Shown: positions 1 to 64,000 of the stretch, piece after piece
How the letters are laid out: each line of letters begins with the position of its first letter
Numbering within the stretch: the first letter of the stretch is position 1
DNA from: Treponema sp.
Lineage (GTDB): Bacteria; Spirochaetota; Spirochaetia; Treponematales; Treponemataceae
Assembly: GCF_017430385.1 (NCBI RefSeq)
Contig: NZ_JAFRNB010000128.1
Span: 7,690 to 71,689 of the forward strand
Direction of reading: 5' to 3'
Length of the DNA stretch: 64,000 bases
Position numbers and translations under genes: made by a program
Notes under the pieces: model-generated
Database searches by the model: none
Told to the model about the DNA's origin: nothing
What the model saw: only the letters and a program-made list of their open reading frames with translations

Positions 1-495
1 TTTAAGGCCGCCCAAGCAGATTAAGAAACCGATTATGACTACGATTGTCATCCAGAAAAGCTGTTCCCCTGGATTTGCGAGCATTGCGTTGAAGATATTT
101 CCGATTTCGCCCGGTTCAAGGGTGGTGAAAACACCTTTCGCACTTTTGTAGATGTACGCGAACATCCAGCCTGCGACAGTCGTGTAGAACATCATGAGAA
201 GGTAGTTGCCCGCCGCCGCAAAATATCCGAAAATATGCCATTTGCTTCCGGCCGGTTCCAGCGCGTGGAAAGAACGGACTGCACTCTTACCGCTTGCACG
301 GCCAACTGCAAATTCCATTACCATGATTGGCGAGCCAAGAATGAAAAGAAACACCAGATAAAAAAGGACGAATGCCGCTCCACCGTAACGGCCGGTGATG
401 TAAGGAAAGCGCCAGACATTTCCAAGTCCGATAGCGCAGCCTGCCGAAGTCATGATAAATCCGATTCGTGACTTAAAATTTTCTCGATTTTCCAT
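1..495 (-). CDS. Sodium-dependent transporter, NSS/SNF family (5' part; runs off window)
   Basis: Not in the ORF track because it is truncated. Minus strand from ATG at 495 translates MENRENFKSRIGFIMTSAGCAIGLGNVWRFPYITG, the NSS TM1 signature (GxxIGLGNxWRFPY). Confidence 0.9.
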   Translation of the reverse strand, partial: MENRENFKSRIGFIMTSAGCAIGLGNVWRFPYITGRYGGAAFVLFYLVFLFILGSPIMVMEFAVGRASGKSAVRSFHALEPAGSKWHIFGYFAAAGNYLLMMFYTTVAGWMFAYIYKSAKGVFTTLEPGEIGNIFNAMLANPGEQLFWMTIVVIIGFLICLGGLK

Positions 496-554
496 AGCGA
501 AAGATTCTAGCACATTATCGGATTTTAATCATCTGCCCCAAAATAGCAGTTCCC

Positions 555-581
555 GGCAAGCCTGCTTCTGCAAGACCTGCC
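555..581 (-). terminator. Possible hairpin terminator downstream of the cyclase gene
   Basis: Minus strand GGCAGGTCT(T)GC-AGAA-GCAGGCTTGCC, imperfect stem with G-U pairs and a weak U tract. Confidence 0.3.
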
Positions 582-603
582 CCAGAAAGCCAGCTTTTTT
601 GGA

Positions 604-3600
604 CTAAAGGAAATATGTCTTCATCTCACCCTTGCCCTTTACGGCGACTTCAACGCCTGAGCTGTAAGGGAAGCTGTCTTTTGTCTGCTCGTAGGTCGAT
701 TCCGTGACATGGATTTTCATCGGCTCACCAGTGCTTTCCATTCGGCTTGCGACATTTACCGTGTCACCCCAGATATCGTAAATGAACTTTGATTTTCCGA
801 TAACGCCCGCGACGAGGTTTCCTGTGTTGATTCCAAGACGAATCTGGATTTTGACAGAAGATTTATCGTTGAAAGCCTTTACATCATCCATGAGCCCCTG
901 AGTGTAATGAACCATTTTTAGCGCGCCTTTGTTGTCCGCATCTTCTGAAAGGCCTGTCGCGGCCATGTATGCGTCTCCGATTGTCTTGATTTTTTCGATT
1001 CCTTCGCGTTTTGCCCGCTCGTCGAATTTTGAAATCATCTTGTTGAGCATGGTGACTACTTCCTCAGCTGTCATGCCGTCGCTCATTTTCGTGAATCCGA
1101 CAATATCAGTGAACAAAACAGTGACATTCGGGAATTTTTTAGCGATTGTCTGGTTCGGATGCTCCGTAAGTTCTTTTGCGACTTCTTTTGGAAGAATGTT
1201 CAGAAGAAGGCTCTCGCTCTTTTCCTTTTCAAGCTTAAGCTCGTGGGTTCTTTCCTCGACTTTCTGCTCCAGCTCAATCTGATAGCGGCGCATCTTTCGG
1301 ATTTTATGAAGGACGATGAGTGCTGCCGTTGCGATGATTATAAGAATAATCAGAACCCAGAACCACACATGCTGCCAGATATAAGGCTTTTTGATGATTA
1401 TGATTGGCTCGGTAGGTGCGCTTTCGATTTCATCGCTGTTCTGTGAGATTACGGTGAATTCGTAAGTTCCAGGCTTAAGGTTTGTGTACGAGACATTTCT
1501 CAAAGTTGACCAGTCCGAATAGTCCTGCTCGAATCCGCCGAGCTTGTAGCGGAACCTCATCTGGTCTGACGAAATGAAACTGAGACCCGTGAACTTGATG
1601 CTGAGTCGTTTTGCCGAAGGCTGGAGAATGATTTTTTCTCCATTATAGTCATACTTGTTGTTGTCGATTGTGTACTGCTGAATCTCGATTTTTGGTGCAA
1701 TCTGATTTTTGCCTGATTTTACAGGGTCGTAGATTGCGAAACCGTCGATGAGCGTGAACCAGATTCGTCCGAGCGAATCCTGAGTAGATACAGATGTTGA
1801 TGTTACGCCGCCTGTTATGAGACCGTCAGAGTTGCCGTAGAATTTCGGCGAGACCTTGCTTTTTTTGCCAGCTGCGACATCCTGCATTTCTGAAAGATTC
1901 AGCGAGAGAACGCCCTTGTTGCTCGTCATCCAGATTGTGCGCGTGTAATCACAAATCATCTGGAAAACGCTGTCAATTCCAAGTCCGTTCCGAGAGTTAA
2001 AGTTGAAGAATGAATTTGTTTCGGCCAGATATTTTGAGATTCCTGTTCCAGTGGTAATCCAGATGTCATTGTCGATTTCAGCAATTTTGAAGATTACATT
2101 GCCCGCAAGCCCCAGATCACTCTTGAAGTGCCTGTAGATTTCCTTGTCTTTGAGGATGTAGATTCCGCCGCCGTCCGTTCCGACCCAGATGTTGCCTTCT
2201 TTGTCCTCGAAAAGTGCCATGATGAATTCGTTTTCAAATCCTGTGTCGCGGGTGATGTTCGTTATCGCGCCTGTCTTTCCGTCGATGATGCTGAGTCCTT
2301 GCGTTGTGCCTACATAATAGTCACCGGTTTTTGTTTTTATTGCGACCCTGCATTTGAGGCCTGCCAGTCCATCCCCGGTTGACCAGACTTTTATGCTGTT
2401 GTCTGGGCTAAGCCGGATTTGGCTCAAGTCAGAATATGTTGATATGAGGATTTCATTGTCGCTGGTTATTTCGAGATGCCTGACCCTTGCGCCTTTTGTG
2501 AGGTTTGTAAGGTCGTTTTCGATGAATTTATTGTCCTTGTCATAGCAGTAAAGTCCGTCATCCGCGCCAAGCCATGTTAGCCCGCGACCTTTGTCCTCGC
2601 AGATTGCGTTTATTGCGATCGGCATACTGATTGTGCGGAATTTTCCGTGGCTCATTTTTTCGATGCCGCCGCGGTTGTATGCGATCCAGATGTTGCCTTC
2701 GTGGTCCTGGAAGATTTCGTTGATATAATCGTCTGCGATTCCGTTGCGCTTGTCGTAATAAGTGTACATTCCGTTGTGGAGAATCGTGATTCCGCTGTCC
2801 GAGGCGAACCAGAAATCTCCGGCAGTGTCCTGGATGATTGAGTTTACGACAGTTCCTTCAAGATGGTCGTGCGAGATGTCAAAAACAGTTTCCTCATTTT
2901 CCTTGATTCGGACTGCGAAGTGCGGTGCTACTCCGAACCAGAATGCACCGCTTCTGTCCTGTGTGACTTCGTTTACGGAAGGATCCTTGATTTTTGTGAT
3001 TCCTGTGAACCGCTCGATTTTTTTGTTTGAGTAGACGAAAAGATCATTTTCGATTGCCGTAGAGACCCAGATTCTTCCTGCTGTGTCGCAGTAAAGCTGT
3101 GAGACTTGAATGGTTTCCTGACCAAGCTCATGAAGCCCTGTTGGCTGCATGACTTTTTGAGCCGGCGTGAGGTAGCACAGACCCGATGCCGTTCCGAGCC
3201 AGATATTGCCTGAATGGTCTTCACAGATTGCTCTGACTGAATTGTGGGGAATGCCGTTCTCGGTTGTATATTTTATGATTTCTCCGCTTGGTTTTAGGCA
3301 TGTTACGCCCTCGTCGTTGTGTCCGACCCAAAGGTTTCCGTTAGAGTCCTGAAAAATTGCGCGGACTGATGCGAAGTCGTATTTCGGATCTACAGTTCGC
3401 GTGAAATTTACGAATTCAATTCCGTCGAATCGGACAAGGCCGTCATAAGTTCCGATATATATGTAGCCTTTCTGGTCCTGCATGATTGCCGTAATCGTCA
3501 TGCCGGGGAGTCCGTCTGCGGTAGTCCAGTTCCTTCGGACGAAATCGTTCAAAAAAGCCTGATCAACATTGCCTTTTGCCGCTGCCTGTGAAAAGACAGA

Positions 3601-3654
3601 TGATGCAAAAGATGCTAGAATGAGTAGAGAAGAAAAAAACTTTTTCATTTTCAT
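604..3654 (-). CDS. Membrane-anchored class III adenylate cyclase with two-component-regulator beta-propeller repeats and Y_Y_Y domain
   Basis: Signal peptide; repeated D..GNIW.GT..GL Reg_prop blades; Y_Y_Y motif (FRYKLGGFEQDYSDW...SYTNLKPGTYEFTV); TM (WFWVLIILIII); cyclase motifs FTDIVGFT, KIKTIGDAYM, YDIWGDTVNVASRMES. Confidence 0.93.
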   Translation of the reverse strand: MKMKKFFSSLLILASFASSVFSQAAAKGNVDQAFLNDFVRRNWTTADGLPGMTITAIMQDQKGYIYIGTYDGLVRFDGIEFVNFTRTVDPKYDFASVRAIFQDSNGNLWVGHNDEGVTCLKPSGEIIKYTTENGIPHNSVRAICEDHSGNIWLGTASGLCYLTPAQKVMQPTGLHELGQETIQVSQLYCDTAGRIWVSTAIENDLFVYSNKKIERFTGITKIKDPSVNEVTQDRSGAFWFGVAPHFAVRIKENEETVFDISHDHLEGTVVNSIIQDTAGDFWFASDSGITILHNGMYTYYDKRNGIADDYINEIFQDHEGNIWIAYNRGGIEKMSHGKFRTISMPIAINAICEDKGRGLTWLGADDGLYCYDKDNKFIENDLTNLTKGARVRHLEITSDNEILISTYSDLSQIRLSPDNSIKVWSTGDGLAGLKCRVAIKTKTGDYYVGTTQGLSIIDGKTGAITNITRDTGFENEFIMALFEDKEGNIWVGTDGGGIYILKDKEIYRHFKSDLGLAGNVIFKIAEIDNDIWITTGTGISKYLAETNSFFNFNSRNGLGIDSVFQMICDYTRTIWMTSNKGVLSLNLSEMQDVAAGKKSKVSPKFYGNSDGLITGGVTSTSVSTQDSLGRIWFTLIDGFAIYDPVKSGKNQIAPKIEIQQYTIDNNKYDYNGEKIILQPSAKRLSIKFTGLSFISSDQMRFRYKLGGFEQDYSDWSTLRNVSYTNLKPGTYEFTVISQNSDEIESAPTEPIIIIKKPYIWQHVWFWVLIILIIIATAALIVLHKIRKMRRYQIELEQKVEERTHELKLEKEKSESLLLNILPKEVAKELTEHPNQTIAKKFPNVTVLFTDIVGFTKMSDGMTAEEVVTMLNKMISKFDERAKREGIEKIKTIGDAYMAATGLSEDADNKGALKMVHYTQGLMDDVKAFNDKSSVKIQIRLGINTGNLVAGVIGKSKFIYDIWGDTVNVASRMESTGEPMKIHVTESTYEQTKDSFPYSSGVEVAVKGKGEMKTYFL

Positions 3655-3818
3655 AATATTTAATTGTAACTTAAAATTGAAAATAAGACAAATTTTTCTT
3701 TAAAGAATATTTTGAATTTAAAATTAATAGCGAATTCTGTTATTTTTTGCAAAAAAATGTTAGGCTATCACTAAATTTTGTACTTATAATTGACTCATAA
3801 AGCAAAAAAGGAGTGCGT

Positions 3819-6230
3819 ATGAAATACGGTTATTTTGATGATGAAGCTCGTGAGTATGTTATTACTCGCCCTGATACCCCTGCTCCCTGGGCAAATTATC
3901 TTGGCTCGCCTGAATATGGCGCGCTGATTTCTAACAATGCGGGCGGTTACAGCTTCGCAAAATCTGGTGCCAACGGCCGAATCTTGCGCTATGTTTTCAA
4001 TAATTTCGACCAGCCTGGCCGCTATATTTATATCCGGGACAACGAATCAAAAGATTTCTGGTCTGCTTCATGGCAGCCTGTCGGAAAGAATGTCGATGAG
4101 TATAAGAGTGAGTGCCGACACGGAACTGCTTATACAAAAATGCTTGCTGATTATTCTGGGATTCATTCTGAGGCACTTTATTATGTTCCTCTCAATCAGT
4201 CTTATGAGGTATGGTCTCTCAAATTAAAGAACACTTCTGACAAAACAAGAAAACTTACAATCACAGGTTACGCTGAATTCACGAACAACTCGAACTACGA
4301 GCAGGATCAGGTAAACCTTCAGTATTCTCTTTTCATCGGCCGAACTTACTTTGACAAGAACCGCGTCGTTCAGCAGGTTCACGGAAACTTGGCTGATGTC
4401 GAGAAGGACAAGCCTGTTGACAACAAAATCGTAACTGAGCGTTTCTTGGGCTTGGCCGGAAGCGAAGTCTCATCATATTGTGGTGACAAAGAAGAATTCC
4501 TCGGTCTTTACCATTCTTACAAAAATCCGGTTGGAGTCGAGAACGGAGATTTGGGAAATCATCTTTCTTACAACGAAAACTCATGTGGAGCAGTTTCTTC
4601 TATTATACAGCTTGCTCCTGACGAAGAAAAATCAATCGCTTTCATCGTCGGAATAAAATACACTGACGAGGCTGGAAAAATCATCGATTCTTACAAAGAT
4701 GTTGCAAAAACTTGCGAGAAAGAGCTTTCTGAGCTTAAAAAATGGTGGCACGGCAAGTTCGAGAATTTCCAGGTCAACACACCAAGCAAAGAATTCAACA
4801 CGATGATTAACACTTGGAACGCTTACAACTGTTTCATGACATTCATCTGGTCTCGCGCGGCTTCATTCATCTATTGTGGTCTCAGAAACGGCTACGGCTA
4901 CCGCGACACAGTTCAGGACATTCAGGGCGTAATTCACCTTGCTCCTGAGATGGCTGTCGAGAAAATCCGATTCATGCTTTCGGCTCAGGTTGATAACGGC
5001 GGCGGCTTGCCATTAGTAAAATTCACACACAACGCAGGCCACGAGGACACTCCTGATGACGCAAGCTATGTAAAAGAGACCGGACATCCGGCTTACCGTG
5101 CTGACGATGCTCTCTGGCTCTTCCCGACAATCTTCAAATATATTTCCGAGTCAGGAAACCTTGCTTTCATCGATGAGGTTATTCCTTTCGCAAACAAAGA
5201 TGAAGGAACTGTATATGAGCACTTGAAGAGAGCAATCAACTTCTCTATGGAGAGGCTTGGTCCTCACGGCTTGCCGGCAGGCCTTTACGCTGACTGGAAC
5301 GACTGTCTCCGCCTCGGAAAGAACGGCGAGTCTTCTTTTGTTGCTTTCCAGTATTACTATGCGATGACCGTAATCAAATATTTTGCTGAGTACAAACAAG
5401 ATACTGACTACATTGCCTTTATCGAGCGCACTCAGGAAAGTTTCAAAAAACTTTTGAACAAACTTTGCTGGAACGAAGACAGATTTATCCGTGGCTTCAC
5501 TGAGGCCGGTGAGACAATCGGCAAAAAAGGCGACCCAGAGGCAAATATGTGGCTCAACCCGCAGAGCTGGTCTGTCATATCCGGTTTGGCAACAAAAGAG
5601 CAGGCTGAGAAGGCTTTGGATTCAGTCCAGAAGCAGCTCAACACTGAGTACGGTGCAGTCCTCATGGATCCGCCATACCACTCACACGCATTCGAGGGCG
5701 CACTTGCCGTAATCTACAATGCTGGCGTAAAAGAGAATTCTGGAATCTTCTCTCAGTCACAGGGATGGATTATCCTTGCCGAGGCTTTGAGCGGACACGG
5801 AAATGCAGCTTTCCAGTATTTCATGGAGAATGCACCGAGCGCGCAGAACGACAAGGCTGAAATCCGAAAACTTGAGCCATATTGCTACGGTCAGTTCACG
5901 GAAGGAAAGGCAAGCCCGCACTTCGGTCGCTCTCATGTCCACTGGCTTACAGGAACTGCTTCAACCGTAATGGTTGGCTGTGTCGAAGGAATTTTGGGTA
6001 TGCGCCCGGATTTCGGAGGCTTGAGAATCGCACCGTCTGTTCCATCAGACTGGAAAAACTTCTCGATTGAAAAGACTTTCCGGGGCAAAAAACTCAAGAT
6101 TACAGTGGAGAACCCGAACGGAAAAGAAAGCGGATTCTCTGAGTTCTATGTGAACGGCGAGAAACTCAGCGACAATTACATTCCAGAAAGCAAACTCACT
6201 GCTGTAACGGAAGTTCGCCTGGTAATGTAG
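3819..6230 (+). CDS. GH94 glycoside phosphorylase (cellodextrin/chitobiose phosphorylase group)
   Basis: N-terminus MKYGYFDDEAREYVITRPDTPAPW; GYRDTVQD; catalytic DWND; HWLTGTA. ATG at 3819 follows AAGGAG. Confidence 0.93.
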   Translation: MKYGYFDDEAREYVITRPDTPAPWANYLGSPEYGALISNNAGGYSFAKSGANGRILRYVFNNFDQPGRYIYIRDNESKDFWSASWQPVGKNVDEYKSECRHGTAYTKMLADYSGIHSEALYYVPLNQSYEVWSLKLKNTSDKTRKLTITGYAEFTNNSNYEQDQVNLQYSLFIGRTYFDKNRVVQQVHGNLADVEKDKPVDNKIVTERFLGLAGSEVSSYCGDKEEFLGLYHSYKNPVGVENGDLGNHLSYNENSCGAVSSIIQLAPDEEKSIAFIVGIKYTDEAGKIIDSYKDVAKTCEKELSELKKWWHGKFENFQVNTPSKEFNTMINTWNAYNCFMTFIWSRAASFIYCGLRNGYGYRDTVQDIQGVIHLAPEMAVEKIRFMLSAQVDNGGGLPLVKFTHNAGHEDTPDDASYVKETGHPAYRADDALWLFPTIFKYISESGNLAFIDEVIPFANKDEGTVYEHLKRAINFSMERLGPHGLPAGLYADWNDCLRLGKNGESSFVAFQYYYAMTVIKYFAEYKQDTDYIAFIERTQESFKKLLNKLCWNEDRFIRGFTEAGETIGKKGDPEANMWLNPQSWSVISGLATKEQAEKALDSVQKQLNTEYGAVLMDPPYHSHAFEGALAVIYNAGVKENSGIFSQSQGWIILAEALSGHGNAAFQYFMENAPSAQNDKAEIRKLEPYCYGQFTEGKASPHFGRSHVHWLTGTASTVMVGCVEGILGMRPDFGGLRIAPSVPSDWKNFSIEKTFRGKKLKITVENPNGKESGFSEFYVNGEKLSDNYIPESKLTAVTEVRLVM

Positions 6231-6251
6231 AAATATCTGCTTTTAATTTTT

Positions 6252-6285
6252 TCCCTGCCTGCAATTGATAGGCGGGGATTTTTTT
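6252..6285 (+). terminator. Intrinsic terminator
   Basis: TCCCTGCCT...AGGCGGGGA stem followed by a T run, just after the GH94 stop. Confidence 0.8.
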
Positions 6286-6297
6286 AGTTTCTTTTCC

Positions 6298-6326
6298 TTG
6301 CAAGATTTCTTTTTTGACTGTATAAT
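6298..6326 (+). promoter_or_regulatory. sigma70-type promoter of the TrpB2 gene
   Basis: TTGCAA (6298)-N17-TATAAT (6321). Confidence 0.7.
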
Positions 6327-6369
6327 GTTTCTATAAATAATAACATACATCTTTGCTTTGGAGAAAGAA

Positions 6370-7737
6370 ATGTCCGAAAAAATTCCTTACAAAATCTATC
6401 TTGATGAAAATGAACTTCCAACTGAATGGTATAATGTCCGCGCCGACATGAAGAACAAGCCGGCTCCTCTTTTGAATCCTGCTACCGGAAAGCCATGCAC
6501 CGCCGAAGAGCTTTCACATGTTTTCTGTGACGAGCTTGTAAAACAGGAGCTTGATGATACAACCGCAAATATTCCGATTCCTGCAGAAATCCGTGAATTC
6601 TACAAAATGTACCGCCCGGCTCCTCTTGTCCGTGCATACTGCCTTGAGAAAAAACTCGGCACACCGGCTAAAATCTACTATAAATTTGAAGGAAACAACA
6701 CGAGCGGAAGCCACAAGCTCAATTCAGCAATCGCACAAGCTTACTATGCCAAAAAACAGGGACTCAAAGGCGTTACGACTGAGACTGGCGCAGGTCAGTG
6801 GGGAACAGCACTCTCAATGGCCTGCTCATACTTTGACTTGGACTGTCAGGTTTACATGGTAAAGGTCAGCTACGAGCAGAAGCCTTTCCGCCGAGAAGTA
6901 ATCCGCACTTACGGAGCAAAAATCACGCCGTCTCCAAGTGAGACAACTGAAGTCGGCCGTAAGATTCTTGCTGAATTCCCTGGAACCGGCGGAAGTTTGG
7001 GTTGTGCAATTTCTGAGGCGGTAGAGGCTGCCACAAAGCAGGAAGGATACCGCTATGTTCTCGGAAGCGTTCTCAATCAGGTTTTGCTCCACCAGACAGT
7101 AATCGGTTTGGAAACAATGACCGCAATGGACAAATACGGAATCAAGCCGGACGTAATCATCGGCTGTGCAGGCGGCGGCTCAAACTTGGGAGGATTGATT
7201 TCTCCTTTCATGGGCCGGAAATTGCGCGGCGAGGCCGATTATCAGTTTATCGCGGTAGAGCCAGCAAGCTGTCCTTCACTCACACGCGGCTCTTATGTCT
7301 ATGACTTCTGCGACACAGGTCATGTTTGTCCTCTTGCAAAAATGTACACTCTCGGAAGTGAATTCATGCCGTCACCGAACCATGCCGGTGGCTTGCGCTA
7401 TCATGGTATGAGCAGTATTCTTTCTCAGCTTTACGATGACAAGCTCATTGAAGCGCGCTCCGTTGAGCAGACTGCTGTTTTTGAGGCTGCACAGGCATTT
7501 GCCCGCGTTGAGGGAATCTTGCCGGCTCCAGAATCAAGCCATGCAATCAAAGTTGCGATTGATGAGGCTCTCAAATGCAAGGAAACTGGTGAAGAAAAGA
7601 CAATTCTTTTCGGTCTCACAGGAACAGGCTACTTCGATATGTACGCTTACAAAGCTTTCAATGATGGAACTATGAGCGATTACATTCCGACAGATGAGGA
7701 GATTGCGAAGTCACTCGCAAAAACGCCGAAAATCTAG
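6370..7737 (+). CDS. trpB2: TrpB-like PLP-dependent enzyme (tryptophan synthase beta type 2)
   Basis: SGSHKLN PLP lysine, TETGAGQWG, GCAGGGSN, HAGGLRYHG, PAPESSHAI; ~455 aa, no trpA nearby. Confidence 0.92.
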   Translation: MSEKIPYKIYLDENELPTEWYNVRADMKNKPAPLLNPATGKPCTAEELSHVFCDELVKQELDDTTANIPIPAEIREFYKMYRPAPLVRAYCLEKKLGTPAKIYYKFEGNNTSGSHKLNSAIAQAYYAKKQGLKGVTTETGAGQWGTALSMACSYFDLDCQVYMVKVSYEQKPFRREVIRTYGAKITPSPSETTEVGRKILAEFPGTGGSLGCAISEAVEAATKQEGYRYVLGSVLNQVLLHQTVIGLETMTAMDKYGIKPDVIIGCAGGGSNLGGLISPFMGRKLRGEADYQFIAVEPASCPSLTRGSYVYDFCDTGHVCPLAKMYTLGSEFMPSPNHAGGLRYHGMSSILSQLYDDKLIEARSVEQTAVFEAAQAFARVEGILPAPESSHAIKVAIDEALKCKETGEEKTILFGLTGTGYFDMYAYKAFNDGTMSDYIPTDEEIAKSLAKTPKI

Positions 7738-7757
7738 GGAAGTAGATTTTGATGAAT

Positions 7758-7781
7758 GGGGCAGAAATGCCCCTTTTTTTT
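7758..7781 (+). terminator. Intrinsic terminator
   Basis: GGGGCA-GAAA-TGCCCC followed by a T run. Confidence 0.85.
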
Positions 7782-7786
7782 ATAGA

Positions 7787-8046
7787 TTCCCCTTATCGAG
7801 GCGTTCGCTTCCGCGGAAAAATCACAGATTTCTCCGAGACTAACTAAAATCACGCCTCGCGTGATTTTCCCCTATCGGGTCGTTCGCTTCCGCGGAAAAA
7901 TCACAGATTTTTCCGAGACTCACTAAAATCACGCCTCGCGTGATTTTCCCCTATCGGGTCGTTCGCTTCCGCGGAAAAATCACAGATTTTTCCGAGACTC
8001 ACTAAAATCACGCCTTGCGTAATTTTCCCCTATCGGGTCGTTCGCT
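7787..8046. repeat. 79-bp tandem repeat (~3.3 copies), two hairpins per unit
   Basis: Units start at 7802, 7881, 7960, 8039. Hairpins CGGAAAAATC-ACA-GATTTTTCCG and AAAATCACGC-CTC-GCGTGATTTT. Confidence 0.95.
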
Positions 8047-9123
8047 ACCAAGTAGAATCCCTATCGGTCTTAGGGTTTCGATGTTTTCGCAGAAGATTTT
8101 TATGATTACCATTAGCGGGACGGCTAGGATTAGGCCTAAAAATCCCCAGAGCCAGCCCCAGAGGGACAAGCTTACGAGAATCACGAACGGAGAGATTCCA
8201 AGATTTTCTCCTTCGATTCGTGGCTCGACCACATTTCCTAGGAAGACATTCATAACGAGCACTGAGACTGCGATAAAAATCACCGGGAATGGTGAAGGGT
8301 AGCACTGCAAAAATGCGAATGTCGTCGTGATTGCCCATGAGATTATTGAGCCGAAAGTCGGAACGAAATTGAGGACAAAGGCAAGAAAAGCCCAGACGAG
8401 CGGAAAGTCAACCCTCGCAATAAGACAGAAAATAAAGACGAAAATTCCTGTCAAAAGAGAAATGAAGAATTTGATTGATATGTAATGCGTGGTGTCGCGC
8501 GCGATTCTGTTCATTATGTCATGGATTTTCGAGCTGCTGTGATTTGAGAAAGCCGAATAAATCTTGATTTTTGTAAACTTCATTTCAAGAAGAAGAAAAA
8601 CCGAGAGAAGAAGAACAAGGAACGAGCTTTTCATGAACGAGATAAGAAAAGTCGTGAAATTGACCGCGAAATTTTTTAGAAGCGGAAGGACATTCAGCTG
8701 AGTGCTGATATTTTCAAGGAAAGTCTGGTCGTTGTTGAAATCAAAGAAGAATCCCAGTAGCCCGGAATCAGAATTCGCCGAAAAACTTTCCTGAATGTTT
8801 CGATAAATCGTCTGGAACCTTTCTTCGTAGCGCGGGTATGAATTGATGATTGACATGATGCTCGAAGAAAGGATGTTACCGATTCCGACGAAAATGGTGA
8901 CAAACACACCGTAAACAATGATAATTCCCAAAAGCCAGGGAAGCTTGTACTTTGTATTGAGCCTTTTGATGAACGGATAAAAAACCGCCGCCAAAAGAAC
9001 TGCCAGAACAACAGGTTTGAGAAAACTTTCCAGCACCTTGAGCATCGTTCCTGCCAGGATAACGCTCATAAAGATGAGAAGATAAAAGATTCCTCGTAAA
9101 AGCCTGTTTTCTGGATTAAGCAT
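8008..9123 (-). CDS. AI-2E family transporter (PerM/TqsA-like)
   Basis: Multi-TM protein with LAFVLNFVPTFGSI, GNVVEPRIEG..LGISPF and WGWLWGFLGLILAVPL motifs. Confidence 0.9.
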   Translation of the reverse strand: MLNPENRLLRGIFYLLIFMSVILAGTMLKVLESFLKPVVLAVLLAAVFYPFIKRLNTKYKLPWLLGIIIVYGVFVTIFVGIGNILSSSIMSIINSYPRYEERFQTIYRNIQESFSANSDSGLLGFFFDFNNDQTFLENISTQLNVLPLLKNFAVNFTTFLISFMKSSFLVLLLSVFLLLEMKFTKIKIYSAFSNHSSSKIHDIMNRIARDTTHYISIKFFISLLTGIFVFIFCLIARVDFPLVWAFLAFVLNFVPTFGSIISWAITTTFAFLQCYPSPFPVIFIAVSVLVMNVFLGNVVEPRIEGENLGISPFVILVSLSLWGWLWGFLGLILAVPLMVIIKIFCENIETLRPIGILLGSERPDRGKLRKA

Positions 9124-9138
9124 GTTTGATACCAATTA

Positions 9139-9233
9139 TGCCCTGCACGGATGCAGGGTAAAAGCAAAGAGAGAATTTTCGAAACGAAAATTCTCGTACG
9201 AATCACGAAATCCATGGATGGATTTCGTGTTCG
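9139..9233 (+). repeat. Three-hairpin intergenic repeat, copy A (GGA-loop family)
   Basis: GCCCTGCA-CGGA-TGCAGGGT; GAGAATTTTCG-AAA-CGAAAATTCTC; CACGAAATCCA-TGGA-TGGATTTCGTG. Aligns with 20105-20196. Confidence 0.85.
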
Positions 9234-10559
9234 CTATTTTTTTGCCGGGTGATAAACCGGGTCTTTCTTATTCTTTGGCAAGATTTTGTCGAATCCGCAG
9301 TATGGAACGAGAACTTCTGGAATTGTGACAGAGCCGTCAGCGTTCTGATAGTTCTCCAAGATTGCGAGCATTGCTCGGCCTACAGCGATTGCAGTACCGT
9401 TGAGCATGTGAACATACTTGTTCTTGCCATCGTCATCTCGGTATTTTACGTTCAAGCGGCGTGCCTGATAGTCTGTACAGTTTGAAGTTGATGTTACTTC
9501 ACCGTAGTCGCCATCTGGGTGAGCCTCGTTTGCTCGGCCTGGCATCCATGCTTCCAAGTCCCATTTGCGGTAAGCTGGAGCGCCCAAGTCGCCAGTGCAA
9601 GTGTCAACGACATGGAATGGCAAGCCCAAGCCTGTGAAGATCTCTTCCTCAATCAAGCGGAGTTTTTCGTGGATTTTGTCAGATTCCTCTGGCAATGAGT
9701 AAACGAACATCTCAACCTTGTCGAACTGATGAACGCGGTACAATCCCTTTGAGAATTGCCCAGCACCACCTGCCTCGCGGCGGAAACAGTGTGAGAGACC
9801 GCAGTAGAAAAGCGGGAGAGCTGATTTATCAAGGATTTCGCCTGAGTGGTAGCCACCCAAAGTGATTTCGGCAGTTGCGACCAGACAAGTTCCTTCGTCT
9901 TCGATACAGTAAACGTTAGATTCGTTTCCGCGCGGGTTGAATCCGATGCCCTGCAAAACTTCCTGCTTTGCTACATCTGGAGTGATGAACTGAGTGAAAC
10001 CGTGTTTGCGGAGAACATTGAGAGCGTACATGATAAGAGCCTGCTCCAGGAAAACAGCCTCATTTTTGAGATAATAGAACTTTGGACCAGAAACTTTTGT
10101 TCCGCGGTCAAAGTCGAGAATATCAAGCTCTTCGCCAAGAGTTACATGGTCTTTTGGCTGGAAGTCGAATTTGCGTGGAGTGCCGACTTTTTTGACTTCA
10201 AGGTTCTCTGTGTCGAGCTTGCCGATTGGAGTGTCAGGGTGGTGCATGTTAGGAATCTGTCGTCCTGCGGCATCAAGCTTTTTCTCAACCTCAGAAAGTT
10301 CCTTTTCTGCAGCGGCAACATCGTCCTTAATCTTTTTGCCTTCTTCGATGTACTTTGCGCGTGTGTCAGCGTCAAGCTTCTGCTTCATTGAGGCAGCATT
10401 CTCGTTTCGCTTCTGCTGCAAAGCCTGCAATTTTGTGGTGAGAGCTGTTCGCTCGTCGAAAAGTTTTACAACAAGGTCAGCATCAGCGACCATGTTTCGG
10501 TCAGAAATATTCTTTTTGACTTCATCAAGATGTTCTTTAATAAAACGATAATCAAGCAT
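9234..10559 (-). CDS. serS: Serine--tRNA ligase
   Basis: MLD N-terminal coiled-coil arm; ATAEI, CFRREAG, GLYRVHQFDKVE, DLEAWMP, TSNCTDYQARR, LNGTAIA. Confidence 0.97.
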   Translation of the reverse strand: MLDYRFIKEHLDEVKKNISDRNMVADADLVVKLFDERTALTTKLQALQQKRNENAASMKQKLDADTRAKYIEEGKKIKDDVAAAEKELSEVEKKLDAAGRQIPNMHHPDTPIGKLDTENLEVKKVGTPRKFDFQPKDHVTLGEELDILDFDRGTKVSGPKFYYLKNEAVFLEQALIMYALNVLRKHGFTQFITPDVAKQEVLQGIGFNPRGNESNVYCIEDEGTCLVATAEITLGGYHSGEILDKSALPLFYCGLSHCFRREAGGAGQFSKGLYRVHQFDKVEMFVYSLPEESDKIHEKLRLIEEEIFTGLGLPFHVVDTCTGDLGAPAYRKWDLEAWMPGRANEAHPDGDYGEVTSTSNCTDYQARRLNVKYRDDDGKNKYVHMLNGTAIAVGRAMLAILENYQNADGSVTIPEVLVPYCGFDKILPKNKKDPVYHPAKK

Positions 10560-10598
10560 TTTTATTTCCTTTTCTTCTATTATATTGATTTCTGAATT

Positions 10599-11321
10599 TT
10601 ATCTCAACTGATAGACAGCATCGACTGAAATTGTGATTGTTGAAGATCCGCCTGAAATTGGGGTAGGGGCTGCTTCTTCAATAGCCATGTCATTTGCTGC
10701 CACAGCCGAAGTCTTCATGAGCCTTGCCCGTGGATATGCGTAATCGGCATGTTCGGAGATTGAGAGCACCTTGCCAAGTTTTGCCCCGCTCGCACCAGCA
10801 AGAAGATTCGCGCTTTCCTGTGCCTGAGCAATCGCAAGGCTCCGTGCCTGCTTTTTTGCAATCTCAGTGTCCGTAACCCCGTAAGTGAGGGAAGAAAGCT
10901 GGTTTGCGCCCGATTTGAGAGCAAGGTCGATAATTTCTCCAGCCATGTTGATTTTTTTGACCAGAATCTTGACCTGATTCGTAACGCGGTAATCGTCATA
11001 AACCTGCTTGCCGGATTTATTGTCGTAGTGGCTTTCCTGATAAACCGAATAATTCTGTGTCGAGATACATTCTTTCTGGATGCCCTTTGCCTTGACAGCA
11101 TCCTGAACTGCTGTCATCTTTTTTGCGTTCTCTGCCGAAGTCTCAGCGACATCCTTGCCAGTCGTAATCACCGAAAGGATAATCGTAGCCGTGTCCGCCT
11201 CAACAGTGACACTTCCTGTTCCAGAAACAGAGACCGTTCTTTTCGCATAATTATCCTGCTGAATCGAGCAGGAAGAAAGCAGCACTGTAGCCGCCAAAAT
11301 TGAAATAATTGATTTTTTCAT
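10599..11321 (-). CDS. SIMPL (DUF541/BP26-like) domain lipoprotein
   Basis: Lipobox LLSSC; TVSVSGTGSVTVEADTA; GANQLSSLTY; PISGGSSTITISVDAVYQL. Confidence 0.85.
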   Translation of the reverse strand: MKKSIISILAATVLLSSCSIQQDNYAKRTVSVSGTGSVTVEADTATIILSVITTGKDVAETSAENAKKMTAVQDAVKAKGIQKECISTQNYSVYQESHYDNKSGKQVYDDYRVTNQVKILVKKINMAGEIIDLALKSGANQLSSLTYGVTDTEIAKKQARSLAIAQAQESANLLAGASGAKLGKVLSISEHADYAYPRARLMKTSAVAANDMAIEEAAPTPISGGSSTITISVDAVYQLR

Positions 11322-11634
11322 GGACAAAGTTTATCACTAATCAGAAACTGGAGCAACAGAACATGTCTTAAGCCTAACTAAACTACTAGATTTTTCCTCG
11401 AATTTTTCCGCTATCCTTTAGTCACAAGCGCTTATAAATCTTAACTAAACATAGGTGGATACTTGAAATTTGATTGCGTATATGCAGATTTTGTTATATT
11501 TTCAATTTCTTCACGAAACTTCTGTTCTTTTGAATTCCAATCTTCTTCATTTTCTTCTCGAATGGATCATCGTGAAATCTCTTGCTATGCGGTAAAATTT
11601 CCCATTCCCCCAGCATCCATGCTATAATATCCTC

Positions 11635-12000
11635 ATGAAAAGATTCTTCTATATAATAGCATTTCTCGCCCTCACGACATTCGCTTTCGCCGAGAAAGTC
11701 ACATTCACCACAGGCGACATCGCAGGCTCTTCCCTCATAGACCGCTTCATGCTTATGGATTTTTCAATGCTTGCCTCTCAATGCACGGTGAGCGCAATCA
11801 AAAAAGTTGATAAAGATATCTGGTGCATAAAAATCACCGCAAGCAAGCAGGGCGGGGCTAGCTCAATTCCAATCGAATATGAATATTTCGTAAAAAAAGG
11901 CGATAAAATCCGCATGAGAAGAATTTCTGCACAGGGAATGAGCGAGTGCGAGCTTACAGTGGAGAGTCTGGACTGGAATAGGGCTGAGTTCAGTTTTTAA
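11635..12000 (+). CDS. Hypothetical exported protein
   Basis: 121-aa ORF with signal peptide (TFAFA) and TGnTATAAT 6 nt upstream of the ATG. Confidence 0.75.
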   Translation: MKRFFYIIAFLALTTFAFAEKVTFTTGDIAGSSLIDRFMLMDFSMLASQCTVSAIKKVDKDIWCIKITASKQGGASSIPIEYEYFVKKGDKIRMRRISAQGMSECELTVESLDWNRAEFSF

Positions 12001-12007
12001 ATATGTA

Positions 12008-14158
12008 TTACCTTATATCAATATAGAATCTCTTGAGGTAAATCGAGCGGTTCTTTGCTTTTTTCCAGTATTTACTTGCTGGATAGAGCTTTACTAGCGT
12101 GTCATAAGAGTCCACGGCGGAACGGATGTTCTTTACGCTGCTGTTGCTTTCCCAAATCTGACCCAGAAGATAAAGTGCTTCATCGAGCCGAGTTGATGCC
12201 GTGTTGTAATACTGCTGTGCTTCTGTCAGGGCAAGCTCGTAGTTTTTTTCCTCAAAGTCTTTCTTTGCTTTTTCAAGAAGTGACTCGTCGGCTGCCACAG
12301 AGCTGTCTTCCACGATGACGACAGGCTCGCTTAAAATCGGGCTTTCTTCGACTGGTGCGCTCTGAGAAGAGACAGGCGTATAATTGAAAGCTTGTGCATC
12401 CGGGGCTTTTTCTGCTGTTTCGGAATCCGGCTGATTTTTTGCACTTTCAACAGCAGGTTCTCGCGTTTCTTTTGAAGACTCTGCTGTTGAGTCAGTGTTC
12501 TGAATTACTGTCTTGATGTTGCTTTCTGGAACTGCGGCTGAAATCTGCGTTGCTGCGGTTGCTGTAACTGGAGCCGTTGAGGCGGCAGAAGCTGTTGTGG
12601 CTGGAGCAGAGCTTTTTTCTGATGCTGCCATAGATTCGCTTCCTGCGGATTTTGCGCTTTCGGCAGGAGTTTTTTGTTCCGGAACTTTCTGATCCGTGCC
12701 TTTCTGAGCCGGAGTTTTATTCTCTGTTGATTTTTCCTGCTGAGTCTGAGCTATTTTTTTCTGAGAATCTTCTTTTGGTGAGTCGGTTTCCTTCTGCTCC
12801 GAAATTGCCTTTTCGTCCGCTGCTTTTTCGTTTGCACGGTCGATTCTTCGCTGCGGCTTTGCAGGAATTATATCAGCGTAAGAAGGTGCTTTGACTCTTC
12901 CTGCGCTTCTTGCGCTCAGAACTTCGACTTCAAGGTAATCATCGATATATTCACCTGTGAGCGCATCATTTTTGTAGAAGTGGAGTAGTGTTTTTCCGGC
13001 TTTTTTTGCACGGAGCGCGAATGTTGTGTTGCCTGTTCCGAGCTTTCGGCCAAAATAATTGAAAATCGGAGTTTTTTCAGTCTCTCCGATATAAATCCAG
13101 CCTGTTCCAGGATATGTTACATCAAGGTACTGGCTGAGTTTTACTTTGACTGAGCGAGAAGGAACGATTGGCTTTTCGGCCTCCGCCTTGATTTCTTCGA
13201 TAACTTCAACATCCTCGGTCGGGGCTGCTGTTTCAACAGGGGCAGGGGCTGCTTGTGCCTGTTCTTTTGGCTCAGCTTTTTCAGTTTTTTCGGATTTTTT
13301 TGTATTTTTTGGAACTGCCGGAAGAGCTGCGGCCGCAATTGCTGCTTTATCAGCTTGTGGAGCGGGAGCTGTTTTAACTTCTGGCTTCGGCTCTGTTTTC
13401 GGTAAATCTTTGACCTTTACATCCGGCTCTTCGAGAATCTTATATTCTGAAACCTTGTTCTTTTCGTCTGTTGTCGGTGCTTCTCCGCCGTCTTTTTCAA
13501 GGTTTGAATCTTCTGCACTTACTTTTTCTGTGTTATTTTGTGAATCTGATTTGTTTTCTGACGATGAATTTTCTTCTGAATCTGAGTTTGCATTGTTTTT
13601 TGAATCTGTTTCGTTCGATTGCTCTGCATTTTCTTTAGTTGAAGAGTCTGAAACTGTATTTGCTTTTGATTCTGATGGCTTTTTATTATTGTCGATTATT
13701 GTTGCTTTTGCTTTGCTTGGGGCTGTTGAGACGAATGCGATTCCTGTTATTCCGCCTAATTTTTCATCTGAAGCGGATTCCTCGCCTGTTTTTTTATCCG
13801 CTTCTTCTGAATCTGATTTTCCGTCAGTTTTTTCATCTGAATCTGATTTTTCTGCCGAAACTTCGACTTCCGGTTCCTTCTGAATTACTGAGTTTTCTTC
13901 TTCTGTTTCATTATCTGATTTTTCTGGAGTCACTTCCTCTGTTGAAGATTCTTCTTCTGAAGGCCCTTCAACGGCTTCTTCTTCGGATTTTGGACTTGCC
14001 GCATTTATTTGCTCTGCGATTTCGTTCGCCACTTCCTCTTGCTTTTGATTCAGTGTGTCATCCGCTTTTTCGGGCTGAGTTGGAACATTTGTTGAGCCAC
14101 AAGATGTGAGAAATACTGAAATAGATATGAAGATTGCTGCCAGAAAAACTTTTTTCAT
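12008..14158 (-). CDS. Low-complexity lipoprotein with C-terminal TPR/BamD-like helices
   Basis: Lipobox FLTSC; long E/S/K/A-rich regions; small central domain (LDVTYPGTGWIYIGE); C-terminal DEALYLLGQIWE...YPASKYW. Confidence 0.8.
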   Translation of the reverse strand: MKKVFLAAIFISISVFLTSCGSTNVPTQPEKADDTLNQKQEEVANEIAEQINAASPKSEEEAVEGPSEEESSTEEVTPEKSDNETEEENSVIQKEPEVEVSAEKSDSDEKTDGKSDSEEADKKTGEESASDEKLGGITGIAFVSTAPSKAKATIIDNNKKPSESKANTVSDSSTKENAEQSNETDSKNNANSDSEENSSSENKSDSQNNTEKVSAEDSNLEKDGGEAPTTDEKNKVSEYKILEEPDVKVKDLPKTEPKPEVKTAPAPQADKAAIAAAALPAVPKNTKKSEKTEKAEPKEQAQAAPAPVETAAPTEDVEVIEEIKAEAEKPIVPSRSVKVKLSQYLDVTYPGTGWIYIGETEKTPIFNYFGRKLGTGNTTFALRAKKAGKTLLHFYKNDALTGEYIDDYLEVEVLSARSAGRVKAPSYADIIPAKPQRRIDRANEKAADEKAISEQKETDSPKEDSQKKIAQTQQEKSTENKTPAQKGTDQKVPEQKTPAESAKSAGSESMAASEKSSAPATTASAASTAPVTATAATQISAAVPESNIKTVIQNTDSTAESSKETREPAVESAKNQPDSETAEKAPDAQAFNYTPVSSQSAPVEESPILSEPVVIVEDSSVAADESLLEKAKKDFEEKNYELALTEAQQYYNTASTRLDEALYLLGQIWESNSSVKNIRSAVDSYDTLVKLYPASKYWKKAKNRSIYLKRFYIDIR

Positions 14159-14523
14159 TATGGAGCCGCTCCTGTTATATCATCGACAATTTTATCATTA
14201 GCCTTTTCAAGCTCTTTCATTGTTTCTTCTTCGGGATATGTGAACCACTTGTTGATTTCTTCCTGAGACCACTGATTTTCTGTGATTCTGTTAGGGTAGT
14301 ATTCTTTTTCGATGTCCGGCGGGTCGGGCGGAAGAACAGGATTGTCGGCCGTAAATGGCTCTGCCTGAGGAATCTCAGTTTTTTTGACTGGGGAAGTTTG
14401 AATCATGAGGATTATAAGACCTGCGAAAAACAGGAACACTACTATTCCGATGACCGCGAACAAAAGCGGCTTTTCGTGAGTCAAATCTGATAAACTGTCC
14501 TTTATATCGTCAAAATCAATCAT
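14158..14523 (-). CDS. Small single-TM hypothetical protein
   Basis: One hydrophobic segment then Pro-rich region; abuts smc and the downstream lipoprotein. Confidence 0.8.
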   Translation of the reverse strand: MIDFDDIKDSLSDLTHEKPLLFAVIGIVVFLFFAGLIILMIQTSPVKKTEIPQAEPFTADNPVLPPDPPDIEKEYYPNRITENQWSQEEINKWFTYPEEETMKELEKANDKIVDDITGAAP

Positions 14524-14524
14524 T

Positions 14525-17500
14525 TTATGCCTCTTGTGGTTTTTCGGCTTCTTCCGTTACTGATGATTTTTCAGCTTCGGCCTCTGCCGCGGCTTTTTCT
14601 GCTTCTTTCTGAGCCTTTGCTTCGGCTCTGGCCCGTTTGGCGGCTTCTTTCTGCTCCTCGTTATATTTTTCGATAACAGGATCTGTGATTGTGCCGTCCG
14701 GGTTGTGGATTCGCTTTTCTGGGCGAGGTGGAATTACGACGCCTTCCTCAACAGGAACATCTTCCTCGACGAATTCTTCTGTCGTGTCATAAGTCGTATC
14801 TGTCGAGATATCTTTTTCGAGGCTGATTGTGATGATTTTACTGACTCCCGACTCCTGCATCGTTACACCGAGCATAGTGCTTGCGCCCATAACGGTTTTC
14901 TTGTTGTGGGTGATGACGATGTACTGAGAAAGTTTTGCGAATGAGCGGAGTGCTGTGACAAAGCTCGTGACATTCTTGTCGTCCAGAGCCGCATCAATCT
15001 CGTCCAAAAGACAGAATGGAGAAGGTCGTACCTGATATGTCGCAAAGAGAAGGGCAACAGCCGTCATTGTTTTTTCACCACCCGAAAGAAGGGCGATGTT
15101 CTGCAGTTTCTTTCCTGGCGGCTCCGCATAGATGTCGATGCCGGAAGTAAGTACATTCTGCGGGTCAGTGAGCCTAAGCTCGCCACGGCCACCGTTGAAG
15201 AGTCGGCGGAACATGTTGTGGAAATTCTTTTTGATTTTATTGTATGTCGAAATGAACATTTCGGTTGATTTCGACTTGATTTCTTCGGAAACGCGCAGAA
15301 GATTTTCGAGGGACTTGTTGGTGTCGTCGAAACTTGCCTGCAATTTTTCGTATCGCTCTTTCTGCTCGCCGAATTCTTCTGGTGCCATGAGGTTGACCGA
15401 GCCAAGATCAGCGAGTGCTTTTCGTGAGTCAGAAAGTTTTTCGCGCAAGACAACTGAAGGAGTGTTGATTTTGTACATGCGCTCCTCAAATTCCATGAGG
15501 TCGCGTGAGTGTGTTTCGATGAAGTTCTGCTTGATGTTGCGGATGTCGTTCTCGCTTGTTACCAGATCAAGTGTGAGCTTTTCGTACTGAGACTGATATT
15601 TCTGCTGCTCCTCACGTTTTTTGTCCAGAGCATTCTTTTTGCCGCTGACAGAGGTGTTGCATCTTTTGATTTCCTCGTCGAGATTGCCCATAGTTTCGGC
15701 ACATTCCCGGCCGCGTCTTTCAATGTCGCCCAAAGCTTCATCCAAATCAGAAAGCCGTTCTTCCAAATCTTCCTGATTCTTCTGCTCCAGATACAAGTCC
15801 TGCTCGTTCTGGCGGAGGGCGTTCTGCTCGCTCGTGAGATTTCGCTTTAAAAGCTCTGCTGTCTGCTTTGCGTTGAAAATCTGCTGCTGCATCTGAGCCT
15901 CAGAGACTCGGAGCTGCCCCAGAGTTTCCTTGTACTCGTTGATTTTACCAATAAGAAGGATGTTCTCTGCCTTGTAGCCGTCGATTCGCTCACGGATTGT
16001 GGCGATTTTCTGCAAATTTTCCTGAATATTGCGGTCGATGTTTCGCTTTTTGGTGATGATACCTTCAGGAGAGAGGAATTCATCGATGAAATTCGGTGTG
16101 GTTGATGCGTAATTCTGAACAGCCCCTTCGATTTCCTTTACGAGTGAAGCAACTTCATCGAGTGCTTTGATTGCATCTTTTGCGAAATTCTCATTTTCGT
16201 CATCTGAGTGACCTTTGAGAGAAGCATAGTCCGTGAAGATGTTGCGGCGGCCTTCTGCATAGACTTTGAGCTTACCGACCAGAGAATCCAAATCTTCCTT
16301 AGCCTTTTTGCTTGCCGCAGATGAGAATCCTGAGTCCTTGAGCTTTGCGTCAAGCTCTGTAACGATATCCTCAGTGATTGCCTCAAGCTCTTTCTGGAAA
16401 TTCTCGCGCTCTGTGTCGAGGTTTTTGATTTCTGTCTCGCTTTCGCTGACTTTCTGCTCGTTCGTGCTTATCTGGTTCTGGGAAGTGTTTATATTCTGCA
16501 CGAAAGATTCGATATTCTGCTTAACTTCCTCAATCTGCTTTGTCTTTGAGTGAAGGTCAGCATCCTGGTCAGCGATTTCTTCGTTTATTTCGTCGATTCG
16601 TTCCTGAATTGAACGCTGTTTGAGTTCCAGAGTACCGATTTTCTCGCGGTTTGTTCGTGCCTGCTCGTTCAAAAGCTTCTGCTGGTCGAGTTTGTTTGTC
16701 TTTTCGGTCTGGATTCGGACAAGCTCCATCTGAAGCTCGCCCATCTTTGCCTGCAATTCCTTGATTTTGTCGCTGTTTTCTGTGAGCGTGTTAAGGATTT
16801 CATCAATTTCGGCCTGAACTGCGTTTCGTTTTTCGGCGATTTCTTCTTTTGCCTGAGTCTGGCGTGCCTGATTCTGAACGAAGTCCTTTAATTTGAGAAG
16901 CTGAATATCAAGCTCGAAGTTGAAAATTGCTTCCTTAAGCTCGCGGTATTTGATTGTCTTTTCGCTCTGGACTTTTAAAGTCTCGTAGCTCCGTTTGTTT
17001 TCTGCGAGGGCGACTTCAATCTGGGCAAGGTTCTGCCTTGTTCGCTCAAGCTCGCGCTCTGCTTCGGCAACTTCGGCCTTGCTTCGGGAAATTCCTGCCG
17101 CTTCCTCAAAAAGATAACGGCGGTCTTCCGGTTTGCTCGAAAGAATCTGGTCGATTTTGCCCTGTTCCATGACGGAGTAGGCTGCCTTTCCGACACCTGT
17201 ATCCATGAACAAGCGGCGGACGGCCGTAGCTCCTACCTGCTTGTTGTTGATATAATATTCGTTCTCGCCTGAGCGGTAAAGACGGCGTTTGAGTGTGATT
17301 TCTGAAGGCGTGACATCGGCATCGTCAAATTTGAGAAGTCCGTTTTCGTTCGCAAGGGTAAGCGAAACTTCGGCAATATTAAGCGGCGGACGAGTCTCAG
17401 TACCGTTAAAAATGACCGATTCCATTGTGTCTGCACGGAGATTCTTTGCCTTGTTCTCCGCAAGAACCCATTTTACAGCATCGACTACATTGCTCTTTCC

Positions 17501-17605
17501 ACAGCCGTTTGGCCCCAAAAGCGCGGTGATGCCGTCGGCAAATTCGACATGGGTTTTGTCGGCGAAAGATTTAAATCCGAAAATGTCAAGACTTTTTAGA
17601 AACAC
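14525..17605 (-). CDS. smc: Chromosome segregation protein SMC (short spirochaetal type)
   Basis: GFKSF, Walker A GPNGCGKS, QG Q-loop, long coiled coils, LSGGE signature, Walker B LLDEIDAALD, ITH switch; GTG start with GAGG RBS. Confidence 0.95.
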   Translation of the reverse strand: MFLKSLDIFGFKSFADKTHVEFADGITALLGPNGCGKSNVVDAVKWVLAENKAKNLRADTMESVIFNGTETRPPLNIAEVSLTLANENGLLKFDDADVTPSEITLKRRLYRSGENEYYINNKQVGATAVRRLFMDTGVGKAAYSVMEQGKIDQILSSKPEDRRYLFEEAAGISRSKAEVAEAERELERTRQNLAQIEVALAENKRSYETLKVQSEKTIKYRELKEAIFNFELDIQLLKLKDFVQNQARQTQAKEEIAEKRNAVQAEIDEILNTLTENSDKIKELQAKMGELQMELVRIQTEKTNKLDQQKLLNEQARTNREKIGTLELKQRSIQERIDEINEEIADQDADLHSKTKQIEEVKQNIESFVQNINTSQNQISTNEQKVSESETEIKNLDTERENFQKELEAITEDIVTELDAKLKDSGFSSAASKKAKEDLDSLVGKLKVYAEGRRNIFTDYASLKGHSDDENENFAKDAIKALDEVASLVKEIEGAVQNYASTTPNFIDEFLSPEGIITKKRNIDRNIQENLQKIATIRERIDGYKAENILLIGKINEYKETLGQLRVSEAQMQQQIFNAKQTAELLKRNLTSEQNALRQNEQDLYLEQKNQEDLEERLSDLDEALGDIERRGRECAETMGNLDEEIKRCNTSVSGKKNALDKKREEQQKYQSQYEKLTLDLVTSENDIRNIKQNFIETHSRDLMEFEERMYKINTPSVVLREKLSDSRKALADLGSVNLMAPEEFGEQKERYEKLQASFDDTNKSLENLLRVSEEIKSKSTEMFISTYNKIKKNFHNMFRRLFNGGRGELRLTDPQNVLTSGIDIYAEPPGKKLQNIALLSGGEKTMTAVALLFATYQVRPSPFCLLDEIDAALDDKNVTSFVTALRSFAKLSQYIVITHNKKTVMGASTMLGVTMQESGVSKIITISLEKDISTDTTYDTTEEFVEEDVPVEEGVVIPPRPEKRIHNPDGTITDPVIEKYNEEQKEAAKRARAEAKAQKEAEKAAAEAEAEKSSVTEEAEKPQEA

Positions 17606-17680
17606 AAGGAAACCTCAAATTTTGAAATAGTAGCTAATACTATAGCATGAAATATGTATGTAGTTCAATAATTTGGAAGT

Positions 17681-17739
17681 TCTCACGGAGAACACAGAGT
17701 TCACAGAGAAAAACTCTGTGTTCTCCTTAGCTCTGTGAG
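17681..17739. repeat. CACAGAG-unit inverted repeat, probable terminator of the helicase gene
   Basis: CTCACGGAG-AACACAGAG-TTCACAGAG / AAAAA / CTCTGTGTT-CTCCTTAG-CTCTGTGAG; overlaps the helicase stop. Confidence 0.65.
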
Positions 17740-18923
17740 GAATTTTCGTTGTTTAGTTCGTTCGGGTCAATCAGTTTGCCTTTGTAGAGCATTCTCGGAT
17801 AAACGGTGATTTTGAGTTTCTTTTCGATTGCGGCATATTTGCGCATTTCAAAGCCGTCACCGATTACGATGTTGATTCCTGTCTTTCCCATGCGCGCCGT
17901 GCGGCCAGCCCGATGAATGAAAAAGTCGTCATCGCTCGGCATGTCCATCTGAATTACATGGCTGATGTTTGGAATGTCCATTCCGCGTGCCACAAGGTCG
18001 CTCGTTACGAGAATCTTGATTTTGCCGCTTCTGAACTTGTCTATCGTTGCTTTTCGCTCAACTTTGTCGGTCTTTGCCGTGAGTGCGTAACATTCGATGT
18101 TCTTGAACTTTAATTTCGCTACGATGTTTGCTACCTGATCGAGCTTTGAAGTGAAAATCAGTGCTTTCTCAGGCTTTTCGGCGTTCAAAAGGCTTCTGAG
18201 GGTGTCGATTTTGTTTCTGGTTTCAGAAAAAAGTGCAAGATGCGTGATTCTTTTGCGGAGAACATCTTCTGGCGGCAAAAAGAGCGTTTTGAGGTCGCTT
18301 TCCGTCGTTCCGTTCTGCTTGATTCTTGTTTCCTGCAGCGTTTTTTGTGTTGTTTGTGTGATTGTCGCGCTTGCCGCAATGAGCTGAATATCTTTTTTCA
18401 TTGCGCAGATGAGGTCTAGGGTTTCTTCCTGCATTTCTTTTGCAAGAAGACGGTCAACTTCATCCAGGACAACTGCGACGGCTCCGTCCAGCTTGAGTTT
18501 TTTAAGATGGAAAAGCTCAAGAAGGCGGGCAGGGCCTCCGATTACGACAAGAGGCTTTTCTTTGAGAAGCTCAACCTGTCTTTTGATTGGTGCTCCGCCA
18601 ACGAGAAGGGCTGCCTTGCAATCAGAAACAAGCTGAACCTGAGTCTTGATTTGGGATGCAAGTTCGATTGTCGGTGATATGATTACGATTTTGACTTCTT
18701 TTTTTGGATTTTCGAGTTTTTCGACTTTCTGCAAAAGTGGCAGAAGATATGCGAGTGTCTTTCCAGTTCCTGTCTCGCTCTGAAAAAGAAGGGAAGTGCC
18801 GGCAAAAAGTTCCGGGATTGCCTGTGACTGTACGGCAGTTGGCTCTGTGATTTGCCGTGAAGCAAGCCGTTCGATATAAATGTCTTCGATATTGAGTTCT
18901 GAAAATGTCTTGATAGGATCCAT
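17727..18923 (-). CDS. DEAD/DEAH-box RNA helicase
   Basis: Q motif PTAVQ, SETGTGKT, PTIELA, DEVD, SAT, ARGMD, HRAGRTAR. Confidence 0.95.
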   Translation of the reverse strand: MDPIKTFSELNIEDIYIERLASRQITEPTAVQSQAIPELFAGTSLLFQSETGTGKTLAYLLPLLQKVEKLENPKKEVKIVIISPTIELASQIKTQVQLVSDCKAALLVGGAPIKRQVELLKEKPLVVIGGPARLLELFHLKKLKLDGAVAVVLDEVDRLLAKEMQEETLDLICAMKKDIQLIAASATITQTTQKTLQETRIKQNGTTESDLKTLFLPPEDVLRKRITHLALFSETRNKIDTLRSLLNAEKPEKALIFTSKLDQVANIVAKLKFKNIECYALTAKTDKVERKATIDKFRSGKIKILVTSDLVARGMDIPNISHVIQMDMPSDDDFFIHRAGRTARMGKTGINIVIGDGFEMRKYAAIEKKLKITVYPRMLYKGKLIDPNELNNENSSQS

Positions 18924-18974
18924 ATCCTAATACTATAGCAGAGAATAGGAAAATTTGCTACAATTTAATGGCCT

Positions 18975-20090
18975 ATGAAAATCGGTATTGATACTTTTGG
19001 TTGCGAACACGGGCGAAGTGGCAGCGGCTCATACTTGAGTTCCATTTCTCAGAAATTTCAGAACACAGAAGATGTTAAGTTTGAGCTTTTTGGTGCGGAA
19101 ATTGACCGTTATACCTACGGTCGTGATTCAAACATCGGCTTTGAGTCTGTGCTTTTACCTGATACCGAACGCGCCGAAAAGGGCTGGCATATTCTTGTCT
19201 GCAACGCATTTGCCAAAAAACAAAAGTATGATGTCATGCTTTTTCCGGCATCAACTTATGCAATGCCGCTTGTTTTTCCTACTCCTTCTGTAGCCGTCGT
19301 GAACGATATTGTCTCCGAGCTTTTTGCGACAAAAACTTTAGCCGAGCGAATCAGAATCAAGTTCTGCCTTAGAAATGTCAATAAAATAATCGCTCCGAGC
19401 ATGTATGTCAAAAAAGACCTCAAACGGCTCGGAATCAACCAGGATAAAATTTCTGTCGTCCACAGCGGAATAAATCATTCTCTTTTTTATCAGCGCGAGA
19501 TTATTACTTCCGAGGCTGAGATGATAAAACCGTTTGCAATTCGCCGGCCTTATTTCCTGTATGCCTCAACGATGTCTTCTCCTCTTAAACGGCATGTTGA
19601 GCTTATAAAAGCGTTCGAGGTTTTCAAAAGAAAAACTAATCTTCCGCACAGGCTTGTTCTTGCGGGAAGTGAAGGTCAGTGCTCCGAGGCAATCAAAAAA
19701 GCCGCGATAACTTCTCAGTACGCATCAGATATTTTCATCACAGGCTATTTTCCGCATGAAAGTTTTCCTGCTCTTTACGCGGGAAGTGACGGGTGCTTGT
19801 TCCCTTCCGAAATCGAGGGAGTAGGGCTTCCTGTTCTTGAGGCCATGGCAACTGGAATCCCTGTCGCATGTTCAAAAAGTGGCGCGCTGCAGGAAATTGC
19901 CGGAGACAAAGCCATTCTTTTTGACAGCTCGAACATCGATGACATGGCGGCCGCCATCGAAAAAATTGCGACAGACAACAAGCTTCGCAAAAAAATGATA
20001 AAAGAAGGAATTGAGTGGGCGCAGAAATTCGACTGGCAGCAAACCGCTGATGACACGCTCGAAGTTTTGAAATCCGTGATAAATAAATAG
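18975..20090 (+). CDS. Glycosyltransferase, GT4 / GT-B fold
   Basis: FPSEIEGVGLPVLEAMATGIPVACS (EX7E motif); C-terminal FDWQQTA. Confidence 0.9.
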   Translation: MKIGIDTFGCEHGRSGSGSYLSSISQKFQNTEDVKFELFGAEIDRYTYGRDSNIGFESVLLPDTERAEKGWHILVCNAFAKKQKYDVMLFPASTYAMPLVFPTPSVAVVNDIVSELFATKTLAERIRIKFCLRNVNKIIAPSMYVKKDLKRLGINQDKISVVHSGINHSLFYQREIITSEAEMIKPFAIRRPYFLYASTMSSPLKRHVELIKAFEVFKRKTNLPHRLVLAGSEGQCSEAIKKAAITSQYASDIFITGYFPHESFPALYAGSDGCLFPSEIEGVGLPVLEAMATGIPVACSKSGALQEIAGDKAILFDSSNIDDMAAAIEKIATDNKLRKKMIKEGIEWAQKFDWQQTADDTLEVLKSVINK

Positions 20091-20104
20091 ATGGGAAAAA
20101 AAAC

Positions 20105-20196
20105 TGCCCTGCAAGGATGCAGGGCCAAAGCCAGAGAATTTTCGTTAGAAAATTCTCGTACGAATCAAAAAATTACAGGAGGTAATTTTTTGTTCG
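20105..20196 (+). repeat. Three-hairpin intergenic repeat, copy B
   Basis: GCCCTGCA-AGGA-TGCAGGGC; GAGAATTTTC-GTTA-GAAAATTCTC; CAAAAAATTAC-AGGAG-GTAATTTTTTG; lies between convergent genes. Confidence 0.85.
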
Positions 20197-20198
20197 GT

Positions 20199-20747
20199 TT
20201 AGTCCTCAACTGCTACACCCAAGTGTTTTTTCTGGAATTTCTTGAGCATTGCAACACCGTTGCGTTTGCCATTGTATACATAACCGCCATCCCAGTATTC
20301 GAGGGCTGCGAAAAGGGCGTTACCACCGTCCTGATCGTCTGATTTCTTTGTGCGGAATGAAACATAGTTTGCCAATTCCTCGAAATCTGAGTCGTGGAGT
20401 GCCTGCAATCGTTTGCGGTTGAATTCGTTCCATTTTTCCAAATCTTTGAAACCTTCGCCTTCGTCCTGTACGATGAGGTGAGCGTGTGAAGGGCTGAATG
20501 AATACCAAACCTTAACCTTTTTGTTGATGTCGCAGCCGTTACCGTGTTTTACAGCGTTTTTGATAACCTCGGAAATCTGCTGCTCAAGAAGGTTGATTTC
20601 TTTGATTTCAAGTGGTGCTGACTGAACAATAAGAAGTGTGAAATAGCGAATCTGGCGGAAATCTGATGGGAATTCCTTGTAGAGCATGTTCGTTGTGTCG
20701 AACAACGGATCGTTGTCGTCTGAACGCAATTCTTTAATCTGTTCCAT
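20199..20747 (-). CDS. RsbW-like anti-sigma factor / GHKL kinase domain protein
   Basis: N-box SEVIKNAVKHGN, G1 box VQDEGEGF; adjacent to STAS and PP2C genes. Confidence 0.82.
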   Translation of the reverse strand: MEQIKELRSDDNDPLFDTTNMLYKEFPSDFRQIRYFTLLIVQSAPLEIKEINLLEQQISEVIKNAVKHGNGCDINKKVKVWYSFSPSHAHLIVQDEGEGFKDLEKWNEFNRKRLQALHDSDFEELANYVSFRTKKSDDQDGGNALFAALEYWDGGYVYNGKRNGVAMLKKFQKKHLGVAVED

Positions 20748-20765
20748 TACTGTTTACCTCACTTA

Positions 20766-21104
20766 TTATTCGTTTACCATGAGAAGTGCTTCCTCAACGC
20801 TGTTTGCGATAGGGAAGTAGCCCATGAGTTTTGTAAGTTCAATGACCTTCTTTACAGAGCCATGAATGTTTGAGATTGCAAGCTTGAGATTCATCTTTTT
20901 GATTGTTGAACAGATGTAAATCAATGCGCCGATTCCAGACGAGTCGATGTAATCTACCTGCTCAAGGTTGATGATGAAGCTCTTTACATTCTTCTCAAGC
21001 ATTTTCATGACGAGTTCCTTTAGTTTATAGGAGTTGTAAAGATCCATTTCGCCGTTTACATCGATGATATAAACTTCTCCATTCTTTCTAATTTTCAGTT
21101 CCAT
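20766..21104 (-). CDS. Anti-sigma factor antagonist (STAS, RsbV/SpoIIAA-like)
   Basis: GEMDLY, DYIDSSGIGAL phospho-Ser motif; 112 aa. Confidence 0.92.
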   Translation of the reverse strand: MELKIRKNGEVYIIDVNGEMDLYNSYKLKELVMKMLEKNVKSFIINLEQVDYIDSSGIGALIYICSTIKKMNLKLAISNIHGSVKKVIELTKLMGYFPIANSVEEALLMVNE

Positions 21105-21122
21105 AAATTTTAACTCCTTTAG

Positions 21123-22778
21123 TTACTGAATTTTAATCACAAGAAGTGTCTGGTCATCGCGCAGCGTTTCGTTGCCAACGAACTTCTTGATATCTGTTTT
21201 TACCAGGTTGGCAATATCCTTACCTGGCAATTTAGCATTCGCCTTTATGATATTAGTCAAGCTCGCAAGGGAATATTGCTGCCCCTGTGCATTAAGAGCT
21301 TCGACCAAACCATCAGTATAACATATTATAATGTCTCCTTGGCTCGCTGTAAACTCTATATCCTTATAACTTGTTGTTTTTTCGATGCCGATTGGCTCAC
21401 AAGTTGTGGATATTTTTTCTATAGCGTCCTTAGCTACATTATAACGATAAACAGGAACACTTCCACCTGTTGAAAGCTGGAATTTTCGTTTTGTAGGATC
21501 GTAGTTGATGAGCGCGACCGATGCGAAGTGGTCTGCGTTCGGCTCGCTACAGATGCCCCTGTTAGCCCAGCTCAAGATTGTTCCTGCTGTCTGCGTTGTG
21601 TTGACGATAAGGCGGAACATGGCACGAATCATTGCCATTACAAGCAATGAGTTCATTCCCTTTCCTGCGACATCCATCATGATGAATGCTATTCTGTCCT
21701 GCCGTGCCGGGATTACATCGTAGATGTCTGAACAAACGCCGGAAGTGTGCTCCGCGTAAGTTCCGATGTTAAGCCCAGCAAGCGGAGGAAGTTTTTTTGG
21801 AAGAAGCGAAAGCTGAATGTTTGATGCAATGTCCGCTTCTTTTGTAAGTTCCTGTTTTTCAGTGTATTGTTTGAAATTAAGAACTGTTTTTAATGCGGCT
21901 TCGGCAAATCCTGCGAGTGTCTGTGCCCAATCGAATTCCTGATCTCCGAACGGGTCAACGCCAGGGTTGCGCGAAAGTGCAAGAACGCCTACGACAACAT
22001 CTTTGTCAGGCATTCGGAGAGGAAGGAAGATGTAGCTGCCGAGCTTAAGGAAGTCCTCCGGCTCGTTCTCGAAAATGCGATCGTCCATCTTTGGAGCTGG
22101 AATAAGCTCTGCTTTTCCGGCCGTAGCGACTTCACCAAAAATGTTGTCGCGGAGAGGGAACTGCGCATATTTGAAACTTGTCGAGACTCTGAGTGGCTTG
22201 TGCGGCAAGTCATCAGGCAATTTGTATGGCGGCGGGAATTCGCCTGTAAATGATTTTACTGTGATTAAATCCTCGAATTCATCGACCATGAGGATTGCAC
22301 CGCCGTTTGCCTTTGTCGCCTGAACACAAGTTGTGTTGATTGAGTCGAGCAGGGCCTGCATTCCGTCTTTGTTTGAGAAAGAATCTGAGGCGAGGGCAAT
22401 GAAAGATTTGCCTTTTTCAATGAGGTCGAGTTTTTCGACCTGAATTTCTTCAACGACAATCTCTGGTTTCTGCTCTTCTGTTTCGGCCTCGTCCTCAACT
22501 GCCTTTACATACTCCTGTGGTTTTCCAAAGGCGAGCATGATGCAGTAAGGAATGAAAAGCAAAGCCGTGAGAAGGATGAGAAGCGCAAAAATCATCATAC
22601 CTGGGTGAGAGGCGGTGTAAATACATGCGAATATTACTACCGCCAGCGCGAAATATGCAATAAAACTGACCTTTGCTGTTTTTCGAATCTTAATGATTGT
22701 TATGAGGACCGCTATTACTACAGCAATAGCAGCCGTACAGAACAAAGGTACATAAGAAATTGCGTCTGATGTGAACAT
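21123..22778 (-). CDS. SpoIIE/RsbU-family PP2C phosphatase with N-terminal TMs and GAF domain
   Basis: About 3 TM segments, GAF-like middle, ASNIQLSLLP, DVAGKG, YTDGLVEA, DDQTLL; ATG 22778 with GGGAG RBS. Confidence 0.9.
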   Translation of the reverse strand: MFTSDAISYVPLFCTAAIAVVIAVLITIIKIRKTAKVSFIAYFALAVVIFACIYTASHPGMMIFALLILLTALLFIPYCIMLAFGKPQEYVKAVEDEAETEEQKPEIVVEEIQVEKLDLIEKGKSFIALASDSFSNKDGMQALLDSINTTCVQATKANGGAILMVDEFEDLITVKSFTGEFPPPYKLPDDLPHKPLRVSTSFKYAQFPLRDNIFGEVATAGKAELIPAPKMDDRIFENEPEDFLKLGSYIFLPLRMPDKDVVVGVLALSRNPGVDPFGDQEFDWAQTLAGFAEAALKTVLNFKQYTEKQELTKEADIASNIQLSLLPKKLPPLAGLNIGTYAEHTSGVCSDIYDVIPARQDRIAFIMMDVAGKGMNSLLVMAMIRAMFRLIVNTTQTAGTILSWANRGICSEPNADHFASVALINYDPTKRKFQLSTGGSVPVYRYNVAKDAIEKISTTCEPIGIEKTTSYKDIEFTASQGDIIICYTDGLVEALNAQGQQYSLASLTNIIKANAKLPGKDIANLVKTDIKKFVGNETLRDDQTLLVIKIQ

Positions 22779-22880
22779 TTGACTCCCTTTATTGAAACAC
22801 AAGCCGATGTCAGGCAGCCTGTGCTTCCTCTACATATTTTATAATTGTAACATCGGAAGAAATTACCGTCAAGTTTTTAT

Positions 22881-23810
22881 TTAATTTTGGATTTTGATTT
22901 TTTTCTTGAAAAGCAGTCCTTTCAGCTTGTTTTTGAAGTGGGTAAGTGGTGACTCACCGAAAGTCTTCATGAAAGGTGCGGCTATGTCTTCAAGGGTCGT
23001 GCCCTCTCCGAACTTGCCTTTCAGCTCGTCCCAGTATTTAATCATCCATACATAGAGGTCGCTCTTGGTGCGGTGACGGAAGTATTTCATGATGTGATAT
23101 TTGTCAATTATCCGTATTACCGGGAGATAAACCGTCATAAGCCATGACTGCATAGCCTGGTCCATGCCGATTTCCTGTGACTGGTTCATGTTTATGTAAT
23201 ACTTGTGAGTGAGAATGTGGTTGTAAATCACATCGTACTGGCCGGGAACGGAAAAGTCCAGCGTCCAGAATTCTGTGGCATCGCCGAAACCTGTCTCTGT
23301 GTAGAAAACCCTTTTCTCGTAATTGATGACATGCTTCGTCATTTTTTTGAAGGAGTCGCCCGGATGAAGCTTGATTTCGCTTTGAAGGCTGACGACCTCC
23401 GCATCGATGAATTCGATTCCCTTTGATTTTGCGACTGATACCCTGTGGTTGCCGTCACGAACGAAATAGACTCCGCCAAGCTCATAAAGCGAGATTGGTG
23501 GAAGCGGAATGTCGTTGATGTGAGCCATGTCTATGTGCTCCCATCGGGCTTTCAGGTGAAGGTTCTTCGGGAAAAAGCGGTTGTCAAAGTCGTTGTAACG
23601 GCCTTCGCTTCCGACTATGAGATTGACAGGAACCGTCATCATTCCTTTGTAAACTTCGTTGTCAGGTTTGAGAAGCTTTTTGATGTCAGACAATGATATG
23701 AGCGTGGCTTCGTCCGGGTTGAGAAAATGCTGCACCTCGTTGAAAAGTGCCTTGTGACGAGCTTTTGAAAAGTCTTCGTCCGTCATTGTTGATGTCATTG
23801 ATTCGCTCAT
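22881..23810 (-). CDS. ParB/Srx-like domain protein
   Basis: IVGSEGRYNDFD..FFP; PPISLYELGGVYFVRDGNHRVSVAK (ParB-N/Srx DGxHR motif). Confidence 0.75.
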   Translation of the reverse strand: MSESMTSTMTDEDFSKARHKALFNEVQHFLNPDEATLISLSDIKKLLKPDNEVYKGMMTVPVNLIVGSEGRYNDFDNRFFPKNLHLKARWEHIDMAHINDIPLPPISLYELGGVYFVRDGNHRVSVAKSKGIEFIDAEVVSLQSEIKLHPGDSFKKMTKHVINYEKRVFYTETGFGDATEFWTLDFSVPGQYDVIYNHILTHKYYINMNQSQEIGMDQAMQSWLMTVYLPVIRIIDKYHIMKYFRHRTKSDLYVWMIKYWDELKGKFGEGTTLEDIAAPFMKTFGESPLTHFKNKLKGLLFKKKIKIQN

Positions 23811-24527
23811 TTATTCACTCTCCAAATCTAAAATTGTGTAGCTGTATGCGTTTACGACCGTAGTATTCCCCACTTTTGTTGTTCTTGGCGTGTTCATGTC
23901 GTAAAGATGTATGTGACCATGAACCAGATATGTGGGCTGGAATTTTTTTATGAACCAGTTGAAACATTCAAAACCTTTGTGGCACGGATCTTCCTTGTCA
24001 TGAATATGGCGCGGTGAGGCGTGCGTGAGAAAAATATCAAGGAATGTGCCGTATCTGATACGATTGTAAATCAGCTTCGGAACCAGCGCAAGCAATTTGA
24101 AGAACATCTGTGAGTCCGTGTATTGGTTGAGGCCGTTGTTATAGCGGATTGAACCTGAAACCCCTGCAATCAAGAGGGGGCGTGTTTTTCCGTTTGTGCG
24201 TGGAATTCTGAATTTCTTATCCTTAAGGACTTTGAATCCTGCGTAAGTCGCACCGAAACTTCCCTCCATGTCGAGCGCGGAATGATAGTCCCAGCTTGGG
24301 TGAGAGCCTTTCTTTTGCTTCTGCTTGTGGTAGAATCCGAATTCGGAAAGATTGTGGTTCCCGAAAATAAAATAAGTCTGCCTGTTGAGCGTGGAGACGA
24401 TGAAATCTATGTAGTCAGATGGCAAATCCCCGGCACATAGAATTAAATCTATGTCCGAGAAGCGTTCTTTTGCCCCGGTACTGTATACGAGAGGGTCGAT
24501 TTGGTCGGAGACACAGAGAATCTTCAT
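23811..24527 (-). CDS. Calcineurin-like metallophosphoesterase
   Basis: VSD, AGD, GNH, THA, HGHIH motifs. Confidence 0.88.
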   Translation of the reverse strand: MKILCVSDQIDPLVYSTGAKERFSDIDLILCAGDLPSDYIDFIVSTLNRQTYFIFGNHNLSEFGFYHKQKQKKGSHPSWDYHSALDMEGSFGATYAGFKVLKDKKFRIPRTNGKTRPLLIAGVSGSIRYNNGLNQYTDSQMFFKLLALVPKLIYNRIRYGTFLDIFLTHASPRHIHDKEDPCHKGFECFNWFIKKFQPTYLVHGHIHLYDMNTPRTTKVGNTTVVNAYSYTILDLESE

Positions 24528-24535
24528 GGTGGCAG

Positions 24536-25897
24536 TTAAATCCCCGCTTTAGCAAGTAGAGATTCAAGCTTTTCTTTGCCGACAAGTTCGATAGGACGGT
24601 TCTCGGCAAATCTGATTGCCGTGGTTGTGAATTCTGAAGAAGTACATGCGAATGCCTTAGCGCAGTTCTTGGTCTTTGCCAGATCAAGCGTGCGGCGCAC
24701 TTCGGCATCCTCGATAGGGTCGGTGACACGGTAGAAATTGAGCAGGAAGAGCTGTTTGCGCATGTTCATCCAGTCGTCTTTCTGGGCTTCGGTTGCGATA
24801 ATCTGACAACCCCATTTTGTTTCCTGGGCTGTCTGTGCTGAAAGATTGAAGCCGGCCAGAGCTGTTTTTTTGCAGATTTCGACGAATTCAGCGTTTGAGC
24901 TTGTGAGGAATTCCTTGAGACTGTCGTTTGACTGCAAATCTTTGTATTCTGACAACTTGGAAGGAACATCGCGGAAGTTGCGGCTGATTTTTGAGATAAT
25001 CTGCCACTGCTCGATGGCTTTGTCAATCTTGCGGTTCTTTTCGTAGCAGCTTGCAAGGAAGTATCGTGCGTAAAGAGTTTCCTGTGATTTATCGTCTTTT
25101 CCGGCCTTGATTGCCTTTTCGAATTCGAGCTGAGCATTGTCGATTGCGTTTGCGAGCATGTAGCATGAGCCTCGTTCAAGCAAAGCTCTCTGTTTGAATT
25201 CGGGATCGCGGCAGGCTTTTTCGAAAGATTTGACGGCTGCCGGGTATTCCTTGTTTTCCTTTTGGATTTTGCCAAGGTAGTAATATGTAGAGAATGTCTC
25301 CGGGCTGAGTTTGAGCGCGTAATCGATTGCTTTTTTTGCCTCGCCGAACTGTTTTGCACGGAAGAGAATCATTCCCATGCCGGCCCAAGCCTTTACATTC
25401 TTTTTGTTGAATTTGATTGCTTTTTGATAGAAACCGAGCGCACTTTCGGCATTGTTCTGCTGCTCATAAATTTTACCGCACTGGTAGAAGTTTTCTGAAT
25501 TTGTAGGCTCCAGCTTGGTGAGCAGAAGGAATTCTTTGAGGGCATCGTCGAGCTGGTTGAATTTGAGGTAGAGCTGAGAAAGCTGCTTGCGGAATTCGGC
25601 CTCTGGGAGCTGAGCGTCAAAAAGGGCATTCGCCGCTACGGTTTTGAATTCCATGAGCGCGAGTTCATTCTTGTGGTCGGCCAGATATGCCTTGCCCAGA
25701 TAATAATGTGCATGGAAGTCGCGCGGATCTTTTGCGATGAGTGATTTTGCTGCTTTTTGCGCGGCATTGTACTTCTGCTGCTTGATGAGTTTGTTGATAG
25801 CATCGATTTTTTTTGGTGCTACCAATGATTTGATTACGAAAACTCCGAGAAATCCGATGAGAACTAGAAGTATTAAGCTGACTGCAACAACTACCAT
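24536..25897 (-). CDS. Membrane-anchored TPR protein with C-terminal Mrr-like (restriction endonuclease fold) domain
   Basis: Real start probably ATG 25897 (MVVVAVSL, TM segment); many TPRs; C-terminal TSSEFTTTAIRFAENRPIELVGKEKL resembles the Mrr_cat tail. Confidence 0.8.
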   Translation of the reverse strand: MVVVAVSLILLVLIGFLGVFVIKSLVAPKKIDAINKLIKQQKYNAAQKAAKSLIAKDPRDFHAHYYLGKAYLADHKNELALMEFKTVAANALFDAQLPEAEFRKQLSQLYLKFNQLDDALKEFLLLTKLEPTNSENFYQCGKIYEQQNNAESALGFYQKAIKFNKKNVKAWAGMGMILFRAKQFGEAKKAIDYALKLSPETFSTYYYLGKIQKENKEYPAAVKSFEKACRDPEFKQRALLERGSCYMLANAIDNAQLEFEKAIKAGKDDKSQETLYARYFLASCYEKNRKIDKAIEQWQIISKISRNFRDVPSKLSEYKDLQSNDSLKEFLTSSNAEFVEICKKTALAGFNLSAQTAQETKWGCQIIATEAQKDDWMNMRKQLFLLNFYRVTDPIEDAEVRRTLDLAKTKNCAKAFACTSSEFTTTAIRFAENRPIELVGKEKLESLLAKAGI

Positions 25898-26027
25898 AAT
25901 TGTAGAGATTATATACCAAGTTAAAGGATGTTTCAATAAAAAATTACATCTTGAATGGGGTGCTTTTGTTCTTTTAACTTGCGAAAAAGGTTTTTTTTGT
26001 CGATAATTATAGAGTAGAAATGCCATT

Positions 26028-28508
26028 ATGACTTTAAAAAAGATTTTTATATTAACTTTGATTTCCTCAATTTTGATTCCCGTTTTTTCAGCCGGAAAGA
26101 AAACATCGTCTTCTACAAAAAAAAATAAGGCTCCTGTTCCTGCGGCGGTAAATCCTACGACGACAAAATCCCCGGAGGCAAAGACCGCCGTTGACAAGCT
26201 AAAGAAAACTCCGTCATCAAAACAAAAAAAAGAGCCGGTGATTGTATATAATGAAGATTTTGTAAAGGGCGAGGAACTTTTTGTGCTCAATAAGCCAGAA
26301 GAAGCAATCGTCTATTTTGAAAAATCACTCCAGAGCGAAAATGTTGACCCAAAAGTCTATATCTATCTCGGAGTCTGCTATTATCAGATTGAGCAATATG
26401 ACAAATCTCTTGCGGTATGCGTTCAGGGACTTGCCAAGGAAGATACTGACCACAAAATCCTTGCGTACAATGCGGGTAACTCGTGCTATGCGATGGGAAA
26501 CTATATGCGTGCCGATGCGAGCTATGCGATAGCAATCCGTGAGGACGAGACATATTCTCCGGCGGTGTTGAACCGTGCCAATGCTCAGCTTAAGCTCGAC
26601 CATCTTTCTGATGCGCGTGATAATTACCGCAAATACCTTGATATGGAGCCAGAAACTCCCCAGCGTGAAAAAATCGAAATAATCCTGCGACTTCTTGATG
26701 AAGAAATTTTGCGCCGTGCGAACGAAAAGCCGGAACTTGTGAACGCAGAATTCAACATCGAGAATGAAAAAATGGAAGTTCCTGAGGAGCCGGAGATAGT
26801 CCTTGCTGATGATATTCCGCAGGAAAAGAAGGTTGATGAGAAAATTCCGAGCGAACTCGTACATTCTGTAGCTCCAGAATTGCCGCAGGTTGCAGTCGAG
26901 AAAAAGCCTTTGGAGCGCGTTGAATCTGAAAAAATCGCCGTTAAAAAAGAAACTCCAATCATTCCTGAACTTGTCGGACCGGACGGAGAACCACCGTACA
27001 TTCCTCCTGAGCAACTTAGGCTTGTTCCTGTTCTGCCTGTGATTGCTGATGCTGGCGATAATGCTGGCCGTCTTTCAAAAGATGCCGAAAAACTCAGGCT
27101 TGATGATGACATGAAGCGTTTTGAGGAAGAATACCGCCGTGAACGGGAAGAAGCTCAAAAGGCAGAGAATGCCCGAATTGCCGCCGAAGCCGAGGAAAGC
27201 CGAAGAAAAGCAGCCGAAGCTGAGCGTGAAGCCGAAGAAAAGCGAAGAAAAGCCAGAGAAGAAGAAGAAAAAATTGCGGCACAGAAACGCGCGCTTGAAG
27301 AAGAGCGCATGAATCTTGAAAAAGCAAAAATGAATGCTGAAATCGAGGCTCAGAAAAGAGCTTTGGAAGAGCAGCAGCGTAAAATGGAAGAATCGATGAA
27401 AGCTTTTGAGGAAAATCAGAAGCGTATCGCCGAGGAAAACCGCCGCAAAATGGAAGAGGACGCCCGCCTTGCCGAAGAAAAACGAAAACTTGAGGATGCG
27501 AGAAGGGCTTTTGAGGCAGAACAGCAAAGAGTAATGGAAGAAAACCGCCGTAAAATGGAAGAAGAGGCGCGGATAAAGGCTGAGGCCGAGGCAAAAGCTA
27601 AGGCGGAGGAAGAGGCGCGAAAGGCCATTGAAGCGCAGAAAGCCGCCGAAGAAGCCGCAAAACTCAAGGCTGCGGAAGAAGCAAAAAAGGCCGAAGAAGA
27701 AAAGAAAAGAGCAGAGGAAGAAGCCCGCCAGGCTGAGATTGCATCATGGCCGAAGCCTAGCGCATCTATTTCCGTCAAAGGCGGCTCGAATTTCACTCCT
27801 GACGGCGATGGTCAGAACGATACAGTTGTTTTCTCTCCTAGCATAGATTATCTTGAGGATCCTCCTGGCAGCTGGTCGCTCGATATTCTTGACCCGCAGG
27901 GAAATCCGTTCCGCACGATTAAAGGAAGCGGAAAACTCCCGAAAAACATTGAGTGGGACGGAATGAGCGACAAGGGCGAGGTCGTTCTTTCAAAAAATAC
28001 ATACACCGCGAAACTTACAGTTGTTCCATCTGCCAAAGATCAGGCTCGAATAGGAATGGCTTCCGTAGGTACTAGCGAAAAAGTTAAGACAGGCTTGCTT
28101 TTGCAGGTAATTGTTCCTGGCAAGGAGTGGAAAATGGTCGTAAATTCAATCAATTTCGTTCCCAATGGAGCACTTGGAGCCAATAAACTGACAAAAGAGC
28201 AAAGAGACTGGAACAAGGAGACACTTGACGAGATTGCCGAGGAAATAAAAGCTCACCCTGGCGCAAGCATAGTAATTATTGAAGGGTATGCGAACAATAT
28301 CAGCGGAACAGAAAAAGAGAACCGGGAGGAACTTATTCCGTTGAGCCAGCTTCGTGCAGATGCAATCGTAGATGAACTTGTAAAACGCGGGGTCAGCCGG
28401 GATTTGCTTCAGTCTACCGGTATGGGCGGTGCTAATCCTATGGCATCACAAAGTGACAAGGCAAACTGGTACAAGAATCGCCGTGTTGAATTCAGAATCA
28501 AGAAGTAG
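26028..28508 (+). CDS. Exported TPR / charged-helix / FlgD-Ig-like / OmpA-like domain protein
   Basis: Signal peptide; TPRs; ~210-aa E/K/R/A helix; FTPDGDGQND; OmpA C-terminal motifs IEGYAN, LSQLRADAIVDELVKRGV, NRRVEF. Confidence 0.85.
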   Translation: MTLKKIFILTLISSILIPVFSAGKKTSSSTKKNKAPVPAAVNPTTTKSPEAKTAVDKLKKTPSSKQKKEPVIVYNEDFVKGEELFVLNKPEEAIVYFEKSLQSENVDPKVYIYLGVCYYQIEQYDKSLAVCVQGLAKEDTDHKILAYNAGNSCYAMGNYMRADASYAIAIREDETYSPAVLNRANAQLKLDHLSDARDNYRKYLDMEPETPQREKIEIILRLLDEEILRRANEKPELVNAEFNIENEKMEVPEEPEIVLADDIPQEKKVDEKIPSELVHSVAPELPQVAVEKKPLERVESEKIAVKKETPIIPELVGPDGEPPYIPPEQLRLVPVLPVIADAGDNAGRLSKDAEKLRLDDDMKRFEEEYRREREEAQKAENARIAAEAEESRRKAAEAEREAEEKRRKAREEEEKIAAQKRALEEERMNLEKAKMNAEIEAQKRALEEQQRKMEESMKAFEENQKRIAEENRRKMEEDARLAEEKRKLEDARRAFEAEQQRVMEENRRKMEEEARIKAEAEAKAKAEEEARKAIEAQKAAEEAAKLKAAEEAKKAEEEKKRAEEEARQAEIASWPKPSASISVKGGSNFTPDGDGQNDTVVFSPSIDYLEDPPGSWSLDILDPQGNPFRTIKGSGKLPKNIEWDGMSDKGEVVLSKNTYTAKLTVVPSAKDQARIGMASVGTSEKVKTGLLLQVIVPGKEWKMVVNSINFVPNGALGANKLTKEQRDWNKETLDEIAEEIKAHPGASIVIIEGYANNISGTEKENREELIPLSQLRADAIVDELVKRGVSRDLLQSTGMGGANPMASQSDKANWYKNRRVEFRIKK

Positions 28509-28516
28509 GGCGGAAT

Positions 28517-30463
28517 ATGAAATCATATTTAAGACGGACTTTTATTGCAGTTTTTCTCTTGATTTTTAGTCATATAGCCCTCTTTTCGTATGACTTGACT
28601 TTCAGGTTTGAGCCTCTTGCACTTGCTCCGTTCATGTCTGCGGGAGAGACCAAATGGGATCCTGTGGGTGCCGGCGGAATGTTGAGCATGGGAATTGATT
28701 TGTTCGGATTGGTGAATGTCGGTACGATGGCAGGATATCTTTATGTTCCGAAGAACAATAATTCCGAGCTTCTGCCTGACGAGGCAAAATTCGTTAGCGT
28801 TATCCCTGTAGGGCTTCAGACCAGCCTGACTTTCTATCCTTTTGCGAGACTGGAGCTTGGCCTTGGCGGGGCTATGGGCTACGGAATCGCGCAGAACGGA
28901 AGCATGTCGCATTTTGCTCCGTGGTACAGGGGATTTGCCGAGGCGGGATTCAGGTTTAATCCGAAATGGACTTTGGGCTTAGGTGGCTCTTATTTTGCGT
29001 ATCAGAATACATCATGGTTCGGGCAGCCGGGCATAGCAGGCATTACGGCCGGAGTCTCGCTCAAACTTCATCTGGAAACAAAGAAAAAATCATTCGGAAG
29101 CGGAACTGTCGTTTGTACCGCTGAAATCCCGGACAGTCTTTTCCCGCTTTTCTATACAATGTATAAGGAAAATCCTTTTGGTACGATTCAGATAAAAAAC
29201 AACGAGTCTGCTGAAATCCGAAATGTGTCGGTAAGTTTCAAGGCAAAAGGCTATACGGCTTCCGAGCTGGAATGTGGTCATATTTCAAATATCAGGAAAG
29301 GAAAAACAAAGGAACTCCAGCTTGTGGCAGATTTCAGTAAGGAAATCTTGCGTTTTACAGAGGCCGGAAAAATCCCTGGCGAAATCATCGTCACTTATGA
29401 GCTTCTTGGTCAAAAAAAGGAATCAGTTTCTTCTATAATAATTCCTGTTTATAACCGAAACCAGATGCGCTGGACTGACCCGCAGGCAATTTCGGCATAT
29501 ATTTCTGCTTCTGCTCCTGAAGTCCTTGAATTCTCAAAGGTTCTGGTCGGACTCGCACGAAGCCATCTGCGTTCAGGCGTTAACCGTAATCTTCAGTTTG
29601 CGATGTATGTCTTTGAGGGAATGAGACTTGCCGGCATACGAAACATTGATGATTTTGAGACACCTTATTATTTATATCATACAGATGATTCTCTGGTAGA
29701 TCACATTCAGTATCCTTATCAGACAATGTTCTACAGGGCAGGTGACAAGGATGAGATGGCAATCCTTTTCATGGCACTTCTTGAATCTGTCGGTATCAAG
29801 GCCGCTTATATTCCTCTTGAAAATGATTTCCTCGTTCTTATCAACACCGGCATTGATGGCGATAAGGCGGACCGATTCTTTGACGGTGAGGACAGAATCC
29901 TTGAGTTTGAGAATCAAATTTGGGTTCCGATTTCGATGAAAATGATTCAGGAGGGATTTATAAACAGCTGGCACAATGGAGCCAGGGATTTGACGAAGCT
30001 TATTATGGACGATGCAGACCTGTCAATTGTCTTCCTTGAAGAAGCATGGCAGATTTATCCTTCAGCCGGATTTACGAGCAACGAGAATGTTTCCGTTTCT
30101 GCTGATGAAAAGCGTCTTGTCGCAGCCTGTGAAGTTGACCTTGCCCGATATGTTTCAACGGAATTTGGTCCGAAAATCAAGGAAGCACAGGACATTCTTA
30201 AAACTGAAGGTGCTACTGCAGAAAATTATAATCAGCTTGGAATCCTTTATGTCCGGGCAGGAATGTACACCGAGGCATCTTCTGTTTATCAGAAATCTGC
30301 CGCATTGGGAAATGTTGCCGCGATGAACAACCTCGGAAACATCGCGTCACTCCAGAAAAACTTCCTGGAAGCAAAAAAATGGTATGAGAAAGCACTGGCT
30401 ACCGATCCGAAGAATGCCAGCGCAAGGAAGAATCTTGAGCGTGTTTTGGGTGAACTTGAATAG
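28517..30463 (+). CDS. Predicted OM beta-barrel + inactive transglutaminase-like domain + TPR protein
   Basis: Signal peptide; ~170 aa of amphipathic Gly/aromatic strands; QYPYQTMFYRAGDKDE (no Cys); C-terminal TPRs; paralogous to the next gene. Confidence 0.75.
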   Translation: MKSYLRRTFIAVFLLIFSHIALFSYDLTFRFEPLALAPFMSAGETKWDPVGAGGMLSMGIDLFGLVNVGTMAGYLYVPKNNNSELLPDEAKFVSVIPVGLQTSLTFYPFARLELGLGGAMGYGIAQNGSMSHFAPWYRGFAEAGFRFNPKWTLGLGGSYFAYQNTSWFGQPGIAGITAGVSLKLHLETKKKSFGSGTVVCTAEIPDSLFPLFYTMYKENPFGTIQIKNNESAEIRNVSVSFKAKGYTASELECGHISNIRKGKTKELQLVADFSKEILRFTEAGKIPGEIIVTYELLGQKKESVSSIIIPVYNRNQMRWTDPQAISAYISASAPEVLEFSKVLVGLARSHLRSGVNRNLQFAMYVFEGMRLAGIRNIDDFETPYYLYHTDDSLVDHIQYPYQTMFYRAGDKDEMAILFMALLESVGIKAAYIPLENDFLVLINTGIDGDKADRFFDGEDRILEFENQIWVPISMKMIQEGFINSWHNGARDLTKLIMDDADLSIVFLEEAWQIYPSAGFTSNENVSVSADEKRLVAACEVDLARYVSTEFGPKIKEAQDILKTEGATAENYNQLGILYVRAGMYTEASSVYQKSAALGNVAAMNNLGNIASLQKNFLEAKKWYEKALATDPKNASARKNLERVLGELE

Positions 30464-33185
30464 AAAAAATCTGTTTTCATTTTCAAAAAAATATGCTGTT
30501 CTCTTGATTGCTTTCCTTTTGGGAAATTGCCTTGCCTTTGCTGACGGTGAGATTCTTTTTAATGTCCACGGATATTTCGGGTCTGTTTTCTCAAGCAATT
30601 ACGCTTCTTTTCCTGTAAAAACCGGCTACGGCGGCGGAACTAAAATCTCTTACAGAACGCCTTTTGCCCTTGAATTTTCTGCCGGCCTTGACTACCTTAT
30701 CCTTCCGCGTGAAACGAAGACCAGCGAAAGCCTTACCCCTGCAAGCTATCTGCGCACTGGAATCGGAGTTGGATTCAACATTCCGTTAGGCGAAAGATTT
30801 GCCCTTGTTCCGGGACTTAATGCGGGTATTTACAACCTCAATGTTTCAGGCGAGACAAAAAAGGCAATGTTCGTCGGCGGTTCAATTTCTTTCGTCTACA
30901 AAATTAACCAGCGTTTTGCAATAGAAATTCCTGCTGTCGCCGAGTTCAACCGCGGAATTTTTGCCGACATCGGATTGGCTCCCGGCCTCACTGTGAACCT
31001 CTCAAAAATGTTCTCCGATAATGCCCTTGTCTCAATGGAAGTAAAGGAAGTTAAGCCTGTCTTCCCGGTTCTTTATTCATGGTATGAGAAAAATTCTTTC
31101 GGCACGGTTTCTGTCACGAACCAAGAGGACACCAGCATAACCGATGTAAGCGTAAGTTTCTTCCAGAGCCAGTACATGGCACAGCCTAAAGAATGTGCAA
31201 GAATAAGCAGGATTGAGCAAGGAGAATCAAAAGATGTTGACCTGATCGCGTTCTTCAACGAGAGTATGCTTGAGCTTATCGAGAAGGTTGACACTCAGGG
31301 CTCAGTGACCGTTTCATATTCCGTGCTTGGTCAAAAGAAAGAAAAGACTTTCCCTGTCACGCTCGGAATTTACGGCCGAAACTCGATGTCTTGGGATGAT
31401 GACCGCCGTGCCGCCGTCTTTGTTTCTTCAAAAGACCCTGCCGCCATGCTTTTTGCGCGCCATGTCATGAGCTGCGTTCGTAACAATCTTCGTTCCGGGG
31501 TTCCTCAGAACATTCAGTACGCTATGGGAATTTTTGAGGCTCTGGATGAATTCGGCATCAACTATGTAATCGACCCTAATTCTTCTTATTCTGACAATGT
31601 TGGTTCTTCTTCAATCGACTTCCTTCAGTATCCTTATCAGACTTTGATGTATCGTGGTGGTGACTGTGATGACCTTTCGATTCTGACTTGCTCGCTTTTT
31701 GAGGCTGTCGGTATTCGCACGGCATTCATCACGATTCCGGGACACATTTTCATTGCCTTTGATTCTGGAATCAAGCAAAAGGATGCCGGAAAATACTTCC
31801 ATTCACTGAATGAATATATCGTTTCGGACGGAGAAGTCTGGGTTCCGCTTGAAATTACGCTTTCTGACGAAGGCTACACCAAGGCTTGGCGTGTCGGTGC
31901 AAGAGAATGGTATTCAGCCGCAAGGACGAACGAGGCGATGCTTTACAAGATGCACGAGTCCTGGCAAATTTACCGTCCTGTCAGCGTTCCGGGGGCTGCC
32001 GTTAAATTTCTTCTTCCTGAGAGAAATGATGTTCTTGCAAGATTTTCTGACAGCGTTGATGAATGGATTGTCCGCGAAATTTCTCCGCAAATCCGAGCTT
32101 ACAACGAAAGCCTTGCAAATGGTGAGGATGCCGGGGTTCGCAATGATTTTGGAATCCTTTATGTCCGCTATGCGCTTTTTGATGAGGCGGAAAGTCAGTT
32201 CAAGATTGCGCGCAAAATGAAAAATGATAACGCAGTCCTGAATACGGCCGGCATGTATTTTGCGAAGGAACAGTACGAGTATGCTTCCTTATTATACAAG
32301 CAGATTATAAAAAATGATGATGAAAACACTCTTGCTTATCTAGGGCTTGCCCGTTGTGCCTACGAACTTGGTGATTACAAGACTTGTGATGACGCTTATG
32401 CCGTAGTCCTTGAAAGGGACATGGATACGGCTGCAAAATATGCTTATCTTGGTTCTTTTGAGACTGTGCAGGGGCGTGCTTTCTCACTTTCGGAAAGGCT
32501 TGAGAATACAATCTGGGTCGGAAGTCAGGACATTAAGAATTCTCTGGAGCCGGACAAGGACATGGACTATTATGTTCGCCACGGAATCGGCCTGAACTCA
32601 CAGTTCATCATTCCTACGGACAATATGCCTGTGGTCGAGAAAAAATCCGAGCCAGAAAAACCTGTCATTGCAAAAGAGCCTGACTGGAATAAGGACAAGA
32701 CCTGGCAGAAAGTCATCGTCATTATTGAGGAAGAAGAGCCTAAGAGAAATACTGCCGAGGAAACTAAGCTCAAGAAAGAAATTGCCGCTGTCCATCAGAA
32801 ATATATGCAGAAAGATGAGCAGCCAGAAGAGAATGTCGAGGTTGCCGTCGCTCCTAAAAAAGAAGAGCCTGACAAAAAAGAGATTCCTGAGATTCCTTTT
32901 GTCACACAGACAAAGGACGAGCTTTTCTATAAGAACAAGGATCCGCTTTTCTATGAGAAGGAGCTTCGCCGTCGTTACTATTATGTTCAGATTGCAAGTT
33001 TCTCAAGCTATGAAAGGGCAGTGGAGCTTTGCAAAAAATATCCGAAATATCCGCTGCAAATTGTTAAGAGCGGAGAATATTTCCGTGTCGTGATCGGTGC
33101 GCTTACAATAGATGAATGTGGGGCTGTCCTTGAGAAATTCAAGGCATTTGGATTCAAGGATGCTTTCATAAGGAGGATTGAATAA
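30450..33185 (+). CDS. Predicted OM beta-barrel + transglutaminase-like cysteine protease + TPR + SPOR protein
   Basis: Start probably GTG 30450 or TTG 30456; signal peptide; barrel-like strands; QYPYQTLMYRGGDCDD...PGHIF...WVPLE; TPRs; C-terminal YYVQIASFSS...FRVVIG...DAFI (SPOR). Confidence 0.8.
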   Translation: MNLNRKNLFSFSKKYAVLLIAFLLGNCLAFADGEILFNVHGYFGSVFSSNYASFPVKTGYGGGTKISYRTPFALEFSAGLDYLILPRETKTSESLTPASYLRTGIGVGFNIPLGERFALVPGLNAGIYNLNVSGETKKAMFVGGSISFVYKINQRFAIEIPAVAEFNRGIFADIGLAPGLTVNLSKMFSDNALVSMEVKEVKPVFPVLYSWYEKNSFGTVSVTNQEDTSITDVSVSFFQSQYMAQPKECARISRIEQGESKDVDLIAFFNESMLELIEKVDTQGSVTVSYSVLGQKKEKTFPVTLGIYGRNSMSWDDDRRAAVFVSSKDPAAMLFARHVMSCVRNNLRSGVPQNIQYAMGIFEALDEFGINYVIDPNSSYSDNVGSSSIDFLQYPYQTLMYRGGDCDDLSILTCSLFEAVGIRTAFITIPGHIFIAFDSGIKQKDAGKYFHSLNEYIVSDGEVWVPLEITLSDEGYTKAWRVGAREWYSAARTNEAMLYKMHESWQIYRPVSVPGAAVKFLLPERNDVLARFSDSVDEWIVREISPQIRAYNESLANGEDAGVRNDFGILYVRYALFDEAESQFKIARKMKNDNAVLNTAGMYFAKEQYEYASLLYKQIIKNDDENTLAYLGLARCAYELGDYKTCDDAYAVVLERDMDTAAKYAYLGSFETVQGRAFSLSERLENTIWVGSQDIKNSLEPDKDMDYYVRHGIGLNSQFIIPTDNMPVVEKKSEPEKPVIAKEPDWNKDKTWQKVIVIIEEEEPKRNTAEETKLKKEIAAVHQKYMQKDEQPEENVEVAVAPKKEEPDKKEIPEIPFVTQTKDELFYKNKDPLFYEKELRRRYYYVQIASFSSYERAVELCKKYPKYPLQIVKSGEYFRVVIGALTIDECGAVLEKFKAFGFKDAFIRRIE

Positions 33186-33242
33186 GCTAATCGAATAAGC
33201 GGAATTCCAAGCATTTATTCGATTTATTTCCTTAGTATAAAC

Positions 33243-33271
33243 TTGTTTTCTGATTCTTTTTGAGTTAAAAT
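33243..33271 (+). promoter_or_regulatory. Possible sigma70 promoter for the giant protein gene
   Basis: TTGTTT-N17-TAAAAT. Confidence 0.4.
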
Positions 33272-33320
33272 ATACTGAGGAGTCTCTTTAAATATTCTGA
33301 ATGAGGCAAAAGGCAAGTTA

Positions 33321-36300
33321 ATGAAGTTCAAGAAAAATATAGTTTTTAATAAAAATTCTCGAAAATTCCGCATGTCGGCGTTTGTTTTTGCCATTACAAT
33401 GCTTCTTTCTGTTGTTTTTGCCGCTTCGTGCTCGTTTATGGAAGATGATGAATTCTTCGGCAAAATTGAAAATGAGGTTGCCGTTGCCAATGCCGACAAG
33501 ATGAGCGTTTACATCCGATATGCCAACACCCGCTTTGGAAAAACTTCCCCGGCCGATGCAGGCTATTATACCGCAAAAAACAATGTAGCGTTTACTGTTT
33601 CGGCTACAACAAACACCGACTACGGTTTCTTCAAATGGGCGGCTTTTTCAACAAAAAACTTTAACCCTTCCGAACAGTATTCTGCCCTCGTTTACAACAG
33701 CGATGAAGAGTATAACCAGCTTTTTGCCCCTCTGGAACTTCCTGAGACTATCGTAAAATTTTCCAGCAAGAACAGCCAGAGCACCGAAGTCACGATTTAC
33801 GCCACAAGGGATGACATCTGGCTTATACCGATTGTCGTAAACAGGCCTGTAATCAGTACGACCTTCCCGGACACAAGCTCCAACCCTGTCCGAAACGCCA
33901 GCCTCCGCGTCCAGTTCTCAAAGCCAATGGACGAGGCTTCATTCAAGGGCAACTACAGCGTAGGTGAGGGTAACCTTACCGATCAATTCGAGCTTAATCT
34001 TCAGGATATTACTGACTTGTTTGAAATCAAGCTCAGTGAAAGTAAAAAACTGGTAACATTTTCTTTTAAAAATGAAGTAATTGACGGCGTAAACCGCTAC
34101 GATACAGGCTTCAAAGCCTCAAGCAACGTCCAGATTTCGTTTACTGAGGACATCACCGATGTTTACGGCTATAAAATGGCTTCCTCGGCTTCGGTAAAAT
34201 GGCGAATCGGTACGACCTATGACCGTGCGGCTCCTATTATTGAAGTCCTTACCGGCGGAACAGGCTCTAACTTCTCTGCCTTTGAAAGCGTTGATACTCC
34301 ACAGGCGCTGGCTGCCACAAATGCTCTTGCTAATTACCCTGATACCGTACTTGCTCAGCGTTCTACTGGAAAAGTCAATTTCTATGTTTATGCTACTGAT
34401 ATTGCCGCCAAGGAAAACTCTGCTAAGCAGGAAAGTGACGTTCAGATGATTGGATTCAGGGCGACAAGCCTTACCGACATGGAAGGAAACTCACTTGACG
34501 GAACTGCCGAAGGAAATTACATCAGCCAGAAGTATGAAACTTATGCTCCTGCCCTCAACTACAGTGAAGTCAATCAGGACTTTACAACGCTCATGCCGGG
34601 CAAGGGAGAGGGATGTCTTTACACTTATGACCTTTCTTCTCTGCCTGACGGCCTTATCAAGGTTGATGTATGGGCAATGGATATGACCGGTAACAACGGC
34701 CTTGAACATTACGATTCTTCTATAGTATATGATGGTAACCACAACGGCTACAGGTCAATCTTCGTTGTCAAGGATTCTAAGGCTCCTGCCATCGAGACAG
34801 AAAAGGATAAAGTTCGCTCTTCTTCTAGCGATGCTCCTTACGGCTGGTACAACGCTTCTTCATTCAACCCGATTAAGATGAACGAAATGTCTCCTATCGT
34901 CGATTTGGGTAACGAAAAGCTCCGCTCACCACACGACAAGATTAAGTGGATGTTCCGTCTCGGTGCAGATACTAACTGGTCTGTCACTACTGACGATGCT
35001 TCATGGAAACTGCTTACGACACCTGCCACACCGTATGAAGTCGGACTTGCCCGCGTTGATTCCGAAGGCCTTGTTTCAATCACAATGCGCCTCATGGATG
35101 ATTTGGGCAATATAGCGGATCCTGTCGCAATCTCTTCTGCATACTATGATGAGACTCCGCCTGTAATTTCTGCCCTCTCTTGGGTCAACTCTGACGGAAC
35201 TTTGGCATTGAACGCTACTAAGGATTCTACTCTTTCTCAGATTCTCAAAATTCCGTTCACCGAAGAAAAGAGCGGCATCAAGCGAATCGAAATCAAAGTC
35301 GAGGATTCAAGCGGAAACAATGTTCCAAATGCACTTGCCGGTGCAACAATCTCTTACTCTACTGATTCTGCTCCTTCTGGTGCTGCCGAAGTTACTTATG
35401 ATACTTCTGATCCTGCTCATACAGGCTCTGTCCTCGTATTCACGGATTCCGTCACGACAGGAAACCTCTATGTAAGCGGCTTGAATATTAGAAACTCTGC
35501 CGATGAAACATTCACGGTCAAGGTAAAACTCTTGGATGCGGCTATAAACTCTGGCGACAAAGAAACTAACATCAAGTGCGACATCACTGACCCTGTAGTA
35601 AAGGATGTTTCTGTCGTTGGATTGAGTCCTCGTGCAACAAAGAACGGAAGTGCAGACGGCGTTACAAAGTGGCTTCCGTACAGTGCTTATGATACCGCTA
35701 CGCAGCAGGCTGTAAAAGCCCGAGTTTCTGTCAATGTAGAGGAAAGCTGCTCAGGCATTTACGAAATCAAGCTTGGTGAGGACGCATACCTCACAGATTC
35801 TTCTTACATAACGATTGGCGATACTGCTCTTGCCGCCGGAACGGACTTCAGCCTTAATGTCGCCGCCAACACAATCCTTATGAGCGACATGTTCAGTCCT
35901 AAACTCAAAGGTGATGACATAACGTTCATCATTGAAAATGTAAAGATTGACAATGACAACAGCACTGTAAAAGTTTCCGTTAAGGATTTCGGCCTTAACG
36001 GTGGTGATAAGTCTCTGCCAAATGTAATGAAGGACAGCACTTCTCCTGCAATCGACAGTATTGTCCTTTCTGACCGTGGCGAGGCTTCCGGAACATTGCC
36101 GAGCGTTGCCGATGCTGACGGAACAAGATACACCAACGACCGCATCGTAGACCTTACAATCAACGGCGCAAAAGACGGAGATGCGGGAAGTGGTCTCCGT
36201 GGAATCGTCCTTGACTCTGGCGCGACATTCACTGATACGACAACAATTACAGTTGAAATTTCAGGCTCTTCTTCTAATTGTACATTCACTAAGACTGATG

Positions 36301-39300
36301 ATAAGACTGTCACATTCGATACGGCTTATGCTTATGATTCTACAGTCAGCTTCGTCATAAAGAACATTTCTCTTGATTCTAATACCGATGGCGTTAAGAC
36401 TGTTAATGCTCACCTCTTTGATATGTGTGGCTGGAAGTCAGAGGTTAAGACCGATTCCATCATCCTTGATACGACACCACCTGGCTGGCTCGACAAGTGG
36501 ATTTATGTTGCTGACAGCGGCAATGTTGCCGGAGAAATTTATCCTGCCACAGGTGCAATCGGTGTTGAAGCTGCAGTCAGTGGTGAACCTTACTTCTACA
36601 CAAAGAATGCAAATGCTTATCTTTCAGTTTCTTACAGCGATGCCAATTTCTACGGCTCGAAGTACAGCACTACAAAGACGGCAGCACTCGAAATCCTTTC
36701 TGATTCAAGTTCTGTTGATCTTACAGGTTCCGCAGGCCTTGAATTCCAGGCTCTCCCGGCTTCAGGCTCTACATCATATTCAATCGTACTCAGGGATAAG
36801 GCCGGTAATGTTTCACCAGTCAAGACTTTCCATGCCGTAAGTGATGTTGCTATTACAAAAGACACAGGCTCACCTGCCGTTTCCCTCACAAACAGAATGG
36901 CTAAACTTGATTCAAGAAGCGATTACAAAGTCTATCTTGAAGGTCCTTCACACAGAAACCGATTCTCAACGAGCGGCACGACAGGAGCTGATGACTACAA
37001 GGTTTACATCAGCGTTAGTCTTGCTGACTATACAGAAAAAACATACACGACAAGTCAGTCAGGCCTTGCAAAATTCGCAATAAACGATTCTTCTACTGCC
37101 GCACCTTCAGAATCTGGCAGTGGAACAGATTTCAACAAGTGGATTCCATATTCGGCAGCCTCTGGAGACGAAATCAAAGTCTGGATTCCTTCTGATGATA
37201 ATCTTCGTGGCCCTTACTATCTGTGGCTCATGGATAATGTAGGCAACACCAATTGTGTCCAAATCCGAACTCCTGCAAATGAAACTGCCGGCAACAACGA
37301 AACATGGCTCGGCAAGGCTTCGGTCAATCAAATCGGCACAATCGATTATGTAAACGGAACTTCAACAGAAAGCACAACCGAAGAACTCGGAAAACTTGTC
37401 ACAAGTACATTCGACGGCTTGAGGGGCAATGTAACTTATTACAACGACGAGGCAAAAATCGGCTTTGCTTATGATGAAGGCACAACTGGAATTGACTTCT
37501 CTGGGGCTGCATCTGCAACAAATTACCCGGTACGAGTTGCCATTGTCAAAAAGACTGCTAAGACAGCACCGTCTAAATCAGACTTGAGCGACACAACGGA
37601 ATGGATTTATCCTGATACTGCAAGCGGCACAGCATATACATTTACAAATAAATCTTATCCGAAGGATTTGAGCGAAACCGAAAAATACGGCGCAAATTAT
37701 GAATATCTCTACTATATTATTGAAGATGCTGTCGGCCATGTGAACACAGGAATCCTAAAGCCTGGAGCTGAGGATTCCCAGTGGAAATACGACAATGATG
37801 CACCGAAAGTGACTCTGCGAACGGAGCCTGATGTTGATTTGACAACTTTGGGTGCTGGAAATCTTTCGGATCTTGTTCCTATGCACTATGGTGTGCAGGC
37901 ATTCTATGACAATTCAAAAGTTTGGGTTCCTGCTACCGCTGGAGATATTTCTGAAACTGTCGAAGAAGGCGATAATACTTATCATAGTATTGAAAAATCC
38001 CTCTACTTTGATTTGAGTATTGCGGAATCAACTAAGATTACAAAATTCTATTACAGCACATCTTCTTCAGCAGAATCTTATGATTCACCAAGCTGGCAGA
38101 GCTCATCGGACGGAAAGGTTGATGTTTGTATTCCTGTAAGCATTCTTTCTTCTGCTACTGACCTTTATCTGCACGTGTGTGATATTGTCGGTAACATCAA
38201 GACTTATCAAGTTTCAGCTTTGAAATGGCAGGCTGATGCTGTGGCTCCAGATTTTGCATCCGGAACAATTACGCCTCCGTATAAACTGAAGGAAGGCTAT
38301 TATTATGCTTTGCCAAACATAGACAACAACACAATTGTCGTGGCACTTTCAGGAAATGCCTATGCCAGTGATTCTGTCAAGGTCACAATACCGCTTACAT
38401 GGTTCAGCGATGACTCTGGTTCTGGTGTTTATGCTTATTCATTTGAAGATTCAGAAGATAATCCTGGAAGTATTCCTATCTCCATTGATATAGATTCGGG
38501 GGATTCTGAGAATACAAATCATAGTCCTTGTATAAAACTTACAAAGGGAATTCATTATGAAAGAGATACAGATAAGAATTTCTGGCTTTATGTTTATGAT
38601 TTTGTAGGAAACTGCAAGAAAGTAAATTTAACAACCAGGGTTGATACATACGCACCGGTTTTCAAACTTGGTTTTGATATTGACGGCACGGGAACAATCT
38701 TAAACCATCCGCAGACGCATGGTGAAGTTACGGTCAATTTGAGCGGTAAAGAAGGTTTTATTTATGATGCTATTGAAAATGTATCTGCTGATAAAACATA
38801 CAATGTAAAAGATAGTGAAGGTAATGAGAAGGAATTTCAGTCTAAAGTGGAAAATCAGGACTCGCCTGGTTACACGGAAGCTAATCCTTACATTATTTAT
38901 GCTTCTCCAAATTCTACTTATAATATTGACGGAAAGCGGTACTTTATAGGTACATTCACTGCAACTGATGAGGATACAGGTGCTGGTGGTGCTACACTGG
39001 GAATTTCAGACATAAAGGTAGACCGAAAACTTGGTGTGGCAGGTAGTACTTGGGAGAATGATTATCTTACAATGTCGAACCTGAAAAATTATGCAACTGA
39101 CACTAGTAGATCTTATGTCACAAAAGTTCCGATTGATTTGGATGATACAGGTCGTTTCTACAGAATAACTGTCAGTGACTATGCTGGTAACACAACTGAG
39201 GTGTACATAAAACTGTTCCTCGATGTTACCGAACCTGCATTTACTAGCAATCCGACTGTCGAAGCAACAACCGGCTCAATCAATACAGACGGCACGAATT

Positions 39301-42300
39301 ATTATTTCAACGAGATGAAGCTTGATTTCACCGGAAAAGACATGATTTCAGATACAAATTCCGGTTTGGCTTCGGGTACGAAGAATTATGAAATCGTGAG
39401 CGGAACAACTTCAATAAAGGACGCAACTGCTGTCACCGATTCTGACAGCGGATTTGAAGTCAGCCTCACAAATGAGCAGGCAGGATTTGCTTCACACACC
39501 AACGAAAGCAATCTTTATGTAAGGCTCTCCGACAAACTCGGAAATTCTAAAGATTATGACTTGTATTTGGGTGGAACAAAGATTGAAAAACCGTGGGTTC
39601 GTGATACGGAAGCACCGACTTGGCCTGATTGGAATTTATCTACTACAACGGCTATTATAGGTGTATTGAGCGGCTCTAATGCATCACGTTTTACTTTGGA
39701 TGCGAATATTCTCCTTTATACAAGCTCTTATAAAAACAGGGATATTGAATTAAAACCGACTGCAGCTTCGGATACAGGAAGCGGCATTATGGGCTATGTG
39801 CTCTCAACAAGTTCAACACTTACAGGTCCATACAGTTCTTCAAACTTCACTGGAACGACTGCAACGCTTTCGGCAGCTTCAACTGCATTTGTGAAAAAAG
39901 ACGGAAAATTTACTTTCAAAGTTTCTAATTTCATTGATGCTGCTTCTGGAGCTGGAAGTCTTTGGCTTTATGCCGTTGATTATGCAGGAAACATGACGAA
40001 GCAGGAACTCCAGATTCTTGAAGATGCAGGATACCCTGTAGTATCTTCAATTGTCGCATCAACTTCAGGGGACATTTATTGTGATTCTAGCCAGAATTAT
40101 TACAATACTGATGCAAAAATTAAAGTGACTGCTAGTGTTACAGCTACCCGCGGTTCTGTATATATTTGGAAATATATGTTCAAAAACACCGATGTTTTTG
40201 AAGACAGTGATTTAACTTCAACTTCATGTGTCAATTATCCTTCAGATGAAATTCTTCCGCTTCCTTCTGACTGGACGGCCGGAGACACATTGTATCTTCA
40301 TCTTGTTTCAAGCCGCTACGGAGTTACAGCAACGCCTGTCAAACTTACGGGAGAAGGAACACTTAATTCTACTGTTGCCGCATGGACTAAGGATACGACT
40401 CCGCCTGTTATTTCTCTTTCTCTTGCTTCTGGTGGCGGACTTGTAATTAAGTCTGGCGAATCAGAGCTGGTTTCTGCAGGTGCCTTGTTTGAAGATTCTT
40501 CTACATATATAACAAACGCAGTTGGTTATACTGCAGATGTTGCCCTTACTGATTCTGGAGCTGGTGTAGCTTCGTCAAATGTTGACGGTGGAACGGATAA
40601 CACAGCTTCTTCTTATACAGTAACAGCAAATTCTGCCGGAGACATTGTAATCACCGCAAAAGACCATGTTGGAAACGAATCCTCATTCACTTTGAAGACA
40701 GAACTTGACATCACGGCACCATCTGTTTCAAATCTTGAGATTTCAAATGCTGCTGCTGACGATGCGGGTGCTGTTCATTCCGTGAACGCTGATTCTAGCG
40801 GTGTAATCTATTTCAATCCTTCGCATATCAATGTTTCTGTCACAACTTCTGATACTCAGACAACGGTTGCGGGATATCTTGTCGATTCTTCTAATAGGGC
40901 AAGTGCAACTAGCGGAGGTTGGACTTCAACACTTTCAAGCACGAACTTTGCTTCTGCGGACGGAACTGCGCTCTATCTGCATGTAAAGGATACCCTTAAT
41001 AATGTGGAGGATTATCCATTTGCAGGAAACGCAAAATACACGCCGATGGGGGCAGCTTCTGCTTCGACAGCAGTTGCTTCGGCAACATGGAAGGCTTTGA
41101 CTGAAAATACAGCAAGCGTAACTTCTGTTACACCTTCTGTGGAAAACGGAAGCGGTATCTATTATGACTCAACGGCTGGAAAAATCTGGTATAATCCTAA
41201 TTTCAATGGAAGCACGCTTTCTTTGAGCCTCACTCCAGCTGCTTCTGGCTCTCTTGTAAAAGGCTTCCGAATCGGAGCTGCAGGAAGTTCTTGTGATTCT
41301 GGTCTTACTCCAAGTCTTGCGGATGGCGATATTGCAATCTATTCTGTCGATTATGCCGGAAATATTTCAACTTCGGCATTCAATCTTAACCTCATCGATG
41401 ATTCTACGGCTCCTTCAATTGTGGCGACATTGGCATCTGGAGAAATCACTTCTGATAAAACTGCTTTAATTGCCGATGGTGCAGCACTTGCTTCTGGAAC
41501 TGAATATTTCACTAATTCAGATTATTACACTTCAAGCATTGCAATCACAGAAGAAGGTTCTGGAGTTGATTCTGTGACAGATATTTCTGGAACTGCCGGA
41601 AGCTATTCTGTTTCAATTGATGCTGCGGGTGAAAAGACAGTCACGGCAAAAGACAAGGTTGGAAACGAAGGCACATTCACTTTCAAGACAAGCCTTGTTT
41701 CTGAGGTTCCGGCTGTAAGTGCCGTGACTTATTCTTCGGCAACTTCAATGAATTTAAAAGACTCTGCTTCTCTGTATTTCAGTTCTGCATATATTTCAGC
41801 GGCAACTATTACAACTCCGGTTCTGCCAATCAAATATGAGCTTTCAATTGATTCAACAGGCGTTGTGCCGTCAAAGGATGTCGGTACTGACCTTTCACTT
41901 GATTCATTCAGCGGAAAATCTTCAGGTGGAGTCTATATTTGGAGCGGAGATGTTCTTGGAAATACAAAGGCTGTTCTTCTTTCTTCAATAACTGCTACTT
42001 ATACTCCATTGAGCGGAACTTCTACGACAATTACTGGACCATATAATTTTGTAAAGGATTCTGACAAACCTGCGGCTCCAAATTCTGTTTCAGATAATCA
42101 GGGTGATAATACTGATTTTGATTCGTCAAAAAAGATTCTTTATTACAATACATCCGTGGTTGCTTTGGAAATAACGCCAACCCTTGCGACTGCCGACGAT
42201 TCTCTTATGGGATTTATGTCAGCTGCTGATTCAACAGATTATTTTGATAAACTTATCCTCAGTGGTGATTCACTTGTTCCAGGGGATAAGTCATTCTATT

Positions 42301-43226
42301 CTATTGATTATGCGGGAAATGTTTCAGAGTCTTCTTACAACTTGACTTTGAAAAAGGCTGTGTCGTACAAAATCGAGGGCAAAAAGATTACGCTTTCTGA
42401 TTTCCCGGAAGGCGAGACAATTGCTTCGATAACGCTTACTGCTTCGGCTGGTTCGTTCCCTGCTTTAACTGCAAGCCCTGGCACTGCTAGTGTTCTTGAA
42501 GGTGGTGCTTCGGTTACAGTGGCATTTACTTCTCCTAGCAGCCTTACTTCTGTTGAATTGACTTCTGAGAGCGATATTTCTGGATTGACAATATCTAAAA
42601 TCGTATTGTCTTCAAGTGCTGGTAGCAGCATCGTTGATATAATACCGTCAAATCCTTCAAATTATATTTCTGTGCCGGGCGTGTTCGCAGGTTCGTTCCC
42701 GCTCATGAAATCAACGGAACGCGCTTTGCCTCGTGGCCGCTCAATCACGCATGAAGACTTGATGGCTCAAAAAGAAGCATTGCTGAGCCTTGCAAGGAAA
42801 AATGTTGGAAAAACAGCCGCTCCTAAAGCTGATTTGACACCGGCTTCTGCTGTCGCAACTTCTACAGGTGATTCTGCATGGTCAGGATTGAGCCGTGATT
42901 TTAATTCTGAGTCAGAGAATCTTGACAGGGCTGTTTCAAGGCTAAAATCTTCTGCAGCAAAGGCTTCTTCTTCTGAAAAGGCTTCTACCTCAAAGACTGT
43001 CTCAAAAGTGAAGGAAGAGTCTGGTATTCCAGAAGTCGAGGCAAAAGTTTCTGTCACTGAAAGCGTTGCTCCTTCTGTGGAAAAGGTCGCTCCAGTTTCT
43101 GTAACTCAGCAGGATAGTGCTGAGAAGCCTTTCAGAAAGATTGGTTTGTTGATATTGCTTGCAGTTTTTGTGCTTTCTGGCGCATTTTTTGCAAAAAAAG
43201 TTGAAATTTTTCATAAAAAAAGCTGA
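33321..43226 (+). CDS. Giant (3301 aa) Ig-like repeat surface lipoprotein / putative adhesin with C-terminal TM helix
   Basis: Lipobox VFAASC; SbsA/Big_5-like VQFSKPMD; many D-x-x-G-N and D-x-x-x-P Ig-repeat motifs; C-terminal IGLLILLAVFVLSGAFF followed by basic residues. Confidence 0.85.
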   Translation: MKFKKNIVFNKNSRKFRMSAFVFAITMLLSVVFAASCSFMEDDEFFGKIENEVAVANADKMSVYIRYANTRFGKTSPADAGYYTAKNNVAFTVSATTNTDYGFFKWAAFSTKNFNPSEQYSALVYNSDEEYNQLFAPLELPETIVKFSSKNSQSTEVTIYATRDDIWLIPIVVNRPVISTTFPDTSSNPVRNASLRVQFSKPMDEASFKGNYSVGEGNLTDQFELNLQDITDLFEIKLSESKKLVTFSFKNEVIDGVNRYDTGFKASSNVQISFTEDITDVYGYKMASSASVKWRIGTTYDRAAPIIEVLTGGTGSNFSAFESVDTPQALAATNALANYPDTVLAQRSTGKVNFYVYATDIAAKENSAKQESDVQMIGFRATSLTDMEGNSLDGTAEGNYISQKYETYAPALNYSEVNQDFTTLMPGKGEGCLYTYDLSSLPDGLIKVDVWAMDMTGNNGLEHYDSSIVYDGNHNGYRSIFVVKDSKAPAIETEKDKVRSSSSDAPYGWYNASSFNPIKMNEMSPIVDLGNEKLRSPHDKIKWMFRLGADTNWSVTTDDASWKLLTTPATPYEVGLARVDSEGLVSITMRLMDDLGNIADPVAISSAYYDETPPVISALSWVNSDGTLALNATKDSTLSQILKIPFTEEKSGIKRIEIKVEDSSGNNVPNALAGATISYSTDSAPSGAAEVTYDTSDPAHTGSVLVFTDSVTTGNLYVSGLNIRNSADETFTVKVKLLDAAINSGDKETNIKCDITDPVVKDVSVVGLSPRATKNGSADGVTKWLPYSAYDTATQQAVKARVSVNVEESCSGIYEIKLGEDAYLTDSSYITIGDTALAAGTDFSLNVAANTILMSDMFSPKLKGDDITFIIENVKIDNDNSTVKVSVKDFGLNGGDKSLPNVMKDSTSPAIDSIVLSDRGEASGTLPSVADADGTRYTNDRIVDLTINGAKDGDAGSGLRGIVLDSGATFTDTTTITVEISGSSSNCTFTKTDDKTVTFDTAYAYDSTVSFVIKNISLDSNTDGVKTVNAHLFDMCGWKSEVKTDSIILDTTPPGWLDKWIYVADSGNVAGEIYPATGAIGVEAAVSGEPYFYTKNANAYLSVSYSDANFYGSKYSTTKTAALEILSDSSSVDLTGSAGLEFQALPASGSTSYSIVLRDKAGNVSPVKTFHAVSDVAITKDTGSPAVSLTNRMAKLDSRSDYKVYLEGPSHRNRFSTSGTTGADDYKVYISVSLADYTEKTYTTSQSGLAKFAINDSSTAAPSESGSGTDFNKWIPYSAASGDEIKVWIPSDDNLRGPYYLWLMDNVGNTNCVQIRTPANETAGNNETWLGKASVNQIGTIDYVNGTSTESTTEELGKLVTSTFDGLRGNVTYYNDEAKIGFAYDEGTTGIDFSGAASATNYPVRVAIVKKTAKTAPSKSDLSDTTEWIYPDTASGTAYTFTNKSYPKDLSETEKYGANYEYLYYIIEDAVGHVNTGILKPGAEDSQWKYDNDAPKVTLRTEPDVDLTTLGAGNLSDLVPMHYGVQAFYDNSKVWVPATAGDISETVEEGDNTYHSIEKSLYFDLSIAESTKITKFYYSTSSSAESYDSPSWQSSSDGKVDVCIPVSILSSATDLYLHVCDIVGNIKTYQVSALKWQADAVAPDFASGTITPPYKLKEGYYYALPNIDNNTIVVALSGNAYASDSVKVTIPLTWFSDDSGSGVYAYSFEDSEDNPGSIPISIDIDSGDSENTNHSPCIKLTKGIHYERDTDKNFWLYVYDFVGNCKKVNLTTRVDTYAPVFKLGFDIDGTGTILNHPQTHGEVTVNLSGKEGFIYDAIENVSADKTYNVKDSEGNEKEFQSKVENQDSPGYTEANPYIIYASPNSTYNIDGKRYFIGTFTATDEDTGAGGATLGISDIKVDRKLGVAGSTWENDYLTMSNLKNYATDTSRSYVTKVPIDLDDTGRFYRITVSDYAGNTTEVYIKLFLDVTEPAFTSNPTVEATTGSINTDGTNYYFNEMKLDFTGKDMISDTNSGLASGTKNYEIVSGTTSIKDATAVTDSDSGFEVSLTNEQAGFASHTNESNLYVRLSDKLGNSKDYDLYLGGTKIEKPWVRDTEAPTWPDWNLSTTTAIIGVLSGSNASRFTLDANILLYTSSYKNRDIELKPTAASDTGSGIMGYVLSTSSTLTGPYSSSNFTGTTATLSAASTAFVKKDGKFTFKVSNFIDAASGAGSLWLYAVDYAGNMTKQELQILEDAGYPVVSSIVASTSGDIYCDSSQNYYNTDAKIKVTASVTATRGSVYIWKYMFKNTDVFEDSDLTSTSCVNYPSDEILPLPSDWTAGDTLYLHLVSSRYGVTATPVKLTGEGTLNSTVAAWTKDTTPPVISLSLASGGGLVIKSGESELVSAGALFEDSSTYITNAVGYTADVALTDSGAGVASSNVDGGTDNTASSYTVTANSAGDIVITAKDHVGNESSFTLKTELDITAPSVSNLEISNAAADDAGAVHSVNADSSGVIYFNPSHINVSVTTSDTQTTVAGYLVDSSNRASATSGGWTSTLSSTNFASADGTALYLHVKDTLNNVEDYPFAGNAKYTPMGAASASTAVASATWKALTENTASVTSVTPSVENGSGIYYDSTAGKIWYNPNFNGSTLSLSLTPAASGSLVKGFRIGAAGSSCDSGLTPSLADGDIAIYSVDYAGNISTSAFNLNLIDDSTAPSIVATLASGEITSDKTALIADGAALASGTEYFTNSDYYTSSIAITEEGSGVDSVTDISGTAGSYSVSIDAAGEKTVTAKDKVGNEGTFTFKTSLVSEVPAVSAVTYSSATSMNLKDSASLYFSSAYISAATITTPVLPIKYELSIDSTGVVPSKDVGTDLSLDSFSGKSSGGVYIWSGDVLGNTKAVLLSSITATYTPLSGTSTTITGPYNFVKDSDKPAAPNSVSDNQGDNTDFDSSKKILYYNTSVVALEITPTLATADDSLMGFMSAADSTDYFDKLILSGDSLVPGDKSFYSIDYAGNVSESSYNLTLKKAVSYKIEGKKITLSDFPEGETIASITLTASAGSFPALTASPGTASVLEGGASVTVAFTSPSSLTSVELTSESDISGLTISKIVLSSSAGSSIVDIIPSNPSNYISVPGVFAGSFPLMKSTERALPRGRSITHEDLMAQKEALLSLARKNVGKTAAPKADLTPASAVATSTGDSAWSGLSRDFNSESENLDRAVSRLKSSAAKASSSEKASTSKTVSKVKEESGIPEVEAKVSVTESVAPSVEKVAPVSVTQQDSAEKPFRKIGLLILLAVFVLSGAFFAKKVEIFHKKS

Positions 43227-43232
43227 AAAAAA

Positions 43233-43261
43233 TTGACAACTTGGTATTAGTGCGTTATGAT
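43233..43261 (+). promoter_or_regulatory. sigma70 promoter
   Basis: TTGACA (43233)-N17-TATGAT (43256); AGGAGG RBS at 43297. Confidence 0.8.
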
Positions 43262-43309
43262 TTAATAGAGCATGGTGTGCACTTAGTATTATTTTTAGGA
43301 GGTTCGCCT

Positions 43310-43723
43310 ATGAAAATGATTAAAAAAATAGTTATTGGGTTCGTAGCTTTTTTTGCTACTGCGTCGTTGTTTGCCGCTGGTTCGTACAAGGTTGAGAAGG
43401 TTACAGGCAAAGTTACTTATGAGGATGGTGGTGCTTGGAAGACTGTTGCTGTTGGACAGGAGCTTTCAGCTGGTACTAACATCAATACAGCATTGAATTC
43501 AAGCGTTGTCATCAATGATGGCTCATCGTCAGTTACAATCAAAGCTATGCAGAAAGGCGATGTTGAAAAGCTTGTTGCTTCAGGTGCAGGCAAAGGTGGT
43601 CTCAAAAAGGCTTCTGTTGCTAAAAACACTGTAGCAGGCAAATCAAATGGTGCTCAGTCTGGCGTCTCAACAGCTTCTTCAAGAGCTAGTGAGGCAAAGA
43701 GCGATCTTGAATGGGATGAGTAA
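43310..43723 (+). CDS. Small exported FecR-like protein
   Basis: ATG after AGGAGG; signal peptide; V..VTGKV...W..V.VGQEL..GTNINT..NSSVVI matches the N-terminal FecR beta-pattern; 137 aa. Confidence 0.65.
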   Translation: MKMIKKIVIGFVAFFATASLFAAGSYKVEKVTGKVTYEDGGAWKTVAVGQELSAGTNINTALNSSVVINDGSSSVTIKAMQKGDVEKLVASGAGKGGLKKASVAKNTVAGKSNGAQSGVSTASSRASEAKSDLEWDE

Positions 43724-43747
43724 TCATCTTTAACATGTTTTGTTGGG

Positions 43748-43778
43748 AATCCTGCATTATCTGTGCAGGATTTTTTTT
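43748..43778 (+). terminator. Intrinsic terminator
   Basis: AATCCTGCA...TGCAGGATT followed by a T run. Confidence 0.8.
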
Positions 43779-43820
43779 GTTTCAATTCATTAGAGCTGTC
43801 GTGCTGACTTTGGAGTTCTT

Positions 43821-46580
43821 ATGAGAAAAATCCTCAAAATTCTTCTTCCACTTGTTGAAATACTTTTTTTTGCCCTTGCCGTACTTTTTGCGGTCATCCT
43901 TATTCCGAGCCTTGACAAAAAGGCCGCGGACTGGTTCCAGAGGCCACTAAAGCCTTTGGAAGAGCAGAAAGATGTCCTTATGATAAACGTCGATGATGCG
44001 TCGATTGACTCAATCGGTGTCTGGCCATTCGGTCGTGATGTTTACGCTGGAATGATGTATGCGCTCAAAGATTTTGACACCGAGGCTGTCGTATACGATT
44101 TAAGCTTCCTTGACAAAAGCCAGCGCAAGGTCGATGAGGCCTATCTTTCCGAAGAACTTCCTGTAAAGATTGACGAGACTTTTGAATCGATAAACGGTGA
44201 AATTGCTACTGTAATGGGCGGTTTTTCTGACCGTTCGCTTGGTGCAAAAGATGCCGAGTCCTGTGCCGAAAGTCTTCTGACCCGCACCGAAGAGGCGAAG
44301 AATTCTTTGAACGAGGCCGTCGCTTCTACTGTCAAGGATGTTGATTCGATTCTCGCTGATTCAATTCAGTTTTTTGGAAGCACATATCTTACGCTCACGA
44401 TTGATGATGCCTATCCTCTCGAAGATGAAGAGCAGAAATCTTACATTGCAGAATATATTTCCCTTAAGAATGTTGTTGATGACGGTGACACGCTCACTTA
44501 TGATTACAAAGGTGTCATGCCTGCGATTCACATTTTTATGGCCAGGGCAAATTCTGCCGGATTCGTAAACGCGCCGCCTGACAAGGACGGTTATCTCCGC
44601 CGACTGCCGATTGTCCTCAAATATGACGGAAAATATTATGGACAGCTCACTCTCGTTCCGATTTTGAAACGCTTTGGCAACCCGGAAGTCCATGTGTCGA
44701 ACAAATATGTCACGCTCAAGGGAGCCAAGCTTTCTGACGGTTCTGTTAAAGACATTAAGATTCCTCGTGACGAAAAAGGAATGTTAATCGTTAAATATCC
44801 GCCTAAAAAATACAGTGAGTACAATTCTATTTCACTCTGGAACATTTACCGGCTTTATCTTCTTGACAACAATATCTACAAGAACATAAAGGCAATGAGT
44901 GAGAGCGGTCTTTTTGAGCTTTGGGATGGTGACGACCCTGTAAATCTTTACGAAAGTGCACATTACATAAAGGACTGGCTTTGTAAGAATCCTGAAGATG
45001 AAGAAAATGATTTGACTTACAAGAATTATACTGCCCTGAGGACAAAATACTATGAGAATGTAACGAATTACCTTAATGGCGATCAGGAAAATCTCTTGAA
45101 GGCTCAGTATCCGGACGATGCGGATTATATTTCCGAAACTTTTACCACGATGCGCGAGCAGTTTAAGGACCTTGAGGATAGCCACAAGGATGTGAAGGAG
45201 AAGGTAACAGGTGCCATTTGTATTATCGGTACCAACGCAACGAGCACGACTGATTTTGGCTTGAACCAGTATCAGCAGGCATACCCGAACCCAGGCGTTC
45301 ACTACACGATGGCAAACCAGCTCCTTACCCAGGACTTCATCGATGATTCTCCGTGGTGGGTTTCCGTCATAATCGCTGCCGTTGTCTGTCTCTTCTATTC
45401 AATGCTTGCAATCAGAATCAAGAGCACTTTCAGGCAGATTCTTTTCGGCTTCTTTACTGTTGTCCTCACACTTGGCTCTCTATATGCCTATTTCTATATC
45501 ACGAAACAATATGTCGGCGTTGTAATTCCGCTCCTTACGATTTTGCTTGCATTTGCGACAACCACGATTGTAAGCTATCTTTCTGCATCTTCTGAGAAAA
45601 AGTTCATCACGAACGCATTCAGCCAGTGTCTTTCAAAGGAAGTCGTAAACGACATCGTTGCTAACCCTGATTCATTCAAGCTCGGTGGCCAGACTCTTGA
45701 AATGACGGCCATGTTCACCGATATTCAGAAATTCTCAGGATTCTCGGAGCTTCTTACGGCAGGCCAGCTTGTCGCGCTTTTGAACTATTACCTTACAAAA
45801 ATGAGCGACATCATCATGAATGAGCGCGGAACCGTAGATAAATACGAAGGTGATGCTATTATCGCCCTTGTCGGTGCGCCTGTTCCTATGGATGATCATG
45901 CGGCTCGTGCCTGTGCGGCGGCTATCAAGATGAAAAAGTCTGAGCTTCTTATGAACAAGGAAATCCAGAATATTGCTTCAAAGCCAAAGCCTGATACAAT
46001 GGACGATGAGCTTTATGATGCTTTCAAGATTATGATTGCGAACAACCGCACTTTGTTCACCCGAATTGGCCTTAACTCCGGCGAGATGGTCGCGGGTTAC
46101 ATGGGTAGTGAGAACAAGAAAAACTACACGATGATGGGCAACAATGTAAACCTTGCTTCCCGCCTTGAAGGTGTAAACAAGCAGTATTCAACCGGCGGAA
46201 TCTTAATCAGTGAGGCTACCAGAAACATGCTTGGTGACAGGTTTGTCGTGCGAAGCCTTGACCGCGTTCGTGTCGTCAATGTAAACACTCCAATTCGTCT
46301 GTACGAGCTTGTCGAAGAAAAGACTTACGCAGATGAATTCCTTCTCAAATACATGGAACTTTGGGAAAAGGTAATGTCTTTGTTTGAGGCAAAAAAATAT
46401 TCTGAGGCTCTTGAAGGATTCAAGAAACTCTCAGAAAAGAAACCTGATGACAAGGTTGCCAAGTATTACATTTCGCTTCTCGAAAAATTCTTCATCAAAG
46501 GCACTTATCCTCAGGAAAAAGATGACTTCGGTGTTGCGTATAACCCAGAGGACGGAGTATTCAAGCTGCTACAGAAGTAA
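43821..46580 (+). CDS. CHASE2-domain class III adenylate cyclase
   Basis: INVDDASIDSIGVWPFGR, DKDGYLRR, PGVH (CHASE2); 3 TMs; FTDIQKFS, DKYEGDA, YTMMGNNVNLASRLEG. Confidence 0.93.
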   Translation: MRKILKILLPLVEILFFALAVLFAVILIPSLDKKAADWFQRPLKPLEEQKDVLMINVDDASIDSIGVWPFGRDVYAGMMYALKDFDTEAVVYDLSFLDKSQRKVDEAYLSEELPVKIDETFESINGEIATVMGGFSDRSLGAKDAESCAESLLTRTEEAKNSLNEAVASTVKDVDSILADSIQFFGSTYLTLTIDDAYPLEDEEQKSYIAEYISLKNVVDDGDTLTYDYKGVMPAIHIFMARANSAGFVNAPPDKDGYLRRLPIVLKYDGKYYGQLTLVPILKRFGNPEVHVSNKYVTLKGAKLSDGSVKDIKIPRDEKGMLIVKYPPKKYSEYNSISLWNIYRLYLLDNNIYKNIKAMSESGLFELWDGDDPVNLYESAHYIKDWLCKNPEDEENDLTYKNYTALRTKYYENVTNYLNGDQENLLKAQYPDDADYISETFTTMREQFKDLEDSHKDVKEKVTGAICIIGTNATSTTDFGLNQYQQAYPNPGVHYTMANQLLTQDFIDDSPWWVSVIIAAVVCLFYSMLAIRIKSTFRQILFGFFTVVLTLGSLYAYFYITKQYVGVVIPLLTILLAFATTTIVSYLSASSEKKFITNAFSQCLSKEVVNDIVANPDSFKLGGQTLEMTAMFTDIQKFSGFSELLTAGQLVALLNYYLTKMSDIIMNERGTVDKYEGDAIIALVGAPVPMDDHAARACAAAIKMKKSELLMNKEIQNIASKPKPDTMDDELYDAFKIMIANNRTLFTRIGLNSGEMVAGYMGSENKKNYTMMGNNVNLASRLEGVNKQYSTGGILISEATRNMLGDRFVVRSLDRVRVVNVNTPIRLYELVEEKTYADEFLLKYMELWEKVMSLFEAKKYSEALEGFKKLSEKKPDDKVAKYYISLLEKFFIKGTYPQEKDDFGVAYNPEDGVFKLLQK

Positions 46581-46581
46581 T

Positions 46582-46656
46582 GGACATCCTGTCCTGACGA
46601 GTTTTTCATGGAAAAACTCGCGGTCTACTAGCTTTTCGCCACCTCCATGTGGCGAA
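46582..46656 (-). repeat. Three-hairpin intergenic repeat, copy C (diverged)
   Basis: Minus strand TTCGCCAC-ATGGAG-GTGGCGAA; CGAGTTTTTC-CAT-GAAAAACTCG; GGACA-GGA-TGTCC; lies between convergent genes. Confidence 0.7.
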
Positions 46657-46673
46657 TTTTCTGTATTTATTGT

Positions 46674-48722
46674 TTACCTCGTGCGGCGGACGCGGGCGAA
46701 TAGCTCTTCTTTGGTGAGAGTTGTCCAGCAGGGGCGGCCGTGCGGGCAGTGAGGGTCTTTTAGCTCCAGTGCTTCGCGCGCAAGATTTTCTGCGGCTTCT
46801 GGGCCTAAGATTGTTCCGTCTTTGACTGCAGCTTTGCAGGCGGTCATTGCGGCAATCTGGTAGATAATTTCTTCCGGGCTGACATGTTTTTCAAAAAGGG
46901 CGGCTTTTAAGTCGGCCTCAGTTCCTTTGTAGCGGGCGGGGAGTGAGCTAAAAATCCACTTTCCGCCCCCTTTGTTTTCGCAAGTGAAGCCTGCTGTTGT
47001 GAGCGTTGTTTGAATCGAAGAAAGATAATCGTCATCTTCTTTGGACTCGGTGTGGATTTCATAAGGAACCAGAAGTTCCTGCTTTTCGCTGCCCCCTGCC
47101 ATCAGTTTGTTGAAAAGAATGCGTTCATGGGCTGCGTGCTGGTCAATAAGATAGAAAACGCCGCTTTTCTGAACCATGAGAAATGTGCCGAAAAGAGTTC
47201 CGTAGTAAACAAAATCAGGATCAGCTCTGGATGAGACGGAGCTTCCCGGAATTGAGAAGCGCATTTCGTTTCCGTCCTGGAATCGGATGTGATTTTTTGC
47301 GAAAGAGTCTGAAACTTTCGGCTGATTCAATGATGATGAAACGGCTTCAGAAGATTCGGATGGTGCGGATGAATCCAGTGCGTAATCTGCCAGTCGTGAT
47401 GAATATGATGATGCTGAAGATTTTCCTGAATCGAAAGTAGAGCTGGTGTGGTCGATTTTGAATCTTGCTTCTTTGTTGGGAGCGTTGTTAATAGAAAAAT
47501 CTTTTGCGCTAAAGCGAGATTCTGCAACATCGAGATTTGTGCCAAAAGACTTCCTGTTGAAAAATCTCTCTGTGCCCTCCTGGTTCTCTGCGAGGGATTC
47601 TTTTTCTGCACGGGCAAGCTCGTTATCCACGATTGCCTGAAAAAGCGTGTTCCTTTCGTTTTTGGCGATTTCTTCCTGAATTTCTTGCTCGCGCTCAAAG
47701 CTGTTTTTGATTCCATAGCTTCGGAAGTAATTTTTTACTCCGCTACTTACTCCGTGGTGAACGCTTGAAATGTCTTTGAAACGAACTTCTTTTTTGGCAG
47801 GATGAATGTTGAAATCAACGAGGCGCGGGCTTACTTTGAGAAAAAGGGCAGCGACTGGGTGCGTGCCGTTGGGAAAAAAGCCCTGACAGCCGTATTCAAT
47901 TGCCTGCATCAAGGAATATTCCTGAACGCGGCGACCGTTTACGAAAATGTAGATTTGCTTTCTGTCGTTTCGGTAGATGCCTGGTTCTCCAATTACAAGA
48001 GAATAGCTCCAGTCGGTTGTTCCGTCATTTTCCTTTCCGCTTGATTTTATTTCTGCAAAAAGGCTTGTGCTTTCTTTTAGTTCAAGCGCGCGGGCAAATC
48101 GTTCTGCAAGTGTGACTCCAGATGGAAGATCGTGGCGGATTGTGTCGTCAACTGTGAGGCGGAAAGCAATGTCCGGGCGGGGAAGGGATTTTTCGATAAA
48201 GACTTCGCGGCACATCATTGTCTCAGATGAAGGCCGTTTTAGAAAGTTCCGTCGGGCAGGGAAGTTTTCAAAAAGGCCTTCGCTCATGACGATTGTGCCT
48301 TTTCCGTCCTGAACTGGTGGTATTGTCTCAATCAAGTGGTCTTCGGTGATGCTTGCACGCATTTTGTTCGAACCGCTCATGATTGAAAGGCGGGCTACGG
48401 CTGCGATTGAGGCAAGTGCTTCACCACGAAAGCCTAGAGTCGTGAGATTCAATAAATCTTCGGATTCGGCGATTTTGCTTGTACAGTGGGGGCGGGCACA
48501 GTTTTTGAGGTCATCCAGAGTCATGCCCGCACCGTTGTCCGCGATTCGGATTTTTTCGATGCCGCCGCCTGCGATTTCGACATTGATTGAATCGGCTCCG
48601 GAATCTACGGCATTGTCGAGAAGCTCGCGCACGATTGCGGCAGGGCGGTCAATTACTTCACCGGCGGCGATTTTTCTTGCGACATCAACTGAAAGTGCGC
48701 GGACAGGCCTTCGTTCGCTCAT
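46674..48722 (-). CDS. mutL: DNA mismatch repair endonuclease MutL
   Basis: IAAGEVIDRP, ELLDNAVDSG, GFRGEALASI, DQHAAHER, CPHGRP. Confidence 0.97.
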   Translation of the reverse strand: MSERRPVRALSVDVARKIAAGEVIDRPAAIVRELLDNAVDSGADSINVEIAGGGIEKIRIADNGAGMTLDDLKNCARPHCTSKIAESEDLLNLTTLGFRGEALASIAAVARLSIMSGSNKMRASITEDHLIETIPPVQDGKGTIVMSEGLFENFPARRNFLKRPSSETMMCREVFIEKSLPRPDIAFRLTVDDTIRHDLPSGVTLAERFARALELKESTSLFAEIKSSGKENDGTTDWSYSLVIGEPGIYRNDRKQIYIFVNGRRVQEYSLMQAIEYGCQGFFPNGTHPVAALFLKVSPRLVDFNIHPAKKEVRFKDISSVHHGVSSGVKNYFRSYGIKNSFEREQEIQEEIAKNERNTLFQAIVDNELARAEKESLAENQEGTERFFNRKSFGTNLDVAESRFSAKDFSINNAPNKEARFKIDHTSSTFDSGKSSASSYSSRLADYALDSSAPSESSEAVSSSLNQPKVSDSFAKNHIRFQDGNEMRFSIPGSSVSSRADPDFVYYGTLFGTFLMVQKSGVFYLIDQHAAHERILFNKLMAGGSEKQELLVPYEIHTESKEDDDYLSSIQTTLTTAGFTCENKGGGKWIFSSLPARYKGTEADLKAALFEKHVSPEEIIYQIAAMTACKAAVKDGTILGPEAAENLAREALELKDPHCPHGRPCWTTLTKEELFARVRRTR

Positions 48723-49024
48723 TATTGGCGCAATCCTTCTTGTGGTGCGCCCGCACTTCCTGTTGTGGCATCGGCTCCGCTGAACAAATCAAGCTGAGGC
48801 TCAATGTTTATCTGCGGAACAGGCGAGGCCGGGTCAGCTTTTACCGGCTGATTCATGAGAATCTGGATTTTGCCTTCGATTTTTTCTATATCTTTTTCAA
48901 GAGTCTTTGCAAGTTTGATTCCTTCCTCAAAATTAGCAAGCGCATCTTCGAGAGAAATGTCCTGCTTGCGGATATTTGCTGTGAGTTCTTCCAATCGGGA
49001 AAGGTTTTCTTCAAATGATTTCAT
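48722..49024 (-). CDS. xseB: Exodeoxyribonuclease VII small subunit
   Basis: SFEENLSRLEEL...ISLEDALANFEEGIKL...IEGKIQIL. Confidence 0.9.
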   Translation of the reverse strand: MKSFEENLSRLEELTANIRKQDISLEDALANFEEGIKLAKTLEKDIEKIEGKIQILMNQPVKADPASPVPQINIEPQLDLFSGADATTGSAGAPQEGLRQ

Positions 49025-49071
49025 AACTCACAGTGTATCAGAAAAATCGGATAAGTTCCACAAAAATCATT

Positions 49072-49195
49072 AAGGGCGAAATCCACCTGCTTGCGCTGTT
49101 CCGCAGTTCGCTAACGCTCAGCCGCTTCCCTCACTCACTCCGTTCGTTCAGTCCAGTGGCCGCCTCCGGCGCTGCTCCATAGCTGGCGCGCCCTT
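49072..49195. repeat. GC-rich intergenic element bounded by AAGGGCG/CGCCCTT
   Basis: 7-bp terminal inverted repeat; internal GTTCGCTAACGCTCA and CACTCACTCCGTTCGTTCA motifs. Confidence 0.5.
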
Positions 49196-49358
49196 TCTTT
49201 TTATCCAAAACCGACTTTCTTTTTAACAATTCTGATTTTATTTAAATCGCGTTGCCAAAAATGAAAATTTTTTGGAAATAAATATATGTCAGAAGGAAAA
49301 CTTTCCTCAGAGCATGGATTTTCCCCTGACGGAAATTTATTTTTTACGAGGCGTATTT

Positions 49359-50177
49359 ATGGCAGCCAAAAGAAAGACTAAAAGCTGGGAAGAATTAACA
49401 TTCGCGGACAATTTTTTGTTCTGCAAAATTCTGGAAAGCGAGCCTGAGCTGTGCCGGGAACTCATAGAGTTGCTTCTTCACATCAAAATCGACCATCTTG
49501 AGCAGCCGCAGTCAGAGAAGACAGTGCAGGAATCGTTCGATGTGAAAAGCGTTAGATTCGACGTCTACACGAAGGACGACAGGCGAATTTTTGATCTGGA
49601 AATGCAGACCACCGACACGAAAAACCTTCCAAAGCGTGCAAGGTATTACCAGAGCGCAATCGACACGGACAATCTGGCGAAAGGCGAGAATTACACGAAA
49701 CTGAAAGACTCTTACATCATCTTCATCTGTCTTGACGACATCTTCGGAAAAGAACTTCCAGTCTATTCCTTCGAGAATTTATGCCGGGAGGACAAAAACC
49801 TAAAGCTAAACGACCGGACATACAAAGTCTTTTTCAATGCAAAAAACTGTGATAAACTTAAGACACAGGAAGAGAAAGACTTCTTCAAATTCCTCAAAGG
49901 GAGCAAAGCCGAAACCTCACTTTCCAAGAGAATTGAAGAAAAAGTCGAGTTCGCAAAGAAAAACTCTGATTGGAGGAAAAACTACATGACCTGGCAGCAG
50001 ACGATAGATGAAGAAAAAGAAATTTCGTTCGAGGAAGGAGCGCAGGCAAATGCCATTGAAAACGCCCGGAATCTTCTTCGTATGAATTTGTTAACAGAAG
50101 AACAGATTTCTCAGGCCGTATCCCTTCCGCTGGAGCAGGTGATTGCACTCAAAAATGAATTGAAAACGGAAAGTTGA
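49359..50177 (+). CDS. Rpn family recombination-promoting nuclease / putative transposase (PD-(D/E)XK)
   Basis: LTFADNFLFCKIL; KSVRFDVY...IFDLEMQ; PKRARYYQSAID; YIIFIC..DIF; C-terminal helical/HTH-like tail. ATG 49359 after GAGG. Confidence 0.9.
   Translation: MAAKRKTKSWEELTFADNFLFCKILESEPELCRELIELLLHIKIDHLEQPQSEKTVQESFDVKSVRFDVYTKDDRRIFDLEMQTTDTKNLPKRARYYQSAIDTDNLAKGENYTKLKDSYIIFICLDDIFGKELPVYSFENLCREDKNLKLNDRTYKVFFNAKNCDKLKTQEEKDFFKFLKGSKAETSLSKRIEEKVEFAKKNSDWRKNYMTWQQTIDEEKEISFEEGAQANAIENARNLLRMNLLTEEQISQAVSLPLEQVIALKNELKTES
49986..50177 (+). CDS. Putative in-frame internal product (RpnS-like intragenic antitoxin, 63 aa)
   Basis: GGAGG at 49972-49976, 9 nt before an in-frame ATG at 49986 that begins the C-terminal domain. 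Confidence 0.6.
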   Translation: MTWQQTIDEEKEISFEEGAQANAIENARNLLRMNLLTEEQISQAVSLPLEQVIALKNELKTES

Positions 50178-50198
50178 AAGTTGAAAACTGAAATCATT

Positions 50199-50376
50199 GC
50201 AATCCGCGGGAAAAAGTATTGCCGTACTCGATGTTTAATACAGCAATACTTGATGCTTCACATTGCAATACTTGATGCTTCACATTGCAATACTTTTACA
50301 TTCATACGGCAATGTTTGAGTGTTAGTATTGCTGTATGAATATGTTAGTATTGCCGTTTGAAAACTTGCGGATTGC
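50199..50376. repeat. Foldback element with 22-bp periodic GCAATAC units
   Basis: GCAAT(A/C)C-like units at 50199, 50221 (degenerate), 50243, 50265, 50287, 50309; inverted units ending at 50332, 50354, 50376; terminal GCAATCCGC/GCGGATTGC. Confidence 0.85.
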
Positions 50377-50386
50377 CGTGCAATTG

Positions 50387-53386
50387 TTAGTCGTCGTTCA
50401 AATTTACGGTAAACCAGTAGTGAGCTCGTCTGCCGCTGTCACTTATTGTAGCGCCAGAAGAGTTGACACATTGCGAATCAAAACTATAGTTATGGCTGCT
50501 GTTCATGCCGGCCTTTAATTGCTCCAAAGTGCGTGTCGTATGTGTGTACCCTTTGTTTACAATTCCACATGAAACAGAAGAATCGCTGGTATCGTCTGCC
50601 AGACTCGTATAAAAGTAGAATGTACTATCAGGGGCAGTAAGAGTAACATAATTGGAGTTTGAATTCGTTGTAAGTATCTTAGAGAGAGAACCGTTTTCGC
50701 CGCTGGTTTCAGCCCATGCCTTAATTGTCTGTCGTCCAGTATCTTTGCCGTCATTCTTTCCCTCGATGTACAGTTCCACAGAGAGAAAAAGCCTGCAATT
50801 TTGATCTCTTGTACAGAACGCTGTTACGTTAGGCACTGTCACTGTTACCGGCTTAATCATTGCATGTACCCTTGTCGTTGCCGTCACACTCTCGCTTCCC
50901 TTTGTAAGTGTTGCGCTCAGTGTGTGGTAGCCGTCAGAAAGGCCTATGTCGTAAGGAACGCCGACATTAGTGCCGTCAAGCATGAATTCCATAGACCAGT
51001 CCATGCTGCCAAACGGATTTGTGACATCTAGACTCAGATTATCATAGTCAAGATAGCTGTATTTGATTACGATATACGGCTTATCCTCGTGTGTTTCAGT
51101 GCCGTAAACAGTTCCGTTCGGGAATGTATTATCAAAAGAGAAAACTATATTCGTAAGGTATCCTTCATTTGAGATGTCAAAAATTTCCAGCTGCTCTGAT
51201 TGCTGCCTTATGCTGAATTTTGCCCGCTCATTTGCAATCGTTGTTGAAGTCGGCTCTGCAAGAGAGAGAATCGGAGTTCCGTCCGCATATTCCTCTGGCG
51301 TGATTGTTGCGACATGGCTGGAAGTCAGCGAATCTGAAAGAGCAACTGTTTTTCCTGTAATTAGATACAGGTCGTTCTTCTTGTCGTTACCCGCTGGAAT
51401 TGAGATTGAGCCTGAGAGAGTCAGACTTCCGTTGTTCATAAAGATTCCGCCACCTCTTCCAGTTGCGGAATTTGACTCAATGCTTCCGCCCGTAATCTCC
51501 GTTTCTCCCGATGCATAAAGTCCGCCACCGTCTTCGGTTACGCTGTTACCTTTAATAACGCCGCCTGACATCGTAAGGCTTCCAGAAACATAGATTCCGC
51601 CGCCCTGTTCTGCGGTGTTTGCGTCTTCCTCCGAGTTTCCGCCGATTGTCCCGCCTTCAAATGTAAACGATTTTCCGTACTCGATGAAGACTCCGCCGCC
51701 GAATTTGTTTGCGCGGTTACCCTTTATTACAGCCGTTCCGCCCACAGTGACAGTTCCGTTCTTTGCCGGGTCTGAATCAACAGGTCCTCCGCAGTAAATG
51801 CCGCCGCCGCTTGTTCCTGTAGCCTTGTTTCCTGAAATTTCACCGCCGGTAACGCTTACAATGCCGTTTCTAGCGTAGATTCCGCCCGCACGGGATGCTT
51901 CGTTCTCGGAAATTTTTCCGCCAGTCATAGTGAATCTTGCTTCAGGACATTCCTTTTCAAATGCTACGGCTCCACCGCTATCATTAGCAGTATTTCCAGA
52001 AATCTCACCGCCGCTCATGGTACAGATGCCTTTTCCGTTGATGAATATGCCGCCGCCGTTTTTGGAAACTGTATTGCCGCTAATTTTTGCACCAGTTTCT
52101 AGTTTTATCGTTCCTGCAGAAATGTTGATTCCCCCGCCGTTTGCAGCTTTTCCGTTCATGATTGTAAGGTTTTTGATTGTGACAGGCTTCGTCATTCCTA
52201 TCGTAAGAACCGAGCCTTTCTGCTCTCCGTTGAGGATGTCTGAGTCGCTTCCCGTAACTCCGCAAATCGTGATTGATTTTACCTTTTCATCGAGTGAGGA
52301 AGGAAAATTCGTGGTCGTAGTTCCTGATTTTGGCTTGATTTCGCCACTTATCAGAATCGTGTAATCAGTTGAGCTTGAGCCAACTGCGGAAATCATTGAG
52401 ATTGCCTTTGAGACTGTCGCAAACGGGGCGTAAGGGCTTCCAGTTCCTGTTGTGTCAGATGGAACGACATTACTTCCGTCTGCAAGTTTTAAGCCTGTGT
52501 TTCCAACATAGATTTGTGTTCGTGCGAATGTTTCAATTAGTGCGGAACTGACCTCAAAATTTCCGCTTGAATTGATTGGTTCTGCCGAGCCGCCACCTGA
52601 AATCCATTTGTTCGTGGTTAAGCATGACAAGACGTTTACTGACTGTATGGAAGAGTAGAGGAGAACGCTTTTGTCATCATAAAAACTGAATCTAACTTCA
52701 TAGACCTTTGGTGATATGCCGCTTGTAGAATCTCCATCAACTTTTGGTTTGCTCAGCGTGTAAGTTGTGCCGGAAAGATTTTCATCTGTATTCCCCCAGT
52801 CGGAATCTGGACAAGTTGTTGTAATGCGCTTAATGGATGAATCTACGGTTATCGTAAGTTCCACGAATCCGTTCGCAGTGTTTTCAGAAGCGGCCGTATT
52901 CAAAATAAAATCATGCGTTAAAGTTCCATTGCCTGCGTTTTCCCTTGTCGGCGTGACATCCTTCCATTCGTCTTTTAGGATAATTGTATCATCAGATTTC
53001 AGGCCTGCCGTTACGGTGTAAGTTCTTCCCAAAACAAGGCTGATTGAATAAGAGCCGTCCGTTACCGTTCCGTTAATTGTTTCGCTGCCGCTGACTGCCT
53101 GAATGAAATAACCGGTCAAACTTACGGTAGGTGCGGCACTTCTTGAAGAATCAGAAGCAGTTGCATTTGCAGATAGATTTTCTGCTATTTGACTTGGTAA
53201 AGCACCGTTCGTTGAAATTCTTCCAGTCAGTGTGACGAATTCTGTAGAATTACAAGAATCAACATATCCCACATCATATACAGAGTGTGACTCTGAATCC
53301 GTGATGTTTATACATGAAGAGAAAAAGACTGCCGCAAAAAGCAGCGAAATAAAACAAAATAAAGGATATTTTCTCATTTTAGTCAT
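50387..53386 (-). CDS. Surface lipoprotein with right-handed beta-helix (GGGI..N repeats)
   Basis: Lipobox FFSSC; GTGSPYAPFATVSKAI cap; repeated GG(G/A)(I/V)...MSGGEISGN units; start ATG 53386 after AAGGA. Confidence 0.85.
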   Translation of the reverse strand: MTKMRKYPLFCFISLLFAAVFFSSCINITDSESHSVYDVGYVDSCNSTEFVTLTGRISTNGALPSQIAENLSANATASDSSRSAAPTVSLTGYFIQAVSGSETINGTVTDGSYSISLVLGRTYTVTAGLKSDDTIILKDEWKDVTPTRENAGNGTLTHDFILNTAASENTANGFVELTITVDSSIKRITTTCPDSDWGNTDENLSGTTYTLSKPKVDGDSTSGISPKVYEVRFSFYDDKSVLLYSSIQSVNVLSCLTTNKWISGGGSAEPINSSGNFEVSSALIETFARTQIYVGNTGLKLADGSNVVPSDTTGTGSPYAPFATVSKAISMISAVGSSSTDYTILISGEIKPKSGTTTTNFPSSLDEKVKSITICGVTGSDSDILNGEQKGSVLTIGMTKPVTIKNLTIMNGKAANGGGINISAGTIKLETGAKISGNTVSKNGGGIFINGKGICTMSGGEISGNTANDSGGAVAFEKECPEARFTMTGGKISENEASRAGGIYARNGIVSVTGGEISGNKATGTSGGGIYCGGPVDSDPAKNGTVTVGGTAVIKGNRANKFGGGVFIEYGKSFTFEGGTIGGNSEEDANTAEQGGGIYVSGSLTMSGGVIKGNSVTEDGGGLYASGETEITGGSIESNSATGRGGGIFMNNGSLTLSGSISIPAGNDKKNDLYLITGKTVALSDSLTSSHVATITPEEYADGTPILSLAEPTSTTIANERAKFSIRQQSEQLEIFDISNEGYLTNIVFSFDNTFPNGTVYGTETHEDKPYIVIKYSYLDYDNLSLDVTNPFGSMDWSMEFMLDGTNVGVPYDIGLSDGYHTLSATLTKGSESVTATTRVHAMIKPVTVTVPNVTAFCTRDQNCRLFLSVELYIEGKNDGKDTGRQTIKAWAETSGENGSLSKILTTNSNSNYVTLTAPDSTFYFYTSLADDTSDSSVSCGIVNKGYTHTTRTLEQLKAGMNSSHNYSFDSQCVNSSGATISDSGRRAHYWFTVNLNDD

Positions 53387-53396
53387 GCTCAATTCC

Positions 53397-56300
53397 TTAT
53401 TTATTATCAAGTTCTCCAAGGTCAAGTTCTGGCTTGCCGACTGCATTTAGCTTCCATGAAGCAAACTGCAATGAATCTGAGCTGTTAGTACTTGCCCAAT
53501 TATTAAGCGAATTTTTAGTAGTCTGGCTGTCAGAAGATGTTGTAACATTTTGTGAACCTATAGTAACTGACCCGCTATAGTTTACTATGTTTCCACTTGT
53601 ATAACTTCCATCCATGCAGTAATTATTTGTAATCCATTCTATACTAGAAAAACTGTCAGCTATTTTAGATGAAAAACCATAATAAGAAGTGCCTGAATTA
53701 CAGTTATTTTTTAGATGCGGTTTTTTAGACAGATTACCAAAAAGCCCGCTGCTCTCGCTTCCAGAGTTAACATCTCCATTGTTACAGCAGTTTAATACCA
53801 TTTTATTAGTAGCAGAAGCATCATTTCCGTTATTTAAGTATCCTGCTATTCCACCTACACTATTAGCTGATGTTGTAGTTGTAATAGTCCCAACATTTTT
53901 ACAGTTACTAATAGCTGTATATTCACATAATTGCCCAACTATACCGCCAAGACCATAAATAGGCTTACTTACTGATATATTTCCCTTATTTATACATCTG
54001 TCAATTATGATTGAACTATCCCAGCAATCTCCTGCTATTCCCCCAGCTCTTATGCTCCCACCTCTATCAATAGTAATATTTCCCTTATTTACGCAGTTTT
54101 TTATTACACTTGAACCGTTAGAAGGTCGGTTTATAGAAGATACAATACCACCAACATAAACTTCTCCGGTGCTATTAATTGAGTCAGATGAACTAATTGT
54201 AATATTTGTTTCTGAAACACAATTTTCTACCGTGCCTTCTTTTAAGATGCCTATTATAGAGCCGCGGTTTGAAGTTCCTGCCACCGTCAGGTTTTTTATT
54301 GTGCCACCTTTTACATAATAAAATAGAGCACTATATTTGTAATTAGAGGAGGTTTCTGGTATTGTATTTGTTATTTTGTGTCCGTCTCCGTCTAAAGTTC
54401 CGCTAAAAGCATATTCAGTATTAGAACCAAAAGAGGAATATTGGAAATATCCAATTGTAATCTGCTCTCCTTGAGTATCAATATCATCGGTTAATTTAAA
54501 TGTTACATTTTCTAAAGTTGAACGCGGTGCTGTGCCTACCCAAGTTCTAATCTGCTTTAACTCGTCCAATGTGCTTAGCGTATAAGTTCCAGATGTCGGA
54601 GCTTCCGTAAGACTTGAAACTGGATAAATAGGCTCATAATCGAATCCACACTTCCCGTTCGTACATGCTACGCTACCATCAGTGTCCCCATCTTCCAGAG
54701 TTCCATCATGCCATTTTGTTGCACTTGTGGAGTTATCAGGGCGCCTAACTTTGCCCCACTGTTCCTTAGTTCCTTGATAGGTGATTGTAAATCCGCTATT
54801 ACAGTCTGTAAATGCACCTGCTTGAATTCCATAATGCTCGCCGCTTCCTGTAATTCCTGCTGGAATAGTTATGCTTGCAAGTTTTACGCAGCCGTTAAAG
54901 GCATTTGTGCAAATCCATTGGGTGTTTTTGCTGAGAGTTACGCTTGTAAGATTTGTACAGTCTTTGAACAAGTTAGGAATTACATATTGCATCCAGTCTG
55001 GAAGTATAATTGATTTCAGTTGTGTACAGTCTTTAAAATATGCTCCGTTATTGTAAGTTGCAATGTCGCTTAATCTTGATGTATTAATTGCATCAAGATT
55101 TATGAATACATTGCTTGAGCGGCTTTTTATTGCACTTGCTACCTTTGCAAGTCCTTCTTCTGTTCCGGGACCTACCGCACCTTCAACTTCTACGGTGTAT
55201 TCTCCTGCTTCTGTAAGTGAGTTTATGTAAAAAGCTGCATTTATGGCATTTTTAGAAATATTTATAGAAAAATATGCATCATGTGATAGGCCAAGGTAGG
55301 TTGATGTAATTTTGAGAATATAATTATCCCGATAGGTTTGTGCAGGTACTGTCAGGGATATTTTTCCTGTTGATGAATTTGCCGTGACAGCAATGCCGTC
55401 TGCTACAATTATAGCATCATTTAGAAGGCTTGCAGTCCATGTTACTTCTTTTTCTTCAATGAGAGTCTTTCCGTTTTCTGTGATTGTTAATGGAATTGCC
55501 GTGCCTTTTTTTGTAATCGTAGGATTTATAACAAAAACAGCCTCTTGTCCCGGATAGATTACTGTAGCGTCAGAATCATCCTGATTTTTAAGTGCAAAAC
55601 TGAAATTGTAATCAGCAAGAGTGTAGACAGTTCCGTTTGATGAAAACATCCACTTAGCATAAAGCGTGAGGTCTTTAAGATTTTCCCTGACCTTGATTTT
55701 CTGGACTGTATTTGGAGCCGTGCCGGATTCCGGCACTTTGGATGCTTCGGCAAAATCTGCGGAAGTGTACCAGCCTGAGAATGTCATGCTGCTGTTTGAA
55801 AGTTTCGGAAGGGTGATGTAACCGTCTGTGCCAGCACCGGCTTTTCGGCTGAATTTCAATGTCATTACGCTGTCTGTTGGGTCGAGTGCGTCCGCGACGG
55901 GAACATCGGCGTTTGTTGTCGGCTCGTAACCATCATAAGTAATTGAATAAACTTGGTTCAGGTTGAAGTTTGTTACTTCTGCCTTTGTTGTGATTCCTTT
56001 TTCGATGCGGAAAACGTTTTTGTAGGTGTTGAGTACTTCTGACAATGGGGCAGAGGAGTTGTTTGCATTTTTTGCACGGAATTCTATCTTTAATGCGTGC
56101 GTTCCAGGCGTTAAGCCAGACTCTTTCCAAATGATTGTATCTCCAGATTTCTGTGTGTCGGGAAGGGGCAAACCATTTACTATTACTTCGTAATCAACGC
56201 CCTCTGTTCCGGTAAATGTGAGTGAAAAATCCAGCGTTCCTGTCGTCGCTCCGTCAGCCGGTTCAAGCGTAAAACTCAGCGGATTTTCGCCGCCGCTTTT

Positions 56301-56702
56301 TATCTCCTTTGAAACCTCACCACTGCTGTATGCAACTCCACTGACCTTGGCAGTAAGTGTGAATTTCCATGTTTCAGTATTTGATTCTGTCTGGAGTTCT
56401 ATCTGTTTTGCACTCATTTCTAGGAGTGTGTCAGCTTTTGAAAGGACTTGTGTTTCTCCGTTGCCACGCTTGCCTGTGAGAACCAAATTAGAGATTTCAA
56501 CTTTTGGAAGAAGTGTTCGTGAGCCTGAATCTGTATTTTCGACATTTACCCGTATGTACGCCCGCTCTGATTTTGACTCTTCTGCCGTTAAGACTGCCTT
56601 GAATTCTTCTTCCCTGTCAGCAATGTTGCTGCAGGAGATTATGAGAGGGGCAAAAGCTAATGCAGCTAATGTAAGAATTTTTCTTATTGTTATCATTTTC
56701 AT
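53397..56702 (-). CDS. Surface lipoprotein with InlB-B-type repeat, BspA-type LRRs and GLUG-like beta-helix
   Basis: Lipobox LIISC; TFSGWYT...LTLYAKW; F.DC..L.S(I/V).LP LRR_5 units; FSGTLDGDGHKI and GGI.G...NC.N.G repeats. Confidence 0.88.
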   Translation of the reverse strand: MKMITIRKILTLAALAFAPLIISCSNIADREEEFKAVLTAEESKSERAYIRVNVENTDSGSRTLLPKVEISNLVLTGKRGNGETQVLSKADTLLEMSAKQIELQTESNTETWKFTLTAKVSGVAYSSGEVSKEIKSGGENPLSFTLEPADGATTGTLDFSLTFTGTEGVDYEVIVNGLPLPDTQKSGDTIIWKESGLTPGTHALKIEFRAKNANNSSAPLSEVLNTYKNVFRIEKGITTKAEVTNFNLNQVYSITYDGYEPTTNADVPVADALDPTDSVMTLKFSRKAGAGTDGYITLPKLSNSSMTFSGWYTSADFAEASKVPESGTAPNTVQKIKVRENLKDLTLYAKWMFSSNGTVYTLADYNFSFALKNQDDSDATVIYPGQEAVFVINPTITKKGTAIPLTITENGKTLIEEKEVTWTASLLNDAIIVADGIAVTANSSTGKISLTVPAQTYRDNYILKITSTYLGLSHDAYFSINISKNAINAAFYINSLTEAGEYTVEVEGAVGPGTEEGLAKVASAIKSRSSNVFINLDAINTSRLSDIATYNNGAYFKDCTQLKSIILPDWMQYVIPNLFKDCTNLTSVTLSKNTQWICTNAFNGCVKLASITIPAGITGSGEHYGIQAGAFTDCNSGFTITYQGTKEQWGKVRRPDNSTSATKWHDGTLEDGDTDGSVACTNGKCGFDYEPIYPVSSLTEAPTSGTYTLSTLDELKQIRTWVGTAPRSTLENVTFKLTDDIDTQGEQITIGYFQYSSFGSNTEYAFSGTLDGDGHKITNTIPETSSNYKYSALFYYVKGGTIKNLTVAGTSNRGSIIGILKEGTVENCVSETNITISSSDSINSTGEVYVGGIVSSINRPSNGSSVIKNCVNKGNITIDRGGSIRAGGIAGDCWDSSIIIDRCINKGNISVSKPIYGLGGIVGQLCEYTAISNCKNVGTITTTTSANSVGGIAGYLNNGNDASATNKMVLNCCNNGDVNSGSESSGLFGNLSKKPHLKNNCNSGTSYYGFSSKIADSFSSIEWITNNYCMDGSYTSGNIVNYSGSVTIGSQNVTTSSDSQTTKNSLNNWASTNSSDSLQFASWKLNAVGKPELDLGELDNK

Positions 56703-56710
56703 TGCGGCTC

Positions 56711-58864
56711 CTAATTTTTTGTAATCTGAGCGTGGTAAGAGTATGTCTTACTGTCTTTTACAGCTTCCAGATAAATGTCGTAAGTGCCTTTTGTCCAGCT
56801 TGTTGTGTCAATGACAAGCGTATCTGTTATTCCAGTCTGTGCTGTGCCATCAACCGTCCAATTATAAGTTGAGCAGCCAGTTGTGGTTAATTTGAATGTG
56901 ACTTCGTTTCCGCTGCTTGTCTGCGTTACTTCAATATCTTCTTCCTGCTGTATGACGGTGATTGTAATGTTTCGCTTTACCCTTTCGATGAGGGTTCCGT
57001 CGCTCAGAACAAGCCATACGCTGTCAGTGTTATTCTGTTTTACCTTAATCTTTTCGTAGTTTGCCGCAAGATATTCGCTGTCCGCTACGACCTTTGCTCC
57101 GTTTGCATAAGTTTCCGGCGTGATTGTCGCTGCCGTTTCCTGCTTGAGGTTGCCTGTAATCTTGAGTGTTCCGCCACTTACAAGGTTTACTTCCGTAATC
57201 TGGGCGTTAGATTCGATTCCAAGACTTGTGCCTTGTACGGTTGCCGTTGTGATTACAGCATCTTCTGAGACTGTGATGTTGTTTGCAGTCTTTGCCGTGA
57301 GGTTTGTAACCTTGACAGCCTTGATTGTTACAGGAATTCCACTTGTAAGGCTGAATGTGCCGAGCGTGTCCGAAGATGGAGAGTTTGCGCTTGTGATTAT
57401 GAGTCCTGAAGCTGCTATTGAATCTGTGTTTTCCTCTCCTGTGACATTTCCCTGAATCATGAGAGTGTATTCTACGCTGTCATCGTTGCGCTTGTTGATG
57501 TCGGCGATTGCCTTATGGATTGTCTTGTAAGGCAGTGCGTCCGTTCCGTCGGCTTCCGTGTCCTCATCGCTTCCGTTTTCGCCGATGAAGAGACATGAGT
57601 CGAGTACGCGGATATAGCTGATTGCCTTTGCTGATTTTTCATAGTTTGTCTTTGTTGCATAAGTTTCCAGATACCATGATCCGACTTCAAGTTCCAGTGT
57701 CAGGCTGCCTGAGAAAGTTCCGGTCTTGACGAGTTTTGCGACTTTCGGGGTTCCATTGTAGAGCGTGTAATGAACTTCAAGTCCGTCCGAAGAAACCGCT
57801 CCTCCGAGGTTGTCCGCAGTCGGGGCTGTGACAGTCACCGTCGTGTATTCTTTTCCGCTCAAAAGAGGAAGTGACTTTGGCTTGTATTCATTTGTTACGC
57901 TGTTGTAGTCCGTGTCATATTTTGATTCGATTGATTTCCCTGACACATTCGTGATGGTAGGGGAGTTGAGTTTTGTGATTTTCGTGCTTGCAAGTGATGT
58001 CGAGGAAAGTCCCGCCTTGTCTGCAAGTATAATTGAATATTCCTTGTCACCTTCGACGAAAGGCTCGCCCGTGGTGTAGTAAACCGAGCGGTCATTGTAC
58101 GTGAATGTTTTTCCACCGATTGCGATGAGTGTTTTCTGGGTTGTTGAGAAAGCAGAATCTGAGAAACTGAAATTTCCGTCCGCATCCACGGAAACAGGAT
58201 AAGATTGCCCGTTTACGCTGATTGAAGTCAAATCTTTGTGCCGAAGAGCAAGCTCCGCCTGGGAAGGCATGTCGAATGCAACTACAAATGTCGTGTTTGA
58301 TTCGTTCAGAACAGTCGGATTGTTAAGCTCAGGCGGCTTTGTGTTGCTGAAAAGACTGAAACTGTAGTCTCCGAAATTTCGTCCGCTCCGTGGCTCAGTC
58401 AGATGGACTGTCGGACTGATTTCCTTTCCTTCGTCAGCATCGACCAAAAATGTGACAGGCATAGTAAGCTTAAGGGTGTCGTTTGTGTCCTGCTCGATTG
58501 TAACGGCTGACAAATCGATTTCTGAGTCAAGTGCCGGAAAAGTTACGGTTGTGTCGAGCTTGTACCGCTGCGGATTTCGCATGAAAAGGGTAACTGTACC
58601 GTCTTCCATTGAGCTTATGCAGAGGTGGAGACTTCCGTCATTGTATGTCGGAACGAGAATCTGGTGCTGCATGACTGCCGCGCTTTCCGTGTATTCCTTG
58701 AAGAATTCCTTTGCCGGGTCGTTGAAAGTAGGCTCGAGAACATTTTCAAAATCACATGCAGGAAGAATAAAAGGAAGAAAAAGCGTTAATTTCAGTGCGA
58801 GAAAATTTAATTTGACAGATTTGTCAGATCTTTCTGCATTTTTTCTGAATTTCTCTAAAAACAT
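56711..58864 (-). CDS. Surface lipoprotein (Ig-like plus beta-helix-cap domains)
   Basis: AGGAGG RBS; lipobox ILPAC; DGTDALPYKTIHKAI motif; ATITP.TY motif shared with 50387..53386; C-terminal Ig-like domain. Confidence 0.8.
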   Translation of the reverse strand: MFLEKFRKNAERSDKSVKLNFLALKLTLFLPFILPACDFENVLEPTFNDPAKEFFKEYTESAAVMQHQILVPTYNDGSLHLCISSMEDGTVTLFMRNPQRYKLDTTVTFPALDSEIDLSAVTIEQDTNDTLKLTMPVTFLVDADEGKEISPTVHLTEPRSGRNFGDYSFSLFSNTKPPELNNPTVLNESNTTFVVAFDMPSQAELALRHKDLTSISVNGQSYPVSVDADGNFSFSDSAFSTTQKTLIAIGGKTFTYNDRSVYYTTGEPFVEGDKEYSIILADKAGLSSTSLASTKITKLNSPTITNVSGKSIESKYDTDYNSVTNEYKPKSLPLLSGKEYTTVTVTAPTADNLGGAVSSDGLEVHYTLYNGTPKVAKLVKTGTFSGSLTLELEVGSWYLETYATKTNYEKSAKAISYIRVLDSCLFIGENGSDEDTEADGTDALPYKTIHKAIADINKRNDDSVEYTLMIQGNVTGEENTDSIAASGLIITSANSPSSDTLGTFSLTSGIPVTIKAVKVTNLTAKTANNITVSEDAVITTATVQGTSLGIESNAQITEVNLVSGGTLKITGNLKQETAATITPETYANGAKVVADSEYLAANYEKIKVKQNNTDSVWLVLSDGTLIERVKRNITITVIQQEEDIEVTQTSSGNEVTFKLTTTGCSTYNWTVDGTAQTGITDTLVIDTTSWTKGTYDIYLEAVKDSKTYSYHAQITKN

Positions 58865-58873
58865 TTTAACCTC

Positions 58874-60175
58874 CTAGAACTGCCAGCCCACGCCAAGTGA
58901 AGGCTGAACCATGCCAAGAATCATGTCTTTGTTCATTGTGAAGATATAATCTGCCGCAATCTCCGTGTAAAGCCGCTTGTTTATGTAAAACTGAACGCTC
59001 AGGCCTGCATCTGCCGAAGGTGAAAGAGTGTTGAGCGCAGGTGACTGCATGTTGTGCGGGAAGTGGAAGATGATGTTGTTGAAGTAGGTGACTCCTGCTC
59101 CGGCGTGAATTTCTGCCACAACGCGTCTTCGGAACATTGGCAGCTGGTAGATGAAAAGGAAATGCCCTGTGCCCAAATTTCCGTCAATCGTGTAAGTGTC
59201 TTCCTTATACTCAAGCCGTGAATAGCTTGCCCTGAGACCTATTCCGAGGTAGCCCCAGTTGCGCTTGAACGGCATGAAGCTGATTTTTGCCTGACCGCTT
59301 AAAGGATAGATTTTTGATCCGAGATATGTCGGAAGCGTTTCATCGTGAAGGACATAAGGGCATGTGTAGCCGGCCTGAATGTCCAAATCCATCCATTTCT
59401 TGAATTTGACCGTGAATTCTGAGTCTGAGCTTGCCTCTGAGTGGAGGCCTGAAGCGTCCTGTGCGAAGAAATCGTATCTTCCGACCTCAAGTTTTTTCAT
59501 GTCGAAGCGGAATTTGATTTTTCGGTTCCTGAGTTCGTCGATGCTTAAAACTTCTTCCGGGTAAATCGTGCGCGAGCCCTTGAGGAAGTATTTTGTGTGG
59601 ACGATAGCCTTGTCTTCCGGGTCCGGCATGAAAAGGTTACGGCCTTCGACTTCAATGATTCCGTCGTTGTCCAGATCGTCGAGGTAAATCGTGCTCCTCA
59701 TGTAAAGAGGGTAGCTTACGCTGCGGATTTCCGGCTTGTATGCCTGGCGGACCGTGAATTCGTCGTGGCTTGTCAGGCTTTGCTCCAGTTTGCCTAAGAT
59801 ATTGTAAACCTTGATTTCCGAGCGGTACTGGCCGACCGGAAGAACCGGATCAATGTAGATGATGCAGGATTTTGTTTCCTCTTCGTTGGTTTCATGGAAG
59901 AAATATGGAAGATAATGTTCCGCTCCCTCATCGAACCGTTCGATTATGATTTCATATTTGAGGACATCGCCTGCACTTACCCATGAAAAAGGCTGCTTTA
60001 CTTCGTTTGCCTGTGCCGTATCGCTCTGGGAATTTCCAATGTCTCCGATTCCAAAATCCTGCTCAAGACCAATTGTAAAATTCTGTTTTTTCTTTCCCCA
60101 CGCCCATGAGAATGGGATGGAAATTGTAAAAATAAGGACAATCACAGAAAATTTGAGCATAATCCTACTGAGCAT
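58874..60175 (-). CDS. Exported protein with C-terminal predicted outer-membrane beta-barrel
   Basis: Signal peptide; two beta-sandwich-like segments; last ~170 aa are amphipathic strands ending SLGVGWQF (terminal Phe, BAM-type signal). Confidence 0.75.
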   Translation of the reverse strand: MLSRIMLKFSVIVLIFTISIPFSWAWGKKKQNFTIGLEQDFGIGDIGNSQSDTAQANEVKQPFSWVSAGDVLKYEIIIERFDEGAEHYLPYFFHETNEEETKSCIIYIDPVLPVGQYRSEIKVYNILGKLEQSLTSHDEFTVRQAYKPEIRSVSYPLYMRSTIYLDDLDNDGIIEVEGRNLFMPDPEDKAIVHTKYFLKGSRTIYPEEVLSIDELRNRKIKFRFDMKKLEVGRYDFFAQDASGLHSEASSDSEFTVKFKKWMDLDIQAGYTCPYVLHDETLPTYLGSKIYPLSGQAKISFMPFKRNWGYLGIGLRASYSRLEYKEDTYTIDGNLGTGHFLFIYQLPMFRRRVVAEIHAGAGVTYFNNIIFHFPHNMQSPALNTLSPSADAGLSVQFYINKRLYTEIAADYIFTMNKDMILGMVQPSLGVGWQF

Positions 60176-62927
60176 AGAAATCTCCATTCCGCTTTCGAGA
60201 TGCACCGGTTGAATTCAATGTGTAGTCAATCGTGAACCTGTTTTCGGCAGGAATTCCGTCAATCAGGATGCGTTTTTTGTCATCTGTCATTCTTACTGCC
60301 CATACTTTCCATGAGAAGTTTCCTTTGTCCAGAATAGTTAAGTCTCTGAGGACGAATTTAGTGTTTTCGTTGCCGTCAAGAACTTCCCTTACAAGCCGTT
60401 TGTTTTTCTCAGTGTAAAGTTCAAAAATGTAGCTTTGTGCGCGGGAAACCTTGTTCCATGAGAAGTCAATCTCGTGGTTGTTTCTGAGATATTCGGCGTT
60501 GAAAACAGTCCCACCCTCAGTTTTTGCATTTTGCGGCATGTCGAACGGCGGAATAGGCTCAATCGTAAAGTAAGATGGTTTTACGGCTGAAATATCAAGT
60601 TCGTCCATCGTGTAGGCGTTTACAGTCCATTCATAAGTTCCGCTTGAAAGCTGTGGAAGACGGCATGAATAGCCTGTCTGCCTGAGCACGATTGGCTCGG
60701 CGTTTTTGTCACCGGTCTTCGTGATGACGATGTTTGCCTTGGAGAATTTTTCGGCAGACTGCCACTTGAAGTACGGCGGATTTTCGATTGCATCCCAGCC
60801 TGAGATTGATGCGCTGTTTGAAGGTGAAACAAGCACTACCGGGCGGATTTTTCGCAATACGAAGTATGCGCTTGCAAGTTTACTGCTTCGGCGGGAAGCT
60901 GATTCCGTCTCGTAAGAATATGACTGCAATTCCCAGCGGTAAGAGCCTTCCTCAAAATCGTCCATTGCGACTGAGAAATTCGTTGCCGTTATGAAATTTT
61001 CGTCCAGAATCGGAGTATCGCTCTGTCCCTTGAAGAGTTTGAGCCTGTAATAGTCGGCATTTTCGGCTTCATCCCATGTAAATTCATATTCTTCTGCCGG
61101 TCGCACGACTGCCTTGTAAGATTCGGAAGGCTTTATCTGGTGCGGCTGAGGAAGTTCAGGCACGATATGAATCTGTTTGCCAGGAGTTGAATTCTTGAAA
61201 TTTCCTTCCTGTGTGCTGATTCGCCACCAGTAAGTTCCTTCTTCAAGCTGTGCTCCGCTGAATGAAGTGTTGTTTGTCTCCGAGTCAAATATGATGTTGC
61301 TGAAGTTGCTGTCCTTCGCAATCTGAATGTGCTGCGTGAAAGTGAGGTTTGTCTTCCATGTAAAGCGTGTGTCGCCTGTGAGCGGCTGCCAGATTGAGTA
61401 GCCGTCTGGCGGGAAGATTGTCCTCTGCTCGATTTTGCCGTTGATTGCATAGAAAGAGCGGATTTCAGATGTTGCGGATTCATTTCCTTCGCTGTCAATC
61501 TGTGTGACTGCCCAGAAATATTCGCCGTCCTTGAGGCTTGAGACATCGGAACCCTTGAATGTGATGAAGTTTTCTGCTGTTTCGCGGGTGAAAGTAGGGA
61601 AGTTGAGGCTCTTCATCGCTGAGACAGTGACTTTGTAAGAACTTGCTTCGTTTTCCATGCCCCACGAGAGCGTGAGAGAATTCTTTGATTTGTTTACGAA
61701 TTCGCCGTTGCCAGGTGTGTAAAGTACCGGCGGTTTAAGCTCGCCCTGCCTGTTTACGGTGAATGTTCCGATTTCTGAAGGATTTGCAAGTCCTGTCCTG
61801 TTAATCATGTAATATGGAGTGACCTGCCACCAGTAAGTTCCTTCCGGAAGGGTAGAGATAATCATTGATGAAGAAGAACTTCGCTGCTCGATGACAGGAT
61901 TTTTCATGTCAGGGCTTTTTGAGATTACGAAGTTGTATGCGCTTGCTGTATCAGACTCAGTCCAGATGAAGCGGATTGATGGAGTCTTCTTTCGGTAATG
62001 ATATGAGTAGTCCGTGGCCGGTGCGAGAAGATTTGGCTTCAATGCCTGAATGACCTGCAGTTTGCCCGAACTTTTTGCCTTTTCGTCTTTTTCGGAAGAA
62101 AGAAGCCAGTAATATGTTCCTTTTTTGAGATTGACCGTGGTTTTGTTAAGCCCGCTGACATCAAATTCTTCGGTTACGGAACGGAAATCCCTGTCTGAGG
62201 CAATTTTGAGCGTGAGATTTTCATTGTCCTTGCCGTTCCATTCAAAATTGACCGGATATGATTCATCATCAAAATAGAGAATTTTCTGATCGGGCAACGG
62301 GCTTGTGACTGAGAGCAAGGCTTCGGTTTCGCCGCTTTCGTTTACGAGAAATTTTTTGCCCTCTGTGAAAGTTGAGCCGTCGGCGAGCGAGGCCGTACCT
62401 TTCTGAACAGTGAGGTTGATGTTTTCGCTTTCCTCGGTTTTCTGTGCGGAAATTTTTGTTCCGGCCTTAACATTGACCTTTACATTTGATGCCGTGAGAG
62501 TGAGTCCTGCTCCATTTTCGCTAGAATCAACTGTCGCGATACCTTTTTCAAGTTCTGCACCGAGAGAGCCGTCCGTGTGCCGGAAGACCTGAGCCATTGT
62601 GTTTTCTGCAAGGTCAAGCACTGTTCCGTCATCGAACCAGACTGTTGCTTCTGAAAGGTTAGCCGTGTGAATCGTGTCGCCGTTGTATACGGGGGAGTGC
62701 TGACGGAGTCTGTCCCATACAACTCGGTCGAGGAATTTTCGCTGTGCTGTCTTATATTTGAATGTAATCGTCGCGATCGGAGCTTCGTTGAATTTCTCAA
62801 GCGCACGGAAAAAGCTCTGGTAAAAGAGCAGGAAGTTTATGCCTGCGCACAAGAGACAAACAAAAATCGAAATCCAGAACGGAACGGCTAAATCATTTCT
62901 TAACCTGAATTTTGTTCTCTTCTTCAT
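60165..62927 (-). CDS. Membrane-anchored FecR-domain protein with ~7 Ig/FN3-like repeats
   Basis: N-terminal TM; W..L...SPVYNGDTIHTANLSEATVWFDDGTVLDLAENT (FecR); repeats ending GTYYW, GTYWW, GEYFW, GTYWW, GSYRW, GTYEW, GNFSW. Confidence 0.85.
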   Translation of the reverse strand: MKKRTKFRLRNDLAVPFWISIFVCLLCAGINFLLFYQSFFRALEKFNEAPIATITFKYKTAQRKFLDRVVWDRLRQHSPVYNGDTIHTANLSEATVWFDDGTVLDLAENTMAQVFRHTDGSLGAELEKGIATVDSSENGAGLTLTASNVKVNVKAGTKISAQKTEESENINLTVQKGTASLADGSTFTEGKKFLVNESGETEALLSVTSPLPDQKILYFDDESYPVNFEWNGKDNENLTLKIASDRDFRSVTEEFDVSGLNKTTVNLKKGTYYWLLSSEKDEKAKSSGKLQVIQALKPNLLAPATDYSYHYRKKTPSIRFIWTESDTASAYNFVISKSPDMKNPVIEQRSSSSSMIISTLPEGTYWWQVTPYYMINRTGLANPSEIGTFTVNRQGELKPPVLYTPGNGEFVNKSKNSLTLSWGMENEASSYKVTVSAMKSLNFPTFTRETAENFITFKGSDVSSLKDGEYFWAVTQIDSEGNESATSEIRSFYAINGKIEQRTIFPPDGYSIWQPLTGDTRFTWKTNLTFTQHIQIAKDSNFSNIIFDSETNNTSFSGAQLEEGTYWWRISTQEGNFKNSTPGKQIHIVPELPQPHQIKPSESYKAVVRPAEEYEFTWDEAENADYYRLKLFKGQSDTPILDENFITATNFSVAMDDFEEGSYRWELQSYSYETESASRRSSKLASAYFVLRKIRPVVLVSPSNSASISGWDAIENPPYFKWQSAEKFSKANIVITKTGDKNAEPIVLRQTGYSCRLPQLSSGTYEWTVNAYTMDELDISAVKPSYFTIEPIPPFDMPQNAKTEGGTVFNAEYLRNNHEIDFSWNKVSRAQSYIFELYTEKNKRLVREVLDGNENTKFVLRDLTILDKGNFSWKVWAVRMTDDKKRILIDGIPAENRFTIDYTLNSTGASRKRNGDFYAQ

Positions 62928-64000
62928 TCAAGTTCACCGATTCAAATTCTGGGATTGGGATTCCAAGCAAGTTCCTTACTTCGTTCAAAGTTTTTGGGCC
63001 TGTAGGGCCTACGCAACGCGCACAGCTAGCGTCAAGTTTAAACTCTTTGTCCGATGTCTTGAAAAATGCTTCTATGTCGAAACGCGGCATGTTGACTACG
63101 CCGTAGAAATGCTGCGCTCCTTTGCCTTTTACTTCAAATTCAACAGGAATCATCTCAACAACGATTTCGTTAGCTTCATTCTCCTTAGGAAGCTTGAAGT
63201 TGTTTTCCTCGCACTTGATGTAATCCTTTTTGAGAAGGTTGTAAGTGTCCTGCGTGATAAGAATGTCAGTGCCGCAAGGCTTGTTTGAGCTTTCGGTTCG
63301 GCTCGCGAAGTTTACGCTGTCACCGATAGCCGTGTATTCCATCTTGTCTTCGCTGCCCATGATACCGCAGGTTGCTCGTCCTGTGTTGATACCGCAGCCG
63401 ATTCGGATGTGCGGCTTGTATTTTGCCTTTGCCTCGTGCTCGTGTGCCTTTGTGAATGCCTCCGCATCCTTGTTGTACTGCATGAGGGCGTAACGCATGG
63501 CGATTGTGCCGCGGATTGCGCTGACTGCATCCTGTTTTACATGGAGTGTGTGAAGCTCTTCCTTCTGTTTTTTGCTTGGGTCAGAGTCCGGGAGAAGCTC
63601 GAAGCTCAAATCCTCGTCGCGAAGGATGCCCCAGACCGCCATGATTGCATCACCTTCAAATTTGTCGATTGTGCCGCCTGAAATTGTTACGCAGTTTACC
63701 ATGCGGCTCATGTAGTCGTTCAAGAAGCCGATGATTTCGCGCGGACTTTCTTCACCGAAGCGGTTTTTGAATCCGTCTGAGATCGCTGTGAATCCTCGGA
63801 TGTCCGAGAAGAAGATGCTTACATCCTTAAGGTGCGGCTCGAAGTCGATTTCCTTTCGGGCGATTGCCTTTGCGACTCCACGGTTTGTGAAGCGGGCGAA
63901 TGTGTTCAAGAATTCCTGCTCGTCCTGGGTTGATTTGTTCAATACGCCGATTTCGTCACGCCTTTTTGTGTTGAGGGCTGCGATGATTGCCGTGTTGAAG
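62893..64000 (-). CDS. HAMP-containing class III adenylate cyclase (3' part; start lies beyond the window)
   Basis: Frame stays open to the window edge (FNTAIIAALNTKRRDEIGVLN, HAMP signature); FSDIRGFT, DKFEGDA, EYTAIGDSVNFASRTES. Confidence 0.92.
   Translation of the reverse strand, partial: FNTAIIAALNTKRRDEIGVLNKSTQDEQEFLNTFARFTNRGVAKAIARKEIDFEPHLKDVSIFFSDIRGFTAISDGFKNRFGEESPREIIGFLNDYMSRMVNCVTISGGTIDKFEGDAIMAVWGILRDEDLSFELLPDSDPSKKQKEELHTLHVKQDAVSAIRGTIAMRYALMQYNKDAEAFTKAHEHEAKAKYKPHIRIGCGINTGRATCGIMGSEDKMEYTAIGDSVNFASRTESSNKPCGTDILITQDTYNLLKKDYIKCEENNFKLPKENEANEIVVEMIPVEFEVKGKGAQHFYGVVNMPRFDIEAFFKTSDKEFKLDASCARCVGPTGPKTLNEVRNLLGIPIPEFESVNLNEEENKIQVKK

Follow-up and report, generated by a model that had tools for sequence, protein, structure and literature searches.

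A conserved spirochaete operon of cyclase, FecR stalk and barrel, and an unrelated second module, as candidate routes from the envelope to cAMP

The described arrangement closest to the one analysed here is the NsrA-CyaK-Clr system of Sinorhizobium meliloti (with CyaD1/D2), which likewise combines a barrel, a FecR domain and a membrane class III cyclase without an ECF sigma factor, and whose signal is reported to require both nsrA and cyaK (PMC7529298). In Campylobacterota, a cluster encoding a CHASE2 cyclase, a phosphodiesterase, a FecR and a TPR protein has been proposed to form one pathway (PMC9239204). The FecA-FecR-FecI system places an inner-membrane-anchored FecR domain, facing the periplasm, beside the gene of an outer-membrane protein, and has a TonB-dependent receptor, an ECF sigma factor and a cytoplasmic anti-sigma domain. 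The Lap system consists of the LapA adhesin with its retention module, the transglutaminase-like protease LapG, LapD, a type I secretion system (T1SS) and c-di-GMP. Within the spirochaetes, T. pallidum TP0483/TP0484/TP0485 and Leptospira LIC11435/11436/11437 share an orthologous three-gene order, also that of the right module described below, and in the literature that we found these proteins are treated only as single adhesins or antigens.

The window, i.e. the whole stretch of 64,000 nucleotides of DNA from a rumen-type Treponema that was analysed, carries two gene clusters (Table 1), which the original prediction had read as the same four classes of parts in a different order. We found them to be two unrelated modules: they differ in cyclase sensor domain, in the form of the FecR protein and in the periplasmic domains of the barrel proteins, and their proximity is not a conserved feature. 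A reading of the two as one system was rejected, as none of the 51 half-FecR loci has a right-type gene within 10 kb and as xseA, xseB and mutL, between the first two of which the right module has inserted in the window, are contiguous in two close relatives; in one genome (G115), both modules are adjacent in another order. Among the parts that had been named, the left CHASE2 and right HAMP class III cyclases, the right FecR protein with its repeats (which are of FN3 type), the eight-strand barrels, and the giant and three right-hand lipoproteins were all recovered. As had also been predicted, no match to an ECF-type sigma factor or a TonB-dependent receptor occurs on the module-bearing contigs; the sigma70_r4_2 matches of the window's own genome lie on other contigs, and PF00593 (TonB-dependent receptor) has one unlinked match there and was not found in genomes G018 (T. 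pallidum) or G013. On the left, the protein at 26028..28508 is not a barrel protein, the two barrel-fused proteins both have the domain order barrel-Ig-transglutaminase-like-TPR (one catalytically intact and one dead), the transglutaminase domains of this pair had been overlooked, and the FecR-like call holds for the N-terminal half of a FecR domain only, with no Pfam FecR match.

Table 1. Features of the left and right modules in the window
Feature	Position	Strand	Remarks
TPR-coiled coil-OmpA protein	26028..28508	+	neighbour, not a conserved part; domain matches
Eight-strand barrel-Ig-transglutaminase-like-TPR protein	28517..30463	+	catalytically dead (Cys and His replaced)
Transglutaminase-like paralogue	30384..33185	+	intact GDCDD...GHI...D motif; C-terminal SPOR domain; true start probably near 30450
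Giant lipoprotein, 3301 aa	33321..43226	+	lipobox Cys37 (by script); repeated D-x-x-GN motifs; C-terminal TM helix
Sigma-70-like promoter of half-FecR gene	43233..43261	+	11/12 matches
Secreted half-FecR / LapA-retention-module-like protein, 137 aa	43310..43723	+	ATG 43310
Terminator-like hairpin after half-FecR gene	43745..43775	+	
CHASE2 + 3 TM + class III adenylate cyclase	43821..46580	+	intact catalytic motifs
PD-(D/E)XK (Rpn-like) gene	49272..50177	+	left junction of cassette between xseA and xseB
Variable lipoprotein 3, PMP-like repeats	50387..53446	-	optional passenger; lipobox by script
Variable lipoprotein 2, BspA-type LRR	53397..56702	-	optional passenger; lipobox by script
Variable lipoprotein 1	56711..58864	-	optional passenger; lipobox by eye only
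Signal peptide + FN3 + Ig + eight-strand outer-membrane barrel (predicted)	58874..60175	-	TP0483 homologue
FecR-FN3 stalk, inner-membrane-anchored	60165..62927	-	Pfam FecR E 2.6e-6; TM 12-30; TP0484 orthologue
dCache/HAMP class III adenylate cyclase, 3' part	62893..64000	-	TP0485 orthologue

The order of cyclase, FecR-FN3 stalk and FN3-barrel protein is a conserved spirochaete operon. Across 121 Treponemataceae genomes, the FecR-FN3 gene lies directly downstream of the cyclase in 106 of the 108 cyclase loci, and the barrel gene directly follows the FecR-FN3 gene in 96 of the 105 barrel loci, with three of the nine exceptions located just upstream of the cyclase. In hand-picked loci from other spirochaete families (n = 20), the cyclase is directly upstream of the FecR gene in every case, and a gene starting with FN3 is directly downstream of the FecR gene in 18. 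The cyclase-FecR-barrel linkage that the original prediction had asked for is strongly borne out in other genomes. In the window, the stalk gene overlaps the cyclase stop by 35 nt and is itself overlapped by the barrel gene over 11 nt. Apparent cyclase-FecR (L034) and FecR-barrel (L047) fusions were rejected: both join at the gene overlap and look like single-base errors, one still has a signal peptide inside the fusion, and the genes are separate in a close relative. Contigs from RNA libraries of two studies contain short pieces of the cyclase, stalk and barrel genes; none of them bridges genes, and they cannot show transcription.

The right cyclase ORF is cut by the window end; the full gene (C120:70582-72816, contig numbering) encodes 744 aa with two TM helices and HAMP. 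Domain matches in 16 right-type cyclases gave HAMP in all and dCache_1 in eight, and in the alignment the catalytic Asp, Lys, Asp, Thr, Asn, Arg and Lys are invariant across the 16; we take the roles in class III cyclases to be metal binding for two Asp, substrate contact for Lys and Asp/Thr, and transition-state contact for Asn and Arg. In the stalk, some seven repeats of FN3 type follow the FecR domain and a conserved tail forms the C-terminus, while the cytoplasmic part is almost nil (~11 residues before the TM helix, no anti-sigma domain). Note that the Gly-Thr self-cleavage site of FecR is degenerate in many stalk orthologues. The only PDB matches of the right FecR profile were 4m0h (E 0.48) and 5ix9 (E 0.94), and a stalk query of the ESM Atlas returned FecR clusters, some from Bdellovibrionota. 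The third protein is modelled as an eight-strand barrel (pLDDT 93) with an FN3 domain devoid of strand A; its top Foldseek matches are OmpA/Ail/OmpX/NspA, and models and fold matches give eight antiparallel amphipathic strands, a signal peptide and a terminal aromatic residue, as in OmpA/OmpX/Ail-like barrels.

Compared to FecA-FecR-FecI, the right module has neither the TonB-dependent receptor nor the ECF sigma factor nor the anti-sigma domain; it adds the FN3 stalk, its output gene is a cyclase, and its neighbour is an eight-strand barrel. In S. meliloti, the gene directly before cyaK encodes a FecR-TPR-barrel protein of 1190 aa, identified as nsrA from position and size, which the right-module FecR profile matches at E 2e-11. 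In contrast to NsrA, FecR and barrel are separate proteins in both modules here and the barrels are eight-stranded; CyaK is a CHASE2 cyclase, whereas the right cyclase is of dCache/HAMP type and comes with an inner-membrane-anchored FN3 stalk, and the left module uses a half-FecR and transglutaminase-like domains. Since this FecR-TPR-barrel gene precedes cyaK, we regard both modules as a new version of a known arrangement rather than a new kind. The novelty first claimed is accordingly narrower, with S. meliloti and the Campylobacterota cluster (PMC9239204) as precedents. The connection to T. pallidum TP0483-TP0485 had escaped the original prediction.

The best reading is an envelope-to-cAMP route, because the linkage is strong, the barrels pass structure prediction and the catalytic residues are kept; we see a roughly even chance that the right operon relays from the outer membrane to cAMP and that the left module, with other parts, does likewise. 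On the right, the C-terminal tail of the stalk would supply the first strand missing from the FN3 domain of the barrel protein, making one rod across the periplasm; the membrane-proximal FecR domain, without a sigma-binding part, may act on the periplasmic dCache domain of the cyclase, and binding or pull at the outer loops of the barrel would change cyclase output through HAMP, the cAMP being read by CRP-type proteins. Such a relay, if true, would be a concrete input for cAMP in spirochaetes, with FecR domains wired to cyclases instead of sigma factors in a second phylum-wide architecture. Alternatively, the dCache domain of the cyclase, matched in half of the 16 proteins, could itself be the sensor of a small molecule, with the stalk and barrel as co-transcribed envelope tethers or cAMP-controlled outputs and not as the input. 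We consider this unlikely: the strict order and overlap, kept phylum-wide, exceed what co-regulation usually keeps, and a FecR-type domain goes together with a class III cyclase in three independent spirochaete modules as well as in NsrA/CyaK. It does agree with S. meliloti SMc02177, a FecR protein that is a target of cAMP-Clr and is dispensable for perceiving the signal (PMC5498481), and the stalk length, varying about five-fold among orthologues (349 to 1914 aa), would suit a loose tether no less than a transducer.

For the relay reading, the stalk tail resembles the FN3 strand missing from the barrel protein, which suggests a split-domain link. Scored against an FN3 strand-A profile, tails reach 2.04 in 18 Treponemataceae stalks (-2.47 when shuffled) and 6.09 in 18 stalks from other families (-1.33 when shuffled), values attained by none of 1000 shuffles in either group, and 24 of these 36 tails have a Tyr third from the C-terminal end. 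The tail of the window's own stalk is a poor match to the motif.

The 1.14-Mb genome G018 retains the trio, named TP0485 (O83498), TP_0484 and TP0483. PF00211 is matched once in this genome and cNMP-binding domains five times, and TP0485 is the only class III cyclase found in T. pallidum. TP0484 matches Pfam FecR at E 1e-12 and has fewer repeats than the stalk of the window. A family HMM built without TP0483 finds this protein (model positions 53-399, E 2.9e-26), its barrel part alone scoring 26.4 bits, while none of 500 shuffles exceeded 8.3. The family link depends on the profile, as TP0483 used as a single-sequence query retrieved nothing beyond its own cluster. Over its FN3-Ig part, TP0483 matches the LIC11435 model at E 6e-9. 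Homology and loop mapping point to a barrel: in this fibronectin-binding protein, peptide 316-333, which blocks fibronectin (review PMC10118025), maps to the loop between predicted strands 5 and 6, and 9 of 11 TP0483 cluster variants differ in 352-357, between predicted strands 7 and 8. Positive selection has been reported on tp0483 and not on tp0484 (PMC8789261, Table 4). Two OMPeome papers give four eight-strand barrels for T. pallidum, with Tp0483 unmentioned in their main texts, and one study found Tp0483 without outer-membrane location and not protective in rabbits (as told in review PMC10118025). The barrel reading bears on this long-standing controversy about the outer-membrane status of Tp0483, and it matters for vaccine antigen lists, as it tells which parts would face outward.

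We found no published account of what drives the T. pallidum cyclase; the CRP homologue of this species regulates tpr surface genes (review PMC10118025). The conservation of the set across spirochaetes, with the sole T. pallidum class III cyclase gene found beside that of the adhesin Tp0483, makes a link between surface and cAMP likely. A bolder scenario is conceivable, though we hold it to be less likely than not: Tp0483 would be a fifth eight-strand barrel in the outer membrane of the syphilis spirochaete, overlooked so far, and would serve as surface receptor for a relay present throughout the phylum. Being locked to TP0484 by the split FN3 domain, it would let host-matrix contact at its loops set TP0485 activity and thereby the tpr genes controlled by CRP (TP0262). 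Spirochaetes would then have evolved FecR-to-cyclase signalling anew three times, each time with other outer parts.

Departures from the trio concern its outer end. In genus g11, the barrel is absent (0/7) and the cyclase and FecR stalk are kept, the barrel being therefore dispensable there; all seven stalks lack the last FN3 repeats and the tail, and four end in an FGE-sulfatase-like domain. The joint loss of barrel and tail in g11 supports the proposed link between the two, although it counts as one event because this is a single lineage. In the Leptospira family, the third protein keeps the FN3 head and has, in place of the barrel, another terminal domain, helical or of LIC11435/DUF5683 type, LIC11435 having no barrel, unlike the third protein of the right module; two loci of this family lack the tail motif despite having the third gene. 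One locus has a fused propeller-like domain at the end and no third gene. LIC11437 has been termed an adenylate/guanylate cyclase (PMC3798601), and LIC11436, the Leptospira stalk by numbering, has been reported as a fibronectin-binding protein that increases adhesion (review PMC11350617), which is at odds with a purely periplasmic location. The loss in g11, the other anchors of Leptospira and the propeller-like end all favour a working unit made of cyclase and FecR stalk whose cue would come from the periplasm or from envelope stress, with the barrel as a swappable or losable outer anchor. This seems to us improbable in view of Tp0483, where the variation is concentrated in predicted outer loops, one of which is also the site of the blocking peptide, although immune pressure on an exposed anchor would look alike.

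In the left module, a gene of the TPR-coiled coil-OmpA type is upstream in none of the eight orthologous loci with room. The barrel model of the dead transglutaminase-like protein (pLDDT 88.5) matches NspA with Z 17.4 and rmsd 2.2 over 149 residues. Its paralogue keeps the Cys-His-Asp triad (GDCDD, GHI..FD), whose Cys and His are gone from the dead protein; this dead and active pattern recurs in all nine pairs with both motifs read, and Transglut_core is matched in 13 of 22 family members (E ≤ 0.1). A giant lipoprotein follows the active transglutaminase in 9/9 pair loci with room; the one in the window matches no Pfam or NCBIfam family. The half-FecR protein ends in TAS(S/T)RAS...W-x-E, its profile had no match in the PDB, and its ESM Atlas query returned spirochaete clusters. 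A CHASE2 cyclase lies at most 3.5 kb away in 45 of 49 half-FecR loci with room, and the transglutaminase family occurs in 14 of the 121 genomes, which include all 12 that have half-FecR. The Campylobacterota cluster has in common with the left module a CHASE2 cyclase, a FecR-domain envelope protein and a TPR protein; its phosphodiesterase is absent here, the right module has no CHASE2, and the published description (PMC9239204) has no barrel-transglutaminase pair, no giant lipoprotein and no half-FecR.

The left module also resembles Lap systems, through sub-threshold matches. The half-FecR protein matches the LapA retention model NF033682 at 18.4 bits (E 0.002), below the 50-bit cut-off, as do 16 of 18 aligned members (best E 3.5e-6); comparison with LapG gave 4fgo at E 0.24, and LapG is not among the fold matches listed, which are filled by barrel and TPR proteins. 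Both have a transglutaminase-like Cys-His-Asp enzyme next to a giant protein with repeats, and a retention-module-like domain with a small-residue motif after it. In contrast to Lap, the retention-like domain is a separate small protein, the giant protein is a lipoprotein, the enzyme is barrel-fused with a dead twin, and the messenger would be cAMP instead of c-di-GMP. In the relay reading, the CHASE2 cyclase would have half-FecR, secreted in free form, as its partner; the barrel-anchored enzyme, together with its dead copy, may process either half-FecR or the giant lipoprotein, like LapG on LapA.

These Lap-like matches and the constant place of the giant lipoprotein would also suit barrels that display or export neighbouring large lipoproteins, the real sensors or adhesins, with Lap-like release on the left where the cyclase side controls the protease. 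Eight-strand barrels are too narrow for this, with no lumen for protein export, and the clusters contain no LapD, TolC or T1SS genes. On the right, 10 of the 20 Treponemataceae loci picked by hand have a lipoprotein after the barrel, as against 1/20 loci from other families and none in T. pallidum; we judge this display reading very unlikely, and the right-hand lipoproteins, first proposed as ligand-binding sensors or barrel cargo, are optional and not supported as core parts. T. ruminis and T. bryantii carry the left module and are cultivable, harmless models for it.

The original prediction had described one module recurring in two clusters, and its parts fared unevenly. Both cyclases were confirmed, the CHASE2 enzyme by ORF listing and Pfam and the HAMP enzyme as a gene running past the window's right end. 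The right FecR domain was recovered, with repeats that are of FN3 type rather than Ig. The adjacent gene, called as a small outer-membrane barrel, gave no match in Pfam or NCBIfam; folded with a 78-row alignment, its product was modelled as FN3, Ig and an eight-strand barrel (pLDDT 93), for which the top Foldseek matches are OmpA, Ail, OmpX and NspA. On the left, where two barrel-fused proteins had been proposed, 28517-30463 was modelled as eight-strand barrel, Ig, transglutaminase-like and TPR (pLDDT 88.5), while 26028-28508 is a TPR-coiled coil-OmpA protein. The small left protein called FecR-like has no FecR match in Pfam but can be aligned to full FecR proteins over their N-terminal half; its closest named relatives are from rumen Treponema (T. 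ruminis RU1, 74%). The whole genome holds 11 cyclase matches.

Features of the window (window coordinates) and of its genome (C120, contig carrying the window; C22 and C32, other contigs)
Feature	Position	Basis
CHASE2 class III cyclase	43821-46580	ORF listing, Pfam
Second cyclase (HAMP, two TM helices), truncated by window end; 744 aa in full	C120:70582-72816	
FecR-FN3 protein (stalk): one N-terminal TM helix, FecR domain, FN3-type repeats	60165-62927	Pfam FecR, E 2.6e-6
FN3-Ig-barrel protein	58874-60175	Model
TPR-coiled coil-OmpA protein	26028-28508	
Barrel-transglutaminase protein	28517-30463	Model
Small left protein (half-FecR), 137 aa, start ATG 43310; own promoter-like site and terminator	43310-43723	
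Split of xseA/xseB by the ~24-kb right cassette, Rpn-like gene at one end	46674-50177; C120:72993-74192	
Third cyclase: beta-propeller (Reg_prop, Y_Y_Y), class III	604-3654	Pfam
Partner-switching trio: HATPase_c_2, STAS, GAF-SpoIIE	20199-22802	
Secretin, ATPase, GspF/G-like genes, just past xseA, outside window	C120:74326-80271	
Second right-type operon, lipoproteins after	C22:6709-15029	
Third module type	C32:16280-21840	

The two clusters are separate: contrary to the single module proposed, no right-type gene was found within reach of the half-FecR in the 51 loci checked. In one relative both modules are adjacent, in a different order. Here mutL, xseB and the Rpn-like gene lie between them; T. 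ruminis RU1 and a MAG have xseA, xseB and mutL in one unbroken run.

The right module is real and highly conserved. Of 121 family genomes with a completeness of 85% or more, 90 have a match to the FecR-FN3 protein, 85 to the right-type cyclase (E<=1e-45) and 81 to the barrel family. Locus counts use the coordinates listed, fragments of a single gene being joined and 8 FecR matches outside the listing omitted; they are descriptive rather than tests, kin being non-independent. The predicted cyclase-FecR linkage holds at 106 of 108 loci, where FecR-FN3 lies directly downstream of the cyclase (both misses are contig fragments); conversely, a threshold-passing cyclase lies directly upstream at 106/116 FecR loci, and two of the other ten carry a sub-threshold one there. 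FecR-barrel linkage was likewise borne out, the barrel gene directly following FecR-FN3 at 96/105 barrel loci and at 96/116 FecR loci. Across the phylum, a FecR-region profile matches 93/221 genomes (35/35 in one family, named Leptospira; 0/34 and 0/4 in two others). At 20 other-family loci hand-chosen across the phylum, a cyclase is directly upstream of the FecR gene in all 20, and an FN3-starting gene directly downstream in 18. Catalytic residues are invariant in the 16 right-type cyclases compared. In the window cyclase (L031:1583-3817) and three rumen-type relatives, a heptad of seven residues is missing from the stretch that joins HAMP to the catalytic domain, which itself has three insertions. 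Locus L112 holds a minimal version: a tandem pair of cyclases whose periplasmic parts are short, a FecR of 349 aa bearing a single FN3, and a barrel protein.

The FecR domain of the stalk adjoins the membrane, with only ~11 residues in the cytoplasm, which rules out the usual type of anti-sigma factor; the gene most constantly beside it is that of the cyclase. Our best reading, held with middling confidence, is a putative outer-membrane-to-cAMP relay. In the model, the first domain of the barrel protein has FN3 strands B to G and lacks strand A, and in many orthologues the strand-B Trp stands only a few residues past the signal peptide, while the stalk ends in a short tail beyond its last FN3. 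We scored the last 18 residues of stalks against a strand-A profile from 125 internal repeats, omitting five loci cut short or without a separate third gene. The 18 Treponemataceae tails scored 2.04 versus -2.47 when shuffled, and 18 tails from other loci 6.09 versus -1.33 (0/1000 shuffles reached the score in either case), the mean for other ORF ends being -3.87; Tyr occupies the third position from the stalk end in 24/36. In genus g11, cyclase and stalk are present in 7/7 genomes, the stalks are without last repeats and tail, and the barrel-family search gave no match in any of the seven. Together, the strand-A-like tail, the strand-A-less FN3 and this co-loss suggest that a split FN3 domain may lock stalk to barrel. 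Against this, the window's own tail fits the strand-A motif poorly, and two Leptospira loci without the tail motif still retain the third gene. A co-transcribed tether is a possible but rather unlikely alternative. Much the same low probability attaches to a reading in which a periplasmic sensor has the barrel as an exchangeable anchor; the third protein terminates in a non-barrel domain at Leptospira-family loci. Four stalks of the barrel-less genus (L155-L158) end in an FGE-sulfatase-like domain, replacing the last FN3 repeats.

The module extends to T. pallidum: a 1.14-Mb genome carries the trio adenylate cyclase O83498, TP_0484 (FecR family) and TP0483, with exactly one PF00211 match, five cNMP-binding matches, and no match to CHASE2 or TonB-dependent receptor. 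TP0483 was found nearly full length (E 2.9e-26) by a family HMM built without it, and its barrel part alone scored 26.4 bits versus <=8.3 for 500 shuffles. Peptide 316-333, reported to block fibronectin (review PMC10118025), aligns to strand 6 and the loop that joins it to strand 5 in the barrel model, in whose alignment TP0483 was a row and another protein the query. Of 11 cluster members, nine differ within 352-357, the stretch linking strands 7 and 8, and two additionally at 318, 319 and 325; from the barrel topology, these loops would face outward. tp0483 is described as a recombinant locus (PMC6685089) and, in a table of PMC8789261, as under positive selection, tp0484 not. By contrast, one study recounted in review PMC10118025 saw neither outer-membrane location nor protection for Tp0483, and the main texts of two OMPeome papers (PMC8407342, PMC12482175) list four eight-strand barrels and nowhere 0483. 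With the module described here, two questions become testable: what governs the T. pallidum cyclase, and if Tp0483 forms a barrel in the outer membrane. The Leptospira third gene belongs to the LIC11435 family, whose model TP0483 matches (E 6e-9); LIC11437 is given as an adenylate/guanylate cyclase (PMC3798601), and LIC11436, reported to bind fibronectin (PMC11350617), is by its numbering probably the stalk.

On S. meliloti pSymB, the gene directly before cyaK encodes a FecR-TPR-barrel protein, which from its place and size we take to be nsrA. The NsrA barrel is placed at 600-1200, and signalling requires both nsrA and cyaK (PMC7529298); a CHASE2 cyclase-FecR-TPR cluster has been noted in Campylobacterota (PMC9239204). 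Given these precedents, FecR-barrel-cyclase relays are a known kind. A FecR gene of the Clr regulon was dispensable for perception (PMC5498481; further cited: PMC13001267, PMC10463352, PMC11371664, PMC5348505, PMC13181057). Whereas NsrA joins FecR, TPR and barrel in one protein, the spirochaete modules encode FecR and barrel separately. New are these split parts and the eight-strand barrels; in the right module, the anchored FN3 stalk, the dCache/HAMP cyclase and the tie to Tp0483; in the left, the transglutaminase pair and half-FecR. In the literature covered (main texts, few subscription papers), TP0483, TP0484 and TP0485 occur jointly in one table without description, LIC11435-7 as single mentions and not as a set, and we found no description of TP0485 with cAMP or of a spirochete FecR, cyclase and barrel set.

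Full-length orthologues of the small left protein occur in 12/121 genomes (E<1e-17 for 11, 5e-10 for the twelfth), all with a CHASE2 cyclase beside it (one with an intervening gene) and all among the 14 with the barrel-transglutaminase family. Among the 51 half-FecR loci of the genome collection, 49 had room for the cyclase, and 45 of these carry a match to it within 3.5 kb; immediately upstream, 22 of the 33 with room have an ORF of 900 aa or longer. The protein terminates ~10 residues past TAS(S/T)RAS, counterpart of the TASVRGT site of full FecRs; its profile, from an alignment including full FecRs, matches the right FecR region (88%, E 2.8e-6). Ten paired barrel-transglutaminase loci were examined. 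Both motifs were read in nine, and in each of these Cys and His are missing from the first copy but present in the second; five unpaired copies retain them.

Lipoproteins, proposed as part of the module, follow the barrel in 10/20 hand-picked family loci versus 1/20 other-family loci, and are thus passengers or optional inputs. That the system serves lipoprotein display or Lap-like release is improbable; on its side, the LapA retention-module model gave sub-cut-off matches in 16/18 aligned small proteins. The transglutaminase-like core weakly matches 4fgo (E 0.24), presumably Legionella LapG. The Lap parallel of the left module is a lead, not membership. From the retention-module matches (alignments A4, A7) and a weak one to 5ix9, the N-terminal half of FecR would seem homologous to the LapA retention module; the literature covered, largely open main texts, gave no description of such a link. 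Across the phylum, a FecR-like gene lies near 8/20 fetched transglutaminase-family loci (L143-L149, L152), directly adjacent in six. In the third module type of the window's genome, a CHASE2 cyclase gene lies in divergent orientation to genes for a small protein, a barrel-like protein and a secreted FecR of 230-390 aa; the cyclase is adjacent in 5/8 fetched loci of relatives.

Follow-up and report, generated by a model that had tools for sequence, protein, structure and literature searches.

Two groups of described systems come closest to the locus considered here. The first comprises the Lap and Dvh systems (LapG/DvhG, LapA/DvhA and LapD/DvhD). In the available part of PMC13090378, LapG carries a Cys-His-Asp triad, and its substrates combine a retention domain, a helix and a [T/A/P]AAG site. 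The second group involves inner-membrane CHASE2 cyclases. In Sinorhizobium meliloti, the outer-membrane barrel NsrA is needed for signalling to these cyclases (PMC7529298, PMC13001267, both in part), and a FecR-domain gene lies near a cyclase in the NsrA–CyaK/CyaD1/CyaD2–Clr pathway (PMC5498481, in part). Genes for FecR-type proteins are also found beside CHASE2 sensors in the Burkholderia BiofilmReg operon and in a Campylobacterota cyclase cluster (excerpts of PMC5192318 and PMC9239204). The input of the CHASE2 sensor domain is described as unknown in the accessible text of PMC5192318.

The window, the whole stretch of 64,000 nucleotides of Treponema sp. DNA that was analysed, contains a unit of five genes, all on the forward strand. 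A dead copy (28517..30463) and a predicted active copy (30384..33185) of a transglutaminase-like enzyme are followed by a giant predicted lipoprotein (33321..43226; 3301 aa), by a small secreted protein resembling a FecR fragment or retention module, here called FEC (43310..43723; 137 aa from an ATG with AGGAGG), and by an inner-membrane CHASE2 adenylate/guanylate cyclase (43821..46580; 919 aa). This order is contiguous in the window and in all five further genomes that were checked whole (G335–G339; in G338 the tail of the active gene forms a separate ORF), and G003, G009, G016 and G022 show it in parts interrupted by contig ends. A further pair occurs in three of the five genomes G335–G339, with FEC and a cyclase immediately after it. 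At locus L047, FEC and the cyclase are placed between the dead and active genes. The first-pass annotation had linked the enzyme pair to a cyclase, and the CHASE2 gene is indeed contiguous with the pair in six genomes. As in the NsrA pathway, an outer-membrane barrel protein and a CHASE2 cyclase are thus kept together, contiguously in these six genomes and again at the second loci. The NsrA barrel, however, spans about 600 residues and the treponemal one about 150, and the treponemal locus adds a cysteine enzyme, a pseudoenzyme and a dedicated giant lipoprotein to that pathway as the consulted parts of the sources describe it. Compared with the FecR–CHASE2 clusters, the enzyme pair and its cargo are likewise additions, and FEC differs in being truncated at the V-R-G position and in ending with an acidic, Trp-containing tail common to the enzyme.

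The wider distribution was followed in a survey of 115 loci of about 20 kb, comprising 37 paired loci, 36 unpaired forms with an 8-stranded barrel, 23 other forms and 19 long forms. A cyclase homologue adjoins the module in 6 of the 115, and among the loci seen outside Treponematales it is uncommon for a CHASE2 gene to be a direct neighbour. Because CHASE2 is present in 244 of the 301 Spirochaetota genomes sampled, its co-occurrence with the enzyme at the genome level is uninformative; the enzyme family itself is present in 36 of the 301. It comprises 1,878 clusters at 50% identity (E up to 1e-30), and neither Pfam nor NCBIfam offers a dedicated model for it. The dead and active copies were the only family members found in the window's genome, and their named homologues are Treponema proteins and contigs. 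A TPR-OmpA gene upstream (26028–28508) was rejected as a member of the unit and treated as a neighbour, since it was seen only at the window, L071 and L073 loci. The runs that contain the window's stretch are recorded as bovine gut, which, together with the Treponema homologues, makes a rumen treponeme the most likely host. In contigs from RNA runs of bovine gut, all five genes are partly represented, with one contig crossing the dead–active junction (29702–30974) and another running from FEC into the cyclase (43332–44611). As strand, level and a single transcript are not shown by these contigs and DNA may be present, they were not counted as evidence.

Both enzyme genes are present as the first-pass annotation had described them, including codons 31665 (TGT, Cys428), 31743 (CAC, His454) and 29747 (AAG, Lys411) and the mutually aligned motifs AGDKDE/ENDFL/WVPIS (dead) and GGDCDD/PGHIF/WVPLE (active). 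The alignment between the two genes also stands, although its length of about 290 aa had been put too low: they share 28% identity over 562 aa (E 7e-77). The dead copy, of 648 aa, consists of a signal peptide, an inferred 8-stranded barrel, an Ig-like domain, a transglutaminase-like domain and two to three TPRs. The ORF of the active copy has 933 aa counted from the first ATG, its true start being likely GTG 30450 or TTG 30504. It encodes a predicted 8-stranded outer-membrane barrel of the OmpA/NspA type (30546..31001, residues 55–206), an Ig-like domain, the transglutaminase-like domain, TPRs, an R698-A...W711 motif after the TPRs (32475..32516), a linker modelled with low confidence and a SPOR peptidoglycan-binding domain (32973..33170, residues 864–929) that passes the Pfam cut-off. 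The TPRs proposed for both copies are present, as is the SPOR domain at the end of the active one. A barrel at both N-termini had been proposed as well; it appears in the AlphaFold model of the active copy and extends to the dead copy by homology.

The full model of the active copy has a mean pLDDT of 79.6, and its barrel superimposes on NspA/OmpA structures with a Z score of 19.3 (rmsd 1.9, 145 residues aligned). In the core model (pLDDT 94.2), an Ig-like domain precedes the transglutaminase-like domain. The structural neighbours of this core include 3kd4 (the best, Z 11.0), PNGase (Z 9.1), LapG 4fgo (Z 8.4; 142 residues aligned, 17% identity) and TglA (Z 8.2). A sequence search against solved structures returned nothing under E 0.1 with a profile of the core, and the TPRs alone with a profile of the full-length protein. 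In the model, Cys428 (codon 31665) stands at the start of a helix, His454 (31743) at the start of a strand and Glu490 (31851) at the end of the next core strand. On this prediction, the order of the three residues and the elements that carry them are those expected for a transglutaminase-like fold. The triad of papain/transglutaminase type ascribed to the second gene is found throughout its relatives, Cys-His-Glu being invariant in 113 full-length active cores. Transglut_core, one of two families named for comparison, matches 30 of 49 cores at E 0.05 or better, the window copy scoring below the curated cut-off; the other, Peptidase_C93 (PF06035), matches none of the 49. By its modelled fold and its conserved Cys-His-acid, the active copy belongs to the transglutaminase-like superfamily, and catalysis is predicted.

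The first-pass annotation had suggested a Lap-like logic; membership of the LapG family is contradicted by several features. LapG membership was rejected because Peptidase_C93 does not match, because Glu replaces Asp in 113 of 113 active cores and because the giant is not of the LapA type: it shows a lipobox and no N-terminal retention module with a [T/A/P]AAG site. Nor was a Peptidase_C93 protein found in the organism's own genome, which is 89.5% complete (the control was detected in 1 of 14). The LapD-type receptor PF16448 gave no match in the genome, and its positive controls were without a match too. The likeness to Lap/Dvh nevertheless goes beyond the fold. In both cases, a periplasmic transglutaminase-like cysteine enzyme with acidic residues beside the Cys (for the treponemal protein by prediction) is accompanied by a giant extracytoplasmic protein next door, by an inner-membrane second-messenger protein and by a partner, here FEC, in which a (weak) match to retention_LapA precedes a small-residue motif. 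The treponemal enzyme differs in having Cys-His-Glu instead of Cys-His-Asp, in its fused barrel, Ig, TPR and SPOR domains and in its dead paralogue. Furthermore, the retention-like domain is a free protein of 137 aa and not the N-terminus of an adhesin, the giant is predicted to be lipidated and to end in a membrane helix, and the second-messenger protein encoded here is a CHASE2 cyclase instead of a c-di-GMP receptor.

The nearest named model for the Ig-like domain and catalytic core is NCBIfam NF058533, the N-terminal domain of the anti-phage protein ProA, which matches the active copy at E 6e-7 and a relative down to 5e-14, over about positions 14–290 of 1903. An identity with ProA/Prometheus was rejected, as the match amounts to 27 bits against 1500 and covers only model positions 14–235, within the N-terminal seventh; moreover, the treponemal enzyme proteins are secreted, unlike ProA. 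A defence system was likewise rejected in view of this partial match and the lack of any PADLOC match. Some resemblance exists to the type IX secretion system (T9SS). In distant members of the enzyme family, the barrel is assigned to PorV/PorQ above the cut-off, and the gene before them encodes a T9SS-like or FlgD-Ig C-terminal domain. In contrast, the window copies have an 8-stranded barrel with a lipoprotein as cargo, and in this family the enzyme is fused behind the barrel.

The dead copy carries Lys411, Asp437 and Ser473 (codons 29747, 29825 and 29933) at the positions of Cys, His and Glu. Whether this loss is conserved in orthologues had been named as a check, and for His and Glu it is. 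Among the best 120 of 435 homologues, the His position is occupied by Asp (119) or Glu (1) and the Glu position by Ser, Ala or Thr (120), so that His and Glu are each retained in 0 of 120 and Cys in 13. The opposite outcome, with orthologues usually keeping the Cys, is thus not seen among these 120. None of the three outcomes that the first-pass annotation had named as refuting its reading was observed. Within the 35 loci with both copies, the dead copies retain Cys in 4, His in none and Glu in none, and the dead gene comes first and on the same strand as the active gene in all 35. An alternative Lys-Asp chemistry in the dead copy was rejected in view of the free variation at the Cys position, which can hold V, Y, K, A, C, S or other residues. 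Estimates of dN/dS for the dead copies lie between 0.09 and 0.18 in 10 of 11 close pairs, one pair being saturated. In a tree of 147 distinct cores, built with FastTree only and restricted to rows of at least 280 aa in which every residue was read, all 35 dead copies form one clade (support 100). This clade is sister to the 37 paired active copies (support of the joint clade 99), and the two together nest among 75 unpaired active forms and span four family codes of the order. Pairwise identities among dead and among active copies correlate (Spearman 0.83; the values are not independent). On the conserved residue loss, the tree and dN/dS, a recent decay of the first gene was rejected. The dead copy is best regarded as a real pseudoenzyme, fixed after one old duplication, because His and Glu are lost throughout, purifying selection acts on it, the dead copies form one clade, and the dead gene stands first in 35 of 35 loci.

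The domains outside the core were lost from the two copies in a reciprocal manner. The ancestral C-terminal tail persists in the two earliest-branching dead copies and is lost from the others, including the window dead copy, which is without the R-A...W tail. Many active partners have lost their TPRs, and short active copies are without TPRs and tail while their dead partners retain TPRs. Without exception, the 49 dead copies compared carry Asn572, Asn605 and Asn608 in their TPRs. Such reciprocal loss of TPRs and tail is the pattern that a shared complex of dead and active copies would produce.

FEC, the small gene that the earlier annotation had passed over, is the part of the locus built like a Lap substrate. 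It is a secreted beta-domain with a weak match to retention_LapA (17.8 bits against an NCBIfam cut-off of 50), and it is the sole match to this model. A full FecR domain gave no Pfam match in FEC, and the Atlas FecR cluster was reached only at 0.81. FEC stops where its full-length FecR paralogues read R-G-T. Proteins of this type end in T-x-x-x-G-V-R-G or T-A-S-S-R-A followed by an acidic stretch with Trp; in the window the end reads T-A-S-S-R-A...W-D-E (Arg codon 43682). Within the motif, Gly11 alone is invariant, and Arg and Trp are present at 90% or more. Unpaired enzymes end in a related manner, R-A/S-x(5-12)-W-D/E, and the R698–W711 motif, internal in the window active copy, corresponds in position, by homology, to this C-terminal tail in single-copy relatives and resembles the end of FEC. 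Trained on 57 unpaired-enzyme tails, and on neither FEC nor any locus of known pairing, a profile ranks the C-terminus of FEC 2nd of 4936 ORF ends in the window's genome (E 0.084); a likely spurious ORF comes first, and the similarity is short and not significant alone. Over whole ORFs, the internal motif of the active copy and FEC rank 2nd and 3rd. Long forms of FEC score near zero with this profile. We infer from these similarities that R-A...W may be a peptide bound by the enzyme or its TPRs, in cis on the enzyme and in trans on FEC.

FEC lies within two genes of the enzyme at 29 of the 115 loci, in all four classes, and it accompanies the enzyme even where no giant does. Within the window's genus, FEC-type genes were found in every one of the 7 genomes with the enzyme and, clearly, in just one of the 18 without it, with one further partial match being ambiguous. 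In that one genome, a contig ends within an ORF that shares 58% identity over 238 aa with an active copy's tail, and the absence of the enzyme is probably due to this contig break. We read FEC as a likely member of the enzyme's module rather than of a separate one.

The third component, the giant, has the lipobox FAAS-Cys37 (33429), an acidic amphipathic helix after the lipidated Cys that ends in A-x-A, and 17 D-x-x-G-N motifs, as in Ig-like repeats. Its relatives match Big_5 and Big_13, while the giant itself gave no NCBIfam match. A linkage of the enzyme to large lipoproteins elsewhere had been anticipated and is seen, with adjacent lipoproteins called across the surveyed loci by the analysis's own sequence pattern. 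A co-directional lipoprotein is adjacent at 16 of 37 paired loci, 11 of them reaching the edge of the locus. The unpaired 8-strand forms have such a neighbour in 23 of 36 cases, the other forms in 4 of 23 and the long forms in 0 of 19; in the background, 46 of 573 genes were called as lipoproteins. No barrel family was detected in the long forms; where a family was found (14 of 19), it was propellers or TPRs instead. Of the 8 forms whose barrel is PorV-like, 7 come after a protein that has an FlgD/T9SS-like C-terminal domain. Single-copy ancestors across Spirochaetota keep the small protein and a cargo matching the barrel type. The type of barrel thus appears to track the type of cargo, but phylogenetically independent comparison of barrel and lipoprotein yields only 3 contrasts, none of them reversed, with p 0.5 in a sign test.

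These features may be combined in a model, offered tentatively as somewhat short of probable, in which the pair acts as an outer-membrane receiver that relays a signal from the giant via the enzyme and FEC to the CHASE2 cyclase. An 8-stranded barrel of OmpA topology returns its C-terminus to the periplasm. Given this topology and the swappable periplasmic or inner-membrane anchors of the active copy, the catalytic domains would face the periplasm, enzyme and pseudoenzyme working together at the inner face of the outer membrane. The barrel would dock or present the neighbouring surface protein, as suggested by the matching of barrel and cargo. The ancestral single protein may have bound its own R-A...W tail; after the duplication, the active copy would have kept catalysis and the dead copy an Asn-lined TPR groove. 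This groove could then hold the R-A...W motif of FEC for cleavage or modification by the active site, and the processed or released FEC would switch the cyclase, by analogy with the FecR-type proteins that pair with CHASE2 sensors elsewhere. Such a relay would cross the Lap/Dvh logic, from which it resembles the enzyme fold and the build of the substrate, with that of NsrA–Cya and FecR–CHASE2, and by this analogy it is a member of neither. Counting against it are the weakness of the tail similarity, the small number of loci with an adjacent cyclase, the three barrel–cargo contrasts, a promoter-like site before FEC and the FecR–CHASE2 pairs that occur without the enzyme. The tether of the window giant counts against it too: with a profile from distant loci it takes only the 88th place among 283 lipoprotein candidates, although its orthologue group is shifted upwards (7 of 18 at 5 bits or more vs 0 of 350).

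A more specific version, unlikely in all its parts together, would have the enzyme blocked by its R-A...W tail until the giant surface protein is engaged and the site becomes free; the motif of FEC would then be cut, and the product would be the input of CHASE2. The barrel would be cargo-specific and the treponemal pair an obligate heterodimer of a live and a dead copy, with the dead TPR groove holding the substrate; this version, too, is put forward as an unlikely one.

Instead of relaying a signal, the pair may cut the giant in a Lap-like release or maturation, freeing or positioning it under control of the cyclase from upstream; this is possible, if rather improbable. The cut would most plausibly fall after the post-Cys helix, at A-x-A, or before the C-terminal membrane helix. 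Lipoproteins adjacent to the enzyme do share an acidic amphipathic helix after the Cys (median moment 0.47–0.51 vs 0.31–0.34), often ending in A-x-A, which recalls the targeting helix and small-residue site of LapG substrates as presented in the available part of PMC13090378. Every complete giant seen in Treponema-type loci has a C-terminal hydrophobic helix with a basic tail (from 43140 in the window, where it is predicted), an anchor that may need removal, and LapG is among the structural neighbours of the core. However, A-x-A is not conserved in distant tethers, and all 19 long forms keep Cys-His-Glu without an adjacent lipoprotein, 6 of them also keeping FEC. The lack of a C93 match and of a retention module in the giant argues against release as well, and for a giant exposed on the surface, the tether and the predicted active site would be on opposite sides of the membrane.

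It is decidedly unlikely that the pair serves the giant mainly as a structural anchor or in export, its barrel lying in the outer membrane and its linker reaching peptidoglycan or the inner membrane, with catalysis trimming only the enzyme's own tail and FEC and the cyclase forming a separate unit next door. Active copies do have long Pro/Thr-rich linkers with membrane or peptidoglycan anchors, SPOR giving way in orthologues to a weak LysM or to a transmembrane helix that follows a long linker, and the matching of barrel and cargo would suit such a role. A separate unit of FEC and cyclase is readable from a sigma-70-like promoter match directly before FEC (43233..43261; 11/12, the best in the region, but a hint only, as the total of such matches in the region is at chance level) and from FecR–CHASE2 pairs that exist without the enzyme, a paralogous CHASE2 protein standing beside a full-length FecR in 9 of the 18 enzyme-negative genomes of the genus. 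Against this, FEC stands beside the enzyme without a cyclase homologue in about 20 distant loci, in divergent, convergent or co-directional orientation, and it is placed between or before the two copies at L047 and L037. The tail motif common to FEC and the enzyme and the invariance of Cys-His-Glu in the active cores also speak against a mere anchor. Very doubtful is a transamidase linking the giant or FEC to peptidoglycan or another envelope protein, the dead copy acting as adaptor for the substrate. The fold neighbours do include pseudomurein endo-isopeptidases and true transglutaminases, and SPOR and LysM-like anchors place the active copy at the peptidoglycan, but the FEC motif shows no conserved Gln or Lys acceptor, the bacterial structural neighbours are mostly annotated as proteases, and the fold alone cannot separate hydrolysis from transfer.

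The pair and its cluster are real, conserved and apparently undescribed: a literature search that covered few subscription papers found no description of the family, the pair or the operon, and PMC8195603, in the part available, uses the terms of the search in other contexts. What is new here, as read from these sequences, is a pseudoenzyme of single origin with reciprocal domain loss, the likely place of FEC in the enzyme's module, the tail motif that both seem to have in common and the apparent matching of barrel and cargo within one phylum. The pair offers a clean bacterial case of an enzyme and a pseudoenzyme fixed after one duplication, inside a large family without its own Pfam or NCBIfam model. 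The means by which spirochetes put large lipoproteins on their surface and monitor them are poorly understood. The locus offers a candidate protein input for CHASE2 sensors, in five genes of a culturable genus, and if the autoinhibited, cargo-gated enzyme proves true, it would represent a new class of cell-surface signalling that supplies the long-missing input of CHASE2.

Some of the dead copies that accompany the active (Cys-His-Glu) barrel-fused transglutaminase-like enzymes have the catalytic Cys. In four of the homologous loci compared with the window (L071, L072, L073 and L078), the dead copy carries the G-D-C-D-D motif, while His and Glu are absent. These Cys-bearing copies are nested among Lys, Val and Tyr forms, and their Cys may have been either kept or regained. 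In L074, a third dead copy (9875–10999; 374 aa), which has a signal peptide and TPRs and is devoid of the barrel, sits between the dead and active genes. Loci L093 and L094 hold two unpaired active enzymes that are convergent to each other, both ending in the R-A...W tail, a C-terminal motif similar to the end of the small secreted FecR-fragment protein encoded in the window.

Immediately 5' of the window's enzyme pair lies a gene for an 826-aa protein (26028–28508) with TPRs, a long charged linker, a weakly matched CHU_C/FlgD-Ig domain and an OmpA domain; it adjoins the pair only among the closest relatives. Further downstream, a strong stem-loop with a T run (43745–43775) separates the FecR-fragment gene from the CHASE2 cyclase gene. 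Contigs from bovine gut RNA libraries, which may contain DNA, begin at 43332 in two runs of the same study.

Other window genes include, on the minus strand, a membrane GAF-SpoIIE phosphatase of a partner-switching set (20199–22802), followed by small STAS-like and anti-sigma kinase-like genes (both by eye); a TPR protein whose C-terminal Mrr-type restriction endonuclease domain exceeds the Pfam cut-off (24536–25894); and the window's third cyclase, with a periplasmic Reg_prop/Y_Y_Y propeller (604–3654), which a GH94 phosphorylase gene adjoins.

A second cluster (50387–64000, minus strand) follows a logic similar to that of the enzyme-pair unit, but without the enzyme. It comprises an adenylate/guanylate cyclase gene extending past the window end, a FecR-domain membrane protein of 920 aa, and a 443-aa secreted protein, for which a search for a family match found none and whose C-terminus resembles a small barrel, with W-Q-F as its last residues; genes for three lipoproteins of 717, 1101 (BspA LRR) and 1019 aa come after it. 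In L088 and L042, genes similar in size to those of this cluster adjoin the enzyme pair in divergent orientation.
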